Origin: an uncultured Gemmatimonadaceae bacterium
Lineage (GTDB): Bacteria; Gemmatimonadota; Gemmatimonadetes; Gemmatimonadales; Gemmatimonadaceae
DNA: 64,000 nucleotides
Assembly (NCBI GenBank): GCA_963716745.1
Contig: OY970320.1
Location: 2,336,001 to 2,400,000 of the forward strand
Reading direction: 5' to 3'
Part shown: one piece after another, positions 1 to 64,000 of the stretch
How the letters are laid out: each line of letters begins with the position of its first letter
Position numbering within the stretch: position 1 is the stretch's first letter
Translations under genes and position numbers: made by a program
The notes under the pieces: generated by a model
Seen by the model: the letters and a program-made list of their open reading frames with translations, nothing else
Told to the model about the DNA's origin: nothing
Database searches by the model: none

Positions 1-7
1 ACCCCCG

Positions 8-30
8 TTGTCGCGCGACACTTTGCGACA
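8..30. promoter_or_regulatory. Right arm of upstream palindrome (TTGTCGCGCGACACTTTGCGACA), candidate enhancer (UAS) of RHS1
   Basis: Identical to 5161-5183 upstream of RHS2; ends about 61 nt before the sigma54 motif; left arm presumably lies off the window edge. Confidence 0.7.
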
Positions 31-90
31 GTGCCCTCCATCGGAAAACAAAACTCGTTGTGGCCGAGTGGCTTGGCGATGTGGAAGAGT

Positions 91-106
91 TGGCACCGGA
101 CGTGCT
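91..106 (+). promoter_or_regulatory. sigma54 -24/-12 promoter of RHS1
   Basis: TGGCACCGGACGTGCT: GG (92-93) and GC (104-105) at canonical spacing; same position as the motif upstream of RHS2. Confidence 0.7.
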
Positions 107-151
107 TAGTAGCGTGGCGAATGACTCCACCCTTCGCCATCGGAGCTGACA

Positions 152-3100
152 ATGTCGTCCTCCCCCAGGTCTGTTGCCTCCCGCCGGTTCCTGTCGCTCT
201 CAACGATGGCGGCCGCATTGATCATGCTCGCCGTACCCGCCCAACGGCTTGTCGCGCAGTGCTCCGGCCAACTGCAAACCATAAGCCCTTGCACAATATC
301 GTTTCGATACCCTACCAGCACGGTAGCGCAAGCCGTCAACTACTTGATCACCAATTCCAATCGCATCAATGCCGCGAGTTATAGTCTGACATGTACGCCT
401 TCTCCTTCGTCGTTGGCGAGTTGCTCCGTGCCGGGAGTCGTGGTCGTGCCAGCGGGCGGGAGCAAGGGATTTGCAATGCATTTTACCACGGGCAGCGCAG
501 GAGGCTCGGGAACCATTACCGTGTCCGCCTCGGGCGGCAATGACGACCTCAGTGCGACTGTGAATCTTACGGTGGACCCCATGTCGATCACGCCGAAGGG
601 GGCCGTAGCCGTCGACACACCCAGCACCGCCTACAAACAGATCTTTGTGGTCAGGAACACATCGTTCACGCCCGACACGTTGAACATTACCGTCAGCTGC
701 GACGCGGCCATTGCATCGACGTGCACGCGGAGCCCGACTTCGCTCATCCTCGGTGCGGGGACAAGCGCCAATGACACCGTGAGCTATACCACTCAGGGCG
801 AGAACAAGACCGGCTTGGTTCGCCTCATCGGCGTGATGAGCACCCACAGTACTGTGGCGGATACCGGCTGGGTCTCGGTCTCCGTCCCTGCGCCGCAACC
901 GCCCGTTGTCTCGGCGCTGCCCACGAACGGGGATAACCACGCCGCAGCGCTGTGTTTATTGCAATGCTTCGACATGGTGACGAGCTACAGCACGCCGTCG
1001 TATACAAGCCGCGACGAACCACGATCCGCGACGCTCGTATATAACTCGGCGCAGGCAGCGCCAATGGGTGAGGTCGCGTTTGATGTGACCGATCCGACGC
1101 TGCGAGCTCCGGTCATCTCATTGTCTTTGCAACGCCCGAATGGGAGCAACGTCACGTTTACGAACGGCAATACAGAGCTGTATTGGAATGACTCGATCCC
1201 CGGTGCGACGGCGCGCGTGAGCGCGCAATTCTATGACAGTACACTGACGACGGGAGTATACGATTACACGGCCATTGTGAAGCTGCGTTGGACCAAGCAC
1301 CTGGATAGCGGGACAGTCACGCAAACGAACGTCCCGGTGCAGGTCCTCATCGTGAATGAACGGGCCAGTGTGTACGGAGCCGGATGGTCCCTCGCAGGCG
1401 CGCAGCGCCTCTATTTCCCGGCACTACCCGACACCAACATGATCCTGGTGAGCGACGGAGAGGGAGGGCTGGCACGTTTCGCCCGCTGGGGGCCGCTCAC
1501 GGCCAATCCGGCTGCCGCGGACTTCAGCACGATCACGACCGTGAAGAGCGGCGGCACGATCACCGGGTATGTTCGCGGATATGCCGACAGCACGAACCTT
1601 CGGTTCTCGGCGACCGGCTACTTGCTGAGTGTGAAGAATCGCTTTGGCGACAGCACCCGCTATCACTATGATGCCTCGAATCGCGTTGACAGCATCATCG
1701 ATCCGGCAGGGAAGGCGTTGGTGCTCGCGTACAGCAGCAACAAGATCAGCACGATCACCGATCCCGGTGGACGCGTGAGCCAGTTCACGGTGAACGCGAA
1801 CGGCGACCTTGCCACGATCAAGGACCCGACCGGCGCCACCACGTTCACGGGCACGTACGACACCACATCCGCGCCGACTACCGCCAAGCGCCATCATCTG
1901 CTCCAGCGCACTGATCGGCGCGGGAGTTCCTGGATCGCGACATACGACTTTGCGGGCAAGATCGCAACCGACAGCACGCCGCCCGTCTATGCCGATAGCG
2001 CTACAAAGCGGATAGGGAAGAGGTATCAATCGCTAGAAGTCGCCCAGTTGATCGACCCTGGATCGGGGTTAGGAACCTCAACCACCAACTACGCTCCGGA
2101 GCTTATTTCGTCTAACGTTCGACTTCTCGTGACCGCGTCCAATGGCGACTTCATGAGGTACGCTGTGGATCGGTTCGGGGCATCGACTCTCGTCGAGCAT
2201 CCGTGGGGCCTATCCACCGAGACTATCACGCGGGACGCGAACTCGCTTCCTACGCGCGCTCTGTCGGTACTCAATGGAAAGACGCTCGTGAATCAGGTCG
2301 TGGTTTACTCCCTGAACGGATCGCCGATCACTCAGGTCGACAGTCTCACGAAGGGCACCACGACGATCAGCTACGATACCAAATACAATCTCGTGACCTC
2401 AGTGAGCGGAGCTGTTGCAACGGTCTTTGCCAACTTCCTGAATGCGACGAAGAGCTGGGTCGACAGCACGCGCTTCGGCGTGTGCTGCTCGGACAGCACA
2501 GTGATCTATGTGCATGACACCCATGGGCGCACGACTCTTGTCCGAGACCAACAGCGGGATAGCACCGTATATTCCTTCGCCGCCGACGCATCGTTCGGCA
2601 ATCTTCTGTCGATTCAATTCGGCAACCGCCTGACTCAGATTCGGTACGACGGATATGGCCGTGCCGTCCGAGTACTCAATCCGAAGCGCGACAGCCTTAC
2701 TGTTTCGCTTGACTCGCTGAACCGCGCGCGGTCGGTGACCGATCCGGAGGGCGCGGCGGTAACGTATGGCTACGATTCGCTCTATCTCAAGTCCGTAACG
2801 GATAGGAAGGGGCAAAGCTATTCATTCGCGCGAGATGCGCTCGGTTGGGTGGATACGCTCACGAATTCCAACTCTGGCGATTCATTGACGCATCGCCTCG
2901 ACATATTTTGGTACTCCGCGCGAGGCTCGACCATCGCGCACTTCGACCGGCAGACGCCGCGAGTCCGCACGAGCTTCACCTACGACTCTCTCGGAAGGTT
3001 GCACTCGCGAACTCTTGGAAACGGCCAAACGACTACTTATGCGTACGATCCGAGCGGGCTCTCGCGCGCAGCCTCCAACGGAGAGTCGATCGATACATTA

Positions 3101-4987
3101 TCCGCAGACAGCGCCGCGATGCATCGAATCCAAGTCACACACCGTGGGACCCACCGATACACGGTTGCTCTCACGGCTGATTCCGTCGGCTACTTACGAA
3201 CGGTCGCCACTACGGCCGATGGCTCTACGTTGAAATCGGTCGCTCTCGACTACGATCTCGTAGGCCGATTGGCCTCGCTCACCGTGGGCGGCAATCAGAC
3301 ATCTCTCTCCTACAATAGAGATGGTATCCTCACGCAGGTCGCTCTTCCTACCCTCCCTGTGTTCTACGTCTATGACTCGGTGACCGCGGGCCACATGCCG
3401 TTCAAGGCGGATTACTCGATTACCGCCCTCGATCAGGCGTTCGGTGCGATCTACACGAGAGACACTTTGGATCGTATCGTGCAGCGCACGAAAGTGGCCC
3501 TCGATACGAGTTGGACGTACGCCTACGGCAATCTTGGGCGACTGACGGCGTATCAGGCCCTGAGTGACACTTCTGCGGAGACGTGCACACCTGATCAATT
3601 TCACCAGGATGGCCAGATCTGCACGAGCGCGCACGGACAGAAGGTGATCACACAGTCGAATTTCACGTATGACTCCGTGGGGAACCGAACCGACAATAGT
3701 GCAGTGCTCATCGCCGGCAATCGACTCACGAGCTTCAATGGCTTCACGCTTTCGTACGACTACAATGGCAACCTGACACACAAGTCCACCACGGGCTTCG
3801 ATCAGTACTATTACTGGAACAGCATTGGTGAGCTCGACAGCGTCAAGACCTTGAGAAGTGGAGTCGTCGATAGCGTCAGCTTCGGCTACGATGGATTCGG
3901 GCGCCGGGTGCGGAAGAGTCATATCGGCCATACGCTGCGCTACGTCTACAACGGCGACGACGTGATGGCCGAGATCGACTCGGCGACGGGCGCGGCGGTG
4001 CGCGTCTATACGTACTATGGACCGGATGTCCCACACTCTGTGACAAAGCAGGGAAAGACCGAGTACTATTTGCAGGACTTCGCGGCTGGACACGTCGTTG
4101 CGCTGATCGACAGCAACCGGGTAGTACGCGAGCGTTATCGCTATGGCCCGTGGGGGCAAGCGGAGGATTCGATGATAGCGGACACGGTCGCTCAGCCATA
4201 CCGCTACGCTGGAGGCACCTACGACCCCGAAACGCAACTCTACTATTTCCGCGCGAGGTACTACGATCCAGCGTTAGCTCGCTTCATCTCCGAAGATCCT
4301 ATCGGTCTCGGTGGCGGCATCAATCAGTACGCATACGTGCAGGATCAACCCATCGACGCGAGTGATCTGAGTGGAATGGTAGTAATAAAGGCGTGCCCCT
4401 ACGCCTTGCCTGACGGATACTACGTGTGTCGCCTTCCGGGAGGGCAGCTACTCATCAACAACGCCTCGTCGGCTATCTCTGGTCTGATTGGGATGCCTGC
4501 CTGCCTCCCTGAGGATTTGGGATGCTGGTACCCAACCGGCGATGATTCGCCGAAGACGGGAACTGGGGATTCATTGATGGATGCGTCGCTGAAGTTTGAG
4601 AAGTGCTTGCGGGACGGCACGGATCCCACAGGCTGTATTCCACAACCGCCTTCGGTGTCTGTAGCGTGCGGTGGCGACACCGGGCAGTACTTGTTCCAGT
4701 GCGACTGGTGGGTGGTAACGATCGTGGAGGCTCCGATGTTTTTCGTTCCGACCGATCCCAAGGGTGCGAGCAAGCCTACATTGCCTTACGATCCGATTCT
4801 CAAGTGCGCGATGGACACCGCCTGTCCCGTAATAGGGGCGGCCTCTTCACCGAAGCGCTACGAGTCTAGCTTCCCTGCGATAACATCCTCCGCGACGGGC
4901 TACTGCTCTAACATTGAGGCACTCGCGGCGGGAGCGGCACTCATTTGGGAGAGGTTCAGTGCAATCCTCATGGCGTGTTCACAATAG
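152..4987 (+). CDS. Secreted RHS/YD-repeat protein (RHS1) with N-terminal Ig-like domains and Cys-rich C-terminal tip
   Basis: Signal peptide; Ser/Thr-rich beta domains; many YD repeats; core LYYFRARYYDP...RFISEDPIG...NQYAY...PIDASDLSG. Confidence 0.95.
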   Translation: MSSSPRSVASRRFLSLSTMAAALIMLAVPAQRLVAQCSGQLQTISPCTISFRYPTSTVAQAVNYLITNSNRINAASYSLTCTPSPSSLASCSVPGVVVVPAGGSKGFAMHFTTGSAGGSGTITVSASGGNDDLSATVNLTVDPMSITPKGAVAVDTPSTAYKQIFVVRNTSFTPDTLNITVSCDAAIASTCTRSPTSLILGAGTSANDTVSYTTQGENKTGLVRLIGVMSTHSTVADTGWVSVSVPAPQPPVVSALPTNGDNHAAALCLLQCFDMVTSYSTPSYTSRDEPRSATLVYNSAQAAPMGEVAFDVTDPTLRAPVISLSLQRPNGSNVTFTNGNTELYWNDSIPGATARVSAQFYDSTLTTGVYDYTAIVKLRWTKHLDSGTVTQTNVPVQVLIVNERASVYGAGWSLAGAQRLYFPALPDTNMILVSDGEGGLARFARWGPLTANPAAADFSTITTVKSGGTITGYVRGYADSTNLRFSATGYLLSVKNRFGDSTRYHYDASNRVDSIIDPAGKALVLAYSSNKISTITDPGGRVSQFTVNANGDLATIKDPTGATTFTGTYDTTSAPTTAKRHHLLQRTDRRGSSWIATYDFAGKIATDSTPPVYADSATKRIGKRYQSLEVAQLIDPGSGLGTSTTNYAPELISSNVRLLVTASNGDFMRYAVDRFGASTLVEHPWGLSTETITRDANSLPTRALSVLNGKTLVNQVVVYSLNGSPITQVDSLTKGTTTISYDTKYNLVTSVSGAVATVFANFLNATKSWVDSTRFGVCCSDSTVIYVHDTHGRTTLVRDQQRDSTVYSFAADASFGNLLSIQFGNRLTQIRYDGYGRAVRVLNPKRDSLTVSLDSLNRARSVTDPEGAAVTYGYDSLYLKSVTDRKGQSYSFARDALGWVDTLTNSNSGDSLTHRLDIFWYSARGSTIAHFDRQTPRVRTSFTYDSLGRLHSRTLGNGQTTTYAYDPSGLSRAASNGESIDTLSADSAAMHRIQVTHRGTHRYTVALTADSVGYLRTVATTADGSTLKSVALDYDLVGRLASLTVGGNQTSLSYNRDGILTQVALPTLPVFYVYDSVTAGHMPFKADYSITALDQAFGAIYTRDTLDRIVQRTKVALDTSWTYAYGNLGRLTAYQALSDTSAETCTPDQFHQDGQICTSAHGQKVITQSNFTYDSVGNRTDNSAVLIAGNRLTSFNGFTLSYDYNGNLTHKSTTGFDQYYYWNSIGELDSVKTLRSGVVDSVSFGYDGFGRRVRKSHIGHTLRYVYNGDDVMAEIDSATGAAVRVYTYYGPDVPHSVTKQGKTEYYLQDFAAGHVVALIDSNRVVRERYRYGPWGQAEDSMIADTVAQPYRYAGGTYDPETQLYYFRARYYDPALARFISEDPIGLGGGINQYAYVQDQPIDASDLSGMVVIKACPYALPDGYYVCRLPGGQLLINNASSAISGLIGMPACLPEDLGCWYPTGDDSPKTGTGDSLMDASLKFEKCLRDGTDPTGCIPQPPSVSVACGGDTGQYLFQCDWWVVTIVEAPMFFVPTDPKGASKPTLPYDPILKCAMDTACPVIGAASSPKRYESSFPAITSSATGYCSNIEALAAGAALIWERFSAILMACSQ

Positions 4988-5046
4988 GAATCAGTGCAGT
5001 TCCGACCGTAGGCGCATTGCGTAGGTAGGACCGTTAACAGACGCAA

Positions 5047-5084
5047 GAGCGACGTCGCGCGCGCAGTTCGCCGCGACGTCGCTC
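5047..5084. terminator. 13-bp GC-rich hairpin after RHS1, possible terminator
   Basis: GAGCGACGTCGCG / CGCGACGTCGCTC perfect stem; no clear U-tract. Confidence 0.35.
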
Positions 5085-5128
5085 GTGCCTTGTATCCGTG
5101 GCTGGAACGGTGGCCCGACCGCGCTGCG

Positions 5129-5185
5129 ATTGTCGCAAAGTGTCGCGCGACAACCGGGCTTTGTCGCGCGACACTTTGCGACAAT
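5129..5185. promoter_or_regulatory. Perfect 25-bp inverted repeat (7-nt spacer), candidate bEBP enhancer of RHS2
   Basis: ATTGTCGCAAAGTGTCGCGCGACAA-ccgggct-TTGTCGCGCGACACTTTGCGACAAT; multiple TGTCGC/GCGACA half-sites. Confidence 0.75.
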
Positions 5186-5244
5186 GGGACCGCGGCAAAA
5201 AATGAACTCCTTGCAGCCTAGTCACTTAGCGCAGTAACAGGTGG

Positions 5245-5260
5245 TGGCACTAAACCTGCC
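5245..5260 (+). promoter_or_regulatory. sigma54 -24/-12 promoter of RHS2
   Basis: TGGCACTAAACCTGCC: GG 5246-47, GC 5258-59; about 62 nt from the palindrome. Confidence 0.7.
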
Positions 5261-5301
5261 TTAGTGCAGAGCGACGACCCACACTCCATCAGGAGCCGGC
5301 C

Positions 5302-8300
5302 ATGTCGCTCAGCCATGTTCTTGCGCCTTTGTTCGCCGTCATTGCTGTGGTTCCGCCGACACCCCCGGCACCCGCGACCGCGCCGAGCAGTGCGCCGACG
5401 CCGACGCGCCTCTTCTTGTGCCCCGGGACGGTCGAGCAGCTGAGCCCCTGTACGGCTTCAGGGAGCACGACCACGAACAATCAGTTCCAAGAGGTATACG
5501 GGCTCTCGAACAACTCGATCGAGGATGATGACGTATCGATCGAGCTCTCCGGCCTGTCGAGCTCGATAGCGACGTGCACCTCGAACGTCCCCGACGTGAC
5601 CGTTCGATCGCATGGCGCCGCCAATTTCATCGTGACCTGCACAGGTGGCGCTGGCGGAGGCTCGGGAAATCTGACTGTCACTACCCTCGGCATCGCGGAA
5701 CTCACTTCCACCTTGACCGTGACGGTCACCGCCCCGAGCACCATTTCCGTGACTCCACAGACCACGTTGAACACCACGGCCCTTCCGAATACGGCTTACA
5801 AGCAGATCTACACCATCACCAATCTCTCCAGTACGGCAGTGAGCGATAGCACGTTCGTCACGTGCGACGCGGGCGAGACCTCGTGTTCGGTGAAGCCGAG
5901 AGTCCTATCGCTCGGCGGGAACGCCTCGGGAACGGATACCCTTTTCTATTCATCGGTTGGTTCAGGTACCAGCGGAACCGCGACCCACACGGCTAAAGTG
6001 ACCGGTCAACCGAACTCCGTTGCGACGAGCACGATCTCTGTGGCCGTGCCCGCTGCAATGGCGCCGAGCGTGGGTTCCTACCCGCAGAACGGCGACATTC
6101 GCTCGCCCGGGATGTGCGCTGTGTCCTGCCTCGATAAAGTCGCAGCGTTCAGCACGCCAGCATACACCAGCTATGACACCCCACGTTCCGTGACGCTCTT
6201 CTACTCGAGCGCACAGGCCGCGCCAATGGGAGAGGTCCAGCTGCAGGTTGCTAATGCGAGTGCGCGCCCTCCGAATCGAGATGTCGCTCCAGCTGCAGCG
6301 CCCCAATGCTAGCTTCGTGACGTTCACGAACGGCGCGAACGAGCTCTTTTGGAGCCAGCCCTCGACCGCTTTTTATAGGATTGGAGGGCAGTTCGACGCG
6401 AGTATGCTCACGACCGGGGTGTATAACTACACCGCCATCGTGAAGTCCCGCTGGACGCTGCACGGACCCGATAGCGGTACCGTTACGCAAACGACCGTGG
6501 CCGTGAAGGTATTGATCGTAAACGGGCGAAATGGATCTTACGGCACCGGCTGGTCGGTGGCGGGCCTGCACCGCCTTCGCTTCCCGGTTGCGCCGGACAC
6601 CCTCACGATCCTGGACACCAATGGGTCCGGCGGGATTGTGCGATTCACGCAGGCGTCGAAGAATGCGGTGGCTGTCCCAGCGGCGGCAGACTATACCACG
6701 ATCACCACCACACTGAGCGGATCGACCGTCACCGGCTATAAGCGGATCTTCCCGAGTGGCGACACGCTCTTCTACTCATCCACCGGCTACCTGATCCTCT
6801 CGAAGAACCGGCTTGGCGACAGCACGCGCTTCCACTACAACGCGAGCTCGTTGTTGGACAGCATCATCGATCCAGCGGGGAAGGCGGTGAAGCTGCTCTA
6901 TACGGGGAACGGGTTGTTCAGCATCACGGACCCTGGTGGCCGCGTGACCATGTTCAACATCGCCGCGGTCGGCGGCGATATGCAGAACATCACCGACGCA
7001 ACGGGCACGATCGCGTTCGCCGGGACCTACGATGCCTCACATCGCCTGACGCAGGCGATCGACCGGAGCGGCACGAACACGTGGCTGAGCCGCTACGACT
7101 TCGCCGGCAAGCTTGCATCGGACAGCACACCGGCCGTATGGGCGGATAGCACCACAGCCAGAATCGGCGGACGTTATCATTCGCTCCAATCGGCCTTCCT
7201 CATCGACCCCGCCTCTGGGAAGGGCACGGCAGCGAACGCCGCAACTCCCGTGCTGGAGGATAGCATTCGCGTGGCGGTCGTTTCGCCAAGCGGCGATTCT
7301 GTGCGATACGCCCTGGATCGGTACGGGGCACCGACGATCACCGACATGCCGAATCAGAAGACCACGATCGTGACCGCGCGGAACCCCGACGGCACGGTGT
7401 ATCACTCGATCACGACGGCGCGGGGAAGGGTGGTCTCCACGATCTGGACGTGGTGGGTCAACGGCCAGGTGATCACGACCACGGACAGCATCACAAACGC
7501 GACGATCGTCTATACATACGACAGTAAGTACGGTTTACTGACGGACGTCGGTGGGAATACGACTCCGGTAAAGAACTTCCTGAATCTGGCAAAGAGCTGG
7601 GTAGACAGCACCCGCACCGGAACGTGTGGCGCATGCACCGACAGTGTGACGCGGTACTCGCACGAATCGCACGGCCGGCTTAACAAACTCATCGATCCGC
7701 AGCTCGACACCACGGTGTACACTTTCGACACGGCGAGCGCAGGATTCAAGAATCTGCTCTCGACTCGGCAGGGCCCTCATACCACCACTCTCCGGTACGA
7801 CGGGTATGGTCGAGCAGTCCGTGTGATCAATGCGCGCGGAGACAGCGCGATCGTATCGCTCGACTCGCTCAATCGGACCAGGAATGTGAAGGGCCCGCAG
7901 GGCAGCATTGTGTCATACACTTACGACCCGCTCTTCCTGCGCACCGTCACGGACGCGAAGAGTCAGGTTTATTCGTACTATCGGAATGCGCTCGGCTGGA
8001 TGGACTCCGTGGTGAATGCGAACACCGGTGACCCGGCCGCTAATCGTGTGGATAAGTACGAGTACAGCAAGCTGGGGCTGACCAAGGCGCACATTAACCG
8101 TCGAGGTCAGCGCACGAGCATGACCTATGACCAACAGGGCCGCCTGCTCACGCTCAACCTTGCGGGTGGACGCGTCTCGAACTTCGCGTACGACACAGCG
8201 GGTCTCTGGGCGAAGGCCTGGAACGGAGAGTCGTTCGACAGTATACGCACGGACAGTACGGGCCTCTGGACGGTCCAGTACACGAAACGTGGGACGCACT

Positions 8301-10230
8301 GGTTCACGGACAGCTCCACGGTGGATATCACCGGTTTGCCGCAATCGTTCACCGTCAAGGGGGAGACCAGCACGTTGTCCGCCATCACGTATGGCTACGA
8401 CTCGAATCGACGTCTTAATTCGATGACGGTCGACGGTAAGCTCACGAGCTTTGTCCACAACCGCGATGGCATGCTGACTTCCCTGAGTCTCCCAACCTCA
8501 CCGCAGCAGACCATCGGTTTTTCAGTCACGCGCGGCCACGAGGACTATTCAGTAACGTACTCGAAGCCGCCGAACACTCTCTACGATCAGCTCGCTGCAT
8601 ATCTCAACTTTGACTCGCTCGGCCGGATCCGTCAGCGGATCAAGCTGCGCCAGGATACGACAAGGTCGTACGCGTACGATTCGGTCGCGCGACTGACCAA
8701 TTATCAGGTCTTGCAGGACACCTCGGCATTGAGCTGCCTCGTCGATGCCGCGGGCTTCGCGGGAGAGCGTTGCACGAGCGCGCACGGCGAGAAAGTCCTT
8801 TCTCAAACGACGTTCACATACGACAGCGTCGGAAACCCGACCGATGGCGGGGCGACAGTCATAGCCGGCAATAGATTGACGGCGTACAATGGCTACACTC
8901 TCACGTACGACTACGACGGCAACCTGACACATAAGCACAGTTCGACGTTCGACCAGCTTCTCTACTGGAACAGCATCGGGCAGCTCGACAGCGTGAAGAC
9001 GGGTACATCGCTAGTCAGCTATGGCTACAATGCAATGGGCCGTCGCGTACGCAAGACCACGGCGACCCAGTCTCTACGCTACATCTACGCCGGCAGTCAG
9101 ATGATCGCCGAGATAGATTCGGCCACCAATAGCGCGGTTCGGGTGTACTCCTATTACGGCACGGAGCCCCCCACAGCGTGAAAACAGCCACGGGTACCTA
9201 CTATTACATATCGGAAATGGGAACAGGTCACGTCGTCGCGCTGATCGACAGCCTCAATGTGGTGAAGAATCGGTACCGCTATAGCCCGTTCGGCCAGCTC
9301 GAGGATTCGAGCGAGACGATTCTTCAATCCGATCCGCTTCGCGGGCCGCGAATACGATGCGGAGACCCAACTCTACTTCAATCGCGCGCGATACTACGAC
9401 GCGAAGTCTCCGTCGGTTCGTGTCGGAGGACCCCATCGGCCTCGGCGGCGGGATAAACCAGTATGCGTACGCGAGCAATGACCCGATCAATCATCGGATC
9501 CGTGCGGTCTATTCTGACTGTTGGACCTCGACAGGAGTGCCCCGCCAACTAGGCGTCGAAACAGACGGCAGCTGCAGTGCATGGCGGCAGCGCGGGCGGC
9601 GGGGGCGGTGGTGGTGGCGGCGCCGGCGGGGATGGTGGACACTACGATTACGAATCAACCTACCACGAAGGCGGAGCTGTTGTGGTAGGCAATACTGGTG
9701 GTATTGGGGCCTGTAACCCAAATGTAATGGTGGGCGCAGATTACAAATGGTGCAATTCTAGCGGCGGACTGGTCGCGGGGGTCAACGGATACTGGACCTC
9801 TACTCTGGCCTGGGTTGCCAATGGTGGAACAATGTCAATGCCGCAGCCAATGAGTGGCGGCGGGGGCGGCGGTGGTGGTGGAGCCGACGGAAGTTCCCCG
9901 GCGTCTAGAGAGACGTTTGGGCAATGCCTGCTCAATAAGAACAAAGGCCTCGCGACAGACTTGTTGGTGGCGACAGGCATCGTTACGCCGATTGCGTACG
10001 GCATGTCGGTGGAATCAGGCGGGGCCGCCGCAGGCGCTATCGGAACTGGCGTCGCTAGGGGGCTCGGAACATTCGGTATCAGGACTCTCGTCGCGGAGGG
10101 CGCGACGGCGGCGACGGAGGGCGCTGCGGTCGCTGCTGGCGGGGCCGCACTTGCTGGCGCTGGATTCATTGCGTCGATTGTGCTAGTTACAGAGGCTGTC
10201 TTGGCGGTGGAGTGTGCGAACCACTGGTGA
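5302..10230 (+). CDS. Secreted RHS/YD-repeat protein (RHS2), paralog of RHS1, split by several frameshifts; Gly/Ala-rich hydrophobic C-terminal tip
   Basis: ORFs 5302-6312, 6248-9181, 9178-9456, 9357-9716, 9577-10230 are collinear with RHS1 (STPAYTS..PRS.TL.Y.SAQAAPMGEV; RRFVSEDPIGLGGGINQYAY). Confidence 0.9.
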
Positions 10231-10274
10231 AGGCTGGTTCGCACCAGCCACTAGCACCTTCGAGGACGGAGGAG

Positions 10275-10577
10275 ATGAGTCCAACAAGCATGAACGATCC
10301 TGACCAGAAGGGTATTAGTGCCGCGAGCCGATTGGGTACCAATGCTCGGCCGATTGCGATTGGTGCGTTCGCGGGGTTCATCGCAGGAGTACTGCAGGTC
10401 GCGAGAGAGATCTATCATCACGACTTCGTCTCGTCGAGTTTGGAGCCGGGCGCACTGCCCCCGGTATTGCGGTCCGTTGGACTCATTCTATTCGCGATTG
10501 CCGTCGGGGCAGTCGTTTATCCACTCTTGATGGCGGGGTTGCAAGCCGTCGCGCGGAGGTCCGCGCGACCTCGATGA
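10275..10577 (+). CDS. Small 2-TM membrane protein, candidate immunity protein for the RHS2 tip
   Basis: Directly downstream of RHS2; two hydrophobic segments (IAIGAFAGFIAGVLQV; VGLILFAIAVGAVVYPLLMAGL). Confidence 0.55.
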   Translation: MSPTSMNDPDQKGISAASRLGTNARPIAIGAFAGFIAGVLQVAREIYHHDFVSSSLEPGALPPVLRSVGLILFAIAVGAVVYPLLMAGLQAVARRSARPR

Positions 10578-10762
10578 ATGGGCATCGCAGAGGCTTGGTT
10601 GTCGGGGGCACGCGGCATCGCTGGAGTAGCGATAACGCATTTCGAACGTCGCCTGAGCCGGCGCGCATTCCTAGAATGTGCGAAGGCGTCAACTGTTCTT
10701 GTTAGTACGGCCCTTTACGATCGCTTGCGCGGGGCCGTTCTCGATTCCCGAATCCCGAGCCG

Positions 10763-11878
10763 TTACCCGTTCGCAGCTCGCCGCGCCGCGATCTCGATCG
10801 GGACGATGGTCCCGTCCTTCGGCAGGATCTTCGGCTGCTTGTATGAATAGCGCTTCCCCTCGTAGTTCCTGAACACCACTTCGTCGTCGTTGATGGACTC
10901 GACGTATTCGGGCAGGAGCGGGACCTTCCCGCCGCCGCCGGGGCTGTCGATCACGAAATACGGGATCGCCAGCCCACTGGTCCACCCGCGCAGCGCCTTC
11001 ATGATCTCTAGCCCAGTCTGGACCATGGTGCGGAAATGCTCGCCGCCGGCGACCTGGTCGGCCATGTAGATATAGTAGGGGCGCACGCGCGCCTTCAGCA
11101 GCTCGTGCATCAGTTTCATCATGATCTTGGGGTCGTCGTTCACTCCGCGCAGCAGCACGGTGTGCGCGCCGAGCACGACACCAGCCTTACTCAGCCGGTC
11201 CAGCGACGCAACGGTGTTCGGCGTCAGCTCGCTGGGGTGATTGAAGTGGGTGTTCATATAGATCGGATGATATTTCTGCACCATCTCGCAGAATTCCGGC
11301 GTGATCCGCTCGGGCAAATGCGCGGTGATCCGGCTCCCAATGCGGATGATCTCGACATGCGGGATCTCACGCAGCTTTTGGAATATGTGCTCCAAACGCC
11401 GGTCCGAAAGCATCATCGGATCGCCGCCCGATAGGATCACATCCCGCACTTCGGGATGATTCCGGATATACTCGAACGCCGAATCATACTGATTGAGCGG
11501 GATCTTCTCCGGATCGCCCACTTTGCGGCGCCGCGTGCAGAAGCGGCAGTACGTCGCGCACACGGGGCTCACGAGGAACAACACGCGATCGGGATACCGG
11601 TGCGTGATGTTCGGCACCGGACTGTCGCCGTCCTCGTCCAGGCTGTCGATCACGCCGTCGGTGATCTGCAGCTCCTCGACGCTCGGGATGTATTGCTTCC
11701 AGATCGGGTCGTCCACTTCCTTGATCAGGTCCAGCACTTCGGGCGTGATCCGCATCTGGAAGTTGTCGAACGCCGGCGCCAGCGCTTCCACGTCGATATT
11801 CTCGCGGCCGAACTTCTCCGCGAGCTTCTCGAGGGTCGCGATGCTGTCGTCCTTGAGGATCTTCTGCCAGTCGCTCAT
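10763..11878 (-). CDS. KamA-family radical SAM 2,3-aminomutase
   Basis: HRYPDRVL, CATYCRFCTRRR (CxxxCxxC), SGGDP, HFNHP, GWTSG, PGGGGK PLP-lysine motif. Confidence 0.93.
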   Translation of the reverse strand: MSDWQKILKDDSIATLEKLAEKFGRENIDVEALAPAFDNFQMRITPEVLDLIKEVDDPIWKQYIPSVEELQITDGVIDSLDEDGDSPVPNITHRYPDRVLFLVSPVCATYCRFCTRRRKVGDPEKIPLNQYDSAFEYIRNHPEVRDVILSGGDPMMLSDRRLEHIFQKLREIPHVEIIRIGSRITAHLPERITPEFCEMVQKYHPIYMNTHFNHPSELTPNTVASLDRLSKAGVVLGAHTVLLRGVNDDPKIMMKLMHELLKARVRPYYIYMADQVAGGEHFRTMVQTGLEIMKALRGWTSGLAIPYFVIDSPGGGGKVPLLPEYVESINDDEVVFRNYEGKRYSYKQPKILPKDGTIVPIEIAARRAANG

Positions 11879-12399
11879 TTCCGCCCGCCGGTAAGAGTCT
11901 TCGTCAGCATCACGCGGTCGTCGTCCACCGCATAGAAATCGCGGATCCGCGCCTGTTCGGTATACCCACGCGCCGTGTAGAACTTGCGCGTCCCTTCGTA
12001 GTCGCCGCGGCTGGAGGTCTCGATCAGGATCATTCTGCCGCGCGCCCTACTCACTCGCTCTTCCACTTCCGCCACTAGCGCACGCCCGGCCCCTCTTCCT
12101 TGCGCCTCTCTAGCCGTCGCGATCCAGTACAAATCCCACGTTCCTTCAGTGACCGGCGTTGGACCAAATGCGGCGTATCCGATCAACGCACCACTCCCAT
12201 CGAACGCCCCTACGAACTGATAGTCGGTATCGGGCTCTTCACCCCGCAATCCAAAGCAGGAATCGAACACCTCGAGCGCGACCTCTACCTCATTCTCCCG
12301 GAACGAACCCGTCCCCCGCACGATCGCCTCGAGGCGATCGCGGTGGCTCGCGTTCATTTCACCAATGCGCACCTCACCAGGCTGCGCGCCGGCGGTCAT
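11875..12399 (-). CDS. GNAT acetyltransferase
   Basis: WDLYWIA..REAQGRGAGRAL, FY..RGY; ATG overlaps stop of upstream ligase (ATGA) and its stop overlaps the KamA start. Confidence 0.85.
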   Translation of the reverse strand: MTAGAQPGEVRIGEMNASHRDRLEAIVRGTGSFRENEVEVALEVFDSCFGLRGEEPDTDYQFVGAFDGSGALIGYAAFGPTPVTEGTWDLYWIATAREAQGRGAGRALVAEVEERVSRARGRMILIETSSRGDYEGTRKFYTARGYTEQARIRDFYAVDDDRVMLTKTLTGGRK

Positions 12400-13458
12400 C
12401 CCTGGGCGACGAAGAGATCCAGTGCGATCCGGTCGGCAATGGTCGCGGGCACGCCGCTCAGCGTGCGCGCCGCCAGCCAGAGTTCGTCGGCCGAGTCCTT
12501 GCGGCGCTTCAGAGCGCTCGCGCACACGGCATGGATCATGTCGGCATACTCGAGACCGGCCACGCGCGCCATGCGCGCCAGAGCCGGCGTCGGGTGCGAT
12601 ATCGGGATTCGAATTGACCTCGAGGATCCACGGCTTGCCCGCGCGATCAATGCGCATGTCCACCCGGCCGTATCCCTCGCCGCCGGCCAGGCGCCAGGCT
12701 CTGAGCGCGATACGCTTCAGCTCCTCGCTCTGATCCTTCGGCATCTTGGCGGGACACTGCGGCACGCTGCCCAGATCCTCGTCGCAGCCAGTTTCCCACT
12801 TGCTCTTGTAGCTCACGATGCGCCACATCCCGCGCGGCATGCCGTCGAACTTGATCTCGGCAACCGGCAGCGCGCGGTCGCCCAGGATGCCGACGTTCAC
12901 TTCGCGGCCGTCCACGAATTTCTGGACGAGCACCTCGGTCCACCGCTCGTGCATCGCCATCACGCGCTCGGAGAGCTGGCGCGCGTTGCGCACCACGCTC
13001 CGCTGCTCCACGCCAATGGACGCGTCCTCGGCGGCGGGCTTCACGATCGCGGGATAGCCCACGTGCGGCATCGGATCGCCGGGGTGCACCAGCGCGAAAC
13101 GCGGGATGGGCAGGCCGGCGCGGTCGAGCAGGCTGTTCACGACATGCTTGCGGAGACACATCGACGTCGTCCAGCTCGAGCTGCCCGTATACGGAAGCCC
13201 GATCACTTCCACCGCACTAATGACGCTCGGCTCCAGCTCGGCGACTCCGTCCACGCCTTCGCACAGATTGAAGATCAGATCGAACTTCCCGCGGCGCACG
13301 CGCTCCACCCAGCGGCCGTCAGGATTCACCGGAACGCGCACCACCGTATTGCCGTCGGGGGTGAGCGCGTTCTCCACCGCCTCCACAGTATCGAGGATGG
13401 CGAGATCCGCGCCCTTGCCGAGCGCGGCGGGTCCGTCGAAGAGGACACCGATCTTCAT
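12396..13458 (-). CDS. D-Ala-D-Ala-ligase-like ATP-grasp enzyme 2 (frameshift near 12590)
   Basis: FNLCEG, PYTGS, IVKPAAEDASIG, GREVNV, YGRVDMR, LEVNSNPD; C-terminus in ORF 12396-12650. Confidence 0.88.
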
Positions 13459-13479
13459 GTTGTTTCTCCTTGCTTGCGC

Positions 13480-14736
13480 CTAACCGATCGCGGCGGTGCG
13501 CCGGTTGCGGCGCACAGCCTTTCCGGTGAGGCGGACGTTCTGCCGCTCCGCCGCATGACGGAGACAGGCTTGGATGAGCTGGTCGTAATTCATGCCCGCC
13601 GCGCGCGCGGCCTTGGGGAAGCAGGAATTATCGCGCGGGTCGGGAAGGATGCCGGGCAGGGGATTCACTTCGACGACGTTGGGCGTCCCGTCGCCATCAA
13701 GGCGAATATCGATGCGCGACCAATCGCGGCAGCCGAGCACGAAGTAGGCGGCGAGCGCCACCTGCTCGATGCGGGACTGCAGCGCGCTGAATCGACCTGC
13801 GCGGGGCATTCGAAGATCTCGAGCGGATTCTCCGGACGGTCCCAGAGCCACTTGGCCTCGAAGCCGTACACCGGCAGCGCGCCCTCGGGGAGGGCGGCGA
13901 AGTTCATCCCTACTATAGGTAGTACGCGCGCGCCCGAGCCGTTGCCCAGCACGGCACACGTGAACTCGGCGCCGGGGAGCCACTCTTCCACGAGCACGGG
14001 CTGTTGATAGTGCTCGAGCAGGAACAGCGTCTGTTCCGCGAGTTCGGCGGGCGTACGGCAGAAATTTCTTTCAGTTATGCCCTTCGATGATCCTTCGTGC
14101 ACCGGTTTGACGAAGAGCGGCAGGCGGAGCCGGCCGTTCACACCGCGCAGGCGGCGGGTGGTCACGCGCTCGAGAAGGGCGGTGACCTCATGCGCGGCCC
14201 TCACCAGCACAAAAGGGGCGGTGGGCACCCGGTTGTAGGCGAGATATTCTTTCGTGCGCGCCTTATCGAGCCCCATCGCGAGCGTGAACGGATCGGAGCC
14301 GGAGTAGGGAATGCCATAGAACTCGCAGATCGCCGGCACATGGGCCTCGCGATTCGCGCCATTCATCCCTTCGGCAATGTTGAAGACGATATCGGGCTTC
14401 GCGACGCGGAGTTTCTCGGGGAAGTCGGCTGTGGCTTCGAGCCGGATCACTTCACCGACCGCGGCCAAGTGCATCCTCGACCGCATCGATCGTCTCGGCG
14501 CAATCCCACTCAGCGTATTTATCGTTGACCGTGCTGAGGTGGTGAGCGATGACTTCGGGGGCGGGGAAGTGCGAATCGGGATTCGATTCGGCGACTCGCG
14601 AGCGGCGCGACCATTTGCGGCGGCGGCTTGAGATCTCTTCGGCGGGACGCGAGGGGTCGGCGTCAGCTGAGAGGCGAAGAGATGCGGAGTCGGGTTTTTG
14701 ATTGTAGGCGAAGCCTATTCGACTCATCTGCTCCAT
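13480..14736 (-). CDS. D-Ala-D-Ala-ligase-like ATP-grasp enzyme 1 (frameshifts near 14460 and 13800)
   Basis: ORFs 14452-14736, 13665-14486, 13480-13983: YAEWD..ETI, FNIAEG, PYSGSD, FVKPVHEGSSKGI, SRIDIR, EVNPLPG. Confidence 0.88.
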
Positions 14737-14775
14737 GGGGAACGAGCGAACTACTCGCGAGACTTCACGCGGAGA

Positions 14776-14804
14776 AAGATAGGGTGGAAAGAATTTTAGT
14801 GCAA
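14776..14804 (-). promoter_or_regulatory. sigma70-type promoter of the ATP-grasp/GNAT/KamA operon
   Basis: Minus strand TTGCAC-17 nt-TATCTT with an AT-rich upstream tract. Confidence 0.55.
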
Positions 14805-14872
14805 TGATTTCTTTGGAGAAATATTTTCACGCACTACGGCACGACTCACGACATCACTTGCACATCCAACCT

Positions 14873-15500
14873 TGCAGTCAACAGTAAACAGTCACGAGTG
14901 ACTGCCAGTCAACAGTTCACAGTCAACAGCTCACAGAAAACAATTCAGCGTGCGCTGCTGTGATGATGACGATTGGAAAGTTTGGAGGTAGCATGCGCGA
15001 TGCAGATCAGAAGTCATCGGGATCTCATCGTGTGGCGGCGCGCGATGGAGTTCGTGGCGGAGGTGCACGGCCTCAAGCGGAAATTCCCCGCGCGTGAGGG
15101 GAAGGAGTTGTGGAATCAGCTCCTTCGCGCGGCGATGTCCGTGCCCTCGAACATCGCGGAGGGTGCTGGTAGAACCTCTCGCGGTGACTACGCTCGGTTT
15201 CTGTCGATCGCCCGCGGCTCCATACAGGAGGCCGATACTCATCTCGCGATGGCCGTCGCCTTCGGCTACTTGCGACCCGAGGACATCCACCGGGCCGAGG
15301 CACTGAGCTACGAGGTACTGCGGATGCTCACGAAACTCGCGAGCGTTCTCGCCAAGCCCGCGCCCGAATCCGCCACGATGTGAAAAGGGAGGTCGGCCGC
15401 GCACATTGCGCTCGGCCGCCTCCCCGATCCGCTTTCTGTGACCTGTTGACTGTTGAGCTGTTGACTGGCAGTCACTCGTGACTGTTTGCTGTTGACTGCA
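14873..15500. mobile_element. Inverted-repeat element (family A) carrying a four-helix-bundle gene
   Basis: Arms 14873-14939 and 15433-15500 are reverse complements (3 substitutions, 1 indel), built of CAGTCAA-like heptamers; same arms at 24276-24479 without the gene. Confidence 0.7.
15000..15383 (+). CDS. Four helix bundle protein (23S rRNA IVP / Avd-like family)
   Basis: SHRDLIVWRRAM, FP..E, QL.RAAMSVPSNIAEG.GR, FLSIARGS..E signature. Confidence 0.92.
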   Translation: MQIRSHRDLIVWRRAMEFVAEVHGLKRKFPAREGKELWNQLLRAAMSVPSNIAEGAGRTSRGDYARFLSIARGSIQEADTHLAMAVAFGYLRPEDIHRAEALSYEVLRMLTKLASVLAKPAPESATM

Positions 15501-15536
15501 GGGTGAAGCGTGCAGGTGGCGCAGTGCAGCCGTCCG

Positions 15537-16290
15537 TTAAACCTTGTGGTAAAGGATCCTCGCCGCCTCCCGGCGATCTTCCGCCTGATAAACCTCAAAA
15601 TCCCCAAAAAACCCCGGCGCAATCCCCTGCAACACGCGCAACACCGAAATCGCACATCGCCGTATCTCCTGCTCCGCCCCTTCTCCACGACCGCAGTTCC
15701 AGCATCGTCCGCCAAGCTCTCGCATTCCCCGTCACAACGATCTTCGTCTCCGTCGCATTAGGCAAACCGCCCGCGCCGCCTCACGCGCCATCTTCCGGCG
15801 ATGGACCTTGTCCGCGATCCATCCATACCGCTCCATCAACGCCTCCACCATCGCGATATATGCCGCCAACGCCGATTCCATCTGCGCCTTCCACGCAGTC
15901 TCGAGCGCCGCATCCCCGATCACGGCCGGCGGGATCACGAAATTGGCATCGGTCTCGTCAACATACCGCTGCGAGAGCTGCGAATACGCGAACCCCGCCC
16001 GGTGACGCACCAACTCATGCGTCAGCGACCGGCTCACACCCTCCAAGAGCAACGAATAATTCGCATGCTCGAGCACCGATCCATGACCCTGCTTCTTAAT
16101 GTTCTCGAGATAATCCCGCGTCGTCCTGCTCGCCGGATTCTTCTGACTCATATAACACAACCGCCCCGCGAACTCGGCGAGGCGCTCCCCGTCCGTACTC
16201 TCGCCCATCCACTTCACCGGCAAATGACTCGGGCTCTTTGAACGCCGGCTGGGACAGAACGGTTATGACGGGTTCAGCGAAATATTTCAT
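15537..16290 (-). CDS. thyX: Flavin-dependent thymidylate synthase (frameshifted)
   Basis: AGRLCY, GHGSVLEHA, THELVRHR..FAYSQLSQRY, AREAAR; pieces in ORFs 16096-16290, 15732-16223, 15537-15725. Confidence 0.92.
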
Positions 16291-16342
16291 GACCCTGCAG
16301 TTGTAGTGGTAGGCGACAGCCGACGGCGACAGCCGAAATTAC

Positions 16343-17965
16343 TTAGCGTCGCCCAACGCCGAAAGCCGCGATCTGTTCCACGCTCGCTCGCGCTCGATGG
16401 AATCCAGCGCCGCCCGCGCCGCCGCCGGCAGCGGCGGCAAGGCCGGGTCGTACTTTACGTCGCCCACCGGCTTCTGACCGGCAGCCGGCACCTTCACGCC
16501 CGGGATTCAAGATCCCGGCCGGATCGAACGCGTCCTTCACGATCTTGAACAGCGCGCGCGATTCATGATGCCACGTCCGGTCCATGAGCGGTGTCCGGAT
16601 CCGGCCGTCGCCATGCTCGCCGCTCAGCGTCCCGCCAAGCTTCTGCACGAGCTCGGTCACGTCCTCGAGCACGCCATCGACCGTCTCGCGCCAATCGCTC
16701 GCGCTCACGTCGACGAGCGGATTCACGTGCATGTGCGCATCGCCGGCGTGCCCGAAGATCACGCCCTTCACGCCATGATCTTCCAGGATCTTCCGCACGC
16801 CGCGCACGTAGTCCACGAGTTGGTCGGGCGGCACGGCGCCGTCTTCGATGAATTGCATGCTCTTGAGCCGAGGATCGAGGCGGGCGAGGATCGGACTCGC
16901 GGCGTGGCGAAGTTTCCACAGGGCGCCCTCGCTCCCGGGGTCGAGCGCGACGCGGATATTCATCGCCCCCGCGCCGCCGAAGAGCCCTTCGAGCTGCCGG
17001 GCGGCCGCGATAGCGGACGTCGCGTCTCCGGCCTCGACTTCTACGAGCAGTACAGCATCGGTGCCATCCGTGACGCCAATGTCGTCGCCCTCGCTGGTCG
17101 CGACGGCCAGGAACGTCCGGTCGATCAGCTCGCACGCGCTCGCGCCATTCGCGCGCGCCCGCGCCGCCGCATCCACGGCCTGCATCACGCTCGCGAACTC
17201 GGCGAGCAGCGTGCACGTCGCGGCCGGAACGGGCACGAGCGACACCTCGACGCCCACGAACATCGCGAGCGTCCCCTCGCTGCCGACGAGGAGATCGATC
17301 AGCTCGCCGCTGCGCGCGTAGTCCGCGAGCGCGTAGCCCGAGCTCTCCTTGCGCACGCCGGGATGCTGCCGGTAGCGGCCGGGCGAGGCGAGGATCGCGG
17401 GATGCGCGGTCTTGTGGAACCGTTCGAGCGCGGGAATGTCCGGCGGGAGCGGTGAGCCGCGGCGCACCACGGCGCGCGAGCCGTCGTCGAACACGCAATC
17501 GAGCGCCGTGACCCAGGCGCGCATCGCGCCGTAGCGCACGCTGTGCGCGCCGGCCGCGTTGGTCGCCGCCATGCCGCCCACAGTGCAAAAGGCGCCGCTC
17601 GACGGGTCCACCGGGAATCTCAGTCCATGCGCGCGTGCCTTCTCATTCACCTCCGCGCGCGTCGCGCCCGGCCCCGCCCACACTCGGCGCCATGTCTCGT
17701 CCAACCGGGACACTCCGCCCAGCCGCGAGAGGTCGACGATGACACCGTCGCCCACCGCGCCGCCGGCCATCCCGCTGCCGCTGCCGCGCGGGATGAGCGG
17801 CATCGCGTTCGCGCTCGCCCATTTTGCGAGCGCGCACACATCGTCGGCGTCGGCCGGCACCGCGACCGCCCGCGGGATGACGCGCGCGATCCCCGCGCCC
17901 TCGGAATAGACGGCGCGTGCCAATTCGTCCTCGCGAAAGATCCCGCGGAATCCGGTCGGTTGCAC
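16343..17965 (-). CDS. FAD-linked oxidase (GlcD/D-lactate dehydrogenase-like)
   Basis: RGSGSGMAG, PVDPSS, TVGGM..TNAAG, GSEGTL, GHAGDAHMH, SGEHGDG; start approximate, C-terminal frameshift likely. Confidence 0.85.
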   Translation of the reverse strand: MQPTGFRGIFREDELARAVYSEGAGIARVIPRAVAVPADADDVCALAKWASANAMPLIPRGSGSGMAGGAVGDGVIVDLSRLGGVSRLDETWRRVWAGPGATRAEVNEKARAHGLRFPVDPSSGAFCTVGGMAATNAAGAHSVRYGAMRAWVTALDCVFDDGSRAVVRRGSPLPPDIPALERFHKTAHPAILASPGRYRQHPGVRKESSGYALADYARSGELIDLLVGSEGTLAMFVGVEVSLVPVPAATCTLLAEFASVMQAVDAAARARANGASACELIDRTFLAVATSEGDDIGVTDGTDAVLLVEVEAGDATSAIAAARQLEGLFGGAGAMNIRVALDPGSEGALWKLRHAASPILARLDPRLKSMQFIEDGAVPPDQLVDYVRGVRKILEDHGVKGVIFGHAGDAHMHVNPLVDVSASDWRETVDGVLEDVTELVQKLGGTLSGEHGDGRIRTPLMDRTWHHESRALFKIVKDAFDPAGILNPGREGAGCRSEAGGRRKVRPGLAAAAGGGAGGAGFHRARASVEQIAAFGVGRR

Positions 17966-18029
17966 GAAAGGGAGATTGGCGACCCGCGGCCTCGTTGACA
18001 AGCGTCTCACGCGGCGGCCATCATCCCTC

Positions 18030-18839
18030 ATGGCCATTGACGCACCGCGCGAGCACGGTCAGCTGATCAAGATCGAGACCGACCGCCGGCTCGGACACGA
18101 GTGGGACGAATGGGACGGCACGCCCCTGGATAACGGAGGCGATTTCCGCTCGCCCGCTCGCCTCTATTTCGGCTTCACCGCGGTGGGGTTCGCGATCGCC
18201 GCCGCGGTGCTCGCGGCGGGGGTCTATTTGCTGGCCCCGCGCCTTGGGGCTTTGTTCGGTTCGGGGGTCCCGGCGGCCCTCTACTATAGTATAGGCGGGG
18301 GGCTGGTTCTCGGGCTCGTTTGGCTGGGGCTGATCGCGGCCGCCGTCTATTCGGGGCGGGCCGTGCTCCCGGAGCGGTTGGCCGAACGGGGACTCCTCTT
18401 GAAGACCCTCAATCTCGCCTGGCGCACCGGCGAGCTCTTTGGTGTGAAGCGCGATTGGACGGGACACGCATCCGTGGCCGTGTACGACCGGCTCGCACTC
18501 GCAAGAGAACGATCACTCTCGCCCGATGAATTGCTCATCCTCGTTCCGCGATGCTTGTCGCGGGAATCGTTGGATGGCGTTCTCGCCATCGCGAAGCGGC
18601 ACGGCGTATCGGCGTTCGTCGCGACGCGCGGCCAATTGGCGCGACGCGTGATCAAGGAACGGCGTCCGAAAGCTGTCGTGGCCGTAGCATGCGAACGCGA
18701 CATGGTCAGTGGATTGCACGATGTGGCGGGGCGGGTGCCGGTGCTGGGGCTGACCATGACGCTGCCCAACGGGCCGTGTAAGGATGCTTCGATCGATCTG
18801 GCGCGCATGGAAGAGTTTGTCGCACGTTATCTGAAATAG
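18030..18839 (+). CDS. DUF116-like membrane protein
   Basis: 2 TM helices; LILVPRCL, VAVACERD, NGPCKD motifs. Confidence 0.75.
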   Translation: MAIDAPREHGQLIKIETDRRLGHEWDEWDGTPLDNGGDFRSPARLYFGFTAVGFAIAAAVLAAGVYLLAPRLGALFGSGVPAALYYSIGGGLVLGLVWLGLIAAAVYSGRAVLPERLAERGLLLKTLNLAWRTGELFGVKRDWTGHASVAVYDRLALARERSLSPDELLILVPRCLSRESLDGVLAIAKRHGVSAFVATRGQLARRVIKERRPKAVVAVACERDMVSGLHDVAGRVPVLGLTMTLPNGPCKDASIDLARMEEFVARYLK

Positions 18840-18845
18840 CGCCGG

Positions 18846-19003
18846 AACTGCAGACCTAGACGCTAGATCTAGACGCTAGAAGGCAACTGCAACTAGAATC
18901 GCAACTACGGGCTGTTGGCTGTCGGCTGTCGCCTGCTTGCGACAGTCGACAGCCGACAGCCCGTTCTTGCTGTGGCTGCGGCAGTTTAGCGTCTAGGCCT
19001 GCA
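18846..19003. repeat. Nested IR element: family C arms outside, family B hairpin (18907-18964) inside, AACTRC hexamer spacers
   Basis: AGACCTAGACGCT units; GGCTGTT/GGCTGTC vs GACAGCC heptamers; between convergent genes. Confidence 0.85.
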
Positions 19004-19005
19004 CT

Positions 19006-19698
19006 TCAGTATCTCGCTCCCCCCACCGGCACCTCGGCAGCGAGAGACCACCGCATTCCATCGCGCGAGAGGATCAGGAACGCTGCGGCCTCGAGGTGGC
19101 CGGGCTCCACCGAGCGGCGCTCGCGCAACGTAGCGTATAGCATTGCGGTATTCGCATCCGGCGTGATGCCGGGGATGCTGAGCGAGAGGATGCCGGGGAG
19201 GCTGTCCAGCGGAAGGCCCGCAAGGACGTCGGTCACGACGCTCTCCTTCATCGGCTCCTCGGCGCCAGGCGCGAGGATGTGCCGCACGGTGGAGGAATCG
19301 AGGAATGTCTCCTGCGTGCTACCAACCACGTATCCGAGATGTCCGTCGAGCCAATGACTCGTCGCGTTCGCCGCGCGATAACTCGTTAATAAGCTGTCGA
19401 GCATGCCAGGCGGCACGACTCTGCGCAATGCGGTGATGATGCTTGGATCGGATAGATGCACCGCACCCGATTCGCTTTGCATTTGCAATAGAACGACACC
19501 GCGGCGGTACTGGTTGGCGTACTGCAATGGATGGTATACGGTATCGATCACCGCGACGTACAGCTCATCTTCTTGCGGCACGACGCCCTTTTCGCGCGGA
19601 TTTCCCCGTAGCGGCGTGCCCGCGAGGGCGCCGGCGACGAGAATGAGCCAGATGCCGCCGATCATGAGCGCCGGCGCTATCAGTTTATTGCGCGACAT
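19006..19698 (-). CDS. Hypothetical exported protein
   Basis: ORF with N-terminal hydrophobic helix; no family recognised. Confidence 0.6.
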   Translation of the reverse strand: MSRNKLIAPALMIGGIWLILVAGALAGTPLRGNPREKGVVPQEDELYVAVIDTVYHPLQYANQYRRGVVLLQMQSESGAVHLSDPSIITALRRVVPPGMLDSLLTSYRAANATSHWLDGHLGYVVGSTQETFLDSSTVRHILAPGAEEPMKESVVTDVLAGLPLDSLPGILSLSIPGITPDANTAMLYATLRERRSVEPGHLEAAAFLILSRDGMRWSLAAEVPVGGARY

Positions 19699-19724
19699 GG
19701 CTGGGCGAGCGCACCGCAACGGCA

Positions 19725-19886
19725 GGCTGTTGACTGTCGGCTGTCGCCTGCTGGAACATGATGATCATGTAAATCATGTAAATCCTGTCCAAGTATTTCG
19801 GTTCGCGACAGCCGACAGCCGACAGCCCGTAGTTGCAGTTGAAGTAGCAGTGGCCGTCTAACGTCTCAGTCTAGAGTCTAAGTCTG
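19725..19886. repeat. Composite repeat: family B arms enclosing a family D 9-mer tract, followed by a family C arm
   Basis: GGCTGTTGACTGTCGGCTGTCGC / ATCATGTAAATCATGTAAATCCTGTC / GCGACAGCCGACAGCCGACAGCCC / GTCTAACGTCTCAGTCTAGAGTCTAAGTCTG. Confidence 0.85.
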
Positions 19887-19890
19887 TCGT

Positions 19891-20259
19891 TCAGTTCCAG
19901 CCGCCGCCGAGTAGGACATGGAGGGCGGAGAGCGTGAATTCGATGATGGCGCCGATGCTGATGAATGCGGCGATCCAGCGCAATGATTCATACGCCGTCG
20001 TGACCGCCTTCGGCGGGTTGGGGGTGGCGTGCGCATAAGTGAGCGCGCGGTCCACGAGTCCCCAGAACGCCGTTCCGGTGGCGGCGATTAGGAGCATGCC
20101 GAGCATCCATGCCTTCGGCCATGCGAGGAGGATCACCGTACTGCCGAAGAGTCCGGCGCTGAGCGCCGCAACGAGCGAGCGGATGCGCAGGGCGCGCAGC
20201 CGCGCCGCAACGTTGCCGATGGCCGATGGCCGATGGTCGATGGCCGGATCGTCCGCCAC
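19891..20259 (-). CDS. Hypothetical 3-TM membrane protein
   Basis: GTG overlaps the ppk2 stop; three hydrophobic segments. Confidence 0.6.
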   Translation of the reverse strand: MADDPAIDHRPSAIGNVAARLRALRIRSLVAALSAGLFGSTVILLAWPKAWMLGMLLIAATGTAFWGLVDRALTYAHATPNPPKAVTTAYESLRWIAAFISIGAIIEFTLSALHVLLGGGWN

Positions 20260-21143
20260 TATTTCTGCTTCTCGATGAGCTTCCGTGCCGCGGCGAGGTC
20301 TTTCTTCTGCTCGGGTCCGACCTCGGGGTATTCGAGCTTCAGCGAATCGAGCGCCTCGATCACTGCGCCCGCGACGACGAGCCGGGTGAACCATTTGTTG
20401 TCGGCCGGCACGACGTACCACGGGGCGTGCTTCGAGGATGTGTTCCGGATCATGTCCTCGTAGACTTCCATGTATTGATCCCAATAGCCGCGTTCGACGG
20501 CGTCGGCGCTGGAGAACTTCCAATTTCGCGCGGGTTCATCGAGGCGCCCCAGGAATCGCCGTTTCTGCTCGTCTCTCGAGACGTGGAGGAAGAATTTCCG
20601 GACGAGCACGCCATTGTGGTACAGGTACTGCTCGAAATTGTTGAGGTCTTCGAAGCGCTCTTTCCAGATGTCCTTCGTGACCCGGCTCTTCGGGAGCTTC
20701 TGTTTGGCGAGGAACTTCTCGTGCACGCGCACGGCGAGCACTTCTTCGTAGTACGACCGGTTGAAGATGCCGATGCGTCCGCGCTCGGGCAGATTCTTGG
20801 ACGTGCGCCAGAGGAAATCGTGGTCGAGCTCTTCGCTCGACGGCGATTTGAAGGAGAACACCTGGCAGCCCTGCGGATTGACGCCCGACATGACGTGCTT
20901 GATCGCGCCGTCCTTGCCCGCGGCGTCCATGGCCTGGAAGATGAGCAGTACCGCCCACCGGTCCTGCGCGTAGAGCTTGTCTTGCAGCGCAGCGAGCGTC
21001 TCGATGCCTTCGGCGAGCGCTTTCTTGTGCCCGGTCTTGTCGTCGAGCCGGCCCGTGCTGCCGGGGTCGATATCGGCGAGATGGAACTTGGCGCCGTCGT
21101 TGATGCGGAAGGGTTTGATGAACCGTTCGATATCGTACGCCAT
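20259..21143 (-). CDS. ppk2: Polyphosphate kinase 2 family protein
   Basis: LLIFQAMDAAGKDG, FKSPSSEELDHDFLWR, FNRSYYE, APWYVVPADNKW. Confidence 0.93.
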   Translation of the reverse strand: MAYDIERFIKPFRINDGAKFHLADIDPGSTGRLDDKTGHKKALAEGIETLAALQDKLYAQDRWAVLLIFQAMDAAGKDGAIKHVMSGVNPQGCQVFSFKSPSSEELDHDFLWRTSKNLPERGRIGIFNRSYYEEVLAVRVHEKFLAKQKLPKSRVTKDIWKERFEDLNNFEQYLYHNGVLVRKFFLHVSRDEQKRRFLGRLDEPARNWKFSSADAVERGYWDQYMEVYEDMIRNTSSKHAPWYVVPADNKWFTRLVVAGAVIEALDSLKLEYPEVGPEQKKDLAAARKLIEKQK

Positions 21144-21242
21144 CGCGAGCCCCCGTGAAGTTGTCTCATTATATGCCCTGGAGCGCCGGGCGGCGAATGG
21201 ACGGCGTTGCCGACGCTGGCCGCGCTTCATAGATTCCGAATA

Positions 21243-21326
21243 ACCGCCAGGGGTACTCCGGGACGACCGGAGTTGAGAGAGTCCCTTGGAACCTGATCCG
21301 GGTCGAGCCGGCGTAGGGAGCGCGGT
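21243..21326 (+). ncRNA. TPP riboswitch
   Basis: GGGG...TGAGA...CCCTTGGAACCTGATCCGGGT...CCGGCGTAGGGAG directly upstream of thiC. Confidence 0.9.
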
Positions 21327-21400
21327 GCAGTCGCCACAGTACTTGTGGCATCGCGCGCCCCATTCCGGCCGGAACTACCCGGATCGCTCCTCAGCACTGA

Positions 21401-23026
<1,626 letters not shown>

Positions 23027-23034
23027 ACCGCAAT

Positions 23035-23250
23035 TGCAACGACTTTATGGGGATAACTAACCGGATGCTAGCGGATCAAATGGATTGCTCCGTGTGGCGG
23101 GATGGATCGCACAGCCGCGACTGGCGTTGTGTTTTTGTTGTTAACAACAAGAACGCGGACTCGATCGCGCGCCTAGGAGCTTCCGGCGGGCAGGAGGCAA
23201 TCCATTTGATCCGCCAGCATCCGGTTAGTTATCCCATTAGAGTCGTTGCA
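23035..23250. repeat. Family E long hairpin element between thiC and thiS
   Basis: Arms 23035-23088 and 23197-23250 are near-perfect reverse complements with GGAT about every 9 nt; central GTTAAC hairpin. Confidence 0.85.
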
Positions 23251-23270
23251 CCTGCAGTTGGAGGTTTGCA

Positions 23271-23465
23271 ATGACCGTGAACGGTGAATCGCGCGAATAC
23301 AGAACAGGGTTGACCCTCTTCGCGCTGCTCGAGGATGTGAAGGTGGACGCGCGGGCGGCGGCGGTGATGGTGGGGGAGGAGGTCTATCGTCCTGGAAGGA
23401 TCCCCGACATCGCGCTCAAGGAGAGCGATGTCATTGAGATCGTCAGCATGATGCAGGGAGGTTGA
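23271..23465 (+). CDS. thiS: Sulfur carrier protein ThiS
   Basis: 64 aa, C-terminal GG, between thiC and thiG. Confidence 0.92.
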
Positions 23466-23466
23466 G

Positions 23467-24265
23467 ATGCACGACCCACTCGTGATCGGCGGCAAGTCGT
23501 TCGGCTCGCGCCTGATGCTCGGCACGGGCAAGTATCGCGATCTTGCCGTGATGAAGGACGCCTTCGAATGCGGCCGCGGTCGAGATCGTTACCGTGAGCA
23601 TCCGCCGCGTGGAACTCGGCGCGCCGGGGCACACGGGATTGATGGATGTGCTCGCGAAGGGGAGCTATCAGCTGCTGCCGAACACCGCCGGCTGCAAGAC
23701 CGCCGAGGAAGCCGTGCGCGTCGCGCGGCTCGCGCGCGCGATGAGCGGCACCGAATGGCTCAAGCTGGAAGTGATCCCCGACGCGAAATATCTGCTGCCG
23801 GATCCGGTGGGTACTTTGCGCGCGGCCGAGATCCTGGTGGGGGAGGGATTCACCGTTCTTCCCTATATGAATGCCGATCCCGTGCTCGCGCGGCAGCTCG
23901 CGGCGGCGGGTTGCGCGACCGTGATGCCTCTGGCGTCACCGATCGGCAGCGGCCGCGGAGTGCTCACGCGGGCGGCGATCGAGATCATCATTGAGGAGAG
24001 TACTGTGCCCGTGGTGGTGGACGCGGGACTCGGCGTGCCCAGCGAGGCCGCGGCGGTGATGGAGCTCGGGGCGAATGCGGTGTTGGTGAATACTGCGATC
24101 GCGGAGGCGGAGTCGCCTGTTCAGATGGCGGCGGCGTTCAGGAAGGCGGTGGAGGCTGGGAGGATGGGGTATTTGGCTGGACGGATGCCGATTCGGGCGC
24201 ATGCTAGCCCGTCGAGTCCTGTGGCGGGGGTTGTTACGTTGCCTCAGCCGGAGGTTCCTGCCTAA
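23467..24265 (+). CDS. thiG: Thiazole synthase (frameshift near 23575)
   Basis: [41 protein letters not shown]. Confidence 0.94.
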
Positions 24266-24275
24266 CTGCGGTACG

Positions 24276-24479
24276 GCGGTCAACAGTAAACAGTCACGAG
24301 TGACTGCCAGTCTACAGTCAACAGTCAACAGGTCACAGAAAACGTCTCCACGAACAAACGGGCCTCCCGATCGCTATTCAGGATCGAGAGGCCCGTTCCT
24401 TCGTGATCTGACTTCTGTGAACTGTGAGCTGTTGACTGTCGACTGGCAGTCACTCGTGACTGTTTACTGTTGACTGCAG
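24276..24479. mobile_element. Gene-less copy of the family A element (MITE-like)
   Basis: Arms 24276-24341 and 24413-24479 match the arms flanking the four-helix-bundle gene; interior is about 70 nt. Confidence 0.7.
24357..24397. terminator. Hairpin between convergent thiG and hbd, inside the family A arms
   Basis: AACGGGCCTC...GAGGCCCGTT stem. Confidence 0.55.
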
Positions 24480-24487
24480 TGAGTAGT

Positions 24488-25375
24488 TCAGAGCCCGAGC
24501 TCGCTGGGTTTGGCAGGATCAGTTGAATAATCGTAAAACCCTTTCCCCGATTTCCTGCCGAACATCCCCGCCATCACCATCCGCTTGAGCAACGGCGGCG
24601 GAGCATAACGCTTCTCACGATACTCATCGAACATTATCTCCGCGATCTTGTACGTCGTATCGAGTCCTACGAAATCCAAGAGCGTGAATGGCCCCATAGG
24701 ATATCCCGTGCCGAGCATCATGCCTTTATCGATATCCGCAACGGATGCCACTCCGTGCTCGAGCATATTGATCGCGTCGATGAGATAGGGCACGAGCAAC
24801 AGATTCACCACGAAGCCCGAATTATCCTTCGCGGCGATCGGCTCCTTTCCAAGTGACTTCGCGAAGGCGAACGCGCGTTTGAACGTCTCGTCGCTCGTCG
24901 TGACCGTCTTCACGACTTCGACGAGCTTCATCACGGGAACGGGATTGAAGAAATGCAGCCCCACCATCCGGTCGGGGCGCGTGGTGGCTGCGGCCATCGC
25001 GGCGATGGTCAGGCTCGAGGTGTTCGACGCGAAGATCGTGTGCGCCGGACAGAGCGCGTCGAGCTCCTTCCACATCGCGTTCTTCACATCCACATCCTCG
25101 ACCACGGCCTCGATCACCACATCGCAACCCTTGAGATCCTTCACCGCGGTCGTGAAGGAGAGCCGCGCCATGGCTGCGTCGCGCGCCTCGGCGGTGAGTT
25201 TCCCCTTCTCGATCGCTTTGTTCATCTGCTTCTCGATGCCGGCCTTCGCGCGCGCGCAGAGCGCATCGCTCACTTCGCGCACTTTGGTGTCGAACCCGCT
25301 CTGCGCCGCGACTTGCGCGATGCCACTGCCCATGAGTCCGGCACCGAGGACACCGACGGTCTTGATCTCAGGCAT
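24488..25375 (-). CDS. hbd: 3-hydroxybutyryl-CoA dehydrogenase
   Basis: GAGLMGSGIA, ASNTSS, GLHFFNP, GFVVN, YPMGP, GLDT. Confidence 0.92.
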   Translation of the reverse strand: MPEIKTVGVLGAGLMGSGIAQVAAQSGFDTKVREVSDALCARAKAGIEKQMNKAIEKGKLTAEARDAAMARLSFTTAVKDLKGCDVVIEAVVEDVDVKNAMWKELDALCPAHTIFASNTSSLTIAAMAAATTRPDRMVGLHFFNPVPVMKLVEVVKTVTTSDETFKRAFAFAKSLGKEPIAAKDNSGFVVNLLLVPYLIDAINMLEHGVASVADIDKGMMLGTGYPMGPFTLLDFVGLDTTYKIAEIMFDEYREKRYAPPPLLKRMVMAGMFGRKSGKGFYDYSTDPAKPSELGL

Positions 25376-25431
25376 TCTCTATCTCAGAAAGTAGGTTGAG
25401 TAATCCGAACTGCGTGCCTGGAACCGCAACA

Positions 25432-25531
25432 GGCGGGGCTAGTACCGCAAGCTGCGTGTGTAGCGTTGGCGTTGGGAAGGCGCGCATCCTAACGCTATCG
25501 CTAACGCGCCGTTGGCGGTACCAACCCCGCC
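25432..25531. repeat. Family G hairpin element
   Basis: GGCGGGGCTAGTACCGC / GCGGTACCAACCCCGCC; second copy at 51560-51689. Confidence 0.75.
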
Positions 25532-25532
25532 G

Positions 25533-26345
25533 TTAGCGGTTCGTCCTTGCCGGTGTCACGATCTGCGCCAACAATGATTTTCTCGGCGTCTCATTCCGCT
25601 CGAGCCTATCCAGCGTCTGCTCAAGAGAGAGTTGCGCGCGAGTGAGGGTCCCGCGATGCACTCGTGCGGCCGCGATGCCCGCAATGCCAAGCACTACCAG
25701 CGGGACCGCCGCGATCACCGGCATTACGCCGAGCACGAACAGCACTGCGGTGCCGAGCGCACCGAGTACGGTGAGCGCCGTGCCTGCGGCGATGTTCCGC
25801 GACCGCGTGCCGCTCAGTGATGCCTCGATTGTGACCACCGTGCGCTGATCGTCCACCACCACGGCGGTCGCCGCGATCTCGTCGGTGCGCGCGAGATGAT
25901 AACCGCGGCCGCCCATATCCAACGCGCGCGTGAGGTTCGCGACGATGCCGGGCGCGCGCTCCCACAGCACGCGATTCCCATAGCGGCGCTTCACGCGCAA
26001 TCCTTCTTCCTGCTGCATCAGCGCGTCGAGCGCCGCCAATTGCGCGTCCGCATTTCCTCGCACGGTGCGCATCGCGTGAGCTGTCGCGGGGCCGAACAGA
26101 TGGTCCACCGCGCCGCGCGCGACGGGCGCCGCGAGTCGCGTGCGCTCCTCGGCGAGCGCCTGCCGCAGATGCACGGGGCCGAGTCCCACTTCTTTCGCGA
26201 TGTCGATCAGCTGCGCATCGGTGAGCTGCTGCTCGTCGCCCTCGCCTTCGGCCGACTGCAGCTCCGCCGCGCGCGCGAGCACGCGCTCGAGCGCGCCGCG
26301 GTCGAGCGGCTGGCGCTCGGGGAGATTCGTCGAGTCGTCGCTCAT
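25533..26345 (-). CDS. Hypothetical membrane protein
   Basis: LERVLARAAELQ..L.DIAKEVG N-terminal motif; two C-terminal TM helices. Confidence 0.7.
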   Translation of the reverse strand: MSDDSTNLPERQPLDRGALERVLARAAELQSAEGEGDEQQLTDAQLIDIAKEVGLGPVHLRQALAEERTRLAAPVARGAVDHLFGPATAHAMRTVRGNADAQLAALDALMQQEEGLRVKRRYGNRVLWERAPGIVANLTRALDMGGRGYHLARTDEIAATAVVVDDQRTVVTIEASLSGTRSRNIAAGTALTVLGALGTAVLFVLGVMPVIAAVPLVVLGIAGIAAARVHRGTLTRAQLSLEQTLDRLERNETPRKSLLAQIVTPARTNR

Positions 26346-26350
26346 CGCCC

Positions 26351-27475
26351 TCAGATGCCGCCCGTGATGGCGTCCACCGAATGCCGGATCTGCTCGAGGA
26401 TCGGTTCCGGCAGCGGGAATTGCGTGCGGAACGCGAGCGCTTCCTGGCCCGGCGTGAATGTCGCGCCGATCGCCGTGAGATAGTACGCCTCATACGCCGG
26501 AACGCTCTCCGGCGCGAGCTTCTCCATGACGATCTCGCCGCCGCGCACGTTCGCGATGTTGAGATACTGCCCGGCGAGCCCCGACCGCTTCTGGATGGGC
26601 GTGGTGTTGTCGTCCACCGCGGTGGCCGCGATGTTGCTCACCGCCTCATGCGCGATCACGAAGATCGCTTCCATCGCGGTCGCGCGATCGGCCGGATAAT
26701 TCACGGCGATCACGTTCTCGCGCTTGCCGCCGAGGATCGTGCGTCCTTCGGCGCCCAGCGGGAGCGAGAGGTAGATATCGCCGCGCGCCTGGTCCGTTCC
26801 TTCCTGGAAGCTTCGCATGCGCCGCAGATAGACCTTCACCCACTGCGAGTCGACCGCCGCGAGCACCGGGCGCCGCTGGAGTTCGATGGCCTTCCAATAC
26901 TTCTCGTAGAACTTGTTGCTCTCGTCGGCGAGCGACTTCATGTAGACGGCGAGGAACCGGCGGTCGCCGGGTCCCGGGAACGACTGCGCCCATGCGAAGA
27001 TGCGCTCCGCTGTGGCGCGATCCTTCGCTTTGCGAGGGTCGCCCGCCGCCGTGAGGAAGAGCTGCACCTCATCGTTCAGCTGATTCCAGTCGTGCATCTG
27101 GAGCACGAGGAATTGCGCGCCCGTCACCTGCGGATGCGCCTTCACGAACTTGGAGAGCGTATCGAGGTTCGTGTCGAGCAGCGTGGTGATCTGAAGCTTG
27201 TTCTTCTCCACGATCATCTCGTCGCGATAACCGCGGCGGAAGAGCGGCACGCGCGAGCTGTCATCGGTGATCAACGCGAAGCCGTGCAGCCAGAGATCGA
27301 TCACGTAGCGCGTGTGTACCGGCCACGGGTCATTCGACTGCGAATGCACCTCGGCGCCCGGCTCGCGTGGGGCGACGGGAGGAGGCGGCGGTGCGGCAGC
27401 GGGCTGGCTGCCTGCGCACGCACCGAGCAATGTCATCGCCGCGAGCGCGGCGATGACGGTGGAACGAGAGTTCAC
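26351..27475 (-). CDS. Hypothetical lipoprotein
   Basis: GTG overlapping thiolase stop; lipobox LLGAC followed by Pro-rich linker. Confidence 0.7.
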   Translation of the reverse strand: MNSRSTVIAALAAMTLLGACAGSQPAAAPPPPPVAPREPGAEVHSQSNDPWPVHTRYVIDLWLHGFALITDDSSRVPLFRRGYRDEMIVEKNKLQITTLLDTNLDTLSKFVKAHPQVTGAQFLVLQMHDWNQLNDEVQLFLTAAGDPRKAKDRATAERIFAWAQSFPGPGDRRFLAVYMKSLADESNKFYEKYWKAIELQRRPVLAAVDSQWVKVYLRRMRSFQEGTDQARGDIYLSLPLGAEGRTILGGKRENVIAVNYPADRATAMEAIFVIAHEAVSNIAATAVDDNTTPIQKRSGLAGQYLNIANVRGGEIVMEKLAPESVPAYEAYYLTAIGATFTPGQEALAFRTQFPLPEPILEQIRHSVDAITGGI

Positions 27476-28668
27476 GCGAGCGCCTCGATGATGACCGCGA
27501 TCCCCTGGCCGCCGCCGATGCAGGCGGAGCCGAGTCCGTAGCGCTTGCCGCTCTTGCGCAGGGCGTGGATCAGGTGCGCCGTGATGCGCGCGCCGCTCGC
27601 GGCGAGCGGATGGCTGAGCGCGATCGCGCCGCCGTGGATGTTGAACTTCTCGCGCGGGATCTTGAGTTCCATCTCGACCGCGCACACTTGTCCGGCGAAC
27701 GCTTCGTTCACCTCGATGAGGTCCATCTGATCGAGCGTCATCCCGGCCCGCTCGAGCGCGATCTTGGATGCGGGCACCGGGCCGATGCCCATGATCGTGG
27801 GATCCACGCCGGCGACGCCCCAGGACACGAGGCGCGCGAGTGGCTTGAGCCCCTTCTTCTTCGCCCACTGGTCGCCGGCGATCACGAGTGCGCCGGCGCC
27901 GTCGCCAATGCCGCTCGCGTTGCCGGCGGTGACCACGCCGTCCGCTTTGAACACCGGCTTGAGCTTCGCCAACCCCTCGGCGGTGGTGTCCGGCCGCATG
28001 TGCTCATCGCGGCGGAACTCTTCCACCAATTTCGTCTTGGGATTCTTGACCGGGATGCCGATGATCTCGTCGTCGAACATGCCGGCCGCCCATGCTTCCT
28101 TGGCCTTCACTTGGGAACGCAGTGCGTACTCGTCCACGGCGGCGCGGCTGATCGAATATTGCGCCGCGAGCTTCTCCGCGGTCTCGGCCATCGCGAGTCC
28201 GGCCACGGGATCACGGAGCCCTTCCCATAGGGAATCCTCGAGCACGGGGCTCTTGCCGAGCTGCACGCCCCAGCGCAGGCCGCGCGCGATGTGCGGCGCC
28301 AGCGACATGCTCTCGCCGCCGCCCACGAGGCAGACGTCGGCTTGGCCGAGCAGGATCTCCATGGCGCCGCTGACGACGGCTTGGAAGCCCGAGCCGCAGA
28401 GCCGGTTCACCGTGAGCCCCGGCACTTCCTTCGGCACGCCGGCCTTGAGCGACACATGGCGCGCGAAGTAGATCGTGTCCGAGGTGGTCTGCATGACGTT
28501 GCCGAAGACGGCGTGGCCGATCTCCGCCGGCTCGACTTTGGCGCGCACGATCGCCTCGCGCGCGGCGAAGACGGTGAGGTCGATGGCACTGATGTCCTTC
28601 AGCGTGCCGCCGAAGGTGCCGAACGGCGTGCGCAGCGCGCTCAGGAAGACGATTTCCTTGTTCATCAC
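27472..28668 (-). CDS. Acetyl-CoA C-acyltransferase (thiolase)
   Basis: NRLCGSG, NEAFA, GGAIALSHP, CIGGGQG. Confidence 0.95.
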   Translation of the reverse strand: MMNKEIVFLSALRTPFGTFGGTLKDISAIDLTVFAAREAIVRAKVEPAEIGHAVFGNVMQTTSDTIYFARHVSLKAGVPKEVPGLTVNRLCGSGFQAVVSGAMEILLGQADVCLVGGGESMSLAPHIARGLRWGVQLGKSPVLEDSLWEGLRDPVAGLAMAETAEKLAAQYSISRAAVDEYALRSQVKAKEAWAAGMFDDEIIGIPVKNPKTKLVEEFRRDEHMRPDTTAEGLAKLKPVFKADGVVTAGNASGIGDGAGALVIAGDQWAKKKGLKPLARLVSWGVAGVDPTIMGIGPVPASKIALERAGMTLDQMDLIEVNEAFAGQVCAVEMELKIPREKFNIHGGAIALSHPLAASGARITAHLIHALRKSGKRYGLGSACIGGGQGIAVIIEALA

Positions 28669-28758
28669 GCCCGGGGAGTTTGGGGGACCCTAAAGATGCC
28701 CGGGTGGAGCGTGGATGGTAGTCGTGGGGGTCCCGTGCAGCCTCGGGTTCCGCGCGCG

Positions 28759-28997
28759 GGAACACAAGTATCACGGTTCATGTTTAACGGGATGAGCCGG
28801 ATGTGGACGGATGCGCAGGATCGCTCCATGCGCCGACACGCGCTCTCAGACGCGCATCCGTCTTGTCGTTGTAGTTAACCACAAATACAGCGGCGTGATT
28901 CGGCGCACGGAGCGCATCCTCGCGCATGGAGCAATCCGCCGCATCCGTGCCATCTCCGCTGCATCCCGTCAAATATGAACCGTGATACTTGTGTTCC
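28759..28997. repeat. Family E long hairpin element, second copy
   Basis: Outer 23 bp perfect IR (GGAACACAAGTATCACGGTTCAT), then GGAT 9-mers ending GGATCGCTCC; central GTTAAC. Confidence 0.85.
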
Positions 28998-29021
28998 AGG
29001 GCAGCGTGAACCACGAGGCGC

Positions 29022-30023
29022 CTAGGGCTTTCCCCCTGGCAACCACGTTGGCAGCGGGCCGTTCGCGAGCATCCAGACGGCCTGGGCGGCGGCGCGGATC
29101 ACGGCGGTCATGTGCGGGATGTCCACGCGCGAGATATCGTCGCTCGGCTCGTGATAGTCGGCGTGCAGGCCGAAGGAGGAGAGCGTCTGCGCCGGAATGC
29201 CGCGGTGCGCGAAGGCGATGTTGTCGCTGCGCTGGAAGAATTGCTCGGTGGGATGCGGGTCGGCGACGATGGGGAGCCCCGCGGCCTTGAACATGGGGCC
29301 CATGGTGGTGCGCTCCCAGCCGGTGAGCCACGCGTGGCCTTCGCCGATGAGCGTGTCGGGGCGCCCGATCATCTCGATCTCGAGATTCGCCTTCACGCTG
29401 TCGAGCGGCACGGGAAAATGGTCGATCAGCCACCGAGTGCCGAAGAGTCCTTCCTCCTCGCCGGTGGTGGTGACGAAGAGAATGCTGCGCTTGGGCGCCG
29501 GGCCGGCCGCGAGCACACGCGCCACCGACAGTACCGTGACGACGCCCGACGCGTCGTCATCCGCGCCGTTGTAGATCGAATCGCCATTCACGGCCGTGCC
29601 GATGCCGAGATGATCGAAATGCGCGTCGACGAGGATGTACTCGTTGCGCAGCGCCGGATCGCTGCCGCGGATCATGCCGACGACATTCACGTCCATCGTC
29701 TTGCGCGAGCCTGGGGCGCCAGCGGCCGCGGCCGAGTACGGTGCCAGTCCGTTCGCGGTGATGACAAGCGGCACGCGCTGGAAATATCCGCTGTCGCCCA
29801 GCTGCATGAGGTGTGCGGCGTACATCTGCGCCGCGATGTACTGCGTCGCGCGCGCCGCGCCGCGACTCGCGGTCATGCGACCTTCCATCGAGTCATCCGA
29901 CAGGATGGACAGCATCGCGCGCACGGAGGAATCCGTGATGGACGAGACGTTGGGCGTCTGCGCGGCAGCTGTCGCGACTGCACTCAGTACCGCGAGGACC
30001 AGGATCTTCGCGCGCGAGATCAT
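29022..30023 (-). CDS. M28 family metallopeptidase, secreted
   Basis: Signal peptide; AHFDHLG, NGADDDASG, GEEEGL, RSDN, DYH. Confidence 0.92.
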   Translation of the reverse strand: MISRAKILVLAVLSAVATAAAQTPNVSSITDSSVRAMLSILSDDSMEGRMTASRGAARATQYIAAQMYAAHLMQLGDSGYFQRVPLVITANGLAPYSAAAAGAPGSRKTMDVNVVGMIRGSDPALRNEYILVDAHFDHLGIGTAVNGDSIYNGADDDASGVVTVLSVARVLAAGPAPKRSILFVTTTGEEEGLFGTRWLIDHFPVPLDSVKANLEIEMIGRPDTLIGEGHAWLTGWERTTMGPMFKAAGLPIVADPHPTEQFFQRSDNIAFAHRGIPAQTLSSFGLHADYHEPSDDISRVDIPHMTAVIRAAAQAVWMLANGPLPTWLPGGKP

Positions 30024-30044
30024 GAAACGTCTCCCAAGAAGAAG

Positions 30045-30107
30045 ATCATGCTGAATCATGTAAATCCTGTCAAATGCTTTTGACAGGATTAACATGATTT
30101 CCATGAT
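30045..30107. repeat. Family D 9-mer hairpin
   Basis: ATCATGCTGAATCATGTAAATCCTGTCAAA / TTTGACAGGATTAACATGATTTCCATGAT; same unit at 19757-19790. Confidence 0.8.
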
Positions 30108-30113
30108 GAACAG

Positions 30114-31166
30114 CTAGATCTTGCTGGCGATCCAGTCTCCGACTGCCTTGGTGCCCATCGTGCCGCCGACATCGGACGTGCCGATGCCTTCCTGAATGGC
30201 GCGTGCGACTGTCGTCTCCACCGCGCGCGCGGCGTCAGTGGCGCCGAGGGTCTCGAGGAGCATCGCGAGTGTCAGGATCGCGGCCATCGGGTTCGCGACG
30301 TCCTTGCCGGCCATGGGCGGCGCGCTGCCGTGCACGGGCTCGAACATCACCATGCGGCCGGGGTTCCGGTTCGCGCTGGGCGCCATCCCGAGTCCGCCAG
30401 CGATCATCGAAGCGATATCCGAGAGGATGTCGCCGAAGAGATTGCCCGTCACGATCACCTGGAACTGCTCAGGGGCGCGCACAAGGTCCATCGCCATCGC
30501 GTCCACGTAACGCGTCTCGCGGGTGATGCCGGAGTATTCCTTCCCGACCTCCTCGAACACGCGGCGCCAGAGCGAATGTGCTTCGATCGCGTTCGCCTTG
30601 TCGGCCATGGCGACTCTCGTTTTCCCGTGCTCCTTGGCCCACGCGAACGCGTAGCGGATGATGCGCTCCACGCCCTTGCGCGTGTTCAACTCCTCGGCGA
30701 TCGCGATCTCGTCGGGCGTGCCCTTCTTGAAGATGCCGCCCACCGACACGTACAGCCCCTCGGTGTTCTCGCGGAAGATCACGAGGTCGATGTCTCTCGG
30801 CGTCTTCCCCTTGAGCGGCGTGAGGCGCTCGTGCAGCAATCGCGCGGGGCGCTCGTTCACGTAGAGATCGAGCTGGAAGCGCATGCCGAGCAGGATGTCG
30901 CGCGCGTGCTCATTGCCGGGAACGCGCGGATCGCCGAGCGCGCCGACGATGATGGCATCGAAATCGCGCCCGAGCCGCTGCATCTCGGCGGGAGCGATCG
31001 TGACGCCAGTGGAGAGATAGTGATCGGCGCCGTACGGCAACTGCTCGATCGTGAGGCCGGGTCTGAACTTCTTCTCGACCGCGGCCAGCACTCTGAGCGC
31101 TTCGCGCGTGACTTCGGGTCCGATGCCGTCGCCGGCGATCACGGCGACGCGGCGCTGTGCGGTCAC
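30114..31166 (-). CDS. Isopropylmalate/tartrate dehydrogenase family enzyme (LeuB-like)
   Basis: [39 protein letters not shown]. Confidence 0.9.
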
Positions 31167-31888
31167 GGGGCGGCGCCGGCGCTGCGCCCGCAGGTGACGC
31201 AGAATTTCCAATTCACTTCCAGCTCCGAGCCGCACGCGGGGCAGCGCTGGATCGCGAGGTTCTGCCCGCAGTTCGGGCAGAAGACGACGCGGCGGCCGGC
31301 GGGCAGCGCGCCGCCGCAGAAGCGGCAGTCGCCGGCGGGCGGACTCGCCGTGGGCGTGCTGGAGCGTGGGACGGGTGGTGATGGCATGGGGGCTCGCATG
31401 GGGCCCGACGAGCGTGCGCCGGGCGGAGGAGGAGGGACGTTGGGAGAACTTGCGCGCGGAGGTTGCGGCGGAGCGGGTGGCGCCGCCCTTGGTGTCGAAG
31501 CCACGCTGCTCGCGCGCGGCTGCGGATTCATGTCCATCGGGCCACCCTGCGCATCGGCCCGGCGGATGGCGTCGGCCACGAGCACCACGCGCGACGCGGC
31601 GAACTCACGGTAGATAGCGGTGTTCGGATTGTTGGACGCGAGCTCCGCGCGGATCGTCTCGCGCATCACGTCGTCGCCCATCATGAGCTGGCGCTCGCCG
31701 GCGAGCATCTGGCAGAGCGCGATCTCGTAGTCCTCATTCGTGTCGATCTCGAGCTCCTTCCGGTTGTGCCGGTACGGCACGAGACTCTGGAAGAGCTCGC
31801 TGACCTCGAACGGCTGGGAGAGATACCCCGGATAGCCGTTACGAATGTTCTGCACGAGCCGTCGAAACATGCGGTCCAGATCGTCCAT
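31163..31888 (-). CDS. Double zinc-ribbon domain protein
   Basis: Pro-rich linker then CRFC, CPNC, CPAC, CVTC. Confidence 0.8.
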   Translation of the reverse strand: MDDLDRMFRRLVQNIRNGYPGYLSQPFEVSELFQSLVPYRHNRKELEIDTNEDYEIALCQMLAGERQLMMGDDVMRETIRAELASNNPNTAIYREFAASRVVLVADAIRRADAQGGPMDMNPQPRASSVASTPRAAPPAPPQPPRASSPNVPPPPPGARSSGPMRAPMPSPPVPRSSTPTASPPAGDCRFCGGALPAGRRVVFCPNCGQNLAIQRCPACGSELEVNWKFCVTCGRSAGAAP

Positions 31889-31913
31889 GTGCCGCTCGCG
31901 CGAGAGGGGTCCG

Positions 31914-33938
31914 GTGCCGGCCGACGCGCCGACAAGTGCTGACGGTGCCCTCGCGAACGCTCTCGCGCAAGACCCGCGACCTCTCCAACCGGACTCTCCT
32001 ACGCCGACCGATCGTTCTACGCGCGCCGCGCTCCGCGCCACCGCCCTCGCGCTCGCGCTGTTCGGCCTTGTGCCCATGGCGAACTGGCTGAGCGGCGGGC
32101 ACGCCGTGATCTGGTGGGGCGCTGCCATGCAGGACTGGCTGTTGTGGGGCGCCGTGACCGTGATCGCGGCGCTCGCGATCGCGCGCGCGGGAGGCGAGGC
32201 CGTGAGCGATGCGTGCGCGAACGCTTGGCGGCGTGTGATGGCGCCGAGTGCGCTGCGCTTCGGGGCCATTGTCTTCTGCGTGACGCTGGCGCTGTCGCTC
32301 GCGCTCGCGGCGTACTGCTTCGCACGGCAGCCGCACTCGATCGACGAGATGGAGGCGCTCTGGCAGGCGCGCATCTACGCGTCCGGCCATTTCGCGATCG
32401 CACCGTTCGCGCACCGCGAATTCGTGTCGATGATGAACGTGATCGACTGGGACCGGTGGTACACGCTGTTCCCCGCCGGCGGGCCGGCGCTGCTGACGGT
32501 CGGCATTCTCGCGGGCGCGGCGTGGCTCGTGAATCCGCGTGTGCGCCGCGATCGGCGTGGCGGCGACGTACGCATTCGTGCGGCGCGCGTACGACGAGTC
32601 CACCGCGCGCGCGACGGCGATCGTGCTGGCGCTCTCGCCGTTCTTCCTGTTCATGGCGGCGGGCTACCAGAATCACGTGCCGGCGCTCGCCGCGCTCGCG
32701 CTCGCGCTCGCGGCGCTCGGCGCGTGGCGCACCGCGGCCACGCCGCGCGCCGCGACGATCGCGAGCGTGGGCGTGGGCTTCGCGCTCGGCGCGCTCGTGG
32801 CGATCCGCCCGCTGGACGGCGCGCTCGCGGCGGGAGTGTTCGGGATCTTCCAGGCGGTGAACATTGCGCGGCGCAGCGGCGCCGCGACGTGGAGCTCGCT
32901 GGGCGCGCAGGCGCTCGCGGGCGCGGTGCCGGTGGCGTTCTTGCTGCTCGCCAACGCGAAGAGCACCGGGCATCCGTTCACGTTCGCGTACGGCGTGATG
33001 TGGAGCGGCACGTCGATGGGATTCGGCGCGAGTCCATTCGGCGAAGCGCACACGCCCGTGCGCGCGCTCGTGCTGCTGTCGCAGAACCTGATGCGGCTCG
33101 ACCTGTACATGTTCGAGTGGCCAGTGCCCGGGATCCTGCTGGCGCTGTTGACGCTCGTGCTGCTGCGCGCGCCGAGCGATTGGGATCTGCTCGCGGCCGG
33201 GCTCATCGTGGCATTCCTGTGCGGCTACGCGCTGTACTGGCACGAGGGATTCTGGGTGGGGCCGCGATTCATCTATCCCACGGTGCCGCTGTGGGTGCTC
33301 TTCACCGTGCGCGCGCCGGCGCTTGCTCGCGTCGCGTACGGAGAACGTGCTCTACCGGCGGGCTGCGTTCATCTCTGATCCCGCTGTGCATGGTGGCGAG
33401 CATCGTGATGCCATCCACGACAATGGGCGCGCGCATGCGCGCGGAGCGGTACCACGAATCGCTCTGGCAGCTGCGCACCGACATCGCCGCCGAGGCGCAG
33501 GCGGCGGGACTCAAGAACGCGTTGGTGGTGGTGCACGAATCGTGGGGTGCGCGGATCATGGCGCGCATGTGGGCGCTGGGCGTGCCGCGGCGCGACGCGG
33601 AGATGCTGCTGGCGCAGAGCGACGCATGCGCGCTGGAATTGGCGCTGCTCGTGGAGGAATCACCGCCGGGCGGCGATCCGGCGGGACTCGTGGAGCGTCT
33701 GCGCGCCGCGACGCCGCCGAGCGAGCGCGCCGCGCTCGCGCCGCGGCCGGACATCACGTCGGACGGGACGCTGCTGTTCTCCGATCATGGACCGTTCACG
33801 AAGCAATGCGCGGAGAATGTGCTGGCGGACAGCGCGGGGACGTCGTTGTACCCACCGTTCCTGGCGCAGAATCGGGTGACGCGCGAGGGAGAATTAGGAG
33901 GGGACGTGATATACGTGCGCGATCTTGGGCGGGCATAA
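31914..33938 (+). CDS. Polytopic membrane glycosyltransferase (GT-C, ArnT/PMT-like), frameshifts near 32535 and 33365
   Basis: Early DE motif (SIDEM), many TM helices, IRPLD, GPRF; adjacent GT2. Confidence 0.7.
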   Translation: MPADAPTSADGALANALAQDPRPLQPDSPTPTDRSTRAALRATALALALFGLVPMANWLSGGHAVIWWGAAMQDWLLWGAVTVIAALAIARAGGEAVSDACANAWRRVMAPSALRFGAIVFCVTLALSLALAAYCFARQPHSIDEMEALWQARIYASGHFAIAPFAHREFVSMMNVIDWDRWYTLFPAGGPALLTVGILAGAAWLVNPRVRRDRRGGDVRIRAARVRRVHRARDGDRAGALAVLPVHGGGLPESRAGARRARARARGARRVAHRGHAARRDDRERGRGLRARRARGDPPAGRRARGGSVRDLPGGEHCAAQRRRDVELAGRAGARGRGAGGVLAARQREEHRASVHVRVRRDVERHVDGIRRESIRRSAHARARARAAVAEPDAARPVHVRVASARDPAGAVDARAAARAERLGSARGRAHRGIPVRLRAVLARGILGGAAIHLSHGAAVGALHRARAGACSRRVRRTCSTGGLRSSLIPLCMVASIVMPSTTMGARMRAERYHESLWQLRTDIAAEAQAAGLKNALVVVHESWGARIMARMWALGVPRRDAEMLLAQSDACALELALLVEESPPGGDPAGLVERLRAATPPSERAALAPRPDITSDGTLLFSDHGPFTKQCAENVLADSAGTSLYPPFLAQNRVTREGELGGDVIYVRDLGRA

Positions 33939-34037
33939 TCTCGCGCTGAGAAAATCGTACGGGGATCGGGTTTGGTATCATTACATCCCGCGTGCATCGC
34001 GCCACCGACTCGAGTCCGGTGTTCGTCAAGTACCACT

Positions 34038-34390
34038 AACGGCGTGAGTCGCGACCCGAACGACGTGACTCGTACCCCGAACTCCGTGAGTACCGAGTCG
34101 TGCGTGGACCAGATTGTGAGGCGTGACTCGCACCCCGAACCCCGTGAGTCGCGACCCGAACGTACGTGAGTCGTACCCCGAACCCCGTGAGTACCGAGTC
34201 GTGCGTCGAACTGACCGTGAGGCGTGACTCGCGACCCCGACAGTCCGTGAGTCGACTCACGACGTCGTGGGTTGGACTCACGACGTTCGGGGTGCGACGC
34301 ACGCAGTGTGAGGCGGTACGACGCACGACTCGGTACTCACGGAGTTCGGGGTACGAGTCACGGCGTTCGGGGTGCGACGCACGCCGTTCG
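34038..34390. repeat. Family F element: two about 100-nt direct units plus an inverted unit, built of 21-nt subunits
   Basis: CGTGAGTCGCGACCCGAAC.. / CGTGAGTACCGAGTCGTGCGT at 34043 and 34143, inverted at about 34275-34388. Confidence 0.9.
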
Positions 34391-34393
34391 TAG

Positions 34394-35152
34394 TTAGTCG
34401 CGCACGAGCCGCGCCTGCGCTCCGCTCGTCCACGCCGCCGCGAGGATGTGCCAGAATGCCGCCACTCCATCCCGCCACGTGATCTTCTTCCCCTCTGCGT
34501 ACGTGCGCCCATGGTAGCTGATCGGCACTTCGTACACGCGCGCGCCCATCTGTGAGAGGCGCGCGACGATCTCCGGCTCGATGCCGAAGCGCTCGCGCGT
34601 GAGGTGCATGATCCGGAAACTCTCGCGCGTGAAGGCTTTGTAGCCCACTTCCATGTCGGTCAGGTTCAGGTTGGTGAACATGTTGGACATGAACGTGAGC
34701 GCGCCGTTGCCCATGCGGTGGTAGAAGTACAGCACGCGATGCGCGCCGGCGCCGCCGAAACGGGTGCCGCACACGGCGTCGGCGTGTCCGTCCAGAATGG
34801 GCGCGATCAGCGCGGGAATGTCGGTGGGATCGTACTCGAGGTCGGCGTCCTGGATCACGACGATATCGCCCGTCGCCTCGGCGCGTGCCGTCTGCACCGC
34901 CGAGCCTTTGCCGCGATTCTGCTCGTGCCGCGCGATCTTCATCGTGCCGCCCGACGCTTCGGCGCGCTTGGTCAGCCGCTCGAACGTGCCGTCCTTCGAA
35001 CAATCATCCACCGCGACGATCTGCAGGCTGACGCCGTCGCTCTTGAGGCGCGCGCCGAGCGCCGCGAGCGCATCGAGCGTGCGGTCGATCGTCGCGGCTT
35101 CGTTGTAGCACGGGATCAATACGGAGAGTGTGACCGGAGATGGGCGGATCAA
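34394..35152 (-). CDS. Glycosyltransferase family 2 (DPM1-like)
   Basis: IPCYNE, VDDCSKD, NRGKG, QDADLEY, TDMEVGYK, EGKKITWRDG. Confidence 0.92.
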   Translation of the reverse strand: MIRPSPVTLSVLIPCYNEAATIDRTLDALAALGARLKSDGVSLQIVAVDDCSKDGTFERLTKRAEASGGTMKIARHEQNRGKGSAVQTARAEATGDIVVIQDADLEYDPTDIPALIAPILDGHADAVCGTRFGGAGAHRVLYFYHRMGNGALTFMSNMFTNLNLTDMEVGYKAFTRESFRIMHLTRERFGIEPEIVARLSQMGARVYEVPISYHGRTYAEGKKITWRDGVAAFWHILAAAWTSGAQARLVRD

Positions 35153-35340
35153 TGGGTCTTCATCTTCTCCAGGCTGTCCATCTGCGCGTCCGGATCCGAC
35201 TTCACCTTATCCCGATTGCTGCCGCCCACCGCGTGGACGGCGCGCACGTAGATCGGATCGTTATAGATCTCGTGATCGTCCCAGCCGAACCAATAACCGG
35301 CGCAGAGGCCGGCGACGAGGATGAGCAGATACTTCAGCAT
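35149..35340 (-). CDS. Small membrane-anchored hypothetical protein
   Basis: 63 aa, N-terminal hydrophobic segment, overlaps GT2 start. Confidence 0.55.
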   Translation of the reverse strand: MLKYLLILVAGLCAGYWFGWDDHEIYNDPIYVRAVHAVGGSNRDKVKSDPDAQMDSLEKMKTH

Positions 35341-35364
35341 ATGCCGTCCAGAGAGGGTGAGCCG

Positions 35365-36003
35365 CTATAGGAAAAGACTCGCCGCGCCCTCGGCCGGTAA
35401 CGCCGGCGCCGGGCGGAAGCCGCCCCGTTCCGGGAGCGGTTCGGGGGCGCCGGTCATCTGCCCTTTCGCCCGCTCCGCGGCGAGCCACGTGTCGAATTCC
35501 GACGGTATAGCGCCCCCGGAAGCGTCGAGCCGCTGCGCGGCGCGTACGGCGAGGAAATTGGCGTACTCGTTCTGCACGTGTCCTTTGTGGCCGCGCACCC
35601 AGCGCCAGTCGATCTCGTGGCCGCGCGACGCGGCGGCGAGCTCCTGCCAGAGCGCGAGGTTCTCGAGCGCACCGCCCTTCCGGCGCCAGCCGCGCCGGAT
35701 CCAGCCGGGCACCCATTCGCGCATGCCTTTCACGAGATACTGCGAATCGCTCGTGAACACCACCGACGCGCGCTCGCCCTTGGCCGAGAAGATCCGCAGC
35801 GCCTCGAGCGCGGAGCGGATCGCCATCCGGTTGTTGGTGGTGGCCGGATCGGAGATCCAGAAATCCAGGCGCACGAGCGCGCCGGAACGCGGGTGGCGCA
35901 GTTCGATCACGCCGCCGGCGCCGCCGGGATTGTCGCCATCCTGCCCGTTGCCGAGGCACGATTCGTCGGCGTACACGGCGACGAGCGGCATGACGTCGCT
36001 CAC
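35365..36003 (-). CDS. rnhA: Ribonuclease HI
   Basis: YADESCLGN..NPGG, TTNNRM, SDSQY, WVRGH.GH..NE. Confidence 0.9.
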   Translation of the reverse strand: MSDVMPLVAVYADESCLGNGQDGDNPGGAGGVIELRHPRSGALVRLDFWISDPATTNNRMAIRSALEALRIFSAKGERASVVFTSDSQYLVKGMREWVPGWIRRGWRRKGGALENLALWQELAAASRGHEIDWRWVRGHKGHVQNEYANFLAVRAAQRLDASGGAIPSEFDTWLAAERAKGQMTGAPEPLPERGGFRPAPALPAEGAASLFL

Positions 36004-36218
36004 GCGATCACCTGGATGCTGTCCACCTCGTCGATGTAGAAGACGAGCGGTTGGCCGGTGGACGGGTGCACGCTCTCGAGCCGCTCGCGCCCGCCGTCGA
36101 GCACCAGCCGTTCCGCGACGACGACATACTCCGTGCCGCGGCGCAGGATCACGAGGCGTCCGCGATCGGTGACCGCGCGCTCCAATGCGTCGTACTGCGC
36201 GGGCGTCAGGCGGGCCAC
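36000..36218 (-). CDS. Small hypothetical protein
   Basis: Fills the operon gap with overlapping start/stop; start uncertain. Confidence 0.55.
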   Translation of the reverse strand: MARLTPAQYDALERAVTDRGRLVILRRGTEYVVVAERLVLDGGRERLESVHPSTGQPLVFYIDEVDSIQVIA

Positions 36219-37387
36219 GCGCCGCTTCCTCCGCACCAGCTCGCGACGAGGCCCGTGAGCACGTTCGTGGCGGTCTCCACCTCGGCGAGGGGCACGAACT
36301 CCGCCGCGGCGTGCGCGAGCCCGATGTCGCCGGGGCCGTAGCAGATCGCGGGAATGCCGGCCTCGTTGAGCAACGCGGCGTCGGTCCACGCGCTCATGCC
36401 GGCGAGGCGCGCGGCGCCACCATCCGCCGCGATCGCCTGGCTGAGCGCGCGCACGACCGGCGCGTCGGGCGCGACATCGCTCGGGCGCTGCGCGAGATCC
36501 AGCGCGACCTCGGCATTGAACTCGGGACGGCGCGCTTTGACCCGTGCGCACGCGGCGCGCACTTCTTCGAGCGCGCACTCCGCGGTGTCACCCGGCAGCG
36601 TGCGCCACTCGATGCGCAGCACGCAGCGGTCGGGGTACGTGGTCATGCCGCTGCCGCCTTCGATCGACGACGCGTGCAGCGAGCCGCGCCCGAGCAGCGG
36701 GTGCGTGCGCGCGCTGAGCGCGCCGGCGTCGAACGCGTCGAGCTCGGCGAGCAGGAGTCCGGCGAGGCGAATGGCGTCGATGCCGATGTCGTAGCGGCTG
36801 CCGTGCGCGGCGCGCCCCTTCACCGTGATCGTGAACCACGCGAAGCCGCGGTGCGCGGGCATGATCGTGAGGCGCGTGGGCTCCGTGATCACGGCGGCGT
36901 CGGCGCGCACGCCGGTGGCGAGGAGCGCGCGCGTGCCGATGCTCGCCCACTCTTCATCGGCCACGGCGGCGATGATCACTTCGCCGGGGAGCGCCGCGGC
37001 GGCATGCGCACGCACAGCCGCGGCGCACATCGCGGCCACTCCGCCCTTCATGTCGGCCGAGCCGCGCGCGTAGAGTTTGCCGTCGCGCTCCTCGGCGGCG
37101 AACGGCTCGTGGATCATGCCGTCGACGCCGACGACGTCGAGATGGCCGTTGAGCATGAGCGAGCGGCCGCCGCGCGCCGTGCCGATGCGGGCGATCACGT
37201 TCGGGCGGCCGGGCGCGGCGTCGCGGATCTCGACGCGGAATCCCCACTGCCCGAGGACCGCGGCGAGGGCGCGCGCGGCGGCGCTCTCGCCGGGCGCGCC
37301 GGCGGCGAGCGACGGATTGCGGGAATCGATGCGGGCGAGGAGTCGCAGCAGCGCGAGCGCGTCGCCGACGCCAGGCGCCGAACTCAT
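36206..37387 (-). CDS. ArgE/DapE family M20 deacylase
   Basis: NGHLDVV, ARGSADMKG, DEE, GRAAHGS, WTDA, YGPG. Confidence 0.92.
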   Translation of the reverse strand: MSSAPGVGDALALLRLLARIDSRNPSLAAGAPGESAAARALAAVLGQWGFRVEIRDAAPGRPNVIARIGTARGGRSLMLNGHLDVVGVDGMIHEPFAAEERDGKLYARGSADMKGGVAAMCAAAVRAHAAAALPGEVIIAAVADEEWASIGTRALLATGVRADAAVITEPTRLTIMPAHRGFAWFTITVKGRAAHGSRYDIGIDAIRLAGLLLAELDAFDAGALSARTHPLLGRGSLHASSIEGGSGMTTYPDRCVLRIEWRTLPGDTAECALEEVRAACARVKARRPEFNAEVALDLAQRPSDVAPDAPVVRALSQAIAADGGAARLAGMSAWTDAALLNEAGIPAICYGPGDIGLAHAAAEFVPLAEVETATNVLTGLVASWCGGSGAWPA

Positions 37388-37400
37388 GCGGAGCGCGGAG

Positions 37401-37832
37401 CTAGCGTTTCTTCTTCGCGGGTTTCTTCTTCGCGGCGGGTTTCTTCTTCGCGCCGGCCTTCCCCTTCTTCCCCTTGGAACGGCTCTTGTGCGCGGCCTCG
37501 ACCTCGACCATGAGCTTGTCGACTTCCTCCTGCATCATCTGGCCGCGGCGCACCATGTACTGGAGCAGATCGCGCGCGCTCTCGAGGGGGAATTCACCGA
37601 GTCCGGCCGCGGCGCCGATCACGTCCTTCATCGCCGCCGACATCTTGCTGCCGGCTTCGAGGCTGATCTCGTGCGCGCGCGCCGCCATTTCGGCGACCGT
37701 ATCGCGCACATCTTGCCCGCGGTGTCCAGGTCCGCGGCGAGGAACTCCGGGCGTTCCGGGTGCGCCCGGCACGCCGGGGGTTGCGGGCGGGACGGTCGGC
37801 TTGCTATCTGCAACGAGTGGCTTATCCGGCAT
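37401..37832 (-). CDS. Hypothetical protein with Lys/Ala-rich histone-like tail
   Basis: C-terminus KKKPAAKKKPAKKKR. Confidence 0.65.
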   Translation of the reverse strand: MPDKPLVADSKPTVPPATPGVPGAPGTPGVPRRGPGHRGQDVRDTVAEMAARAHEISLEAGSKMSAAMKDVIGAAAGLGEFPLESARDLLQYMVRRGQMMQEEVDKLMVEVEAAHKSRSKGKKGKAGAKKKPAAKKKPAKKKR

Positions 37833-38035
37833 GTTGGGTCGAGCTCCGAGTCGAACGGCGATGAGCGCGAGAAAGTGTGCGCTGCAAGAATTGGTCGTGT
37901 CGCAGGCGTAAGTATAAGATTCTGCGAGCGCGGTGCAAGGGAACCTAAAGTCCAATATCAGGGCGGCTGCATGACATTTCAGAGACAATTACTGCCAATC
38001 ATGCCAGAAAATAGCGCCATTTTCGCGCCATTATA

Positions 38036-39145
38036 ATGCCAAATATAGCACATTTACCGCTAAATGGCGTCCGCGTGCTCGATCTCTCGCGCGTGCTCGC
38101 CGGACCACTCGCGACGATGATGCTCGGCGATCTCGGCGCCGATGTCATCAAGATCGAGCGGCCGGAGCTCGGCGACGAGACGCGCAGCTGGGGACCGCCC
38201 TTCGACGCGCGCGGAGAGAGCGCGTATTTCCTGAGCATCAACCGGAACAAGCTCTCGGTGGCCGCCGATTTCTCGATCGCCGCCGATCGCGCGCTGTTGG
38301 ATGCGCTGATCGACCGCGCCAATGTGGTGATCGACAATTTCCTCCCCGGAGCTCTCGAGCGCGCCGGCTTCGCGCCCGACGAACTCGTGCTTCAGCGTCC
38401 CGAACTCACCTGGTGCACGATCACCGGCTTCGGACCGGACAGCGACCGCCCCGGCTACGACTACGTGATCCAGGCCGAGCGCGGCTGGATGGCGATCACC
38501 GGGCCCGTCGCGGGCGCCCCGACCAAGATCGGTGTGGCACTCGCCGATGTCATCGCGGGGAAGGATACGGCGATCGCGGTCCTCGGCGCGCTCGTCGCGC
38601 GCTATCGCACAGGGCGCGGCGCGCGACTGTTCACCTCGCTCGCGCACAGCGCATCCGCCGCGCTCGTGAACGTGGCGCAGAACGCGCTCGTGAGCGGCGC
38701 CGAGCCCAAGCGCTGGGGGAACGCGCATCCCAATCTCGTGCCCTACGAGATGTTCGCGGCGCGCGATCGCGGCATCGTCGTCGCGGTGGGGAGTGACGCG
38801 CAATGGGTCGCGTGCACGCGCGCGCTGGGCCTCGACGCGCTCGCGGCCGACCCGTCGCTCGCGACCAACGCGGGGCGGCTCGCGCAGCGGGAGCGGATCG
38901 CGGCAGCGATGGGCGAGCGGCTGCGTGAGCGTGACGCGCGCCATTGGTGCGACGCGCTGGATGCGGCGGGCGTGCCGAACGGCGTCGTGAAGGGGGTGCT
39001 CGAGTCGCTGCGCGACATCGACGCGAACGCGCTCACCGGCGTGGCGCCGCTCGAGCCGCACCTCGGCACCGTGCGCCGGCCGCCGCCGATGCTCAATGAG
39101 CACGGCGCGCTCGTGCGCGCGCGCGGCTGGGACGCGTTCGCGTGA
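38036..39145 (+). CDS. CaiB/BaiF family III CoA-transferase
   Basis: VLDLSRVLAGP, LGDLGADVIKIE, NRNKLS, GYD. Confidence 0.93.
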   Translation: MPNIAHLPLNGVRVLDLSRVLAGPLATMMLGDLGADVIKIERPELGDETRSWGPPFDARGESAYFLSINRNKLSVAADFSIAADRALLDALIDRANVVIDNFLPGALERAGFAPDELVLQRPELTWCTITGFGPDSDRPGYDYVIQAERGWMAITGPVAGAPTKIGVALADVIAGKDTAIAVLGALVARYRTGRGARLFTSLAHSASAALVNVAQNALVSGAEPKRWGNAHPNLVPYEMFAARDRGIVVAVGSDAQWVACTRALGLDALAADPSLATNAGRLAQRERIAAAMGERLRERDARHWCDALDAAGVPNGVVKGVLESLRDIDANALTGVAPLEPHLGTVRRPPPMLNEHGALVRARGWDAFA

Positions 39146-39159
39146 CCCGCCGCTAGCCG

Positions 39160-40272
39160 GTGCGCTACCTCGGCAACAAGACGCGGCTCCTGCCGTTCAT
39201 CACGGGCGCGATCGCGCGCCTCGGGATCCGGCCCGGTCGCGCGCACGACGCGTTCGCCGGCACCGCGAGCGTGGGGAGGGCGCTCAAGCAGCGCGGATGG
39301 CGCGTGGCGTCGAGCGATCTCATGACGTACTCGTACGTGTTCCAGCGTGCGTACGTCGTGGCGCAGCGGGTGCCGAGCTTCGCGGAGCTGCGCGCGGCGG
39401 ACCCGGAGCTGCGCCGCGCGCTGCGCAGTGCGCGATTCTCGCGGGCGGTAGCGGCGCGCGGTGGCGGCGCGCTGAACGCAGCCGCGGAATACCTCGCGAA
39501 GTGGATCGATCCCGAACCCGGTTTCGTGACGAAGAATTTCTCCCCGGCCGGCGATCGCATGTTCTTCACCGAGGCGAACGCCGAGCGCATCGATACCGTG
39601 CGTTCGCGCCTCGAGACGTGGCGCACCGAGGGGCTGCTGGGCGACGACGGCTACTATTTGCTGCTCGCGGCGCTGCTGGAAGGCGCCGACCGGGTGGCCA
39701 ATACAGCGGGCGTGTACGCGGCCTACATCAAGAGTTGGCAGTCGAACGCGAGGCGCTCGCTGGACCTCGTGCTCACGCCGCCCCAGCGCGGCGCGCGCGG
39801 TTCGACGGCGCACGTCGGCGACGCGGCGATCGTGGCGCGTAACGTGGGCGTCGTGGACCTGCTCTACGTGGATCCTCCGTACAACTCCCGGCAGTATTCG
39901 GGCTACTACCACGTGCCCGAACTGATCGCGCGCGGCTGGTTCGACCAGCGGCCGGCGCTCGCCGGGAAGACGGGCCTGCCGGCCCGTGGCGCCACGCAGA
40001 GCGCGTGGTGCAGGCCGAAGCAGGTGCAGGGTGAGCTGGAGCGCCTGCTGGCCGCCACAGAGGCGCGGCACGTACTCGTGAGCTACAACTCCGAGGGTCA
40101 TCTCACCGAGAACGCGCTGCGCCGAGCATTGACCGAATGTTCGGTGGACGGAAAGGTGCGCCGTTTCACGAAGGCATACGCGCGCTACCGCGCCGATTCG
40201 GATCACGCGCGCCGAAGATATCGCGATGACGGATTGAAAGAATTGTTGTACTACGCGCGGCTACGTCGATAA
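39160..40272 (+). CDS. N6-adenine DNA methyltransferase (D12 class), orphan
   Basis: RYLGNK, DAFAGTASVG motif I, LYVDPPY motif IV, VSYNSEG. Confidence 0.9.
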   Translation: MRYLGNKTRLLPFITGAIARLGIRPGRAHDAFAGTASVGRALKQRGWRVASSDLMTYSYVFQRAYVVAQRVPSFAELRAADPELRRALRSARFSRAVAARGGGALNAAAEYLAKWIDPEPGFVTKNFSPAGDRMFFTEANAERIDTVRSRLETWRTEGLLGDDGYYLLLAALLEGADRVANTAGVYAAYIKSWQSNARRSLDLVLTPPQRGARGSTAHVGDAAIVARNVGVVDLLYVDPPYNSRQYSGYYHVPELIARGWFDQRPALAGKTGLPARGATQSAWCRPKQVQGELERLLAATEARHVLVSYNSEGHLTENALRRALTECSVDGKVRRFTKAYARYRADSDHARRRYRDDGLKELLYYARLRR

Positions 40273-40466
40273 ATCAGATACGGTTGTGAAAGAATCAGAA
40301 ACAGGCGTTCGTGGTACGCGTTTGGAACTGCGAAAAAACCGTTACTCCGCGCTCGGAAATTCGTCTTATGGACATGGCGACTGCTGCTCGACCGCAGGTT
40401 CGGTCCAGGGCCCGAGTCAGAGGGCTGTCCGTAGGGCGAACAAAGCGTTACACTTTTGCCGTGAAG

Positions 40467-41030
40467 ATGAGTGTAATGGCCTCCCGCCCCGCGGATCCGC
40501 TCGAGGCGGATCATGAAGTGATCGCCCGTGTATTGCAGGGTGATCGCAACGCCTTCGGCTCCCTGATCGGCCGCTACAGCGATCCGCTGTACCGCCATGC
40601 TTTGGGAATGACAGGCAGTCCCGACGTCGCCGAGGATATCCTGCAAGCGTCGTTCATCAAGGCGCACGCGCACCTCGCCGAGGTGCATGGGCGGTTCGAT
40701 GCTTGGATCTTCAGGATCGTGGCGAACGGGTGCAAGGATTGGCTGAAGAACATCCGGCGCACGCATCTCAGCTATGAGGAGGACGACCAGCCGTCGTCCT
40801 TTGCGACACCGGAAGATGAATTGGACCGTACGGAGCTCAGGTCGGATCTCGACCGGGCGCTGCAGGCTCTGGCGCCGTCGCTCCGAGAAGCTTTCGTGAT
40901 GAAGCATGTGGAAGGACGGTCATACGAGGAGATGGCCGACCTGTTGGGCACGACCGTCGGAGCGCTGAAAATGCGCGTCCACCGCGCGCGTGAAGCTCTC
41001 CAAGCCCTTCTCGAGGATAAGTACGCATAA
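40467..41030 (+). CDS. ECF sigma factor
   Basis: AEDILQ..F, WIFRIVAN, SYEEMA..LG.TVGALKMRVHRAR; start may be 40368. Confidence 0.92.
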   Translation: MSVMASRPADPLEADHEVIARVLQGDRNAFGSLIGRYSDPLYRHALGMTGSPDVAEDILQASFIKAHAHLAEVHGRFDAWIFRIVANGCKDWLKNIRRTHLSYEEDDQPSSFATPEDELDRTELRSDLDRALQALAPSLREAFVMKHVEGRSYEEMADLLGTTVGALKMRVHRAREALQALLEDKYA

Positions 41031-41446
41031 TGCTAGACAACCTGGATCCAAACGAACCGCGGCTGCCGAAGACGCGTGAAACGCCGGCCGAGTCGCGTCC
41101 CCTTGCCGACCGCGAAGTGCCCCTGACGGGCCGCGCCGGCGCTGCGTCCTTGCACGCGTGGCTCGACGGCGAGATGCCCGAGAGCGCGGCGCGTGTTGGC
41201 GACGTGACGCGCGACGTGGACTTCTGGGTGCGCCTGGAAGGCGATCTGAAGGCGCGCCGCCAGATGAGCGCGCCGGCCGACCTGCAGAGCCGGATCATGA
41301 GCGCCATCGGCACTGCGAGCCCGGCTGCGGCGTCGAAGTGGTACGCCAAGAACGTCACGATGACGGTCTCCATGGCGGCCGCGACGTCGATCGGTCTGTT
41401 CTTGTTCGGCCTACTGGCGGGCGTGGCGATTTATTACGCGCGCTGA
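41030..41446 (+). CDS. Putative membrane-anchored anti-sigma factor
   Basis: Coupled to the sigma (TAATG); AWLDGE motif; C-terminal TM. Confidence 0.7.
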   Translation: MLDNLDPNEPRLPKTRETPAESRPLADREVPLTGRAGAASLHAWLDGEMPESAARVGDVTRDVDFWVRLEGDLKARRQMSAPADLQSRIMSAIGTASPAAASKWYAKNVTMTVSMAAATSIGLFLFGLLAGVAIYYAR

Positions 41447-41473
41447 ACTGCCGCTGAGTTCCTTGTACGATCG

Positions 41474-41499
41474 CCGGCCCTCGAAAGGGGGCCGGTTTT
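41474..41499 (+). terminator. Rho-independent terminator
   Basis: CCGGCCC...GGGCCGG followed by TTTT. Confidence 0.75.
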
Positions 41500-41511
41500 C
41501 GTTTGAGGAGC

Positions 41512-41626
41512 AACTACGCGGGACGCGGGAATCGGGAATCGCCGCGGGACGCGTGAACGGCGCGTCGGGCCAGCGCGCAGTTCTCGCTCACCGCGGCGAG
41601 TCCCGAGTCCCGCATCCCGCGTAGTT
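41512..41626. repeat. Family H IR element (GGGAATC heptamers)
   Basis: AACTACGCGGGACGCGGGAATCGGGAATCGCCGCGG / CCGCGGCGAGTCCCGAGTCCCGCATCCCGCGTAGTT; half copy at about 10742-10765. Confidence 0.85.
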
Positions 41627-42092
41627 CAGCGCGAAAGCCTTCGCTCCAAGATGATCAGATCCACCCGCGGCCGGTAAAGATCACGCACCCGCCCCGACTC
41701 CGTGAATCGGCACGCAAGAAGCAGCTTGAGCGCGGGGGCGAGCGCCGGGTCGCCGGCCAGCTCGGCGACGAACAGGCGGGTGCCGCGGGCGCGCAGGGCC
41801 TCGCCTGCGGCCGCCATTAGCGCACTGCCGACGCCTCTGCGCCGCCGCGACGGATGCACGCTCACGCCGACAAGCGCGGCCGTTCCCTCGGTGCCCGCCA
41901 CGGCCTCCGCGAGGATCACGCCGGCGAGATCACCATGCTCCGCGAACGCGAGCGCGATATCCGGCGAGTGGTCGAGCCGCTCGCGGGCCTTCGCCAAGTA
42001 TCGCGCGAGCACCACATCGCCCGTGAGCAGGGCGCGCGCGGCGCGATGGTCCTCCGGAGCGAGGGGACGAATGCCCGCCGCGCCGGCGAGGG

Positions 42093-42096
<4 letters not shown>
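41626..42096 (-). CDS. GNAT acetyltransferase
   Basis: VSVHPSRRRRGVGSALM; start uncertain (overlaps the lpdA stop). Confidence 0.75.
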
Positions 42097-44771
<2,675 letters not shown>

Positions 44772-44858
44772 GGGCCGGTGTGCGGGTGCGACGCGCGTTG
44801 CTGGCTGCGCGGCAGGCCAGTAGGATTCAGCGACTCAATATAACCTGGGCCACCACTG

Positions 44859-45902
44859 GTGCGAGCACTTACGATCTCCGCGCACGGCGGACTCGAGCAG
44901 ATCGAGTACAAGACCGGCCTGCCCACGCCCGAGATCGTGTCTCCGACGGATGTGCGCGTGAGCATCCGCGCGGCCGCGCTCAATCATCTCGATCTCTTCG
45001 TGGTGCACGGCGTGCCCGGTGTGACGATCACCAAGGACTGGATCCTCGGCGCCGACGGTGCGGGGGTGGTGGATGCGGTCGGCTCCGCGGTGACAAATGT
45101 GAAAGTGGGCGACGGCGTGCTGCTGAATCCAGGCGTCAGTTGCGGCGAGTGCGAATATTGCCGCGAAGGGGACCAGCCGCTGTGCGTGAAGTACAAGATC
45201 CTGGGGGAGCATCGCGCGGGAACGCTTGCAGAATATATCGTGGTGCCCGCCGTGAACGCGCGCGTGATCCCGGCGGGAGTGAGCTGGGAGACGGCGGCGG
45301 CGTTCCCGCTGGCGACGCTCACGGCGTGGCGGATGCTCGTGTCGCGCGCGCAGCTGCGCGCCGGCGAGACGGTGCTGATCTGGGGGATCGGCGGTGGCGT
45401 GGCGCTCGCGGCGCTGCAGATCGCGAAGCGGATCGGCGCACGCGTGTTCGTGACCTCGGGAAGCGCGGAGAAGTTGCGTCGCGCGCGGGAGCTGGGCGCG
45501 GATGAGACGTTCGATCATCACGCGCAGGATGTCGCGAAAGAGATCCGCGCGCTCACGGCCAAGCGCGGCGTGGACGTCGTCGTGGACAATGTGGGCCAGG
45601 CGACGTGGAAGCGGTCGCTCCTCGCGCTCGGCAAACGCGGGCGGCTCGTGACCTGCGGGGGCACGTCGGGCCCGCTGGTGGAAACAGATGTGCGCCGGAT
45701 GTTCTGGAGCCAACTCACGCTCATGGGATCGACAATGGGGAACGAGCGAGAATTCGACTCGATCATTGACGCACTCGCGGGTGGTGCGCTCGTGCCCCCC
45801 GTGGACTCCGTATATCCGCTCGCGGAAGGGCGCGCGGCCTTCGCACGTCTCGAGAGCGGGCAGCAGTTCGGGAAGGTGGTGGTGACGGTGGCGGCCCCAT
45901 GA
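44859..45902 (+). CDS. Zinc-binding alcohol dehydrogenase / quinone oxidoreductase family
   Basis: ALNHLD, CGECEYC, GGGVA, GKVVV. Confidence 0.9.
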   Translation: MRALTISAHGGLEQIEYKTGLPTPEIVSPTDVRVSIRAAALNHLDLFVVHGVPGVTITKDWILGADGAGVVDAVGSAVTNVKVGDGVLLNPGVSCGECEYCREGDQPLCVKYKILGEHRAGTLAEYIVVPAVNARVIPAGVSWETAAAFPLATLTAWRMLVSRAQLRAGETVLIWGIGGGVALAALQIAKRIGARVFVTSGSAEKLRRARELGADETFDHHAQDVAKEIRALTAKRGVDVVVDNVGQATWKRSLLALGKRGRLVTCGGTSGPLVETDVRRMFWSQLTLMGSTMGNEREFDSIIDALAGGALVPPVDSVYPLAEGRAAFARLESGQQFGKVVVTVAAP

Positions 45903-46279
45903 AGATGCCGCTGCCGACGCGCTATGCGGACTATGACACGAAGGGCCACGCGAACAACGCGGTGTATCTCACATACTTCGAGATGGCGCGGCACGCGGCG
46001 TGGGTCGACTCGATGGGCGGCGGCGCGGATTTCCCGTTCATCATCGCCGAAGCGACGGTGAAATATCTGAGCGAAGCGATGATCGGCGACCCGCTGGAGA
46101 TCGAGATGGTCACCGCCGAAGTGCGTACGAAGGCGTGGGTATGGGCATACACGATCCGCGACCGGCGCGATCAGCGGGTGGTGGCGGAGGGGCGCACGGT
46201 GCAAGTGATGTATGATTATCCGAACCGGAAGACGATCCCGATCCCTGACGCCTTTCGTGCGCAACTCGCGGCGGTGTGA
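45899..46279 (+). CDS. Acyl-CoA thioesterase (4HBT/YbgC)
   Basis: D.KGHANNAVYLTYFE.AR. Confidence 0.88.
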   Translation: MKMPLPTRYADYDTKGHANNAVYLTYFEMARHAAWVDSMGGGADFPFIIAEATVKYLSEAMIGDPLEIEMVTAEVRTKAWVWAYTIRDRRDQRVVAEGRTVQVMYDYPNRKTIPIPDAFRAQLAAV

Positions 46280-46281
46280 CC

Positions 46282-46506
46282 ATGGCCGAGCATGCGCGGT
46301 ATGAGTCGCATGAGGAGCAGGCGCTGCGCGATGCGATCGCCGGCGGGAAGGCGCCGGAGTGTCCGCGATGCGGGGTCACGATGACGGAGCGCGCGATCGG
46401 CGGCGGCAGTTTCGGCCTGGGCTACGCTCGCCGCCGGCAGTGGTACATTTGTCCGCAGTGCCGGCGCAGTGCCATCTTCGACGTGAAGCGGGGGACACGG
46501 ACGTGA
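46282..46506 (+). CDS. Small zinc-ribbon protein
   Basis: CPRC...CPQC. Confidence 0.65.
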   Translation: MAEHARYESHEEQALRDAIAGGKAPECPRCGVTMTERAIGGGSFGLGYARRRQWYICPQCRRSAIFDVKRGTRT

Positions 46507-46535
46507 GGGGAACCACGAAACAGGAGGTCTGGTCC

Positions 46536-47792
46536 ATGGGCCTTTTCCATCGCGTGAGATTCGCACCGCTCATAGCGCTCGGGTTGTTCGCCGTGGCGTG
46601 CAACGACACGAAGCTGCGCGAGTCGCCGCCGCCCGGTCCGATGTCGGGCGGCGACGCATCGACGCCCGCGCTCGGCGCGACGACGCCTGCTCCGCCGTTC
46701 CTGGCGCTCGCCGCCGGAGGCGACGCGACGTGCGGGGTCGTGCGCGAGGGCGATCTGTACTGCTGGGGCCGCAACGATCTCGGGCAGCTGGGCGACGGGA
46801 CCCAGGAGAATCGCTATCTGCCTGTTCCCGTGGGAAAGGGGCAGAAATGGATGGCCGTCGCGCCGGGCGGATCGCACACGTGCGCGCTCGCCGAGAAAGG
46901 CGCCACGTATTGCTGGGGCTCGGGCGTTTACGGTGAGATCGGCAATGACACGCTCGGTCAATCGCTCACGCCGATCCACGTCACCACAGTACCTCCCTTC
47001 ACGTCGATCGCGAGCGGCGAGAATCACTCGTGCGGTCTCACCGCTGCCGGCGCGCTCTGGTGCTGGGGCGACAATCGCCACGGCGAGCTCGCGCGCGGCG
47101 ACACCCTGGCGGCGCACCATCCCGTGGCGGTGACGCCCGGGATCGCGTTCCGGTCGATGAGTCTCGCGGGACATGCGACGTGCGCCGTCACCACGGATGC
47201 GCGCCTCTTCTGTTGGGGGCTCGACAACGGCGGCGCGCTCGGCTACCTCGCGACGACGCTGTGCGAAGAGGGCGGTGCCGCGACGAGTCTGTGCTCACTC
47301 TCGCTGCGGCGCACCGCGGGCGATTCACTCGTGCGTCACGCCGCGCTCGGCTATGAGCATGGGTGCGCCCTCACGCCCGGAGGTACCGCGCGCTGCTGGG
47401 GATCGAACGGGTCGGGCGAGCTCGGGACCGGAAGCCGCGACTCGGCCGGACCGTCCTCGATCGCGGGCGAGCTCCATTTCTCCACAATCGCCGCCGGCGC
47501 GGCATTCTCGTGCGGGCTGGCCAAAGAGGGCGACTTGTATTGCTGGGGCACGAACGATGAGGGACAAACGGGCACGGGCACGGGCGCGGACTCGCCGCTG
47601 GCGACGATCGTGCAGAGTCCTTCGCGCTTCATCGCCGTGAGCGCGGGCCGACAGCACGCGTGCGCCGTGACCACCGAGCATGTGGGGTTCTGCTGGGGCG
47701 ACGACTCGTTCGGCCAGGTGGGCGGCGTCGCGAAACGGCGGAGCTTTATGCCGGATCAGGTGATGTTCCCCGCGGCGGCCTCCGCGCCGTGA
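46536..47792 (+). CDS. RCC1-repeat lipoprotein
   Basis: Lipobox VAC; repeated H.CG/A....G..YCWG.N..G.LG. Confidence 0.9.
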   Translation: MGLFHRVRFAPLIALGLFAVACNDTKLRESPPPGPMSGGDASTPALGATTPAPPFLALAAGGDATCGVVREGDLYCWGRNDLGQLGDGTQENRYLPVPVGKGQKWMAVAPGGSHTCALAEKGATYCWGSGVYGEIGNDTLGQSLTPIHVTTVPPFTSIASGENHSCGLTAAGALWCWGDNRHGELARGDTLAAHHPVAVTPGIAFRSMSLAGHATCAVTTDARLFCWGLDNGGALGYLATTLCEEGGAATSLCSLSLRRTAGDSLVRHAALGYEHGCALTPGGTARCWGSNGSGELGTGSRDSAGPSSIAGELHFSTIAAGAAFSCGLAKEGDLYCWGTNDEGQTGTGTGADSPLATIVQSPSRFIAVSAGRQHACAVTTEHVGFCWGDDSFGQVGGVAKRRSFMPDQVMFPAAASAP

Positions 47793-47814
47793 GGTGTGGA
47801 GAGATCCACTCGGC

Positions 47815-47900
47815 ACAGCAGACTTAGACGCTAGACCTAGACGCTAGAAGGCGACGGCGTCTGCTTTCTAGCGTCTAGGTCTAGCGTCTAAGTCTGCTGT
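47815..47900. repeat. Family C element, perfect 35-bp inverted repeat
   Basis: ACAGCAGACTTAGACGCTAGACCTAGACGCTAGAA and exact reverse complement at 47866-47900; between convergent genes. Confidence 0.9.
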
Positions 47901-47914
47901 ACCGACTGGTGCTC

Positions 47915-48919
47915 TCAGTGCCACCGATATCCCAGCCCCACCCCAAAGAAGTCGGTATTTTCATTGTACGTCGTCACCGTGCGATTCCAGATGAAGCGCG
48001 CGAGCCAGTGCTCGCCGATGTCATAGGCGACGGTGGGTGAGACGAGGCCGGCGACGGCGTCCTTCTTCTTGGTGCCGGGGGGCGGTGAGTAGTCGTAATC
48101 CACGGCGAAGAAGGCGCCGAAACCGAGCGCGAGCGCCACGGGGCCGAACTTCCGGGTGGGCCAGATCTGAACGCCGATCCCGTTCCGGGAGAGGACGGCG
48201 TTGTCACCCTGGTAGATGTAGCTGAACGTCAGGTCGAAGTACTTCCACACGCCGTGACGGTACTCGCCCATGCCGGAGACGCCTTTGGGATCGGCCGAAC
48301 CGCCGTTGGGCACCGTTTGGCCGATGAGGGCCGTGATCTGATTGCCGGTGGTGAAGCTCGTCTGCGCGACCGGCGCGTGATTGTAGACGTCGCCCACGGG
48401 TGCCTGGAGCTGGTAGCCGATGCCAATGAGCACGCTCAGCGCGTCGAAGGTCTTGGGGGGCGCGAGCTCCTCGTTCACCTGGATCCGGTAAACGAAGCGG
48501 TCCTTGCCGAAGTAGGAGATCTGCGCGGTGGTGAGCCACAGCCAGCCCTGGATATCGGAGAAATTGCCGGCGTTCGAGGTATCGTTCGTGGTGTCGTAGA
48601 AGCGGTCTACACCGGTGGCGATCCCGAACGTGAACCGTTTGGTGCCGAAGGACGACCGGATCCCGATCTGCGCCGCGATGCCGTCGCGCGCATGACCGGG
48701 AATGTGGCCGTCATTCACCCAGCCGGTCTCGAAGTACCAGTGCTCGCTGATCCCCTGTTGGTAGTCGAGCCGCCACTGGTAGGTAGTGTTGGCAGCGGCG
48801 GACTGGTCGAACTGCGGGCCGATGAGCCCGGTGAATTCCTGGGCGCCGGCGGTCGCCCCGATCGCGGCCAAACTGACGGTCAAGAAGGCCGATTTCCAGA
48901 GGGAGCTAAGGGAAGGCAT
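47915..48919 (-). CDS. Putative outer-membrane beta-barrel protein
   Basis: Signal peptide, amphipathic strands, C-terminal GVGLGYRW; two similar halves. Confidence 0.7.
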   Translation of the reverse strand: MPSLSSLWKSAFLTVSLAAIGATAGAQEFTGLIGPQFDQSAAANTTYQWRLDYQQGISEHWYFETGWVNDGHIPGHARDGIAAQIGIRSSFGTKRFTFGIATGVDRFYDTTNDTSNAGNFSDIQGWLWLTTAQISYFGKDRFVYRIQVNEELAPPKTFDALSVLIGIGYQLQAPVGDVYNHAPVAQTSFTTGNQITALIGQTVPNGGSADPKGVSGMGEYRHGVWKYFDLTFSYIYQGDNAVLSRNGIGVQIWPTRKFGPVALALGFGAFFAVDYDYSPPPGTKKKDAVAGLVSPTVAYDIGEHWLARFIWNRTVTTYNENTDFFGVGLGYRWH

Positions 48920-49045
48920 GGCGACCATTATGGGTCGCAGAATCTCCTGTGGGAAGAGTGGATTTTGCCCTTCGGTTGACCCCTCCACGGGGTTATATTT
49001 CGTGGTCCTGAGATCGGTGTTTTCGCCCCGTCCAGCCCCCACAAA

Positions 49046-51550
<2,505 letters not shown>

Positions 51551-51559
51551 CGAACGCTA

Positions 51560-51689
51560 ACGGCGGGGCTGGTACCGCGAAGGGCGTCTGTGGACGCTTG
51601 GCGTTGCGGGAACGCGAACTCGCCTGAATGCGCGCAGCTCCCGAACGGCCAGGCGCCAACGCGCCGTTCAGCGGTGCCAGCCCCGCTGT
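51560..51689. repeat. Family G hairpin element, second copy
   Basis: ACGGCGGGGCTGGTACCGC / GCGGTGCCAGCCCCGCTGT. Confidence 0.75.
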
Positions 51690-51777
51690 CGGCGGTTCGA
51701 AGGCGACGTTAGCCGTTAGGTCAACTGGCGCGCGGAGATCCAGGGGTGCAGAGTCCTAGTCCTATGGCGACAGCGAG

Positions 51778-52719
51778 TTGGTCTCTCTCGCGGATCTCAA
51801 ATCCGCGGCCGCGGTGCTGCGTGGTGTCGTCGTGCGCACGCCACTCCTGCCGGCGCCGGAACTCGGACCCGCGATCTGGCTCAAGCCTGAGACGCTGCAG
51901 CGCGGCGGCGCGTTCAAATTGCGCGGCGCGTATTACTTCATCTCGCGCCTCGACCCGAAACAGCGTGCGCGCGGCGTGATCGCGCCGAGCTCCGGCAACC
52001 ACGCGCAGGCGGTCGCGCTCGCGGCGCAGCTCTTCGGCGTGCCGGCCACGGTGGTGATGCCCACGACGGTCACGCCCGCCAAGCGCGCGGGCGCCGAGCG
52101 ATTCGGTGCGCGCGTGGTGCTCGCCGGTACCACCACCGCGCATCGGATGGAGCGCGCCAAGGAATTGGTCGCGAGCGACGGCGGCGTGCTCGTCCCGCCC
52201 TATGACGATGCGACGATCATCGCGGGGCAGGGCACGGCCGGCGTCGAGATCTGCGAGGATCTGCCCGACGTTGGCACGGTGATCGTGCCCGTGGGTGGCG
52301 GAGGGCTGAGTGCCGGCGTCGCGACGGCGGTGAAGCTGCTCTGCCCGAAGGCGCGCGTGATCGGCGTGGAGCCGTCGGGCGCGCCCAAGCTCACGCGTGC
52401 GCGCGCGGCCGGTGCGCCCGTGGTGCTCGAGCACACGCAGGGTCTTGCCGACGGTCTGCTCGCGACGGCGATCGGTACGATCCCATTCGCGCACCACAGC
52501 GCGTACATCGACGACGTGGTGCTCGTGGACGACGCCTCGCTCCGCGGCGCGATGCGCTTCCTACTCGACCGGATGAAGCTGGTCGTTGAACCCAGCGGCG
52601 CGATCACCGTGGCGGCGCTCCGCGAAGGGCTGGTGCGCGCGGAGGGCCCGACGGTGGCCGTGCTGAGCGGCGGGAACATCGAGTGGGACGGCCTGCACAC
52701 GATCCTCGGTCATGGATAA
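51778..52719 (+). CDS. Threonine/serine dehydratase (PLP)
   Basis: ETLQRGGAFKLRGA, SSGNHAQ, VGGGGL, SGGN. Confidence 0.93.
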   Translation: MVSLADLKSAAAVLRGVVVRTPLLPAPELGPAIWLKPETLQRGGAFKLRGAYYFISRLDPKQRARGVIAPSSGNHAQAVALAAQLFGVPATVVMPTTVTPAKRAGAERFGARVVLAGTTTAHRMERAKELVASDGGVLVPPYDDATIIAGQGTAGVEICEDLPDVGTVIVPVGGGGLSAGVATAVKLLCPKARVIGVEPSGAPKLTRARAAGAPVVLEHTQGLADGLLATAIGTIPFAHHSAYIDDVVLVDDASLRGAMRFLLDRMKLVVEPSGAITVAALREGLVRAEGPTVAVLSGGNIEWDGLHTILGHG

Positions 52720-54191
52720 GTCGCGGATCCTGATCGCCGACGATGATGATCTGCTCGCCAGCACGCTCTCCTGGTTGCTGAAGGAGCAGGGCTATGACGT
52801 CGCGATCGTGCGCGGCGTGGTGGAGCGCGTGCTCGAGCAAGTACGCGCGATGCACCCCGATCTGCTCCTGCTGGATGTGCCGTCGCCCGTGAGCGATGGC
52901 GCCGCCGTGCTGGAGGGACTCGCCGGCGATGCGCATTGGCGCGACGTGCCCGTGCTCGCGATGTCGTCGCAATCGGCGGAGGATGTCGCGCCGCAGATGC
53001 TCGCGCTCGGCGCCTCCGATGTGATCGCGAAGCCGTTCCACGTGCGCGACCTGCTCACGCGCGTGCGCGTGCAGCTGCGCTCGCGCCGCGAGCTGCTCAA
53101 CGCGCGCTCGGCGCTCCGCAGCACCGAAGAGGAGTTGCAGCGCGCGCGCGGCGAGGCCGAGAGCCGGCGCAAGATGGTGGACATCCTGCACGAGGTGACG
53201 GGCGATTTCTCGAGCGAGGAGCTGTATCACATCCTCGTACGGCGCGTCGCGCGCGCGCTCGACATCTCGCATTGCTCATTGGTGCTCGCGAGTCCCGGCG
53301 ATGCCGTGGGCGTTGTAGCGGCCGCGTACGAGACGCCGGGGCTGCGGCATCTCGAGATCCGGCTCGAGCGGTACCCGGAGATAAGAACCGCGCTCGAATC
53401 GCGCGCGCCGGTGCTCATCGAGGATGTGGATGTGAGCCCCATCTACAGCCAGCTGCGCCACGAGTGGGCGGCGGCGGGAACGCTCGTGCCATTCCGCTCC
53501 GTGATCGCGCTCCCGTTCCGGCTCGACGGCGAGCAGGCCGGCGTGATCTTCCTGCGCACCGTGCAGGGCGAGCCCGCGCTCGGGCGCCGCGGATGTCGAA
53601 TTCGCCGATACCGTGGTGGGCGCGGCCGTCGCGGCGATCCGCCGCGCGCAGGCGATCGAGAACACGCAGGCCGACAAGCAGCGGCTGGAGATCCTCGCGC
53701 GCACCGATCCGCTCACGCAGACGCACAACCGTCGCGCGCTCATGGAGCTGCTGAGCGCCGAGCTGGAGCGCGCGCGCCGGTACGGACTGACTCTGTCCCT
53801 CTTGATGATCGACCTCGATCACTTCAAGCTGGTGAACGACACGTACGGGCATCCGATCGGCGACGAGGCGCTGCGCAGCACGGCGCGCGTGCTGCAGCGG
53901 GAGGCGCGCACCGTGGACGCAGTGGCGCGGTTCGGCGGCGAGGAGTTCGTCGTCATGCTGCCGGAGACGGCGGAGGAAGGCGCGGTGGCGGTGGCGGAGC
54001 GCATCCGCATCAGGATCTCGGAGCAAGCGATACTGCCCGGCGCGAGCTATGATAAGGCGCGGGTGACGGTGAGCATCGGGGTGGCGGCAGTGCCTTCGGC
54101 GCGCGTGAATTCGCCGGAGGATCTCCTGGCTCTCGCGGACGAGGCGCTCTATCGCGCCAAGGCCGAAGGGCGCAACCGGGTCTGCACGTGA
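52712..54191 (+). CDS. REC-GAF-GGDEF diguanylate cyclase (frameshift near 53590)
   Basis: ILIADDD..LLLD..KPF; DLDHFK.VNDTYGH; RTVD I-site; GGEEF. Confidence 0.9.
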
Positions 54192-55312
54192 GCGCACGCT
54201 GTCCGTCTTGCGGTACCGTGTATCCTGACGACGTGAAGTTCTGCGCCAAGGACGGCACGAAACTTCTGATGTCGAGCACGCCGTCGCCGACGCCCGCGAC
54301 GCCGCCGCTGGGCGTGACGCCCGTCGGGACACCGGCGGTGATGCCGCCGCCTCCCGCGCCGCGCAGCCCGACGCCGCCGTTCGCCGGATCGCGCACCGTG
54401 GACTTCAGCAAGCTCACGGGGCAGCTGCTGGACAACCGCTATCAGGTCGTGAAGAAGGTGGGCGAAGGCGGCATGAGCTTCGTGTACCTCGCGCAGGACA
54501 CGAACACCGGCGAGAAGGTGGCGATCAAGATCCTGTCGCCGGCGCTGATCAAGGACCCGACCGCCATGGCGCGCCTGCGCCGCGAGGCCGCGCTCGGCGG
54601 GAAGCTGGCGCATCCCAACGTGTGCCACATCATCCGCCTCGGCGAGACGACCGCGGGATTCGTGTACATCGTGATGCCCTTCGTGCAGGGGGAATTGCTC
54701 TGCGACCGCACCGTGCGGATGGGATATTTGCCGCTCGATGTGACGGCCGGCTTCGTGCGCGACATGTGCGCGGGGCTGCACGTGGCGCACGAGCTCGGGA
54801 TCATCCATCGCGACTTGAAGCCGGAGAACATCATGATCGTCGCGCGCCCCGACGGATCGGAGCGCGCCGTGGTGATGGACTTCGGTCTCGCGAAGGAGCG
54901 CGCGATGAGTCCGGAGGTGCAGAAGCTCACCGCCACCGGGATCGTGCTCGGCACGCCGGAGTTCATGAGCCCGGAGCAGCTGCGGGGCAAGCAGCTGGAC
55001 CCGCGCACCGACGTGTACTCGCTCGCGATCATGGTGTACGAGATGCTCACCGGGAAGCTGCCGTTCGAAGGGAGAACGCAGCAGGAGATCATGATCGCGC
55101 GGCTCAAGGGCGATCCGATCCCGATCCGCACCAAGCGCCCCGACCTGAATTTCCCAGCGGGCGTGGAGAAAGTGCTCGCGAAAGCGCTGGCGAGGGAAGC
55201 GGACGGCCGATACTCGGGGACGCTCGAGTTCGGCGAGGCGTTCACCAAGGCGGCGGCGGGGGAGGATGTGCAGGAGGAGGGAGGGGGGATCATGAGTCGG
55301 TTCTTCAAATAA
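54188..55312 (+). CDS. Hanks-type Ser/Thr protein kinase with N-terminal zinc ribbon
   Basis: CPSC..FCAKDG, GEGGM, VAIK, HRDLKPEN, DFG, GTPEFMSPE. Confidence 0.95.
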   Translation: MSARCPSCGTVYPDDVKFCAKDGTKLLMSSTPSPTPATPPLGVTPVGTPAVMPPPPAPRSPTPPFAGSRTVDFSKLTGQLLDNRYQVVKKVGEGGMSFVYLAQDTNTGEKVAIKILSPALIKDPTAMARLRREAALGGKLAHPNVCHIIRLGETTAGFVYIVMPFVQGELLCDRTVRMGYLPLDVTAGFVRDMCAGLHVAHELGIIHRDLKPENIMIVARPDGSERAVVMDFGLAKERAMSPEVQKLTATGIVLGTPEFMSPEQLRGKQLDPRTDVYSLAIMVYEMLTGKLPFEGRTQQEIMIARLKGDPIPIRTKRPDLNFPAGVEKVLAKALAREADGRYSGTLEFGEAFTKAAAGEDVQEEGGGIMSRFFK

Positions 55313-55315
55313 CTG

Positions 55316-55543
55316 CGAACGGCGTGAGTGCCGAGTCGTGCGTGTTCGACCACGAACGGCGTGCGTGCCGAGTCGTGCGTGTTCGACCACGAACGGCGTG
55401 AGTGCCGAGTCGGGCATCGCGACGCACGACGATCGTGCCTGACGCACGACTGGATACTCGCGCATTCAGTGGTCGACGACTCACGACTTGGTACTCACGC
55501 CCCAAGGGGTCGAACACGCACGACTCGGTACGCACGCCGTTCG
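55316..55543. repeat. Family F element: 2.6 tandem 37-nt units plus an inverted unit
   Basis: CGAACGGCGTGAGTGCCGAGTCGTGCGTGTTCGACCA at 55316, 55353, 55390 (partial); inverted at 55508-55543. Confidence 0.9.
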
Positions 55544-55589
55544 GACGTAGCAAGTTGCTGATCCCGGGCGCCCCAATGAGATTCCACGC

Positions 55590-56721
55590 ATGAAGCGTCA
55601 CCCTCCCTTCGAGCCGCCCGAGTATCTCGAACTGGCAGCCCGATGACGTGCTGTTGGGCGAGTATCGCGCCACGTTGGAGAAGGATCCGAAACGCGCGGC
55701 GGTGATAAGGCGGCTCAGTCCGGTGCAACTGTTGGACATGTACGCCGGGCTCGTGCGCAATCGGCTCGCGGACATCGGACTCAAGCGTCTCGTGCGCCAG
55801 GGTGTGATCTCCAAGGCGTGGCTCGGCACTGGCGAAGAGGCGGCCACCATTGGCCCCGTGCACGCGCTGCGGCGTCCGCGCGCTGCTACCACGCCTGCGG
55901 CGCGCGAATCGTGCGACGTGGTCGCCCCCATGATCCGCAACGCGGGCGCGTGCCTCGAGATGGGGATGTCGGTGTCCGATATTCTCCGCGCGTACATGGG
56001 CACGATGGATGGGCCCGCGCGCGGACGCGACGGACACTATGGCGACATGGCCAACGGCGTGCTCTCACCCATCAGCCACGTGGGCGACGTCGTCCCCGTG
56101 GTCGCCGGCATCGCCATGAGTTTCGTCTCGCGCGGCACGGACCGCGTGGCCATGACATGGATCGGCGACGGCAGCGTGAAAGCCGGCGTCGCGCACGAAG
56201 GGCTCAACTTCGCGGCGGTGCGCAAGCTCCCGGTGATCTTCATCATCCAGAACAATCAAGTGGCCCTCGGCACGCGGCTCGATCAGCATCATCTCGCGGC
56301 GAAGGGTGAGAAGTTCGCGCAGTGGCCGAAGGCGTACGGGATGTGGGGCGGCGTGTTCGACGGCAACAATGTGCTGGACGCTTATGCGCTCACGGCGCTC
56401 GCGGTGGATCGCTGCCGTCGCGGCGACGGACCGGCGTTGTTGGTCGCCGAGACGTTCCGCATGGGCGGCCACGCGACGCACGATGAGGCCGAAGCGCGCG
56501 AGACGTTCGATGCGTCGCTGTTCGAGCATTGGGGGCGCCGCGATCCGATCGCGATGTTCGAGGAGCACCTCATGCGAACGGGGATCAGCCGTGAGCGGCT
56601 GGCTGAGGCGGAGCGGTCGGTGGAGACGGAGGTGGACGCGGCCGAACAGGAGGCGATGACGAGCCGCGCCGAACACATGCCGGCAGGACCGAGCGCGCTG
56701 AGCGGGGTATACGCGGAATGA
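55590..56721 (+). CDS. TPP-dependent 2-oxoacid dehydrogenase E1 alpha subunit (frameshift near 55630)
   Basis: GEEA, GDGS..G..HEGLNFA..IQNN, FRMGGH. Confidence 0.88.
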
Positions 56722-57758
56722 AACGGCAGGGGCGTGAGTGGCGAATGCTGTGCGTGAGTGGGGCGATCGTTCTTGCGCTACCGTGCTCGGCACAGACCTC
56801 GGCGGCGACCACGCGCGCGTATGCGCTCGTCGCGCGCGGCGACACGATGCTTCTCGCCGGCCGGCTCTTCGGCGCGGACTCGGCCTACTACGCGGCGGCG
56901 CGGCTGGCGCCACACGATGGTGCCGTGCGCATGGCGCTGGGCCGCTACATGTTCGGACGCGGCGGCTGGCGCGTGGCGGCGGTGGCCATGGAGGAGGCGC
57001 GCCACTTCGGGGAGGATCCGGCGATCGTCGCCGTCGACATCGCGCCCGTGTACTCGATGCTCGGCATCGCCGATTCACTGCACAAACGCCCAGACGACTG
57101 GGCGGCGCTGGCCGCACTCCCGAGCGCGGCGGTGCCACTCGGCGAGCGGCTGCGCGCCGACTATCTGCACACGTCGCCGCCCGACATGCTGGGGCCCGAT
57201 TCGTCGATCGTGATGTACACCGTGAGCGACAGCCATCTGCTCGGGCGTGTGAAGCTCGCGATCGGCAATGACACTGTGTTCGCCGTGATCGACGCGCGCG
57301 TGCATGGGCTCGTGCTCGACACGTCGTGGATGCGGCGCGATTCCGTGGTGAAACGGTTCGGGCCCAAAGGATCTCGCGATCCCGCGCAGGTGTACGCCGT
57401 CATTTCGCGAGTGAAAATGGGCGACGTCACTTTCGTCAATGCGCCCGCGCGATTCCAGGGATTCAAGACGCCGGGGAACGCACTGATCGGCCTCGACGTG
57501 TTCGGCGCACTCGCGGCGACGTTCGACCCGCGCGTGGGTTATCTCATGGTGCGGAAGGGCGGCCGAGTGGGAAGCACGCTCCCCGGCTGGCGGATCCCGT
57601 CATTCTCCGGCAAGAACGGCGTGATGGTCGTGAAGGGCGACACGATGTTCCCAGTGGGTCATCCGGACGTGCAGCAGTATTTTCGCACCGGGAAATGGAC
57701 GTTTGATGCGAGGCATGGGGCGGTCGTGATCGATTCGGTGGGGGTGGCGGCGAACTAA
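56718..57758 (+). CDS. Secreted protein: TPR-like N-terminus and degenerate retropepsin-like domain
   Basis: Signal peptide; helical repeats; FAVIDA and ALIGLD in pepsin-like positions. Confidence 0.55.
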   Translation: MKRQGREWRMLCVSGAIVLALPCSAQTSAATTRAYALVARGDTMLLAGRLFGADSAYYAAARLAPHDGAVRMALGRYMFGRGGWRVAAVAMEEARHFGEDPAIVAVDIAPVYSMLGIADSLHKRPDDWAALAALPSAAVPLGERLRADYLHTSPPDMLGPDSSIVMYTVSDSHLLGRVKLAIGNDTVFAVIDARVHGLVLDTSWMRRDSVVKRFGPKGSRDPAQVYAVISRVKMGDVTFVNAPARFQGFKTPGNALIGLDVFGALAATFDPRVGYLMVRKGGRVGSTLPGWRIPSFSGKNGVMVVKGDTMFPVGHPDVQQYFRTGKWTFDARHGAVVIDSVGVAAN

Positions 57759-57760
57759 CA

Positions 57761-57861
57761 GCGGGCTGTCGGCTGTTGGCTGTTGCCTTCTACGACGAAG
57801 GGCTCCCCACTTCCGGGAGCCCTTCGTATTCGCAGGCGACAGCCGACAGCCGACAGCCCGC
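57761..57861. repeat. Family B arms enclosing a terminator-like hairpin (57795-57827)
   Basis: GCGGGCTGTCGGCTGTTGGCTGTTGCCT / AGGCGACAGCCGACAGCCGACAGCCCGC around ACGAAGGGCTCCC..GGGAGCCCTTCGT. Confidence 0.85.
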
Positions 57862-57874
57862 AGTTCGTCGCTGT

Positions 57875-58273
57875 TTATCCCCCGACAGTGAACGTCTTCG
57901 TCGCGAGCACGGCGCCCGTGGCATCCAGCACCGTCACCTTCCACTCGCCGGTCCAGTCGGCGGGGATGGTCTTGCGGCTGTACGTGCGCCATGGCGAGCC
58001 GCTGACGTTGAGCGTCACGGTGTCGGTGTGCGGGCCGTGGCTCCAGACGTGCATGATCTTGCTTCCCGATGCGCCGCTGACGTTGCTCAGCGCGACGAGC
58101 ATGCCGACACTCGCTGGAAACGTCGAGCCGGTGTCGGTAACTGCGCGGTTCTCGAGCGTCTTGCCGACCACGACGTCCGCCATGATGGTCGGGGCCGGCG
58201 CTGAGGCTGGCGCTTGCACGGCCGCCATGAGTGCCACGACGCCGATGAGGGCCAGCAACTTGCCTGTGCGCAT
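57875..58273 (-). CDS. DUF2914-like exported protein
   Basis: Signal peptide; HVW...WRTYSRK.I....GEWKV. Confidence 0.75.
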   Translation of the reverse strand: MRTGKLLALIGVVALMAAVQAPASAPAPTIMADVVVGKTLENRAVTDTGSTFPASVGMLVALSNVSGASGSKIMHVWSHGPHTDTVTLNVSGSPWRTYSRKTIPADWTGEWKVTVLDATGAVLATKTFTVGG

Positions 58274-58301
58274 GAGATGATCTCCGAAGAGGTTCGGGGC
58301 A

Positions 58302-58337
58302 GTCTAACGTCTAGGTCTAACGTCTCAGTCTGCAGTT
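58302..58337. repeat. Family C half element
   Basis: GTCTAACGTCTAGGTCTAACGTCTCAGTCTGCAGTT abutting the cytochrome c stop. Confidence 0.75.
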
Positions 58338-59179
58338 CAGCTCCCAAGCCCGTGCAAATACGCGTAGACCGCGGCGATCTCGGAGTCGGTGAATTGCGAG
58401 AACTGCTCCTTCGCCACCTCCGACATCGTCGGGAGCTTCGGATTCCCCGGTGCGACGCCGGTGCGCATCAACGTCGCGAACTCCCCCGGGGAGAATCCCT
58501 TCACGATGCGGAGGTCCGGCGTCGGCATGAATCCGTCGCCCCGCAGCTGCGCGCCATGGCATTCGGTGCAGGTGGTCTGGACGAGGTAGCGGCCGCGCTC
58601 GGCCAACGAATCGGTGGCGGCGGGCAGCGGCAGCCACCCCGAGATGATCTGCGGCTGCGTCCTGAATTTTCCCGCGACGACGCCGAAGCGCCCGAGCGGC
58701 CCCATCGCCAGGCCCGGTTCGAATCCATCGACAGCTGGCACGCTGCGCACGTACGCCAGGATATGAGCGAGATCGGCATCGGTCAGATACTGGAACGTGG
58801 CGGCCGGCATCGCGAACACGCCGCGCCCGCCGGGGCGCATGCCGTGGCGCATGATCTGCGCCAGTTGGGCATCGCTGTACCGTTTGACGCTGTGCGTGAG
58901 GTTGGGCGCGATGAGCCGCGCGACGCCCTTCTGATCGAAGAAGTTCGTGCCCTGCAGTTGCTTGCCATGGCACCCTTCACATCCGCGGATGACCGCCAAT
59001 CGGTGTCCCTCGGCGATCGACGCCGAGTCCGTGGGAAGCACCAGCGCGACGGCCGCGGGCTCGGGCCACACTCTGTTGATCTTCTTCTCGGAGATCAGGT
59101 AGATCGCGGTGTACGCGATGATCGCGAGCACGACCACGCTCGTCGCCGCAATGCGCAGCCATTTCAACGCACCGCTCAT
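58337..59179 (-). CDS. Membrane-anchored diheme cytochrome c
   Basis: CEGCH and CTECH; APNLT; N-terminal TM. Confidence 0.9.
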   Translation of the reverse strand: MSGALKWLRIAATSVVVLAIIAYTAIYLISEKKINRVWPEPAAVALVLPTDSASIAEGHRLAVIRGCEGCHGKQLQGTNFFDQKGVARLIAPNLTHSVKRYSDAQLAQIMRHGMRPGGRGVFAMPAATFQYLTDADLAHILAYVRSVPAVDGFEPGLAMGPLGRFGVVAGKFRTQPQIISGWLPLPAATDSLAERGRYLVQTTCTECHGAQLRGDGFMPTPDLRIVKGFSPGEFATLMRTGVAPGNPKLPTMSEVAKEQFSQFTDSEIAAVYAYLHGLGS

Positions 59180-60489
59180 TTCTTGCCCTTGGAATCGGAG
59201 TCGCTGTCGAGCATGCCGCCCTTCGCGACCATCTGCGCCGCGAGCACGGTGCGGATCACCTGTGTGATGTCGTTCGCGGTCGTTTCGGGCGCGCCTTTCT
59301 CGCCGCCGCTCGAGAACGTGATGAACTTCGCATCGCTCAACGCCGCCGCGATCGCGGGCATGATGGTCGGTATCATCTCGATCTGCCGGTAGCGGAAGTA
59401 CGCTTCGCCGCCGGCCTGGATCGCCTGGTTCACCCGCTGAATACTCTCGGCGGTCGCCTCGGCCACCTTCCTGATCTTGATCGCGTCGGCGTCGGCGCTC
59501 GCCTCGGCCTCGAGACGCACCTTCGCGGCGTCGGCCTTCGCCTGCGCGATCTGCGTGGCGTCCAGCTCGGCTTCACGCTGCAGACCCGAGGCTTGCTGTC
59601 TCTTGGCCTCCGCCTCGGCGATGAGCGCGGCGTTGCTGGCCTTGGTCTGCTCGAGTTCGCGCTGCTTGTCGCTGATGGCGCGCTCGGCGTCGAGCTGCGC
59701 TTCTTTCGCGCGGCGCGACTGCATGGCGGCCACGATCTCGGCGTTCGCGCTCGCTTCCGCGGCCGATTGCCGGCGCCGTGCTTCCGCGACTTCCGACTGC
59801 ACGATCTTGATGTTCAGCGAATTGAAGATGAGGCCGAGATCGGTGAGTTCGCGCGAGCACGCCTTGCGAATGATCACCGCGAGCGGATCGTCATCATCTT
59901 CGATCGACGTTCCGCTGGCGTCGGTGTGCATCACCGGCGCGGGAGGCGGCGCGACGCGCACGGGTGCGGTGCCGGCGGGGCCGGGGAGGAGCGCGCGCGA
60001 TGCGCTCGGCGTGGCCTTGGCCGAGAACAATTGGTCGTGCGACAGCAGGTTGATCGCGCGGCGGCCCGAGCTGGAGAGCAGATCGGTGAGCGTGCTCACC
60101 TGGTCGGCCTCGCGCTTGGAGAAGAAGCGATTGGCGGCGGTCTTGATCAGCGTATCGGTGTCGCCCACGGAGACGATCGCGCTCGCGAGCACGCGCACCT
60201 TGATCGGGCGCGGCGTGCCGTTCTCGTCGATGTCGGAGGTCTGGTCGGTGATGTCGAGGTCGACGTTGATGACCTTGCTCGAGATCGTGGTGCCGGTGGT
60301 GAAGAGCGGGATCTCCTTGGATTTCCCGGGCCCGCGGTAGATGATCGTGCCGCCGCCGAGCCAGCTGACGAGGCGGATCTCACCGGCGTCCACATCGCGC
60401 AGGAACTTCGACACGATGAGGGGCACGGCTACGAGCACGAAGACGAGGACGCCGGCAATGATCACGCCGCTCGACATGAGCGAATCCAT
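59176..60489 (-). CDS. Flotillin/SPFH family protein
   Basis: N-terminal TM, band-7-like domain, Ala/Glu coiled coil; adjacent NfeD-like gene. Confidence 0.8.
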   Translation of the reverse strand: MDSLMSSGVIIAGVLVFVLVAVPLIVSKFLRDVDAGEIRLVSWLGGGTIIYRGPGKSKEIPLFTTGTTISSKVINVDLDITDQTSDIDENGTPRPIKVRVLASAIVSVGDTDTLIKTAANRFFSKREADQVSTLTDLLSSSGRRAINLLSHDQLFSAKATPSASRALLPGPAGTAPVRVAPPPAPVMHTDASGTSIEDDDDPLAVIIRKACSRELTDLGLIFNSLNIKIVQSEVAEARRRQSAAEASANAEIVAAMQSRRAKEAQLDAERAISDKQRELEQTKASNAALIAEAEAKRQQASGLQREAELDATQIAQAKADAAKVRLEAEASADADAIKIRKVAEATAESIQRVNQAIQAGGEAYFRYRQIEMIPTIMPAIAAALSDAKFITFSSGGEKGAPETTANDITQVIRTVLAAQMVAKGGMLDSDSDSKGKK

Positions 60490-60516
60490 ACAGAGAGCTC
60501 CCGGAGAGTGAGACGG

Positions 60517-61116
60517 TTAAACGAGCGACACGGTGCAGCGATTCCGCGCGGCGTCCACCTGCTCAATGCGCACGCGCGTGCCGGCCGGTACGCGGGTGTT
60601 GAGCGCGAGATCGGTCTTCTGGAGCGTGCCGAGGATCTGCACGAGCTGGCCGTCGACTTCGATGGCGACGAGCCCTTGCCCGTTCTTGTCGAAATTGCTC
60701 GCGACCGTGGCCTCGCTGCCGAGTGCGCTCTCGAGCGTAAGGGCGGGCGCGGACTCGAAGCGGAGCGCCTGATTCCAGAGGGGCGCGACGATGAGGCGTT
60801 CGAAGATGAGCCCGCCCACTGCCGCGGCGGCGAGGAGCAACGTGCCGCTGAAGTATCGCTGCATGAATACGCCGCTCGTGCCGATCCCGAGACAGAGCGC
60901 GAACAGGATGCGCGGCGAGACGAGCGCCGAGAGCGACTTGGAGGCGGATTCCTTGATGGACGGATGATGCGCGCCGCCGTGGGCGTGCCCGTGGGCTGCG
61001 TGCCCGTGGCCGGCGTGGCTCGCGTGCCCGCGGGCACCGTGGCGAGCGCCACCCACGAAGGCCATGGCCGCGAGGCCAAGTCCGCCGAGGACCAACAACA
61101 ACATGTAGGGGTCCAT
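60517..61116 (-). CDS. NfeD-like membrane protein with His-rich loop
   Basis: TM helices, His-rich stretch, C-terminal OB-like G.V...G motif; upstream of flotillin. Confidence 0.7.
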   Translation of the reverse strand: MDPYMLLLVLGGLGLAAMAFVGGARHGARGHASHAGHGHAAHGHAHGGAHHPSIKESASKSLSALVSPRILFALCLGIGTSGVFMQRYFSGTLLLAAAAVGGLIFERLIVAPLWNQALRFESAPALTLESALGSEATVASNFDKNGQGLVAIEVDGQLVQILGTLQKTDLALNTRVPAGTRVRIEQVDAARNRCTVSLV

Positions 61117-61153
61117 GGGGGATACGCTATGACGCGAACGACGACGGCGGAAG

Positions 61154-61277
61154 GGCGGACTGTCGGCTGTCGGCTGTTGCGTGCGAACTGCTCGACCGCC
61201 GGGCTGGCGACAGCCGACAGCCAACAGCCCGTCGTTCGAGTAGTCTAACGTCCCAGTCTAGAGTCTAAGTCTGCAGT
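61154..61277. repeat. Family B hairpin plus family C arm
   Basis: GACTGTCGGCTGTCGGCTGTTGC / GCGACAGCCGACAGCCAACAGCCC then GTCTAACGTCCCAGTCTAGAGTCTAAGTCTGCAGTT. Confidence 0.85.
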
Positions 61278-61336
61278 TGGTTAGATTTAGAACTCTGCAA
61301 CAAACACTTTAGTTCGCTCCAAAGAGACCCCCAAAA

Positions 61337-62485
61337 ATGCGAATGCTCGTCCTTGGGGCCGGCCTTCAGGGTTCGGCCTGTGCCTATGATCTGCTCCAGA
61401 ATCCCGATGTGAAGGAGGTCCGGCTCGCGGATCTGCACATCACGCACCTGCCGGAATTCCTCGCGCCGTATTCGGGGAAGCGGCTCATCCCGACGCCGCT
61501 CGACGTGCGCGACCGCGATGCGGTGCTCGCGCTGATGAAGGAATCGGACGCGGTGATGAGCGCGATCCCGTACTACTTCAATCTCGATCTCGCGAAGCTC
61601 GCGGTGGAAGCGGGCACGAACTTCTGCGACCTGGGCGGCAACACCGAGATCGTCTTCCAGCAGAAGCAGCTGAGCGAGAAGGCGGCGGCGAAGGGGAAGA
61701 CGATCATCCCCGACTGCGGCCTCGCGCCGGGCATGGTGAACATCCTGGCGCAGCACGGCATCAGCAAGCTCGACAGCGTGAACAGCGTGAAGATCTTCGT
61801 GGGCGGGCTGCCGCAGCATCCGGAGCCGCCGCTCAACTATCAGATCGTCTATTCGCTGGAGGGCGTGCTCGATTATTACACGACGCTCTCATGGGTCGTG
61901 CGCGACGGCAAGCGCACGCAGGTGAAGGCGCTCTCCGAGCGCGAGCCGGTGGAGTTCCCGAATCCGGTGGGGATGCTCGAAGCGTTCCACACCGCGGGCG
62001 GGCTGACCACCATGGCGTGGCGTTACGAGGGGAAGATCCCGAGCATGGAATACAAGACGCTCCGGTATCCCGGGCATGCGCACATCATGGAAGCCATTCG
62101 TGAGCTGGGACTGCTCGATCTCGCGCCGGTGGATGTGAAGGGGACGAAAGTGATCCCGCGCGATGTGACCGTGGCGACGATGGGCCCGCGGCTCACGAAG
62201 CCGACGGGGCGCGATCTCGTGGCGCTGCGCGTGGTGGTGGACGGCATGAAAGCCGGCAAGTCCGCGAGAGTGGGCTGGGAGCTGATCGCATACTACGACG
62301 AAGCGCGCGGCATTTCCGCGATGATGCAGACGACGGGCTATTCACTCTCGATCACCGGGCAGATGCAGGCGCGCGGCGAGATCAAGCCGGCGGGTGTGCA
62401 TACGCCGGATGAGTGTGTTCCGGCGGACGAGTACATCGCGGCGCTGGATAAGCGGGGCGTGCACATCAAGGAGATGAAGTTCTAA
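61337..62485 (+). CDS. Saccharopine dehydrogenase / lysine 6-dehydrogenase family
   Basis: LGAGLQG, DLGG, DCGLAPG, VGGLP, YKTLRYPGH. Confidence 0.88.
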   Translation: MRMLVLGAGLQGSACAYDLLQNPDVKEVRLADLHITHLPEFLAPYSGKRLIPTPLDVRDRDAVLALMKESDAVMSAIPYYFNLDLAKLAVEAGTNFCDLGGNTEIVFQQKQLSEKAAAKGKTIIPDCGLAPGMVNILAQHGISKLDSVNSVKIFVGGLPQHPEPPLNYQIVYSLEGVLDYYTTLSWVVRDGKRTQVKALSEREPVEFPNPVGMLEAFHTAGGLTTMAWRYEGKIPSMEYKTLRYPGHAHIMEAIRELGLLDLAPVDVKGTKVIPRDVTVATMGPRLTKPTGRDLVALRVVVDGMKAGKSARVGWELIAYYDEARGISAMMQTTGYSLSITGQMQARGEIKPAGVHTPDECVPADEYIAALDKRGVHIKEMKF

Positions 62486-62612
62486 CTGCAGGATATCGGC
62501 TGTCTGGGCCGCAGGGACATTCGGGGCCTCCAGAGTTACTTCGGGGGCCCTTCTTGCTTCCTATAGAGGGGAGCGGCAAGCTCCTCGCGACCCAACTCAA
62601 TCGGAGATCTTC

Positions 62613-63265
62613 ATGACGGGGCCATCCGGGCTGCAGTTCGACAAGGTGGAAGGCGGCGGTTCGATGACGTGCGTCATGTGCAAGTCGAAGATCACCGACG
62701 CGTACTATCAACTGAACGGCAGACCGATCTGCGCATCGTGCAAGGTGAAAGCCGACGCACAGATCGCGGATATCAAAGCGCGAGGCACCAGCCCCGGCGC
62801 GATGTCGAGAGCCGTGATCTTCGGAGTGGGCGCGGCGATCGCCGGTGCGATCGTCTATTTCGCGGTGGCTGCGTATGCGCATCTCGAGATCGGGATCATC
62901 GCGGTCGCGATCGGATACATGGTCGGTTCGGCGATGCGCAAAGCGACCGGGGGTGTCGGCGGCCGTCGCTACCAGATCATCGCGGTCGTGCTGACGTACC
63001 TGTCGGTCGCGGCGGCGTACGCCGCGCTCGGCAATCAGAGGTCGCCGCCGATTCGGAGCTCACCTCGGCCATGATCACGAGGTTGCTCATCATCTCGCCG
63101 GCGCTTCCGCTCATCGTGGTGTTCAAGTCGGGTGCGGGTGGCATCCTCACCGCGATCATCATCGGCGTCGGACTGATGCAGGCGTGGCGCATGACGGCGG
63201 GCGCCGTATTCAAGATCAGCGGGCCGTACAAGATCGGGGCGGCGCCGCGCGCCGCGTCAACGTAG
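62613..63265 (+). CDS. Hypothetical membrane protein with N-terminal zinc ribbon (frameshift near 63040)
   Basis: CVMC..CASC, then several TM helices across ORFs 62613-63074 and 62669-63265. Confidence 0.65.
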
Positions 63266-63268
63266 CAG

Positions 63269-64000
63269 GTGCCGACACTCGATCCGCTGAGCGCGTCGCG
63301 CTGTGCGAACTGTGGGACGGAGCTGCCGCCGCATGCCCTGAGCTGCGGCGTGTGCGGCACGCTCGTGTACGCAGCGAAGCTGAAGGAGCTCGCCGCCACC
63401 GCCGAGCGCGCCGCCGCGGCTGGTGACCTCGGCGCCGCGCGCGCCGCGTGGGAGAGCGCGCTGCGCTGGCTTGCCGCAGGGCTCGCACAGTATCGACGAT
63501 CCAGCAGCACGTCGCCGAACTCACGAAGCAAGGCGCGGGACGCCGGCGCCGGCAGCGGCGCACAGGATAACGCGGCCATGGTGGAAGCGCGGCGCGGCCG
63601 GACTCGTCGCGATCGTCGTGCTGGCGCTGAGCAAGCTGAAATTCCTCCTGCTCGGACTCACGAAGATCGGCACGCTGGTGTCGATGTTCGCGATTCTTCG
63701 CGATCTATTGGGCCATCTACGGCTGGCCGCTGGCGCTCGGGCTCCTGCTCTCGATCTACATCCATGAGATGGGTCACGTGGCGGAGATCCGCAGGGAGGG
63801 CATCATCGCGGGGGCGCCACTTTTCATGCCGGGTCTCGGCGCGTTCATCATGCTGAGGACTCACATCACCGATCCCAAGGCTCGACGCGCGGATCGGACT
63901 CGCCGGACCGGTGTGGGGTCTTGGAGCGGCACTCGCGGCGTACGCGGTTTTCCTCTACACGGGCATTCCGGTATGGGGAGCGATCGCGCAGCTCGGCGCG
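63269..64000 (+). CDS. Site-2 protease (M50) with N-terminal zinc ribbon, frameshifted and truncated by the window end
   Basis: CANC..CGVC; downstream IHEMGH, F.PG.GA, LAGP read across frames. Confidence 0.8.

Follow-up and report, generated by a model that had tools for sequence, protein, structure and literature searches.

Two neighboring RHS genes lie at the start of the window, the 64,000-nucleotide stretch of an uncultured Gemmatimonadaceae genome analyzed here (contig OY970320.1), each behind an inverted repeat and a sigma-54-like promoter sequence, and the question is how their expression might be controlled. RHS1 (152..4987, + strand, 1611 aa), with a GGAG ribosome binding site at 142-145 and its ATG at 152-154 (142..154, +), contains RHS/YD repeats and an Rhs-associated core at residues 1331-1409, beyond which about 200 aa form a C-terminal tail. 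RHS2 (5302..9181, +), with GGAG at 5292-5295 and ATG at 5302-5304 (5292..5304, +), appears as two ORFs, 5302-6312 and 6248-9181, running colinear with residues 37-320 and 322-1294 of RHS1; the reading frame changes around 6250-6312 and once more around 9100-9500. As proteins the two paralogues share 37% and 51% identity. Read by eye, the N-termini of both proteins are signal-peptide-like.

A preliminary description of the window proposed that the repeats are enhancers for a bEBP. Re-reading of both sites confirms that a 23-mer is identical at 8-30 and 5161-5183 and that the second copy lies within a perfect inverted repeat spanning 5129-5185, made up of 25-bp arms (5129-5153 and 5161-5185) and a 7-nt spacer. 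The bases predicted to precede position 1 are indeed found: TGTCGCAAAGTGTCGCGCGACA occupies G000:C1:2335978-2335999, stopping one base ahead of window position 1, and copy 1 therefore has both arms of the repeat, as copy 2 does. The multi-half-site enhancer that had been postulated takes the form, at each RHS gene, of six copies of the hexamer TGTCGC in 53 bp. Predicted enhancer array 1 occupies window positions 1..30 (+; spacer 1-7 and right arm 8-30) together with a left arm at genome positions 2335978-2336000 and has half-sites starting at 0>, 10>, 16<, 31>, 37< and 47<, while predicted array 2 (5131..5183, +) repeats these offsets for its own six half-sites. The palindrome centers are 21 bp apart with the outer half-sites 10 bp away, and the center of the array is 88 nt before the GG of the promoter; the arrays thus have the dyad symmetry, the position about 80-150 bp upstream and the whole-helical-turn phasing of a UAS.

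Comparison of the two copies establishes that the arms are identical at 46/46 positions, that the 7-nt spacers between them agree at only 2/7 and that the other aligned upstream columns agree at 94/168 (56%), in keeping with the divergence of intervening bases described earlier. Because the arms are invariant against 56% identity in the flanks, while the RHS paralogues themselves have diverged to the extent noted above, the arms appear to be under selection. The core 12-bp palindrome TGTCGCGCGACA occurs 4 times in 3,292,296 bp, where 0.39 occurrences are expected from base composition, and all 4 belong to the two RHS upstream sites, a placement that is beyond chance. At least three half-sites fall within 60 bp at 7 places in the genome, with more than three only at the two RHS arrays (six each). 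A search allowing two mismatches in the 12-mer gave no useful information, with hundreds of matches in a genome of 67% G+C. The concern that the palindrome might be a repeat scattered irrespective of promoters is not borne out, and a dispersed (REP/MITE-like) element is ruled out, since there are only two loci, each before an RHS gene. What had been called an RHS regulon does have arrays ahead of RHS genes, but as defined by the array in this genome it consists of just these two.

Sigma-54 promoters carry -24/-12 elements with a TGGCAC-N5-TTGC-like consensus. The candidate promoters here, TGGCACcggacGTGC (GG-N10-GC; 91..105, +; predicted start near 117) and TGGCACtaaacCTGC (5245..5259, +; predicted start near 5271), both have the form TGGCAC-N5-nTGC, with GG and GC 10 nt apart and with -12 elements GTGC and CTGC in which the first T of the textbook TTGC is replaced by G or C. 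The order of A-rich tract, TGGCAC-N7-GC and ATG with conserved spacing was recovered at both copies: the distance from the 23-mer to TGGCAC is 61 nt in copy 1 and 62 nt in copy 2, corresponding to a spacer of 60-61 nt, and from the T of TGGCAC to the ATG it is 61 nt for RHS1 and 57 nt for RHS2. By itself the promoter pattern is no rarity, with 36 occurrences over both strands of the genome versus 62 expected; what counts is where it stands, and in which orientation, at each of the two sites. Neither intergenic region contains a sigma-70-like promoter or a terminator-like site.

The spacers hold an A-tract with AACTCGTTG in copy 1 (45..60, +), at which position related genomes carry CTAAGTCGTTG, and an A-tract with AACTCCTTG in copy 2 (5196..5213, +). 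The copy-1 region is possibly a site for an architectural protein. The IHF consensus is WATCAANNNNTTR, and in a by-eye comparison the match is partial, copy 2 (AATGAACTCCTTG) agreeing at 8/9 specified positions and copy 1 (ACAAAACTCGTTG) at 6/9; the genome has a single gene of the HU/IHF family (PF00216). The IHF bending raised in the preliminary description is a possibility rather than an established feature. Distinct from the IHF consensus is a spacer element conserved across genomes, A(C/G/T)TTAGC(G/A), which reads GCTTGGCG in copy 1 (71..78, +), ending 12 nt before TGGCAC, and ACTTAGCG in copy 2 (5224..5231, +), 13 nt before it.

Where, then, is the activator? The preliminary description placed a dedicated activator outside the window, which holds, but the gene is not distant: a bEBP gene, bEBP-B, stops 4 nt short of array 1, at a distance of 27 nt from the window, and is the last gene of a Gsp-like type II secretion cluster (GspE/F/K/M/D). 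Its product comprises PF00158 in two pieces (41 and 121 bits), AAA_lid_14 and a Fis-type HTH (HTH_8, 46.6 bits), with the loop GAFSGA (GAFTGA-type) and about 10 residues ahead of the AAA+ domain, and as judged from these domains it is a sensor-less, minimal bEBP. Scores stay below every NCBIfam equivalog cut-off (PspF model, 158-209 bits vs 443-529). From its adjacency, bEBP-B is the likely activator of the arrays. The same-genus genomes G001-G005 (63-89% complete) yielded no close orthologue, and the best relatives found with bEBP-B as query (L005-L008) lack TGTCGC arrays, L005 having only a degenerate CGTCGCGCGACC.

The preliminary description had tied its interpretation to the presence of rpoN, and the gene is found as a profile match (PF04552, 158.6 bits, G000:C1:288209-288686), although the final 30 positions of the model, among them the ARRTVAKYR box, fall in a shifted frame. 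bEBP-B likewise has one frame change, between ..CAIPD and ..EMFEDALFGH, and the change is +1 in both genes of this assembly. The secretin gene and, as described above, RHS2 have frame changes too. The bEBP-B orthologues in L023, L039, L055 and L071 are uninterrupted. Within this genome, rpoB and gyrA are intact. Among 46 ABC_tran matches, representing roughly 40 ABC-ATPase domains, there are 4 clear split pairs, or about one frame change per 3-4 kb in the domains sampled, and the genome is 89.8% complete as a single contig. Because of these recurrent splits and the completeness of the single contig, assembly indels are the simpler reading and probably explain the frame changes in bEBP-B and rpoN; a pseudogenised, decaying system was set aside on the same grounds. 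Were the frame changes real, the bEBP/sigma-54 system would be inactive in this genome.

As a control for chance, the exact array pattern was sought in 185,579 species genomes, giving 63 matches of which 13 are in Gemmatimonadota. A strict sigma-54 pattern lies within 160 nt of the match in 7/13 of the Gemmatimonadota cases versus 2/50 of the others, so that the pairing of motif and -24/-12 site anticipated earlier holds both here and in other genomes of the phylum. Two loci that by title are outside Gemmatimonadota (L021 and L065) have a sigma-54 pattern 59-61 nt from a match with 3 half-sites. The order secretin, minimal bEBP (311-339 aa), TGTCGC array, sigma-54 pattern and RHS gene recurs in Gemmatimonadota MAGs at L023/L111, L039, L071/L112 and L055 (ORFs at lower-GC loci being called by length), with a 4-nt overlap of secretin stop and bEBP start in L039 and L071. 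The array layouts differ, including -> -><- -><- <-, three direct plus three inverted half-sites, and three tandem palindromes with an 11-bp phase, each with about six half-sites packed in 34-54 bp. Across these layouts the distance from array edge to TGGCAC is 59-61 nt at 12/16 distinct sites (the remaining 4 have 51, 70, 70 and 80 nt), leaving as constants the hexamer, the 10-11 bp phasing (direct repeats included) and, mostly, the distance. In other genera, orthologous minimal bEBPs are followed by different repeat arrays, as read by eye, and then by a sigma-54 pattern, and the gene downstream is homologous to the RHS N-terminus at 5/27 loci. A specificity code relating HTH helix to half-site was considered and rejected, as the helices hardly differ between bEBPs with TGTCGC arrays and those with TTCGC arrays; the helix does not explain array specificity.

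On the evidence of sequence, then, the module of bEBP, enhancer and sigma-54 promoter, each as predicted, is real and conserved, and we infer from it binding, looping, start sites, operon structure and feed-forward logic. We consider it probable that each array is a UAS (enhancer) for bEBP-B, acting on the sigma-54 promoters of RHS1 and RHS2, and the sigma-54/bEBP interpretation of the preliminary description is to that extent supported, with binding, transcription start and sigma-54 dependence as its predictions. The Fis-type HTHs of bEBP-B would occupy the six phased TGTCGC half-sites and nucleate an AAA+ hexamer, which the ∼60-nt spacer, through its A/T tract and ..TTAGC.. motif, would deliver to the sigma-54 holoenzyme at TGGCAC-N5-nTGC. 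ATP hydrolysis would then open the promoter, and transcription would begin about 35 nt ahead of the ATG of RHS1 and about 31 nt ahead of that of RHS2. With bEBP-B lacking a regulatory domain and presumably co-transcribed with the secretion genes, RHS expression would follow that of the secretion machine. More speculatively, and with considerable doubt, the enhancer may be a hexamer template with one half-site per HTH, in which a count of about six and the 60-nt distance are kept while layout and, in other genera, sequence are permuted, the signal-peptide RHS proteins being the dedicated cargo of the Gsp operon. If so, there would be a checkpoint in which the machine comes first and the toxin second, as well as naturally orthogonal bEBP-enhancer pairs.

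Since bEBP-B is matched to the arrays by adjacency, the arrays might bind another regulator, whether bEBP-A, a bEBP-A/B hetero-oligomer in the manner of HrpR/HrpS, or a repressor. bEBP-A (L001:823-1881) is a second sensor-less bEBP at the head of the secretion cluster, here and in G069. However, no bEBP-A is detected in the G390 cluster (L112), yet two arrays are present there, and in 5 genomes the arrays directly follow the bEBP-B stop. Moreover, bEBP-A has an HTH, LGKSRATLYRWKKKL, that differs from that of bEBP-B, and between bEBP-A and gspE lies a separate palindrome, GAGACGTCTC, along with a TGGCCC-N5-ATGC site, making a regulator other than bEBP-B unlikely.

The inverted repeat could instead act mainly as RNA, a 3' stem-loop that terminates or stabilizes the upstream transcript (the mRNA of the bEBP-B/type II secretion operon for copy 1, that of RHS1 for copy 2), with the sigma-54 promoter served by another enhancer or by none. 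Each copy directly follows a stop codon region and folds strongly (-45.5 and -55.1 kcal/mol, with z-scores of roughly -8 to -9), as do the arrays of three other genomes. A hairpin, however, needs neither the hexamer, nor the 10-11 bp phasing, nor the 59-61 nt distance to TGGCAC. No Rfam family is found at gathering score, microRNA-family hairpins scoring 25-35 bits vs 100-114 and a single sRNA match, rejected, scoring 25.6 vs 37. An intrinsic terminator was also rejected, since T-runs are absent after both stems and a scan for terminators is empty there. A mainly RNA-level role is in our view very unlikely, while the arrays could conceivably act both as enhancer and as transcript-end hairpin. 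That the module is a mere remnant of RHS1/RHS2 duplication, or a gene-conversion product, with no regulatory role is extremely improbable: the weak similarity that reaches into the flanks of both copies does make a common origin by duplication likely, and the second copy in G069 comes with a duplicate of the bEBP gene's 3' end, but conversion would not skip the spacer between invariant arms, and other genera have these half-sites at this spacing too.

Arrays of this kind have precedents. At glnAp2, the bEBP NtrC assembles on a scaffold formed by several dyads that precede a sigma-54 promoter. Likewise, multiple dyads upstream of the norVW promoter scaffold a NorR oligomer, the six half-sites here corresponding to three dyads; all three NorR enhancer sites are essential (PMC2941729). 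The present system is unlike both in its TGTCGC half-site, its varied layouts of 34-54 bp and an activator with neither GAF nor receiver domain. In that last respect it resembles PspF and HrpR/HrpS, bEBPs without an N-terminal regulatory domain whose genes adjoin the target promoter, although the targets here are RHS genes. PspF acts with IHF between UAS and promoter (PMC7175178) and HrpRS control a secretion regulon (PMC3105312). The regulatory logic proposed is that of VasH/Sfa2 in type VI secretion clusters; here, in contrast, the machine is Gsp-like type II, the bEBP gene comes last, behind that of the secretin, the organisms are Gemmatimonadota and the enhancer anatomy is known from sequence alone. 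As to the cargo, a comparative genomics survey assigns a type II export label to many RHS polymorphic toxins, some in Gemmatimonadetes (PMC3482391), a class that RHS1 and RHS2 resemble in their signal-peptide-like N-termini. The first 300,000 characters of that survey contain neither 'sigma-54' nor 'secretin', and what sets the present locus apart from the survey, so far as this portion extends, is that its RHS genes adjoin a dedicated Gsp cluster that includes a bEBP of its own. We found no paper in the literature on Gemmatimonadota dealing with the control of RHS genes, or of type II secretion genes, by sigma-54.

The locus provides a sequence-defined, testable triple of enhancer, activator and promoter for Gemmatimonadota, and the naturally occurring layouts, each set about 60 nt from its promoter, offer a route to bEBP hexamer assembly on DNA. 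Lineage-specific arrays behind orthologous bEBPs may offer orthogonal sigma-54 switches. Finally, the RHS proteins are linked to a dedicated Gsp-type cluster, which suggests how these toxins may be exported and that they may be subject to a regulatory checkpoint.

Each of the two RHS toxin-like genes of the genome under study (G000; one contig, 3,292,296 bp, 67% G+C; the window spans G000:C1:2336001-2400000), RHS1 with its ATG at window position 152 and RHS2 with its ATG at 5302, is preceded by the same half-site array and a sigma-54 type promoter pattern. The 23-mer TTGTCGCGCGACACTTTGCGACA that the preliminary description placed at 8-30 and 5161-5183 was read with identical sequence at both sites, and upstream of RHS2 (copy 2) it is, as described, one arm of a perfect 25-bp inverted repeat (5129-5153 / 5161-5185, 7-nt spacer). 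The 22-mer predicted to lie before position 1 is present as TGTCGCAAAGTGTCGCGCGACA at G000:C1:2335978-2335999, ending one base short of that position, so that copy 1, upstream of RHS1, has the same two arms. With TGTCGC written as > and GCGACA as <, both 53-bp arrays contain half-sites at offsets 0>, 10>, 16<, 31>, 37< and 47< from the array start, so that each array has two complete 12-bp palindromes, spaced 21 bp centre to centre, and an outer half-site 10 bp from each of them. Downstream of both lie an A-rich tract with AACTC(G/C)TTG, the promoter pattern (TGGCACcggacGTGC at 91-105 and TGGCACtaaacCTGC at 5245-5259) and GGAG six nt ahead of the ATG.

The palindrome TGTCGCGCGACA occurs four times in G000, compared with 0.39 expected from base composition, and all four copies are at the two RHS sites, disposing of the concern that it might be a randomly scattered repeat. 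There are 3,515 single half-sites in the genome and 7 places with at least three within 60 bp; more than three are found only at the two RHS arrays, with six each. RHS repeats are likewise confined to RHS1 and RHS2. Taken alone, the sigma-54 promoter pattern is not unusual (36 occurrences in the genome vs 62 expected), and the weight of the promoter evidence is in the same distance and correct orientation at both RHS sites.

The ORF ending 4 nt upstream of array 1, bEBP-B, matches the Pfam families Sigma54_activat, AAA_lid_14 and HTH_8, and has a GAFSGA loop and the HTH LGVHRATLYRRMRRLG; the N-terminal portion, MSNPATALLLGDSP.. with Walker A GPTGSGKE, is read from a different frame. Because only ∼10 residues precede the AAA+ domain, bEBP-B is without a receiver or sensor domain, an architecture common to it and to PspF and HrpRS. 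It closes a Gsp-type type II secretion cluster directly upstream of RHS1 and outside the window (G000:C1:2324823-2335973; L001:823-11973), in the order bEBP-A, GspE, GspF, pseudopilin/GspK-like, GspL/M-like, secretin, bEBP-B. The cluster head, bEBP-A, is also sensor-less (352 aa), and no bEBP at this locus reaches an NCBIfam equivalog cut-off. G000 contains 15 Sigma54_activat matches as well as rpoN, on whose presence the preliminary description had made its reading depend.

With the anatomy, uniqueness and conservation of the array-promoter module directly observed, its operation can be pictured from established bEBP biology, including the functions of the individual domains, UAS binding and looping assisted by IHF (PMC7175178) and the three essential enhancer sites that serve as an oligomer scaffold for NorR (PMC2941729). 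We infer that bEBP-B would be produced from the secretion operon, bind the six half-sites and assemble as a hexamer, which would reach the sigma-54 holoenzyme over the fixed ∼60-nt spacer and open the promoter, so that expression of RHS1 and RHS2 would come after that of the secretion genes. Binding of the array by something else, be it bEBP-A, a hetero-oligomer or a repressor, is unlikely, as bEBP-A was not found in the cluster of genome G390 and has a candidate site of its own. The bEBP-A/gspE intergenic region (L001:1882-2033; G000:C1:2325882-2326033) holds the sigma-54-like site TGGCCCgagtcATGC and the palindrome GAGACGTCTC, which, judged by sequence, may form a separate enhancer-promoter pair of the secretion operon.

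When 185,579 species genomes were scanned for exact matches to TGTCGC-N4-TGTCGCGCGACA, 63 loci were returned, 13 of them in MAGs titled Gemmatimonad* (among which L071 and L072 represent one and the same pair of sites, and L023 and L028 are separate sites within a single MAG). A strict sigma-54 pattern within 160 nt was present at 7 of these 13 vs 2 of the other 50, with mean half-site counts of 5.7 and 3.4, respectively, and GG-N10-GC sites were recognized by eye in L055 (TGGCCG..), L049 (TGGTCC..) and L033/L059 (TGGAAC..). By Pfam, the gene order is GspM_b, secretin, bEBP (329 aa), array, RHS in L023/L111, with bEBP-A, GspE, G and K upstream in L111; bEBP (311 aa), array, RHS (1303 aa) in L055; secretin, bEBP (339 aa), array, RHS (1260 aa) in L039; and GspE, G, F, K, M, secretin, bEBP (333 aa), array, a 157-aa ORF, array, RHS in L071/L112. 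The secretin stop and bEBP start overlap by 4 nt in L039 and L071. Two three-half-site matches elsewhere, in records titled delta proteobacterium (L021) and Myxococcales (L065), are separated from a sigma-54 pattern by 59 and 61 nt, the spacing found in Gemmatimonadota; this likeness could be coincidental or could mark a related module of a different phylum.

In a phylum sample a looser pattern matched 17 of 401 genomes (reversed-pattern control: single matches in 7 genomes), with clear two-strand arrays in G000, G069 (same family as G000), G100, G102, G390 and G170, and single matches, real on inspection, in G118 and G011. The 401- and 201-genome tallies include unpublished G012, and the latter also G427, G487 and G426; all locus-level statements are based on other genomes. 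In G170 three tandem TGTCGCGCGACA palindromes at 11-bp phase (L113, G170:C81, 3440-3473) lie ahead, on the minus strand, of a 686-aa protein without a Pfam family and then a bEBP gene, a gene order unlike that of the other loci.

Array geometry was compared over 16 distinct sites (18 rows less one own1 duplicate and L039, which is the G100 record), from at least 9 genomes, some close kin and hence not independent. The layout of the G000 arrays recurs in the G100/G102/L027 group, G118 and L055; G069 has three direct and three inverted sites, G390 has 0> 10> 20> 26< 31>* 37<, and G011, L036 and L033 are shorter, with about six half-sites in most arrays when one-mismatch sites are counted. In 12 of the 16 sites TGGCAC lies 59-61 nt from the array edge; the spacings in the rest are 51, 70, 70 and 80 nt. 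In a right-anchored stack the motif A(C/G/T)TTAGC(G/A), with invariant TT, ends 12-13 nt upstream of TGGCAC (window 71-78 and 5224-5231; also L039, L027, L055, L127 and others), preceded by a CTAAGTCGTTG-like element that in the G000 copies is the AACTC(G/C)TTG following the A-tract. An array acting instead as an RNA hairpin that terminates or stabilises a transcript would agree with the strong predicted folds; this is improbable, since there is no T-run, a terminator scan reports none there, and conservation of the hexamers, of their phasing and of the distance to the promoter would be left unexplained, but a dual role as enhancer and transcript hairpin is possible. In some lineages the TTAGC motif forms the right-hand side of a further inverted repeat (CTAAGTCG..CGACTTAG) whose centre is near -57. 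The only other place in G000 with ..TTAGCG.. and a sigma-54-like pattern (TGGCCCacctcTTGC) is at G000:C1:155870, ∼12 nt upstream of a lipoprotein-like gene starting MNKRPFLAALALLAA...

Pairwise alignment of the two copies gives 46/46 identical positions in the arms, 2/7 in the spacer between them, 32/60 in the array-to-promoter stretch and 94/168 (56%) across every column ahead of the ATG that is not part of an arm. Protein identity between RHS1 and RHS2 is no higher than 37% across the 289 N-terminal residues and 51% across 984 residues of the core; the duplication is therefore an old one, through which the arms have stayed unchanged. That the module is a duplication remnant, or is kept alike by gene conversion, is very hard to credit given a 7-nt spacer that has diverged between two perfectly conserved arms and conservation of the module across genera.

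With the L039 bEBP as query, 201 genomes from the family yielded 30 loci, of which 27 were inspected (L114 and L115, 100% matches to the query, and L131, from an unpublished genome, were left out). A stop-to-stop frame of at most 410 aa was found in 13, and a sigma-54-like pattern within 260 nt past the stop in 8 of those frames as well as in L118 and L119. TGTCGC arrays were present only in L122 (G069). By eye, L127 has the plan of the G000 arrays with half-site TTCGC (ATTCGCG..ATTCGCA..TTCGCGCGAA..CGCGAAT), and L120, L118 and L124 have the repeats TGCAAA/TTTGCG, TGCAAC/GTTGCG and CCGATTGG/CCAATCGG, respectively; these four loci, from other genera of the family, each continue with a ..TTAG.. 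motif and a sigma-54 pattern. The downstream gene has RHS N-terminus homology at 5 of the 27 loci (L119, L127, L132, L116, L120), with flanks of ∼1.5 kb only. Divergent arrays behind orthologous bEBPs would fit enhancers evolving with the adjacent activator, and L127, L120, L118 and L124 are possible co-evolving pairs; comparison of recognition helices among the bEBPs did not explain the array difference.

One +1 frame change, in short dinucleotide context, occurs in each of bEBP-B, the secretin, rpoN (with the RpoN box in the shifted frame) and RHS2 (at window 6250-6312, with more near 9100-9500); coordinates on G000:C1 include 288209-288686 and 289952-290393. rpoB and gyrA are intact. Among the 46 ABC_tran matches are four adjacent split pairs, including lptB next to rpoN, and two partial matches that stand alone, which amounts to ∼1 frame change for every 3-4 kb of domain sequence sampled, a rate consistent with the completeness of 89.8% despite the one-contig assembly. 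The frame changes are probably assembly indels of the long-read error type, with real decay of the bEBP-B/sigma-54 system in this strain a possible alternative.

No immunity-protein ORF is present in window 4988-5130, from the RHS1 stop to array 2, and immunity to RHS1 may be encoded elsewhere, or its target may be other than a sibling cell. The RHS1 tail after the Rhs-associated core is ∼200 aa. Signal-peptide RHS toxins have been labelled a 'T2SS' class by comparative genomics (PMC3482391, the examined text of which has no mention of sigma-54 or secretin). Full-text literature on Rhs, sigma-54 or type II secretion in Gemmatimonadota (Gemmatimonadetes), and on enhancer-binding proteins in connection with Rhs, sigma-54 and the type II secretion system, yielded no paper describing the arrangement, most subscription journals lying outside coverage. 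Sensor-less bEBP activators are already known, and the RHS/type II secretion arrangement is without description in the literature searched. The recurrence of the Gsp island together with RHS genes in other Gemmatimonadota suggests a secretion machine dedicated to RHS proteins.

Follow-up and report, generated by a model that had tools for sequence, protein, structure and literature searches.

Why do repeat families that look unrelated begin, at the 3' ends of genes, with the same hexamer AACNRC fused to the stop codon? The question arose from a preliminary description of the window, i.e. the whole 64,000-nt stretch of DNA, from a soil bacterium, analysed here. According to our proposal, whose chances of being right we put at about even, AACNRC and its partner GYNGTT are the outermost unit of one superfamily of hairpins, the arms of small cassettes, which meets the chromosome on the A or AA of the stop codon. 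The shared end unit is the new part of the finding.

The end motif at stop codons

All twelve stop sites originally listed in the window proved correct in their coordinates and following letters, and the tandem hexamers reported at 18885-18908 and 19829-19840 are present in the sequence. Nine neighbouring genes were confirmed by Pfam (KamA-like, ThiC, ThiG, 3-hydroxyacyl-CoA dehydrogenase, GT2, GNAT, Ser/Thr kinase, cytochrome c and saccharopine dehydrogenase). The elements of the window are the following (G002 and G005 are genomes of the same genus):

10733..10765, minus strand: stop TAA of the KamA-like gene (10763-10765), then CGGC and a single arm of TCGGGAT-type units (family A-like); Pfam and sequence
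14872..15500, plus strand: full cassette, family F arms (14872-14941 and 15429-15500) around a four-helix-bundle gene (15000-15383); TIGR02436, 103 bits, cut-off 24
18845..19005, unstranded: nested element in which two family B arms enclose, in this order, four hexamer units (18885-18908), a complete palindrome of family D and degenerate trailer units
19720..19893, unstranded: family D palindrome whose loop contains GxxExxY-type (family X) units, then GTAGTT GCAGTT (19829-19840), and a family B arm on the TGA (19891-19893) of a minus-strand gene; the gap at this junction measures 192 nt, against 78 nt in the G002 orthologue and 1 nt in that of G005
23024..23262 (end approximate), unstranded: thiC stop TGA with ACCGC AATTGC AACGAC, followed by a large palindrome of family Y (core TTGTTGTTAACAACAAG, 23135-23151; trailer ..GTCGTT GCACCT GCAGTT)
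24263..24490, unstranded: family F palindrome filling the whole gap from the thiG stop (TAA-CTGC) to the convergent 3-hydroxyacyl-CoA dehydrogenase stop (TGA-ACTAC, minus strand)
25420..25535, minus strand: family G element on a stop TAA-CGGC (25533-25535)
34032..34396, minus strand: array of ~40-nt units (family E') forming a long palindrome joined to the GT2 stop TAA-CTAC
41444..41507, plus strand: TGA then ACTGC (ACGGC in G002) without an arm, ahead of an ordinary, terminator-like GC hairpin that has a T-run
41508..41628, minus strand: family A palindrome (GCGGGAN units) on the GNAT stop TGA, stem base AACTAC/GTAGTT; -94.5 kcal/mol, z = -11.2
47818..47897, unstranded: further family B palindrome, not cited before
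55310..55560 (end approximate), plus strand: kinase stop TAA-CTGC, then a family E array; G002 has a different subfamily after an identical TAA-CTGC-GAAC
57756..57877, unstranded: TAA-CAGC with family D arms around a conserved terminator-like hairpin, up to the convergent stop; -92.5 kcal/mol, z = -13.8; in G005 TAA-CTAC is followed by the same inner hairpin between family B arms
58295..58339, minus strand: single family B arm on the cytochrome c stop TGA-ACTGC; full palindrome in G005
61154..61278, unstranded: further family D palindrome with a family B arm, not cited before
62483..62520, plus strand: saccharopine dehydrogenase stop TAA-CTGC, then a decayed family D arm; Pfam and comparison with G002

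At the last of these sites the preliminary description saw no clear element; the decayed arm corrects this, and the close relative G002 keeps GGCTGTC-type units there.

All gene calls behind the genome-wide counts come from our own crude caller, which gave 3036 genes with 1821 TGA, 825 TAG and 390 TAA stops. AACT[AG]C overlaps the stop in 86 of these genes. CTRC follows TAA at 59/390 stops, compared with 32/3365 non-stop TAA triplets in coding and 72/3313 in intergenic sequence; for ACTRC after TGA the corresponding counts are 27/1821, 178/63342 and 54/14074. One check suggested at the outset was whether the motif is equally common in genes with and without a downstream element. It is not: AACTRC lies at the stop in 56 of the 363 genes with a downstream repeat vs 30 of the 2673 without (Fisher p = 2e-32), and the looser AACNRC, which is far less specific, in 91/363 vs 90/2673.

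The suspected over-representation of TAA is tied to the repeats, since TAA makes up 97/363 stops before repeats vs 293/2673 elsewhere. Stops adjoining arms (n = 150) comprise 63 TAA, 65 TGA and 22 TAG, the genome-wide shares being 13%, 60% and 27%. In sampled stretches, TAA accounts for 78/442 stops in the region studied here, 63/536 in G002 and 69/460 in G005, and for 12/157 and 6/144 in two genomes of other genera (G007 and G020).

Arm families and cassettes

The repeats are inverted arms, mostly built of ~7-nt units, that bracket small cassettes. The cargo is either a four-helix-bundle gene (PF05635/TIGR02436, the 23S rRNA intervening sequence (IVS) protein family) or a GxxExxY gene (PF13366/TIGR04256). 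The genome holds four full (109-119 bits, cut-off 33.8) and three partial PF05635 matches as well as one full (131 bits, cut-off 22) and one broken PF13366 match, each flanked by arms of its own distinct family. The four full PF05635 paralogues are 41-44% identical. Arm families flanking cargo genes also occur gene-less after stops, and gene-less and one-armed copies far outnumber full cassettes. All copies examined sit between protein genes and not, like an IVS, in one of the 23S rRNA helices 25 and 45. MITEs derive from insertion sequences and are marked by inverted ends, duplication of the target site and a transposase-bearing parent; here the inverted ends are present, and no transposase was found among the cargo. 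The PF05635 protein is distantly Avd-like, and GxxExxY proteins are nuclease-like.

The families share layout, kind of cargo and end unit and differ in sequence, each matching its own gene copy. These families, described as "unrelated", resist alignment with each other, but all of them are arms of PF05635 or PF13366 cassettes, which makes a common insertion mechanism plausible. In other phyla, PF05635 genes are also bracketed by inverted arrays of ~7-nt units (~60 of 79 loci, judged by eye). Units of these arrays often contain stop codons, and some are of the AAC type (loci L113, L129 and L176); the outer ends of such cassettes in other phyla are not AAC..GTT in general.

The unit at arm boundaries

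In families A, B, C, D and G the sequence immediately 5' of the arms has the consensus AAC[T/G][G/A]C, and the motif does coincide with the element boundary, as had been supposed. AACNRC and its partner GYNGTT form the outermost arm unit and the base of the hairpin, and one to three copies of the form (T/G/A/C)AACNRC lead from stops into the inverted arms. The end unit precedes 97 of the 150 arms located within 26 nt of a stop vs 83 of the 316 arms not adjoining a called stop. Even at arms away from called stops, of which those 83 bear the strict unit, conservation of A, A, C and C (.43,.59,.52 and.63) is far above chance. The end unit is frequent at arm ends, not obligatory: in its strict form it is missing at both ends in 38 of 135 paired elements and at one end in 59. 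Leader and trailer unit counts are uncorrelated (r = 0.14, permutation p = 0.22), so that stacks arising by nested symmetrical insertion are not supported genome-wide.

Distances between arm and stop fall into a ladder: peaks at 4 nt (43 arms), 5 nt (28), 10-12 nt (39) and 16-19 nt (15) stand against troughs at 0-3 nt (1 arm), 6-8 nt (7) and 13-15 nt (7). Stop and unit overlap as T|AAC, TG|AAC or TAG|AC; a spacer of 1-3 nt before AAC occurs in only ~7 leaders. The base before AAC at non-stop copies (n = 125; 29 T, 46 G, 21 A, 29 C) displays no T bias: the stop codon is not carried whole by the element.

These spacings bear on a rather unlikely alternative, namely that elements land anywhere between genes and that deletion bias and selection then trim the spacer down to the stop, the AAC end being merely compatible with TAA or TGA. 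The genome is compact, with gaps of <25 nt in 136/384 convergent and 1043/2267 tandem junctions, and empty orthologous junctions shrink to 0-2 nt (TGA GC TCA; TGA CC ATG), so that any surviving insert would have to touch the stop. That elements are also found away from stops fits as well. However, trimming predicts neither a sharp ladder almost empty at 0-3 and 6-8 nt, in place of a decay curve, nor the near absence of plain abutment, in which AACNRC would directly follow the stop without overlap. Moreover, C3 and C6 of the unit lie outside the stop codon and are nevertheless better kept next to stops (.87 and.93) than elsewhere (.52 and.63).

Stem pairing and the transcript

Very stable hairpins (-92 to -95 kcal/mol) are closed at their foot by pairing of the hexamers, and their predicted folds are near-perfect stems. 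Two hexamers side by side, with no spacer, are also found at the apex of family X palindromes. It could be imagined that AACNRC/GYNGTT is kept for the sake of the transcript, e.g. to close the helix of a structure at the stop that resembles a terminator or an RNase III substrate, with the families converging by selection. The position of the unit at the foot of such stems and its better conservation next to stops would agree with this, as would the report that intervening sequences with a PF05635-family ORF are cut by RNase III in the terminal stem (PMC4990558). We nonetheless regard an RNA-level signal as unlikely. Unit positions 4-5 often differ between G002 and the window's genome irrespective of the partner, and the partner arm is missing in 100 of 190 tandem junctions (lone arms in reverse orientation in 60, forward in 40), so that no helix can form there. 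Convergence of at least five families on one hexamer would also be less economical than common descent.

Filled and empty sites, and a proposal for joining

Four comparisons of filled and empty orthologous sites (sites 313, 80 and 197, and genome position 2654780) all show an unchanged stop position. At sites 68 and 328, an identical stop + CNRC bears different arm types in sister species. Only at site 313, whose two genes overlap, was a duplication (8 bp) seen; no other site shows an evident one. The idea that the motif is a scar rests on one clean case of precise loss leaving a hexamer pair: at genome position 2597030, G002 keeps ..CACCGC|GCAGTC.., the two halves of which are separated by arms in the window's genome and in G005. 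Most deletions seen leave no such pair, as at positions 2654780 and 2448310. Of the notion that one mechanism deposits many families at gene 3' ends, the tie of a shared unit to stops and to TAA stands, but 60/384 divergent junctions also contain arm seeds.

Returning to the common hairpin superfamily, we propose that the end unit belongs to the element, in which it pairs as the foot of the stem, and that the junction with the chromosome lies where the unit covers the last A or AA of a pre-existing stop codon. Through this overlap the gene keeps its stop and its length. Elements would be copied in by a process that joins at this A or AA, possibly through microhomology at the junction or a cut inside AA|C. 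Given the compact genome, selection may retain the copies sitting on a stop, and ends elsewhere may decay. Once transcribed, the long perfect stems would probably be substrates of an RNase III-type enzyme, in the manner of rRNA intervening sequences. The insertion mechanism is what we infer from these patterns; no insertion event could be polarised with certainty.

In the stretches sampled, the trait is confined to this genus: G002 has as many fused stops as the window's genome, and 200-kb samples of the two other genera gave 0/157 (G007) and 0/144 (G020). Together with the finding that AAC..GTT ends are not general in other phyla, this suggests that any dedicated machinery would be lineage-specific.

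Integron-like and transposase-based alternatives

The attC R-box consensus has conserved AAC and GTT triplets at the hairpin ends. The elements likewise have AAC as their 5' and GTT as their 3' terminus, which raises the question if the hairpins act like attC, an integron integrase that cuts inside 5'-AAC-3' joining them to genomic GTT/AAC with TAA-C stops as the safest targets. IntI cuts within the AAC triplet, and GWT sites of the genome can serve it as targets for cassette insertion (bioRxiv 10.1101/2022.09.11.507474). A decayed integron-integrase gene lies at genome positions 2775564-2776508, split over three frames into pieces that score 184, 80 and 62 bits against TIGR02249; matches over the cut-off occur in 16 of 31 genomes of the order, and that of G005 is intact. 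Nevertheless, we consider integron-like recombination improbable. The integrase of the window's genome is broken, and G002 (63% complete) yielded none despite its equal number of fused stops; conversely, G007 and G020 have intact integrases and lack fused stops in their samples. Neither beside the integrase nor in repeat-rich regions is there a co-oriented cassette array, gene orientation in the latter being mixed. By their predicted folds the hairpins look like near-perfect palindromes, whereas attC folds asymmetrically, with an unpaired central spacer and extrahelical bases, and a single IntI-type crossover should by our reasoning yield direct, not inverted, AAC flanks.

No more credible to us is a bolder variant, in which the AAC/GTT unit would be the crossover point of a dedicated, lineage-specific recombination system, perhaps related to integron integrases, that docks hairpins on the A or AA of stops and then stacks, swaps and excises them. 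If true, it would represent a natural joining of attC-like hairpins to ordinary chromosomal genes and fill a missing step in accounts of how integron cassettes originate.

We give next to no credence to REP/REPIN elements moved by a RAYT transposase and donating stops through GTAG-type tags: high-copy intergenic palindromes are present and GTAG is contained in GTAGTT, but the Y1 transposase (PF01797) had no match in the window's genome (89.8% complete; 6 of 14 control genomes score), the stops used are TAA or TGA via AAC, not TAG, and the tag is paired, at both ends and with AAC outermost, in contrast to the unpaired, one-ended REP tag as published (PMC3733652). The analysis turned up neither a RAYT nor a reverse transcriptase, only the decayed integron integrase.

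Comparison with known systems

REP/BIME and REPIN systems with RAYT resemble the present elements, as far as the published accounts go, in that their extragenic palindromes are numerous, fall into several families within one genome, bear a short conserved tag and have ends able to donate or overlap stops (PMC3733652, PMC2817692); GTAG REPs often give flanking ORFs a TAG stop (PMC3733652). They differ in tag sequence and in their associated gene, which is a Y1 transposase, not PF05635 or PF13366. Ssn GIY-YIG nucleases and their NTS/SRM repeats, as described, likewise combine a small nuclease gene with a flanking hairpin repeat scattered in hundreds of gene-less copies (PMC11893778); the cargo genes found here are from other families. 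The sole GIY-YIG match in the genome sits in a 1198-aa open frame, not in a small Ssn-type gene.

In the integron attC/attG system, hairpins bounded by AAC ... GTT are described as recombining within AAC and as inserting at minimal GWT targets in the genome (bioRxiv 10.1101/2022.09.11.507474). The elements studied here look symmetric and are dispersed after housekeeping genes, without arrays or a working integrase, and their occurrence in relatives does not parallel that of the integrase.

TAACTGA heptamers of marine Beggiatoaceae, cyanobacteria and Bacteroidetes are also intergenic tandem 7-mers, and TAACTG is contained in the T-prefixed unit TAACTGC of our elements. According to the published description they form direct arrays, 2-6 copies long, that mostly end shortly upstream of start codons and provide stops in all three frames, and some overlap the stop of the upstream gene (PMC4679880). 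By contrast, one to three degenerate units lead here into inverted arms at stops; the published description does not present the heptamers as hairpin feet or as linked to PF05635.

The ORF-bearing 23S rRNA IVS of Coxiella and Leptospira also have a small PF05635-family ORF between terminal inverted repeats, whose long stem is described as an RNase III substrate (PMC4990558). In comparison with that account, the elements reported here lie between protein genes and are mostly gene-less, and their arms are arrays of ~7-nt units in many families, with a common end hexamer on stop codons.

Stop codons and the AACNRC hexamer

The window lies on a single contig of 3.29 Mb with a G+C content of 67%. 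All 12 stop codons that the preliminary description had reported as running into an AACNRC hexamer were recovered at their positions and with their trailing letters, and the tandem hexamers at 18885-18908 and 19829-19840 are likewise present in the window sequence. Nine of the neighbouring genes were confirmed by Pfam (KamA-like, ThiC, ThiG, 3-hydroxyacyl-CoA dehydrogenase, GT2, GNAT, Ser/Thr kinase, cytochrome c and saccharopine dehydrogenase); as the domain matches reach near the C-termini, these genes end naturally.

For genome-wide counts, genes were called by our own codon-usage score without recourse to annotation, a crude procedure whose errors pass into some of the numbers. It yielded 3036 genes with 1821 TGA, 825 TAG and 390 TAA stops, and the strict hexamer AACTRC (AACT[AG]C) overlaps the stop in 86 of them. 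At true stops the motif rate is far above that of other TAA and TGA trinucleotides:

Continuation of TAA and TGA into AACTRC
Called stops: TAA then CTRC 59/390; TGA then ACTRC 27/1821
Non-stop trinucleotides, coding DNA: TAA then CTRC 32/3365; TGA then ACTRC 178/63342
Non-stop trinucleotides, intergenic DNA: TAA then CTRC 72/3313; TGA then ACTRC 54/14074

Repeats were masked with 15-mers, 12-mers being useless in this GC-rich genome, where they marked 31% of positions as "repeated". AACTRC was found at 56 of the 363 genes with a downstream repeat, compared with 30 of the 2673 without (p = 2e-32), and is thus not equally common in genes lacking an element; for the looser AACNRC the counts were 91/363 and 90/2673. 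The suspected over-representation of TAA holds before repeats (97 of 363 stops versus 293 of 2673 elsewhere).

Two other features of the window were recorded:
21239-21337: TPP riboswitch upstream of thiC (RF00059, 65 bits), ordinary and the sole Rfam match over the window
47915-51451 (minus strand) and 49046-51550 (plus strand): long overlapping open frames, split by the gene caller

The hexamer as proposed outermost unit of the elements

The elements consist of arms, i.e. inverted arrays of mostly ~7-nt units, which fall into several families. Anchored on arm seeds, the sequence immediately outward of the arms has the consensus AAC[T/G][G/A]C in families A, B, C, D and G, and in family E the unit itself includes GAACGGC. 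These family-anchored counts replaced a logo drawn from the outermost base pairs of every intergenic palindrome, in which AAC was not seen because extension halts at AACTAC/GCAGTT mismatches. In families A-D, 466 outward-facing arm starts were examined; AACNRC stood directly 5' of 97 of the 150 arms located at most 26 nt from a called stop, versus 83 of the 316 elsewhere (p = 3e-15). Since the unit precedes arms in both settings, it is borne by the element. Its consensus is discernible even away from genes, and it is far better kept beside stops, including the two C positions outside the stop.

Arms lie at discrete distances from the stop: 43 begin at 4 nt (TAA+CNRC) and 28 at 5 nt (TGA+ACNRC), followed by steps at 10-12 nt (39 arms) and 16-19 nt (15 arms), with hardly any in between. 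This implies one to three units, the outermost being fused to the stop. For TAG stops the fused form is TAG+ACNRC; the 150 arm-adjacent stops comprise 63 TAA, 65 TGA and 22 TAG. Copies unfused to a stop show no T bias at the base before AAC.

The hexamer and its partner GYNGTT on the far side pair as the foot of the hairpin (folds of -92.5 and -94.5 kcal/mol; z = -13.8 and -11.2). In thirteen convergent gene pairs a single element connects the two stops, with one of its ends fused to each, as in the window for thiG and the 3-hydroxyacyl-CoA dehydrogenase gene. Elements were found in convergent (103/384), tandem (190/2267) and divergent junctions (60/384), and lone arms in tandem junctions face either direction. 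Of 135 paired elements, 38 carry the strict unit at both ends, 59 at one end and 38 at neither; unit counts on one side are uncorrelated with those on the other (r = 0.14, p = 0.22). Stacked hexamers were also considered as a record of nested symmetrical insertions, a reading with which single loci agree (18885-18908 and its trailer) and which was rejected as the genome-wide test fails.

Arm families and cassette genes

A family search of the genome (GCA_963716745.1) gave four full and three partial matches to PF05635, and one full and one broken match to PF13366 (TIGR04256), the GxxExxY family. PF05635 (TIGR02436) is described in the available part of PMC10053308 as the four-helix-bundle family of 23S rRNA intervening sequences (IVS), distantly like the DGR protein Avd. 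Every one of these genes is bracketed by inverted arms, each of its own family, and those families also occur gene-less after the stops of the preliminary description:

Arm families and their cassette genes (genome positions unless stated otherwise)
Family A: GCGGGAA units; cassette gene at 568266
Family C: CGGGAACCGGTT..; cassette gene at 2133889
Family D: GGCTGTC units; cassette gene at 2198608
Family F: cassette gene in the window, 14872-15500
Families E, G and H: cassette genes are three partial or divergent PF05635 copies
Family X: CATGTCAAT-type units; cassette gene is the GxxExxY gene

A gene copy for family B is absent from this genome. The four full PF05635 proteins are mutually only 41-44% identical. 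As gene-flanking arms recur without a gene and the paralogues have diverged, the repeat families first taken to be unrelated are arm sets of diverged members of one cassette kind. Gene-less or one-armed hairpins are the main form of the cassette in this genome; arm seeds matched at 291 (A), 147 (B), 81 (C), 64 (D), 28 (E), 23 (F), 72 (G), 18 (H) and 68 (X) places. Other open frames between arms resemble, by eye and without a family search, ordinary neighbour genes or non-coding frames. Of 80 loci fetched for PF05635 relatives from many phyla, 79 were analysed (one gave no row), and inverted arrays of ~7-nt units surround the gene in about 60 of these 79, as judged by eye.

A second PF05635 subtype comprises the mutually similar open frames at 1008029, 2641426 and 3095125, whose matches are confined to the central part of the model (32-53 bits); it goes with arm families E, G and H, which are longer and not built of heptamers. 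A further palindrome of ~200 nt, family Y, occurs at 19 places in the genome, including 23135-23151 and 28869-28885 of the window. At its centre, TTGTTGTTAACAACAA, GTT-type units abut AAC-type units, the opposite of the outer order seen otherwise. The arms consist of CGGAT-type heptamers, and the stretches from core to arm differ among copies. At the thiC site, an apparent exchange of arms around a conserved core was rejected, the copies being two subtypes of one core-sharing family of 19 members.

Some families are locally clustered: a single 50-kb bin contains 31 of the 81 family C seed matches, and two others contain 38 and 26 of those of family A. In these regions (900-950 kb, 800-850 kb and 950-1000 kb), most neighbouring genes have an element between them, and gene orientation is mixed. 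The clustering suggests short-range spread or conversion.

Comparison with related genomes

Two relatives of the same genus, G002 (~95% identity) and G005 (~84%), are collinear with the window. Stop positions are identical in filled and empty orthologous gene gaps (sites 313, 80 and 197; genome position 2654780), so the elements lie directly after the native stop and the genes are not truncated. Empty junctions may be minute, such as TGA GC TCA or TGA CC ATG.

The idea that the hexamer is a scar was borne out at one locus. At 2597030, our genome and G005 carry arms between ..CACTGC and GTAGT.., where G002 has ..CACCGC|GCAGTC..; judged from the compared sequences, the G002 state is a precise loss that left the hexamer pair. 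Other losses left no such pair. At site 313 (2672545-2672570), two genes overlap by 8 nt (ATGCGTGA) in our genome and are separated by a single arm in G002 and G005, with the 8 nt on both sides of the arm. This sole duplication-like junction represents either an insertion-made duplication or the only type of event that selection permits there; at the other junctions examined, no direct repeats indicative of a target-site duplication were seen.

In sister species, different arm types follow one shared stop+CNRC (sites 68 and 328). When our genome is compared with G002, frequent changes are seen at positions 4-5 of the unit and at the variable heptamer positions, whereas AAC and the final C are conserved. 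At 41508-41628 of the window, as at other orthologous sites, the variable position of every heptamer in both arms differs (GCGGGAC/T/A versus three times GCGGGAA in G002, 95% identical), and at site 328 G005 has GACTGAC units in place of GGCTGTC. Change within the arrays seems to be concerted. Turnover is raised yet moderate, identity to G002 being at least 80% in 41 of 54 repeat-bearing gaps versus 136 of 153 other gaps. DNA metagenome contigs over window positions 17500-37400 were fragmentary, none spanning an element.

Within the genus, stop-fused AACTRC was counted at 16/442 genes in our region, 14/536 in G002 and 5/460 in G005 (AACNRC in G005: 22/460). In 200-kb samples from two other genera none was found (G007, 0/157; G020, 0/144), and the TAA share of stops is lower in these samples.

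Origin of the stop-fused elements

We propose, with fair confidence, that AACNRC/GYNGTT is the outermost unit common to one superfamily of IVS-like hairpin cassettes and, less confidently, that it is the junction joining elements to the A or AA of existing stops. Elements would be joined via their end unit to the A/AA of a pre-existing stop, and in a compact genome selection would then retain the copies lying exactly on stops. Among the rivals we place pure compaction first, followed by an integron-like recombinase, a signal at the RNA level and, last, REP/RAYT, for which no RAYT candidate (PF01797) was found in our genome. Two further movers were rejected: a reverse transcriptase (no PF00078 candidate in our genome) and a small GIY-YIG/Ssn nuclease (the only PF01541 match sits in a 1198-aa open frame).

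An integron-like recombinase is an attractive candidate for moving the hairpins, since integron integrases cleave inside AAC and cassettes can be inserted at minimal GWT genomic sites, according to the available part of bioRxiv 10.1101/2022.09.11.507474. Our genome contains a decayed integron-integrase gene (C1:2775564-2776508) in three pieces in different frames with one in-frame TGA (184+80+62 bits to TIGR02249), within an 8.2-kb segment of lower G+C that G002 is without; about 500 nt at 2783001-2783500 have a G+C fraction of 0.24 with A and T runs. A good match to the integrase model is present in 16 of 31 genomes of the order. However, integrase and stop-fused trait do not track: the trait is present in G002, in which no integrase was found, whereas G007 and G020 have an integrase and no trait in the samples. 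Moreover, the hairpins are symmetric, no array was found beside the decayed gene, and around the intact genes of five relatives a crude palindrome finder with noisy output gave nothing array-like among the matches listed.

Relation to known systems

To our knowledge, intergenic hairpin repeats are usually handled one family at a time, and their spread is mostly unexplained except for REP/RAYT. Here, at least nine arm families of one genome collapse into a single element type, tied to two very large uncharacterised families (PF05635 and PF13366), to rRNA intervening sequences and to bacterial heptamer repeats. A concrete handle on the mechanism is provided by the end unit and its exact overlap with stops, together with the elevated use of TAA and the confinement to one genus among the samples; should a recombinase act at AA|C, this would also be relevant to the question of how genes acquire hairpin recombination sites. 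In the openly accessible literature, we found no report of a link between heptamer-armed hairpins and PF05635 or PF13366 genes, nor one of a common end unit fused to stops. Going by the available parts of the respective papers, the nearest published systems comprise the intervening sequences of rRNA (PMC4990558), TAACTGA heptamer repeats, for which there is no explanation yet (PMC4679880), REPs with a GTAG tag, which supply TAG stops (PMC3733652), and Ssn nucleases together with their associated repeats (PMC11893778).

Follow-up and report, generated by a model that had tools for sequence, protein, structure and literature searches.

REP and REPIN sequences, together with their RAYT genes, form a repeat system in which a gene is flanked by a repeat in inverted orientation, and further copies of the repeat are dispersed through intergenic DNA. 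A genome can hold several such families, with one gene-bearing copy for each. Positions remain largely the same among relatives, and the RAYT gene product is a Y1 (HUH) transposase. Another gene enclosed by repeats is found in the 23S rRNA intervening sequences of Coxiella burnetii and Leptospira where, according to the accessible part of PMC4990558, an ORF lies inside terminal inverted repeats with heptamers beside it. The same portion of that paper gives the Coxiella heptamer as GACAGAT, which contains ACAG, describes the insertions as ~430-630 nt long, sporadic in their distribution and cleaved by RNase III in the stem, and states that they replace the tips of existing helices. Tandem heptameric intergenic repeats have been described in Xanthomonas (GGGAATC) and Nostoc (GGGGAYT); the Xanthomonas heptamers occur at 70-75 sites in convergent inverted pairs, 90% of them between corresponding ORFs in two species (PMC4692102, accessible sections). 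These sections treat both heptamers as quadruplex-forming simple repeats, contain none of the terms ‘intervening’, ‘S23’ or ‘hypothetical protein’, and draw no link to a four-helix-bundle protein.

Here we describe a locus in a 64,000-nt stretch of DNA (the window; positions 2,336,001 to 2,400,000 of contig OY970320.1) from the genome of an uncultured Gemmatimonadaceae bacterium (G000; 3.29 Mb in one contig, estimated completeness 89.8%). Its layout is that of REP/RAYT and its content that of the rRNA intervening sequences, with a defining feature of each missing: there is no Y1 enzyme, and the locus does not lie in rRNA, in an organism in which RNase III was not found. The plus-strand gene (window positions 15000-15383) encodes a four-helix-bundle (4HB) protein of 127 amino acids. 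The reading frame opens with ATG at 15000, is preceded by GGAGG at 14985-14989 and closes with TGA at 15381-15383; an alternative TTG start can be read at 14973. In profile searches, the protein scores 109 bits against PF05635 (23S_rRNA_IVP; cut-off 33.8) and 103.4 bits against TIGR02436 (cut-off 24). AlphaFold2, supplied with an alignment of 32 family members, predicts four helices with a pLDDT of 95. The best structural match of this model in Foldseek is 2gsc (Xcc0516 from Xanthomonas campestris; 46% identity, TM 0.86/0.93); 2rld (BT_0352; TM 0.74/0.87), the DGR protein Avd (4dwl; TM 0.73/0.86) and DGR ribonucleoprotein entries match as well. Both the profile scores and the predicted fold, which agrees with that of solved members, place the protein in PF05635, in line with the four-helix-bundle, IVP/Avd-like identity proposed by a sequence-only reading of this locus that preceded our analysis. 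Because the crystal entries 2gsc and 2rld contain five chains each, the protein is probably an oligomer. We know of no catalytic activity in this family. Avd shares the predicted fold and, as the 4HB protein might be, is a small basic helical protein that acts on nucleic acid with a partner enzyme; unlike in the Avd systems, however, a reverse transcriptase and a template/variable repeat pair are absent here, and the two proteins are only 12-13% identical.

The gene is enclosed by two inverted arms, and both the ORF call and an inverted-repeat scan confirm the earlier placement of the gene between arms of heptamers. The left arm core (14872-14940; nhmmer E 5e-21) consists of ACAG+3 heptamers around the core ACAGTCACGAGTGACTGCCAGTC, and the right arm core (15432-15500; nhmmer E 1.3e-18) is its complement. 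The scan resolves the pairing into an ungapped outer block (14855-14919 with 15454-15518; 65 nt, 86% complementary) and an inner block (14919-14939 with 15433-15453; 21 nt, 95%). By eye, ~5 mismatches and 1 indel separate the two 69-nt cores, so that the arms are indeed complementary and their earlier description as ‘near-perfect’ was slightly generous. In an alignment of 56 arms, ACAG/CAG recurs invariantly each 7 nt while the intervening 3 nt vary. The internal palindrome CAGTCACGAGTGACTG, which had been noticed before, lies in the left arm at 14889-14904 with its partner at 15469-15484; its second half is degenerate in many members of the arm family. RNA folding of 14826-15545 adds an outer extension on each side: the left one (14836-14871), whose outer segment CACTTGCAC... 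is also found in other members of the arm family, pairs imperfectly with the right one (15501-15537), which reaches the thyX stop codon (TTA on the plus strand at 15537-15539). This whole 720-nt stretch has a folding energy of -390.8 kcal/mol, compared with -279.8 +/- 8.0 kcal/mol in 20 shuffles (z = -13.9), a gain of 111 kcal/mol, with weaker pairing out to ~14836 and ~15537.

Between arm and start codon, the 5' spacer (14941-14999, plus strand) carries, besides the GGAGG, a GTGATGATGACGA motif that is common to the sister species’ cassette. GATG/GATGATGA-like motifs seem to recur in the interval between 5' arm and start codon in many cassettes, relatives’ included. A promoter-like site, TTCACA-17-AACAAT (14916-14944, plus strand), overlaps the innermost part of the left arm and is a weak consensus match only (1 found, against 0.3 expected in shuffles). 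Directly past the stop codon, the RNA fold forms a G+C-rich stem-loop followed by CGATCCG (15387-15424), the motif that also closes the loops of most gene-less copies described below.

To the left of the cassette, at 14736, begins a minus-strand operon of ATP-grasp, ATP-grasp/GNAT and lysine-2,3-aminomutase-like genes; to its right, at 15537, ends the minus-strand thyX. The cassette is thus wedged between the promoter side of the ATP-grasp operon and the 3' end of thyX, as the sequence-only reading stated, and both neighbors lie on the strand opposite to the 4HB gene. The ATP-grasp gene and thyX (13480-14486 and 15537-16223) are each split into two frames in G000 and intact in the sister species G041, and the splits are probably sequencing indels.

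Set against the 23S intervening sequences, as far as the available text of PMC4990558 describes them, the cassette shares the protein family, a long stem of terminal inverted repeats enclosing the ORF, and ACAG-bearing heptamers. It differs in being intergenic and antisense to both neighbors, in having arms of 69-100 nt instead of 28 bp, and in that its arms belong to a dispersed gene-less family. The location in a 23S or 16S rRNA helix that characterizes an rRNA insertion is not seen, since the cassette sits between ATP-grasp and thyX, and the single 23S gene of the genome (genome positions 231259-234217) has a normal length of 2959 nt against a model of 2925 positions. The layout that the cassette has in common with the Coxiella and Leptospira elements (PMC4990558, same portion) and its very stable predicted RNA stem would both suit an RNA-level intervening element, in which RNase III cuts the stem and the gene-bearing loop leaves a longer transcript. 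Yet RNase III was not found: PF14622 and TIGR02191 yielded 0 hits in G000, with matches in the control bacteria (8-9), and in the order, PF00636, which also matches control bacteria, was found in 0 of 21 genomes, of which 15 have a completeness of 90% or more. The readable text of PMC3071783, a paper on RNA-decay enzymes, holds no word on RNase III in Gemmatimonadetes. Both neighbor genes, moreover, run antisense to the 4HB gene. Finally, G-T and A-C mismatches in the stems of 30 elements are balanced (128 and 148, respectively), and therefore nothing marks one transcribed strand. We consider the RNA-level reading extremely unlikely. That an order in which no RNase III was found includes a genome packed with 60-100 bp stems may be more than a coincidence.

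The main new fact, missed by the sequence-only reading, is that the arms are a dispersed family. That reading had suggested searching the genome with the arm for full and empty copies, and a profile search of the 3.29 Mb returned 69 arm hits that form 30 convergent pairs. Among these are 28 gene-less hairpins, the cassette with its 491-nt loop, and one half element near ordinary ORFs. The gene-less hairpins measure 155-230 bp and have loops of 19-91 nt; the loops are self-complementary and most end in GATCCG, like the cassette interior. One of them lies in the window at 24276-24478 (genome 2360276-2360478; 69-nt loop, found with nhmmer). The half element is the pair at genome 1724263-1726513, which stands beside two long minus-strand ORFs. 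In four DNA metagenome runs with contigs of ~150-450 nt, a joint that skips 14941-15429 proved to be a gene-less copy and not an empty site, and the metagenome pieces on the arms derive from other copies of the arm family. No RNA run was found to cover 14700-15700. Covariation within elements is weak: the two arms of one element (0.759) hardly exceed arms taken from separate elements (0.734) in similarity, and the own partner ranks first in only 1 of 28.

In these respects the locus resembles REP/RAYT: the flanking repeats are dispersed, gene-less and intergenic. The flanked gene, by contrast, encodes a PF05635 four-helix bundle and not a Y1 transposase, and the arms, which consist of 7-nt units in tandem, are much longer. 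The analogy to REP/RAYT drawn in the sequence-only reading therefore holds for the architecture, with one gene-bearing copy and 28 gene-less hairpins, and fails for the enzyme. The gene-less hairpins also match the Xanthomonas and Nostoc repeats, as these are presented in the sections of PMC4692102 that we could consult, in their tandem 7-nt units and inverted pairs.

The cassette is not the only one of its kind in the genome. PF05635 is found at seven places. A profile made from the family alignment classes four of these genes as canonical, assigns two others, both intact, to a divergent subfamily, and leaves one copy that is frameshifted. Each of the seven is flanked by inverted arms of 39-76 nt, 427-548 nt apart and different in sequence from place to place, and each of the seven arm types is again a genome-wide hairpin family. 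An inverted-repeat census counted 288 short hairpins in about 11 families (sizes 54, 45, 39, 30, 23, 19, 19, 18, 15, 10, 3 and 2). Each of the seven 4HB genes belongs to a different one of these families, and six of the seven largest families include a 4HB copy. This is the distribution expected if each family had its cognate gene, as in REP/RAYT, but random placement puts seven genes in seven families 7.7% of the time (p = 0.077, not significant), and four families (23, 18, 15 and 10 members) have no 4HB copy. By a best-frame call of gene strands (a GC-phase call was of low confidence, and a strict GC3 finder covered 69% of the genome), 90 of the 288 hairpins lie between convergent, 136 between tandem and 50 between divergent genes.

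The divergent subfamily (genome 1007705-1008385, 3094939-3095591 and 2641110-2641792, the third being the frameshifted copy) encodes proteins of 141-148 amino acids with an N-terminal extension, which score about 41-43 bits against the family profile; their arms are non-heptameric and have the motifs GTACCGCT and GGCGTGAGT in common. Several further candidates were discarded: the apparent cassettes at genome 818661, 820180 and 968191 are each two complete adjacent hairpins around an ordinary gene, and the inverted repeat at 955772-956317, with arms of the L007 family, shows no 4HB signal.

The association of gene and arms extends well beyond this genome. A 4HB homologue at E <= 1e-10 is present in 67 of 101 sampled genomes of the family Gemmatimonadaceae. 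Flanking inverted repeats accompany 22 of 29 family homologue loci, with Smith-Waterman scores of 34-110; the threshold was set at 34 or above, and 102 shifted control windows reach at most 30 (one armed locus, L022, comes from the unpublished genome G034). Three of the seven loci that lack arms lie at contig or locus ends. Of 26 cassettes, 22 have a best arm period of 7 nt, two a period of 6, and one each a period of 8 and of 9. G exceeds C in the sense-strand 5' arm of 20 out of 22 cassettes, which ties the orientation of the gene to the polarity of the arms. Protein identity and arm similarity are correlated over the 26 cassettes (Mantel r = 0.25, p = 0.001), and they stay so when the orthologous pair is left out (r = 0.21, p = 0.003). 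A search with a single protein returned nine loci. Among seven testable loci in named records of other phyla, four score at least 34, two score 31 and one 22; the named records sampled belong to Bacteroidales, a deltaproteobacterium, Omnitrophota, Vicinamibacteria, Nitrospiraceae, Alcanivorax and a second Gemmatimonadaceae genome. In the open literature, to which our search was confined (subscription-only papers fell outside it), we found no description of cassettes of a 4HB gene with arms outside rRNA. Our observations thus point to a protein-plus-hairpin repeat system outside rRNA that is new to the literature searched.

Comparison of the insertion site among relatives dates the cassette. 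ThyX is present in 23 of 25 related genomes searched. All five genomes of the genus with data (G000, G041, G101, G102 and G103) carry a 4HB cassette at the ATP-grasp/thyX junction, and none of 19 thyX loci outside the genus does. In nine of these 19 loci the ATP-grasp gene and thyX are still neighbors, only ~35-225 nt apart and free of periodic arms (one locus, L056, is from the unpublished genome G007), and these loci provide the clean empty site that the sequence-only reading had proposed to look for. The five cassette proteins of the genus form one clade, and this clade together with the empty outgroup junctions indicates a single acquisition followed by inheritance; by this comparison, the cassette is a genus-specific insertion. 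As the outgroup junctions show neither arms nor gene, an arms-only intermediate is missing in 9 of 9 cases, and arms and gene appear, as far as the sample shows, to have been gained together. Gene and arms are thus one inserted unit. In support of the discrete unit that had been postulated, arms flank all seven PF05635 hits and the 22 family loci, and the unit is absent from this site outside the genus. A gene held in synteny by relatives that lack the arms would have spoken against it; instead, arms are found on every syntenic copy. Within the genus, cassette proteins of different species are 40-55% identical, compared with 83-87% for ThyX. The cassette ORF is intact in four of the five genomes. 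In G041, the 4HB gene (L011:1300-1740) has two frameshifts within ~90 nt, its neighbors are intact, and its arms are a minor family variant.

The repeat unit of the arms differs among these orthologous cassettes, and the dispersed hairpins differ with it. At the thyX site, G000 and G102 have ACAGTCA-type heptamers with the core ACAGTCACGAGTGACTGCCAGTC, G041 has a variant of this core, G101 has (RTAGTCC)n heptamers and G103 has (GACGACAGTC)n decamers. Counted as overlapping pattern hits, which are not copy numbers, (RTAGTCC)x3 occurs 174 times in G101 and 0 times in G000, G102, G041 and G103; (GACGACAGTC)x2 occurs 90 times in G103, once in G101 and 0 times in G000, G102 and G041; and the 23-nt core of G000 occurs 49 times in G000, 67 times in G102, 28 times in G041 and 0 times in G101 and G103. 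Reversed-pattern controls gave 0 hits, except for 5 in G103 with the G101 pattern. In four species of the genus, these counts show that the dispersed hairpins share the repeat unit of the species’ own cassette. The exception is G041, where the cassette has the minor arm variant (8 hits; also 7 in G102 and 4 in G000) and most gene-less copies have the major core (the 28 hits above). This matched divergence is the strongest new result of the analysis. The protein need not be its agent, since the arm of a cassette that simply belongs to a family homogenized by some other process would diverge in the same matched way.

The most likely account, in our view, is a hairpin-repeat system of which this locus is the gene-bearing copy, with a gene that encodes a family-specific binding protein. 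We hold this account only tentatively, because the binding and any role in spread are what we infer. The 4HB protein would be an Avd-like nucleic-acid binder, probably an oligomer, that recognizes, in single-stranded or hairpin-extruded arms, the units that repeat every 7 nt in its own family. Such recognition may keep the arm family alike, and it may seed or replace hairpins at intergenic slots beside stop codons, drawing on host replication and repair enzymes. The mechanism would probably operate without RNase III, reverse transcriptase or a Y1 transposase, as none of these was found in the genome. Speaking against the protein as the agent of the family, hairpins persist in G041 although the 4HB gene is frameshifted; with its two frameshifts and its gene-less copies of the major type, this genome indicates that hairpins evidently persist without an intact gene. 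Further points that weigh against the account are the weak covariation within elements, the excess of uncompensated over compensated changes given below, the 7.7% chance of finding seven genes in seven families, the four families that lack a 4HB copy, and a protein family with no known catalytic activity.

Turnover of the hairpins is slow, with positions that mostly hold between sister species and families that swap at fixed intergenic slots. Along a 20-kb stretch that is collinear between G000 and G041, seven of eight hairpins keep their place and family, and the eighth slot holds a hairpin of another family. Taken with the same cassette site in five genomes, this means that any mobility is slow. 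Of the pairs that differ between orthologous arms of the two species, 89 are broken and 34 still paired after a single change, and 40 are still paired and 34 broken after a double change, with 503 unchanged, so that uncompensated changes exceed compensated ones (89 single broken against 40 double paired). The arm cores are conserved as sequence and variation is confined to the 3-nt spacers, which fits a binding site rather than mere pairing. In the mini-hairpins at the loop tips, by contrast, the sequence differs between orthologues and self-complementarity is kept.

The constancy of position would also suit a reading in which a small selfish or neutral 4HB gene is a passenger lodged in the loops of host hairpins and its protein does not act on the arms; the hairpins themselves would serve as two-way transcription stops, as protectors of transcript ends, or as replication or domain boundaries. 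Hairpins do occur in every kind of intergenic setting, often where two genes converge (the 90 of 288), some loops resemble terminators, four families do without a 4HB copy, the hairpins of G041 outlast its broken gene, and rRNA intervening sequences likewise replace existing helix tips (PMC4990558, in the part accessible). A passenger would, however, be expected to leave arms-only intermediates, which are absent at the nine outgroup junctions, and it would not account readily for an orientation tied to arm polarity, for protein similarity that tracks arm similarity, or for arms around the gene in unrelated phyla with unrelated units. We regard the passenger reading, one of two main rivals, as rather unlikely.

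Conservation of the arms at the sequence level is equally expected if each 4HB paralogue is a domesticated regulator that acts in trans on the transcripts of its own hairpin family, through termination, read-through or stability, in which case the hairpin sets would be regulons and not selfish copies. One paralogue per family, the intact ORF in four of five genus genomes despite ~50% identity, and the binding of RNA by Avd in the DGR ribonucleoprotein (PDB 8ube and others, judged from entry titles) agree with this. The genes flanking 29 family members, on the other hand, show no evident common theme, and families swap at one slot between close relatives, which would be odd for a regulon. Regulation in trans, the other main rival, is to our mind unlikely.

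The long terminal inverted repeats, the many short copies and the TAA/TTA by many ends are what a cargo-bearing MITE would display, in which a DDE transposase acting in trans would move the hairpins and one copy would carry the 4HB gene as cargo. But EF-Tu, pilin-like and RibD_C paralogues account for all repeats that reach 400 bp with an identity of at least 85%, and so there is no multi-copy IS. In the genome, PF01797 (Y1 transposase) has 0 hits, inspection by eye showed no clear direct target duplication, and eleven families with different ends would need many transposases. We judge this origin very unlikely. PF00078 (reverse transcriptase) likewise has 0 hits; with the 23S gene far off, this agrees with the sequence-only reading, which had noted no rRNA, reverse transcriptase or transposase nearby. 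Given the estimated completeness of 89.8%, these absences mean ‘not found’ and are not proof; with RNase III, reverse transcriptase, Y1 transposase and multi-copy IS all not found, the usual mechanisms are unlikely. Taken as a whole, the interpretation offered by the sequence-only reading is partly supported.

If the binding-protein account is true, it would link three orphans of long standing: the function of PF05635/TIGR02436, a very large protein family; the origin and spread of rRNA intervening sequences; and the excess of heptamer palindromes in the intergenic DNA of bacteria. A wider and more doubtful proposition, which we think has a rather small chance of being right, is that IVP-family 4HB paralogues each read their own 7-nt unit and direct host enzymes of repair or replication to write, homogenize and replace hairpins genome-wide at fixed stop-codon slots, with no nuclease, transposase or reverse transcriptase of their own; rRNA intervening sequences would then be one special landing site. 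The genome offers a good test bed: its 3.3 Mb contain seven cassettes and eleven hairpin families, gene-bearing and gene-less copies changed their repeat unit together in sister species, and RNase III, reverse transcriptase, Y1 transposase and multi-copy IS were not found.

Several slots show the swapping of families directly. One that is occupied by the RTAGTCC type in G101 holds a CCGGGAACCG-type hairpin in G000, and another, with a decamer hairpin in G103, holds a large hairpin of a different family in G000 (window 33920-34445). The latter is a ~400-nt composite hairpin of the ACGGCGTGAGTACCGAGTCGTGCG type with a folding energy of -321 kcal/mol. At a convergent-gene slot (G000 2849013-2849131, corresponding to L095:1182-1437 in G102), G102 carries the cassette’s arm family where G000 carries a different one; the flanks are 92-93% identical, and both genes have their final codons, stop codon included, within the replaced segment. 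An outer motif, AACTRC...GYAGTT, marks 67 and 66 of the 288 hairpin ends (23%), compared with 1.7% of random positions, and it does so in several families. In the G000/G102 slot, the abutting gene takes its TAA stop codon from this motif, and in G103 the arm repeat of the cassette runs into the stop codon of thyX.
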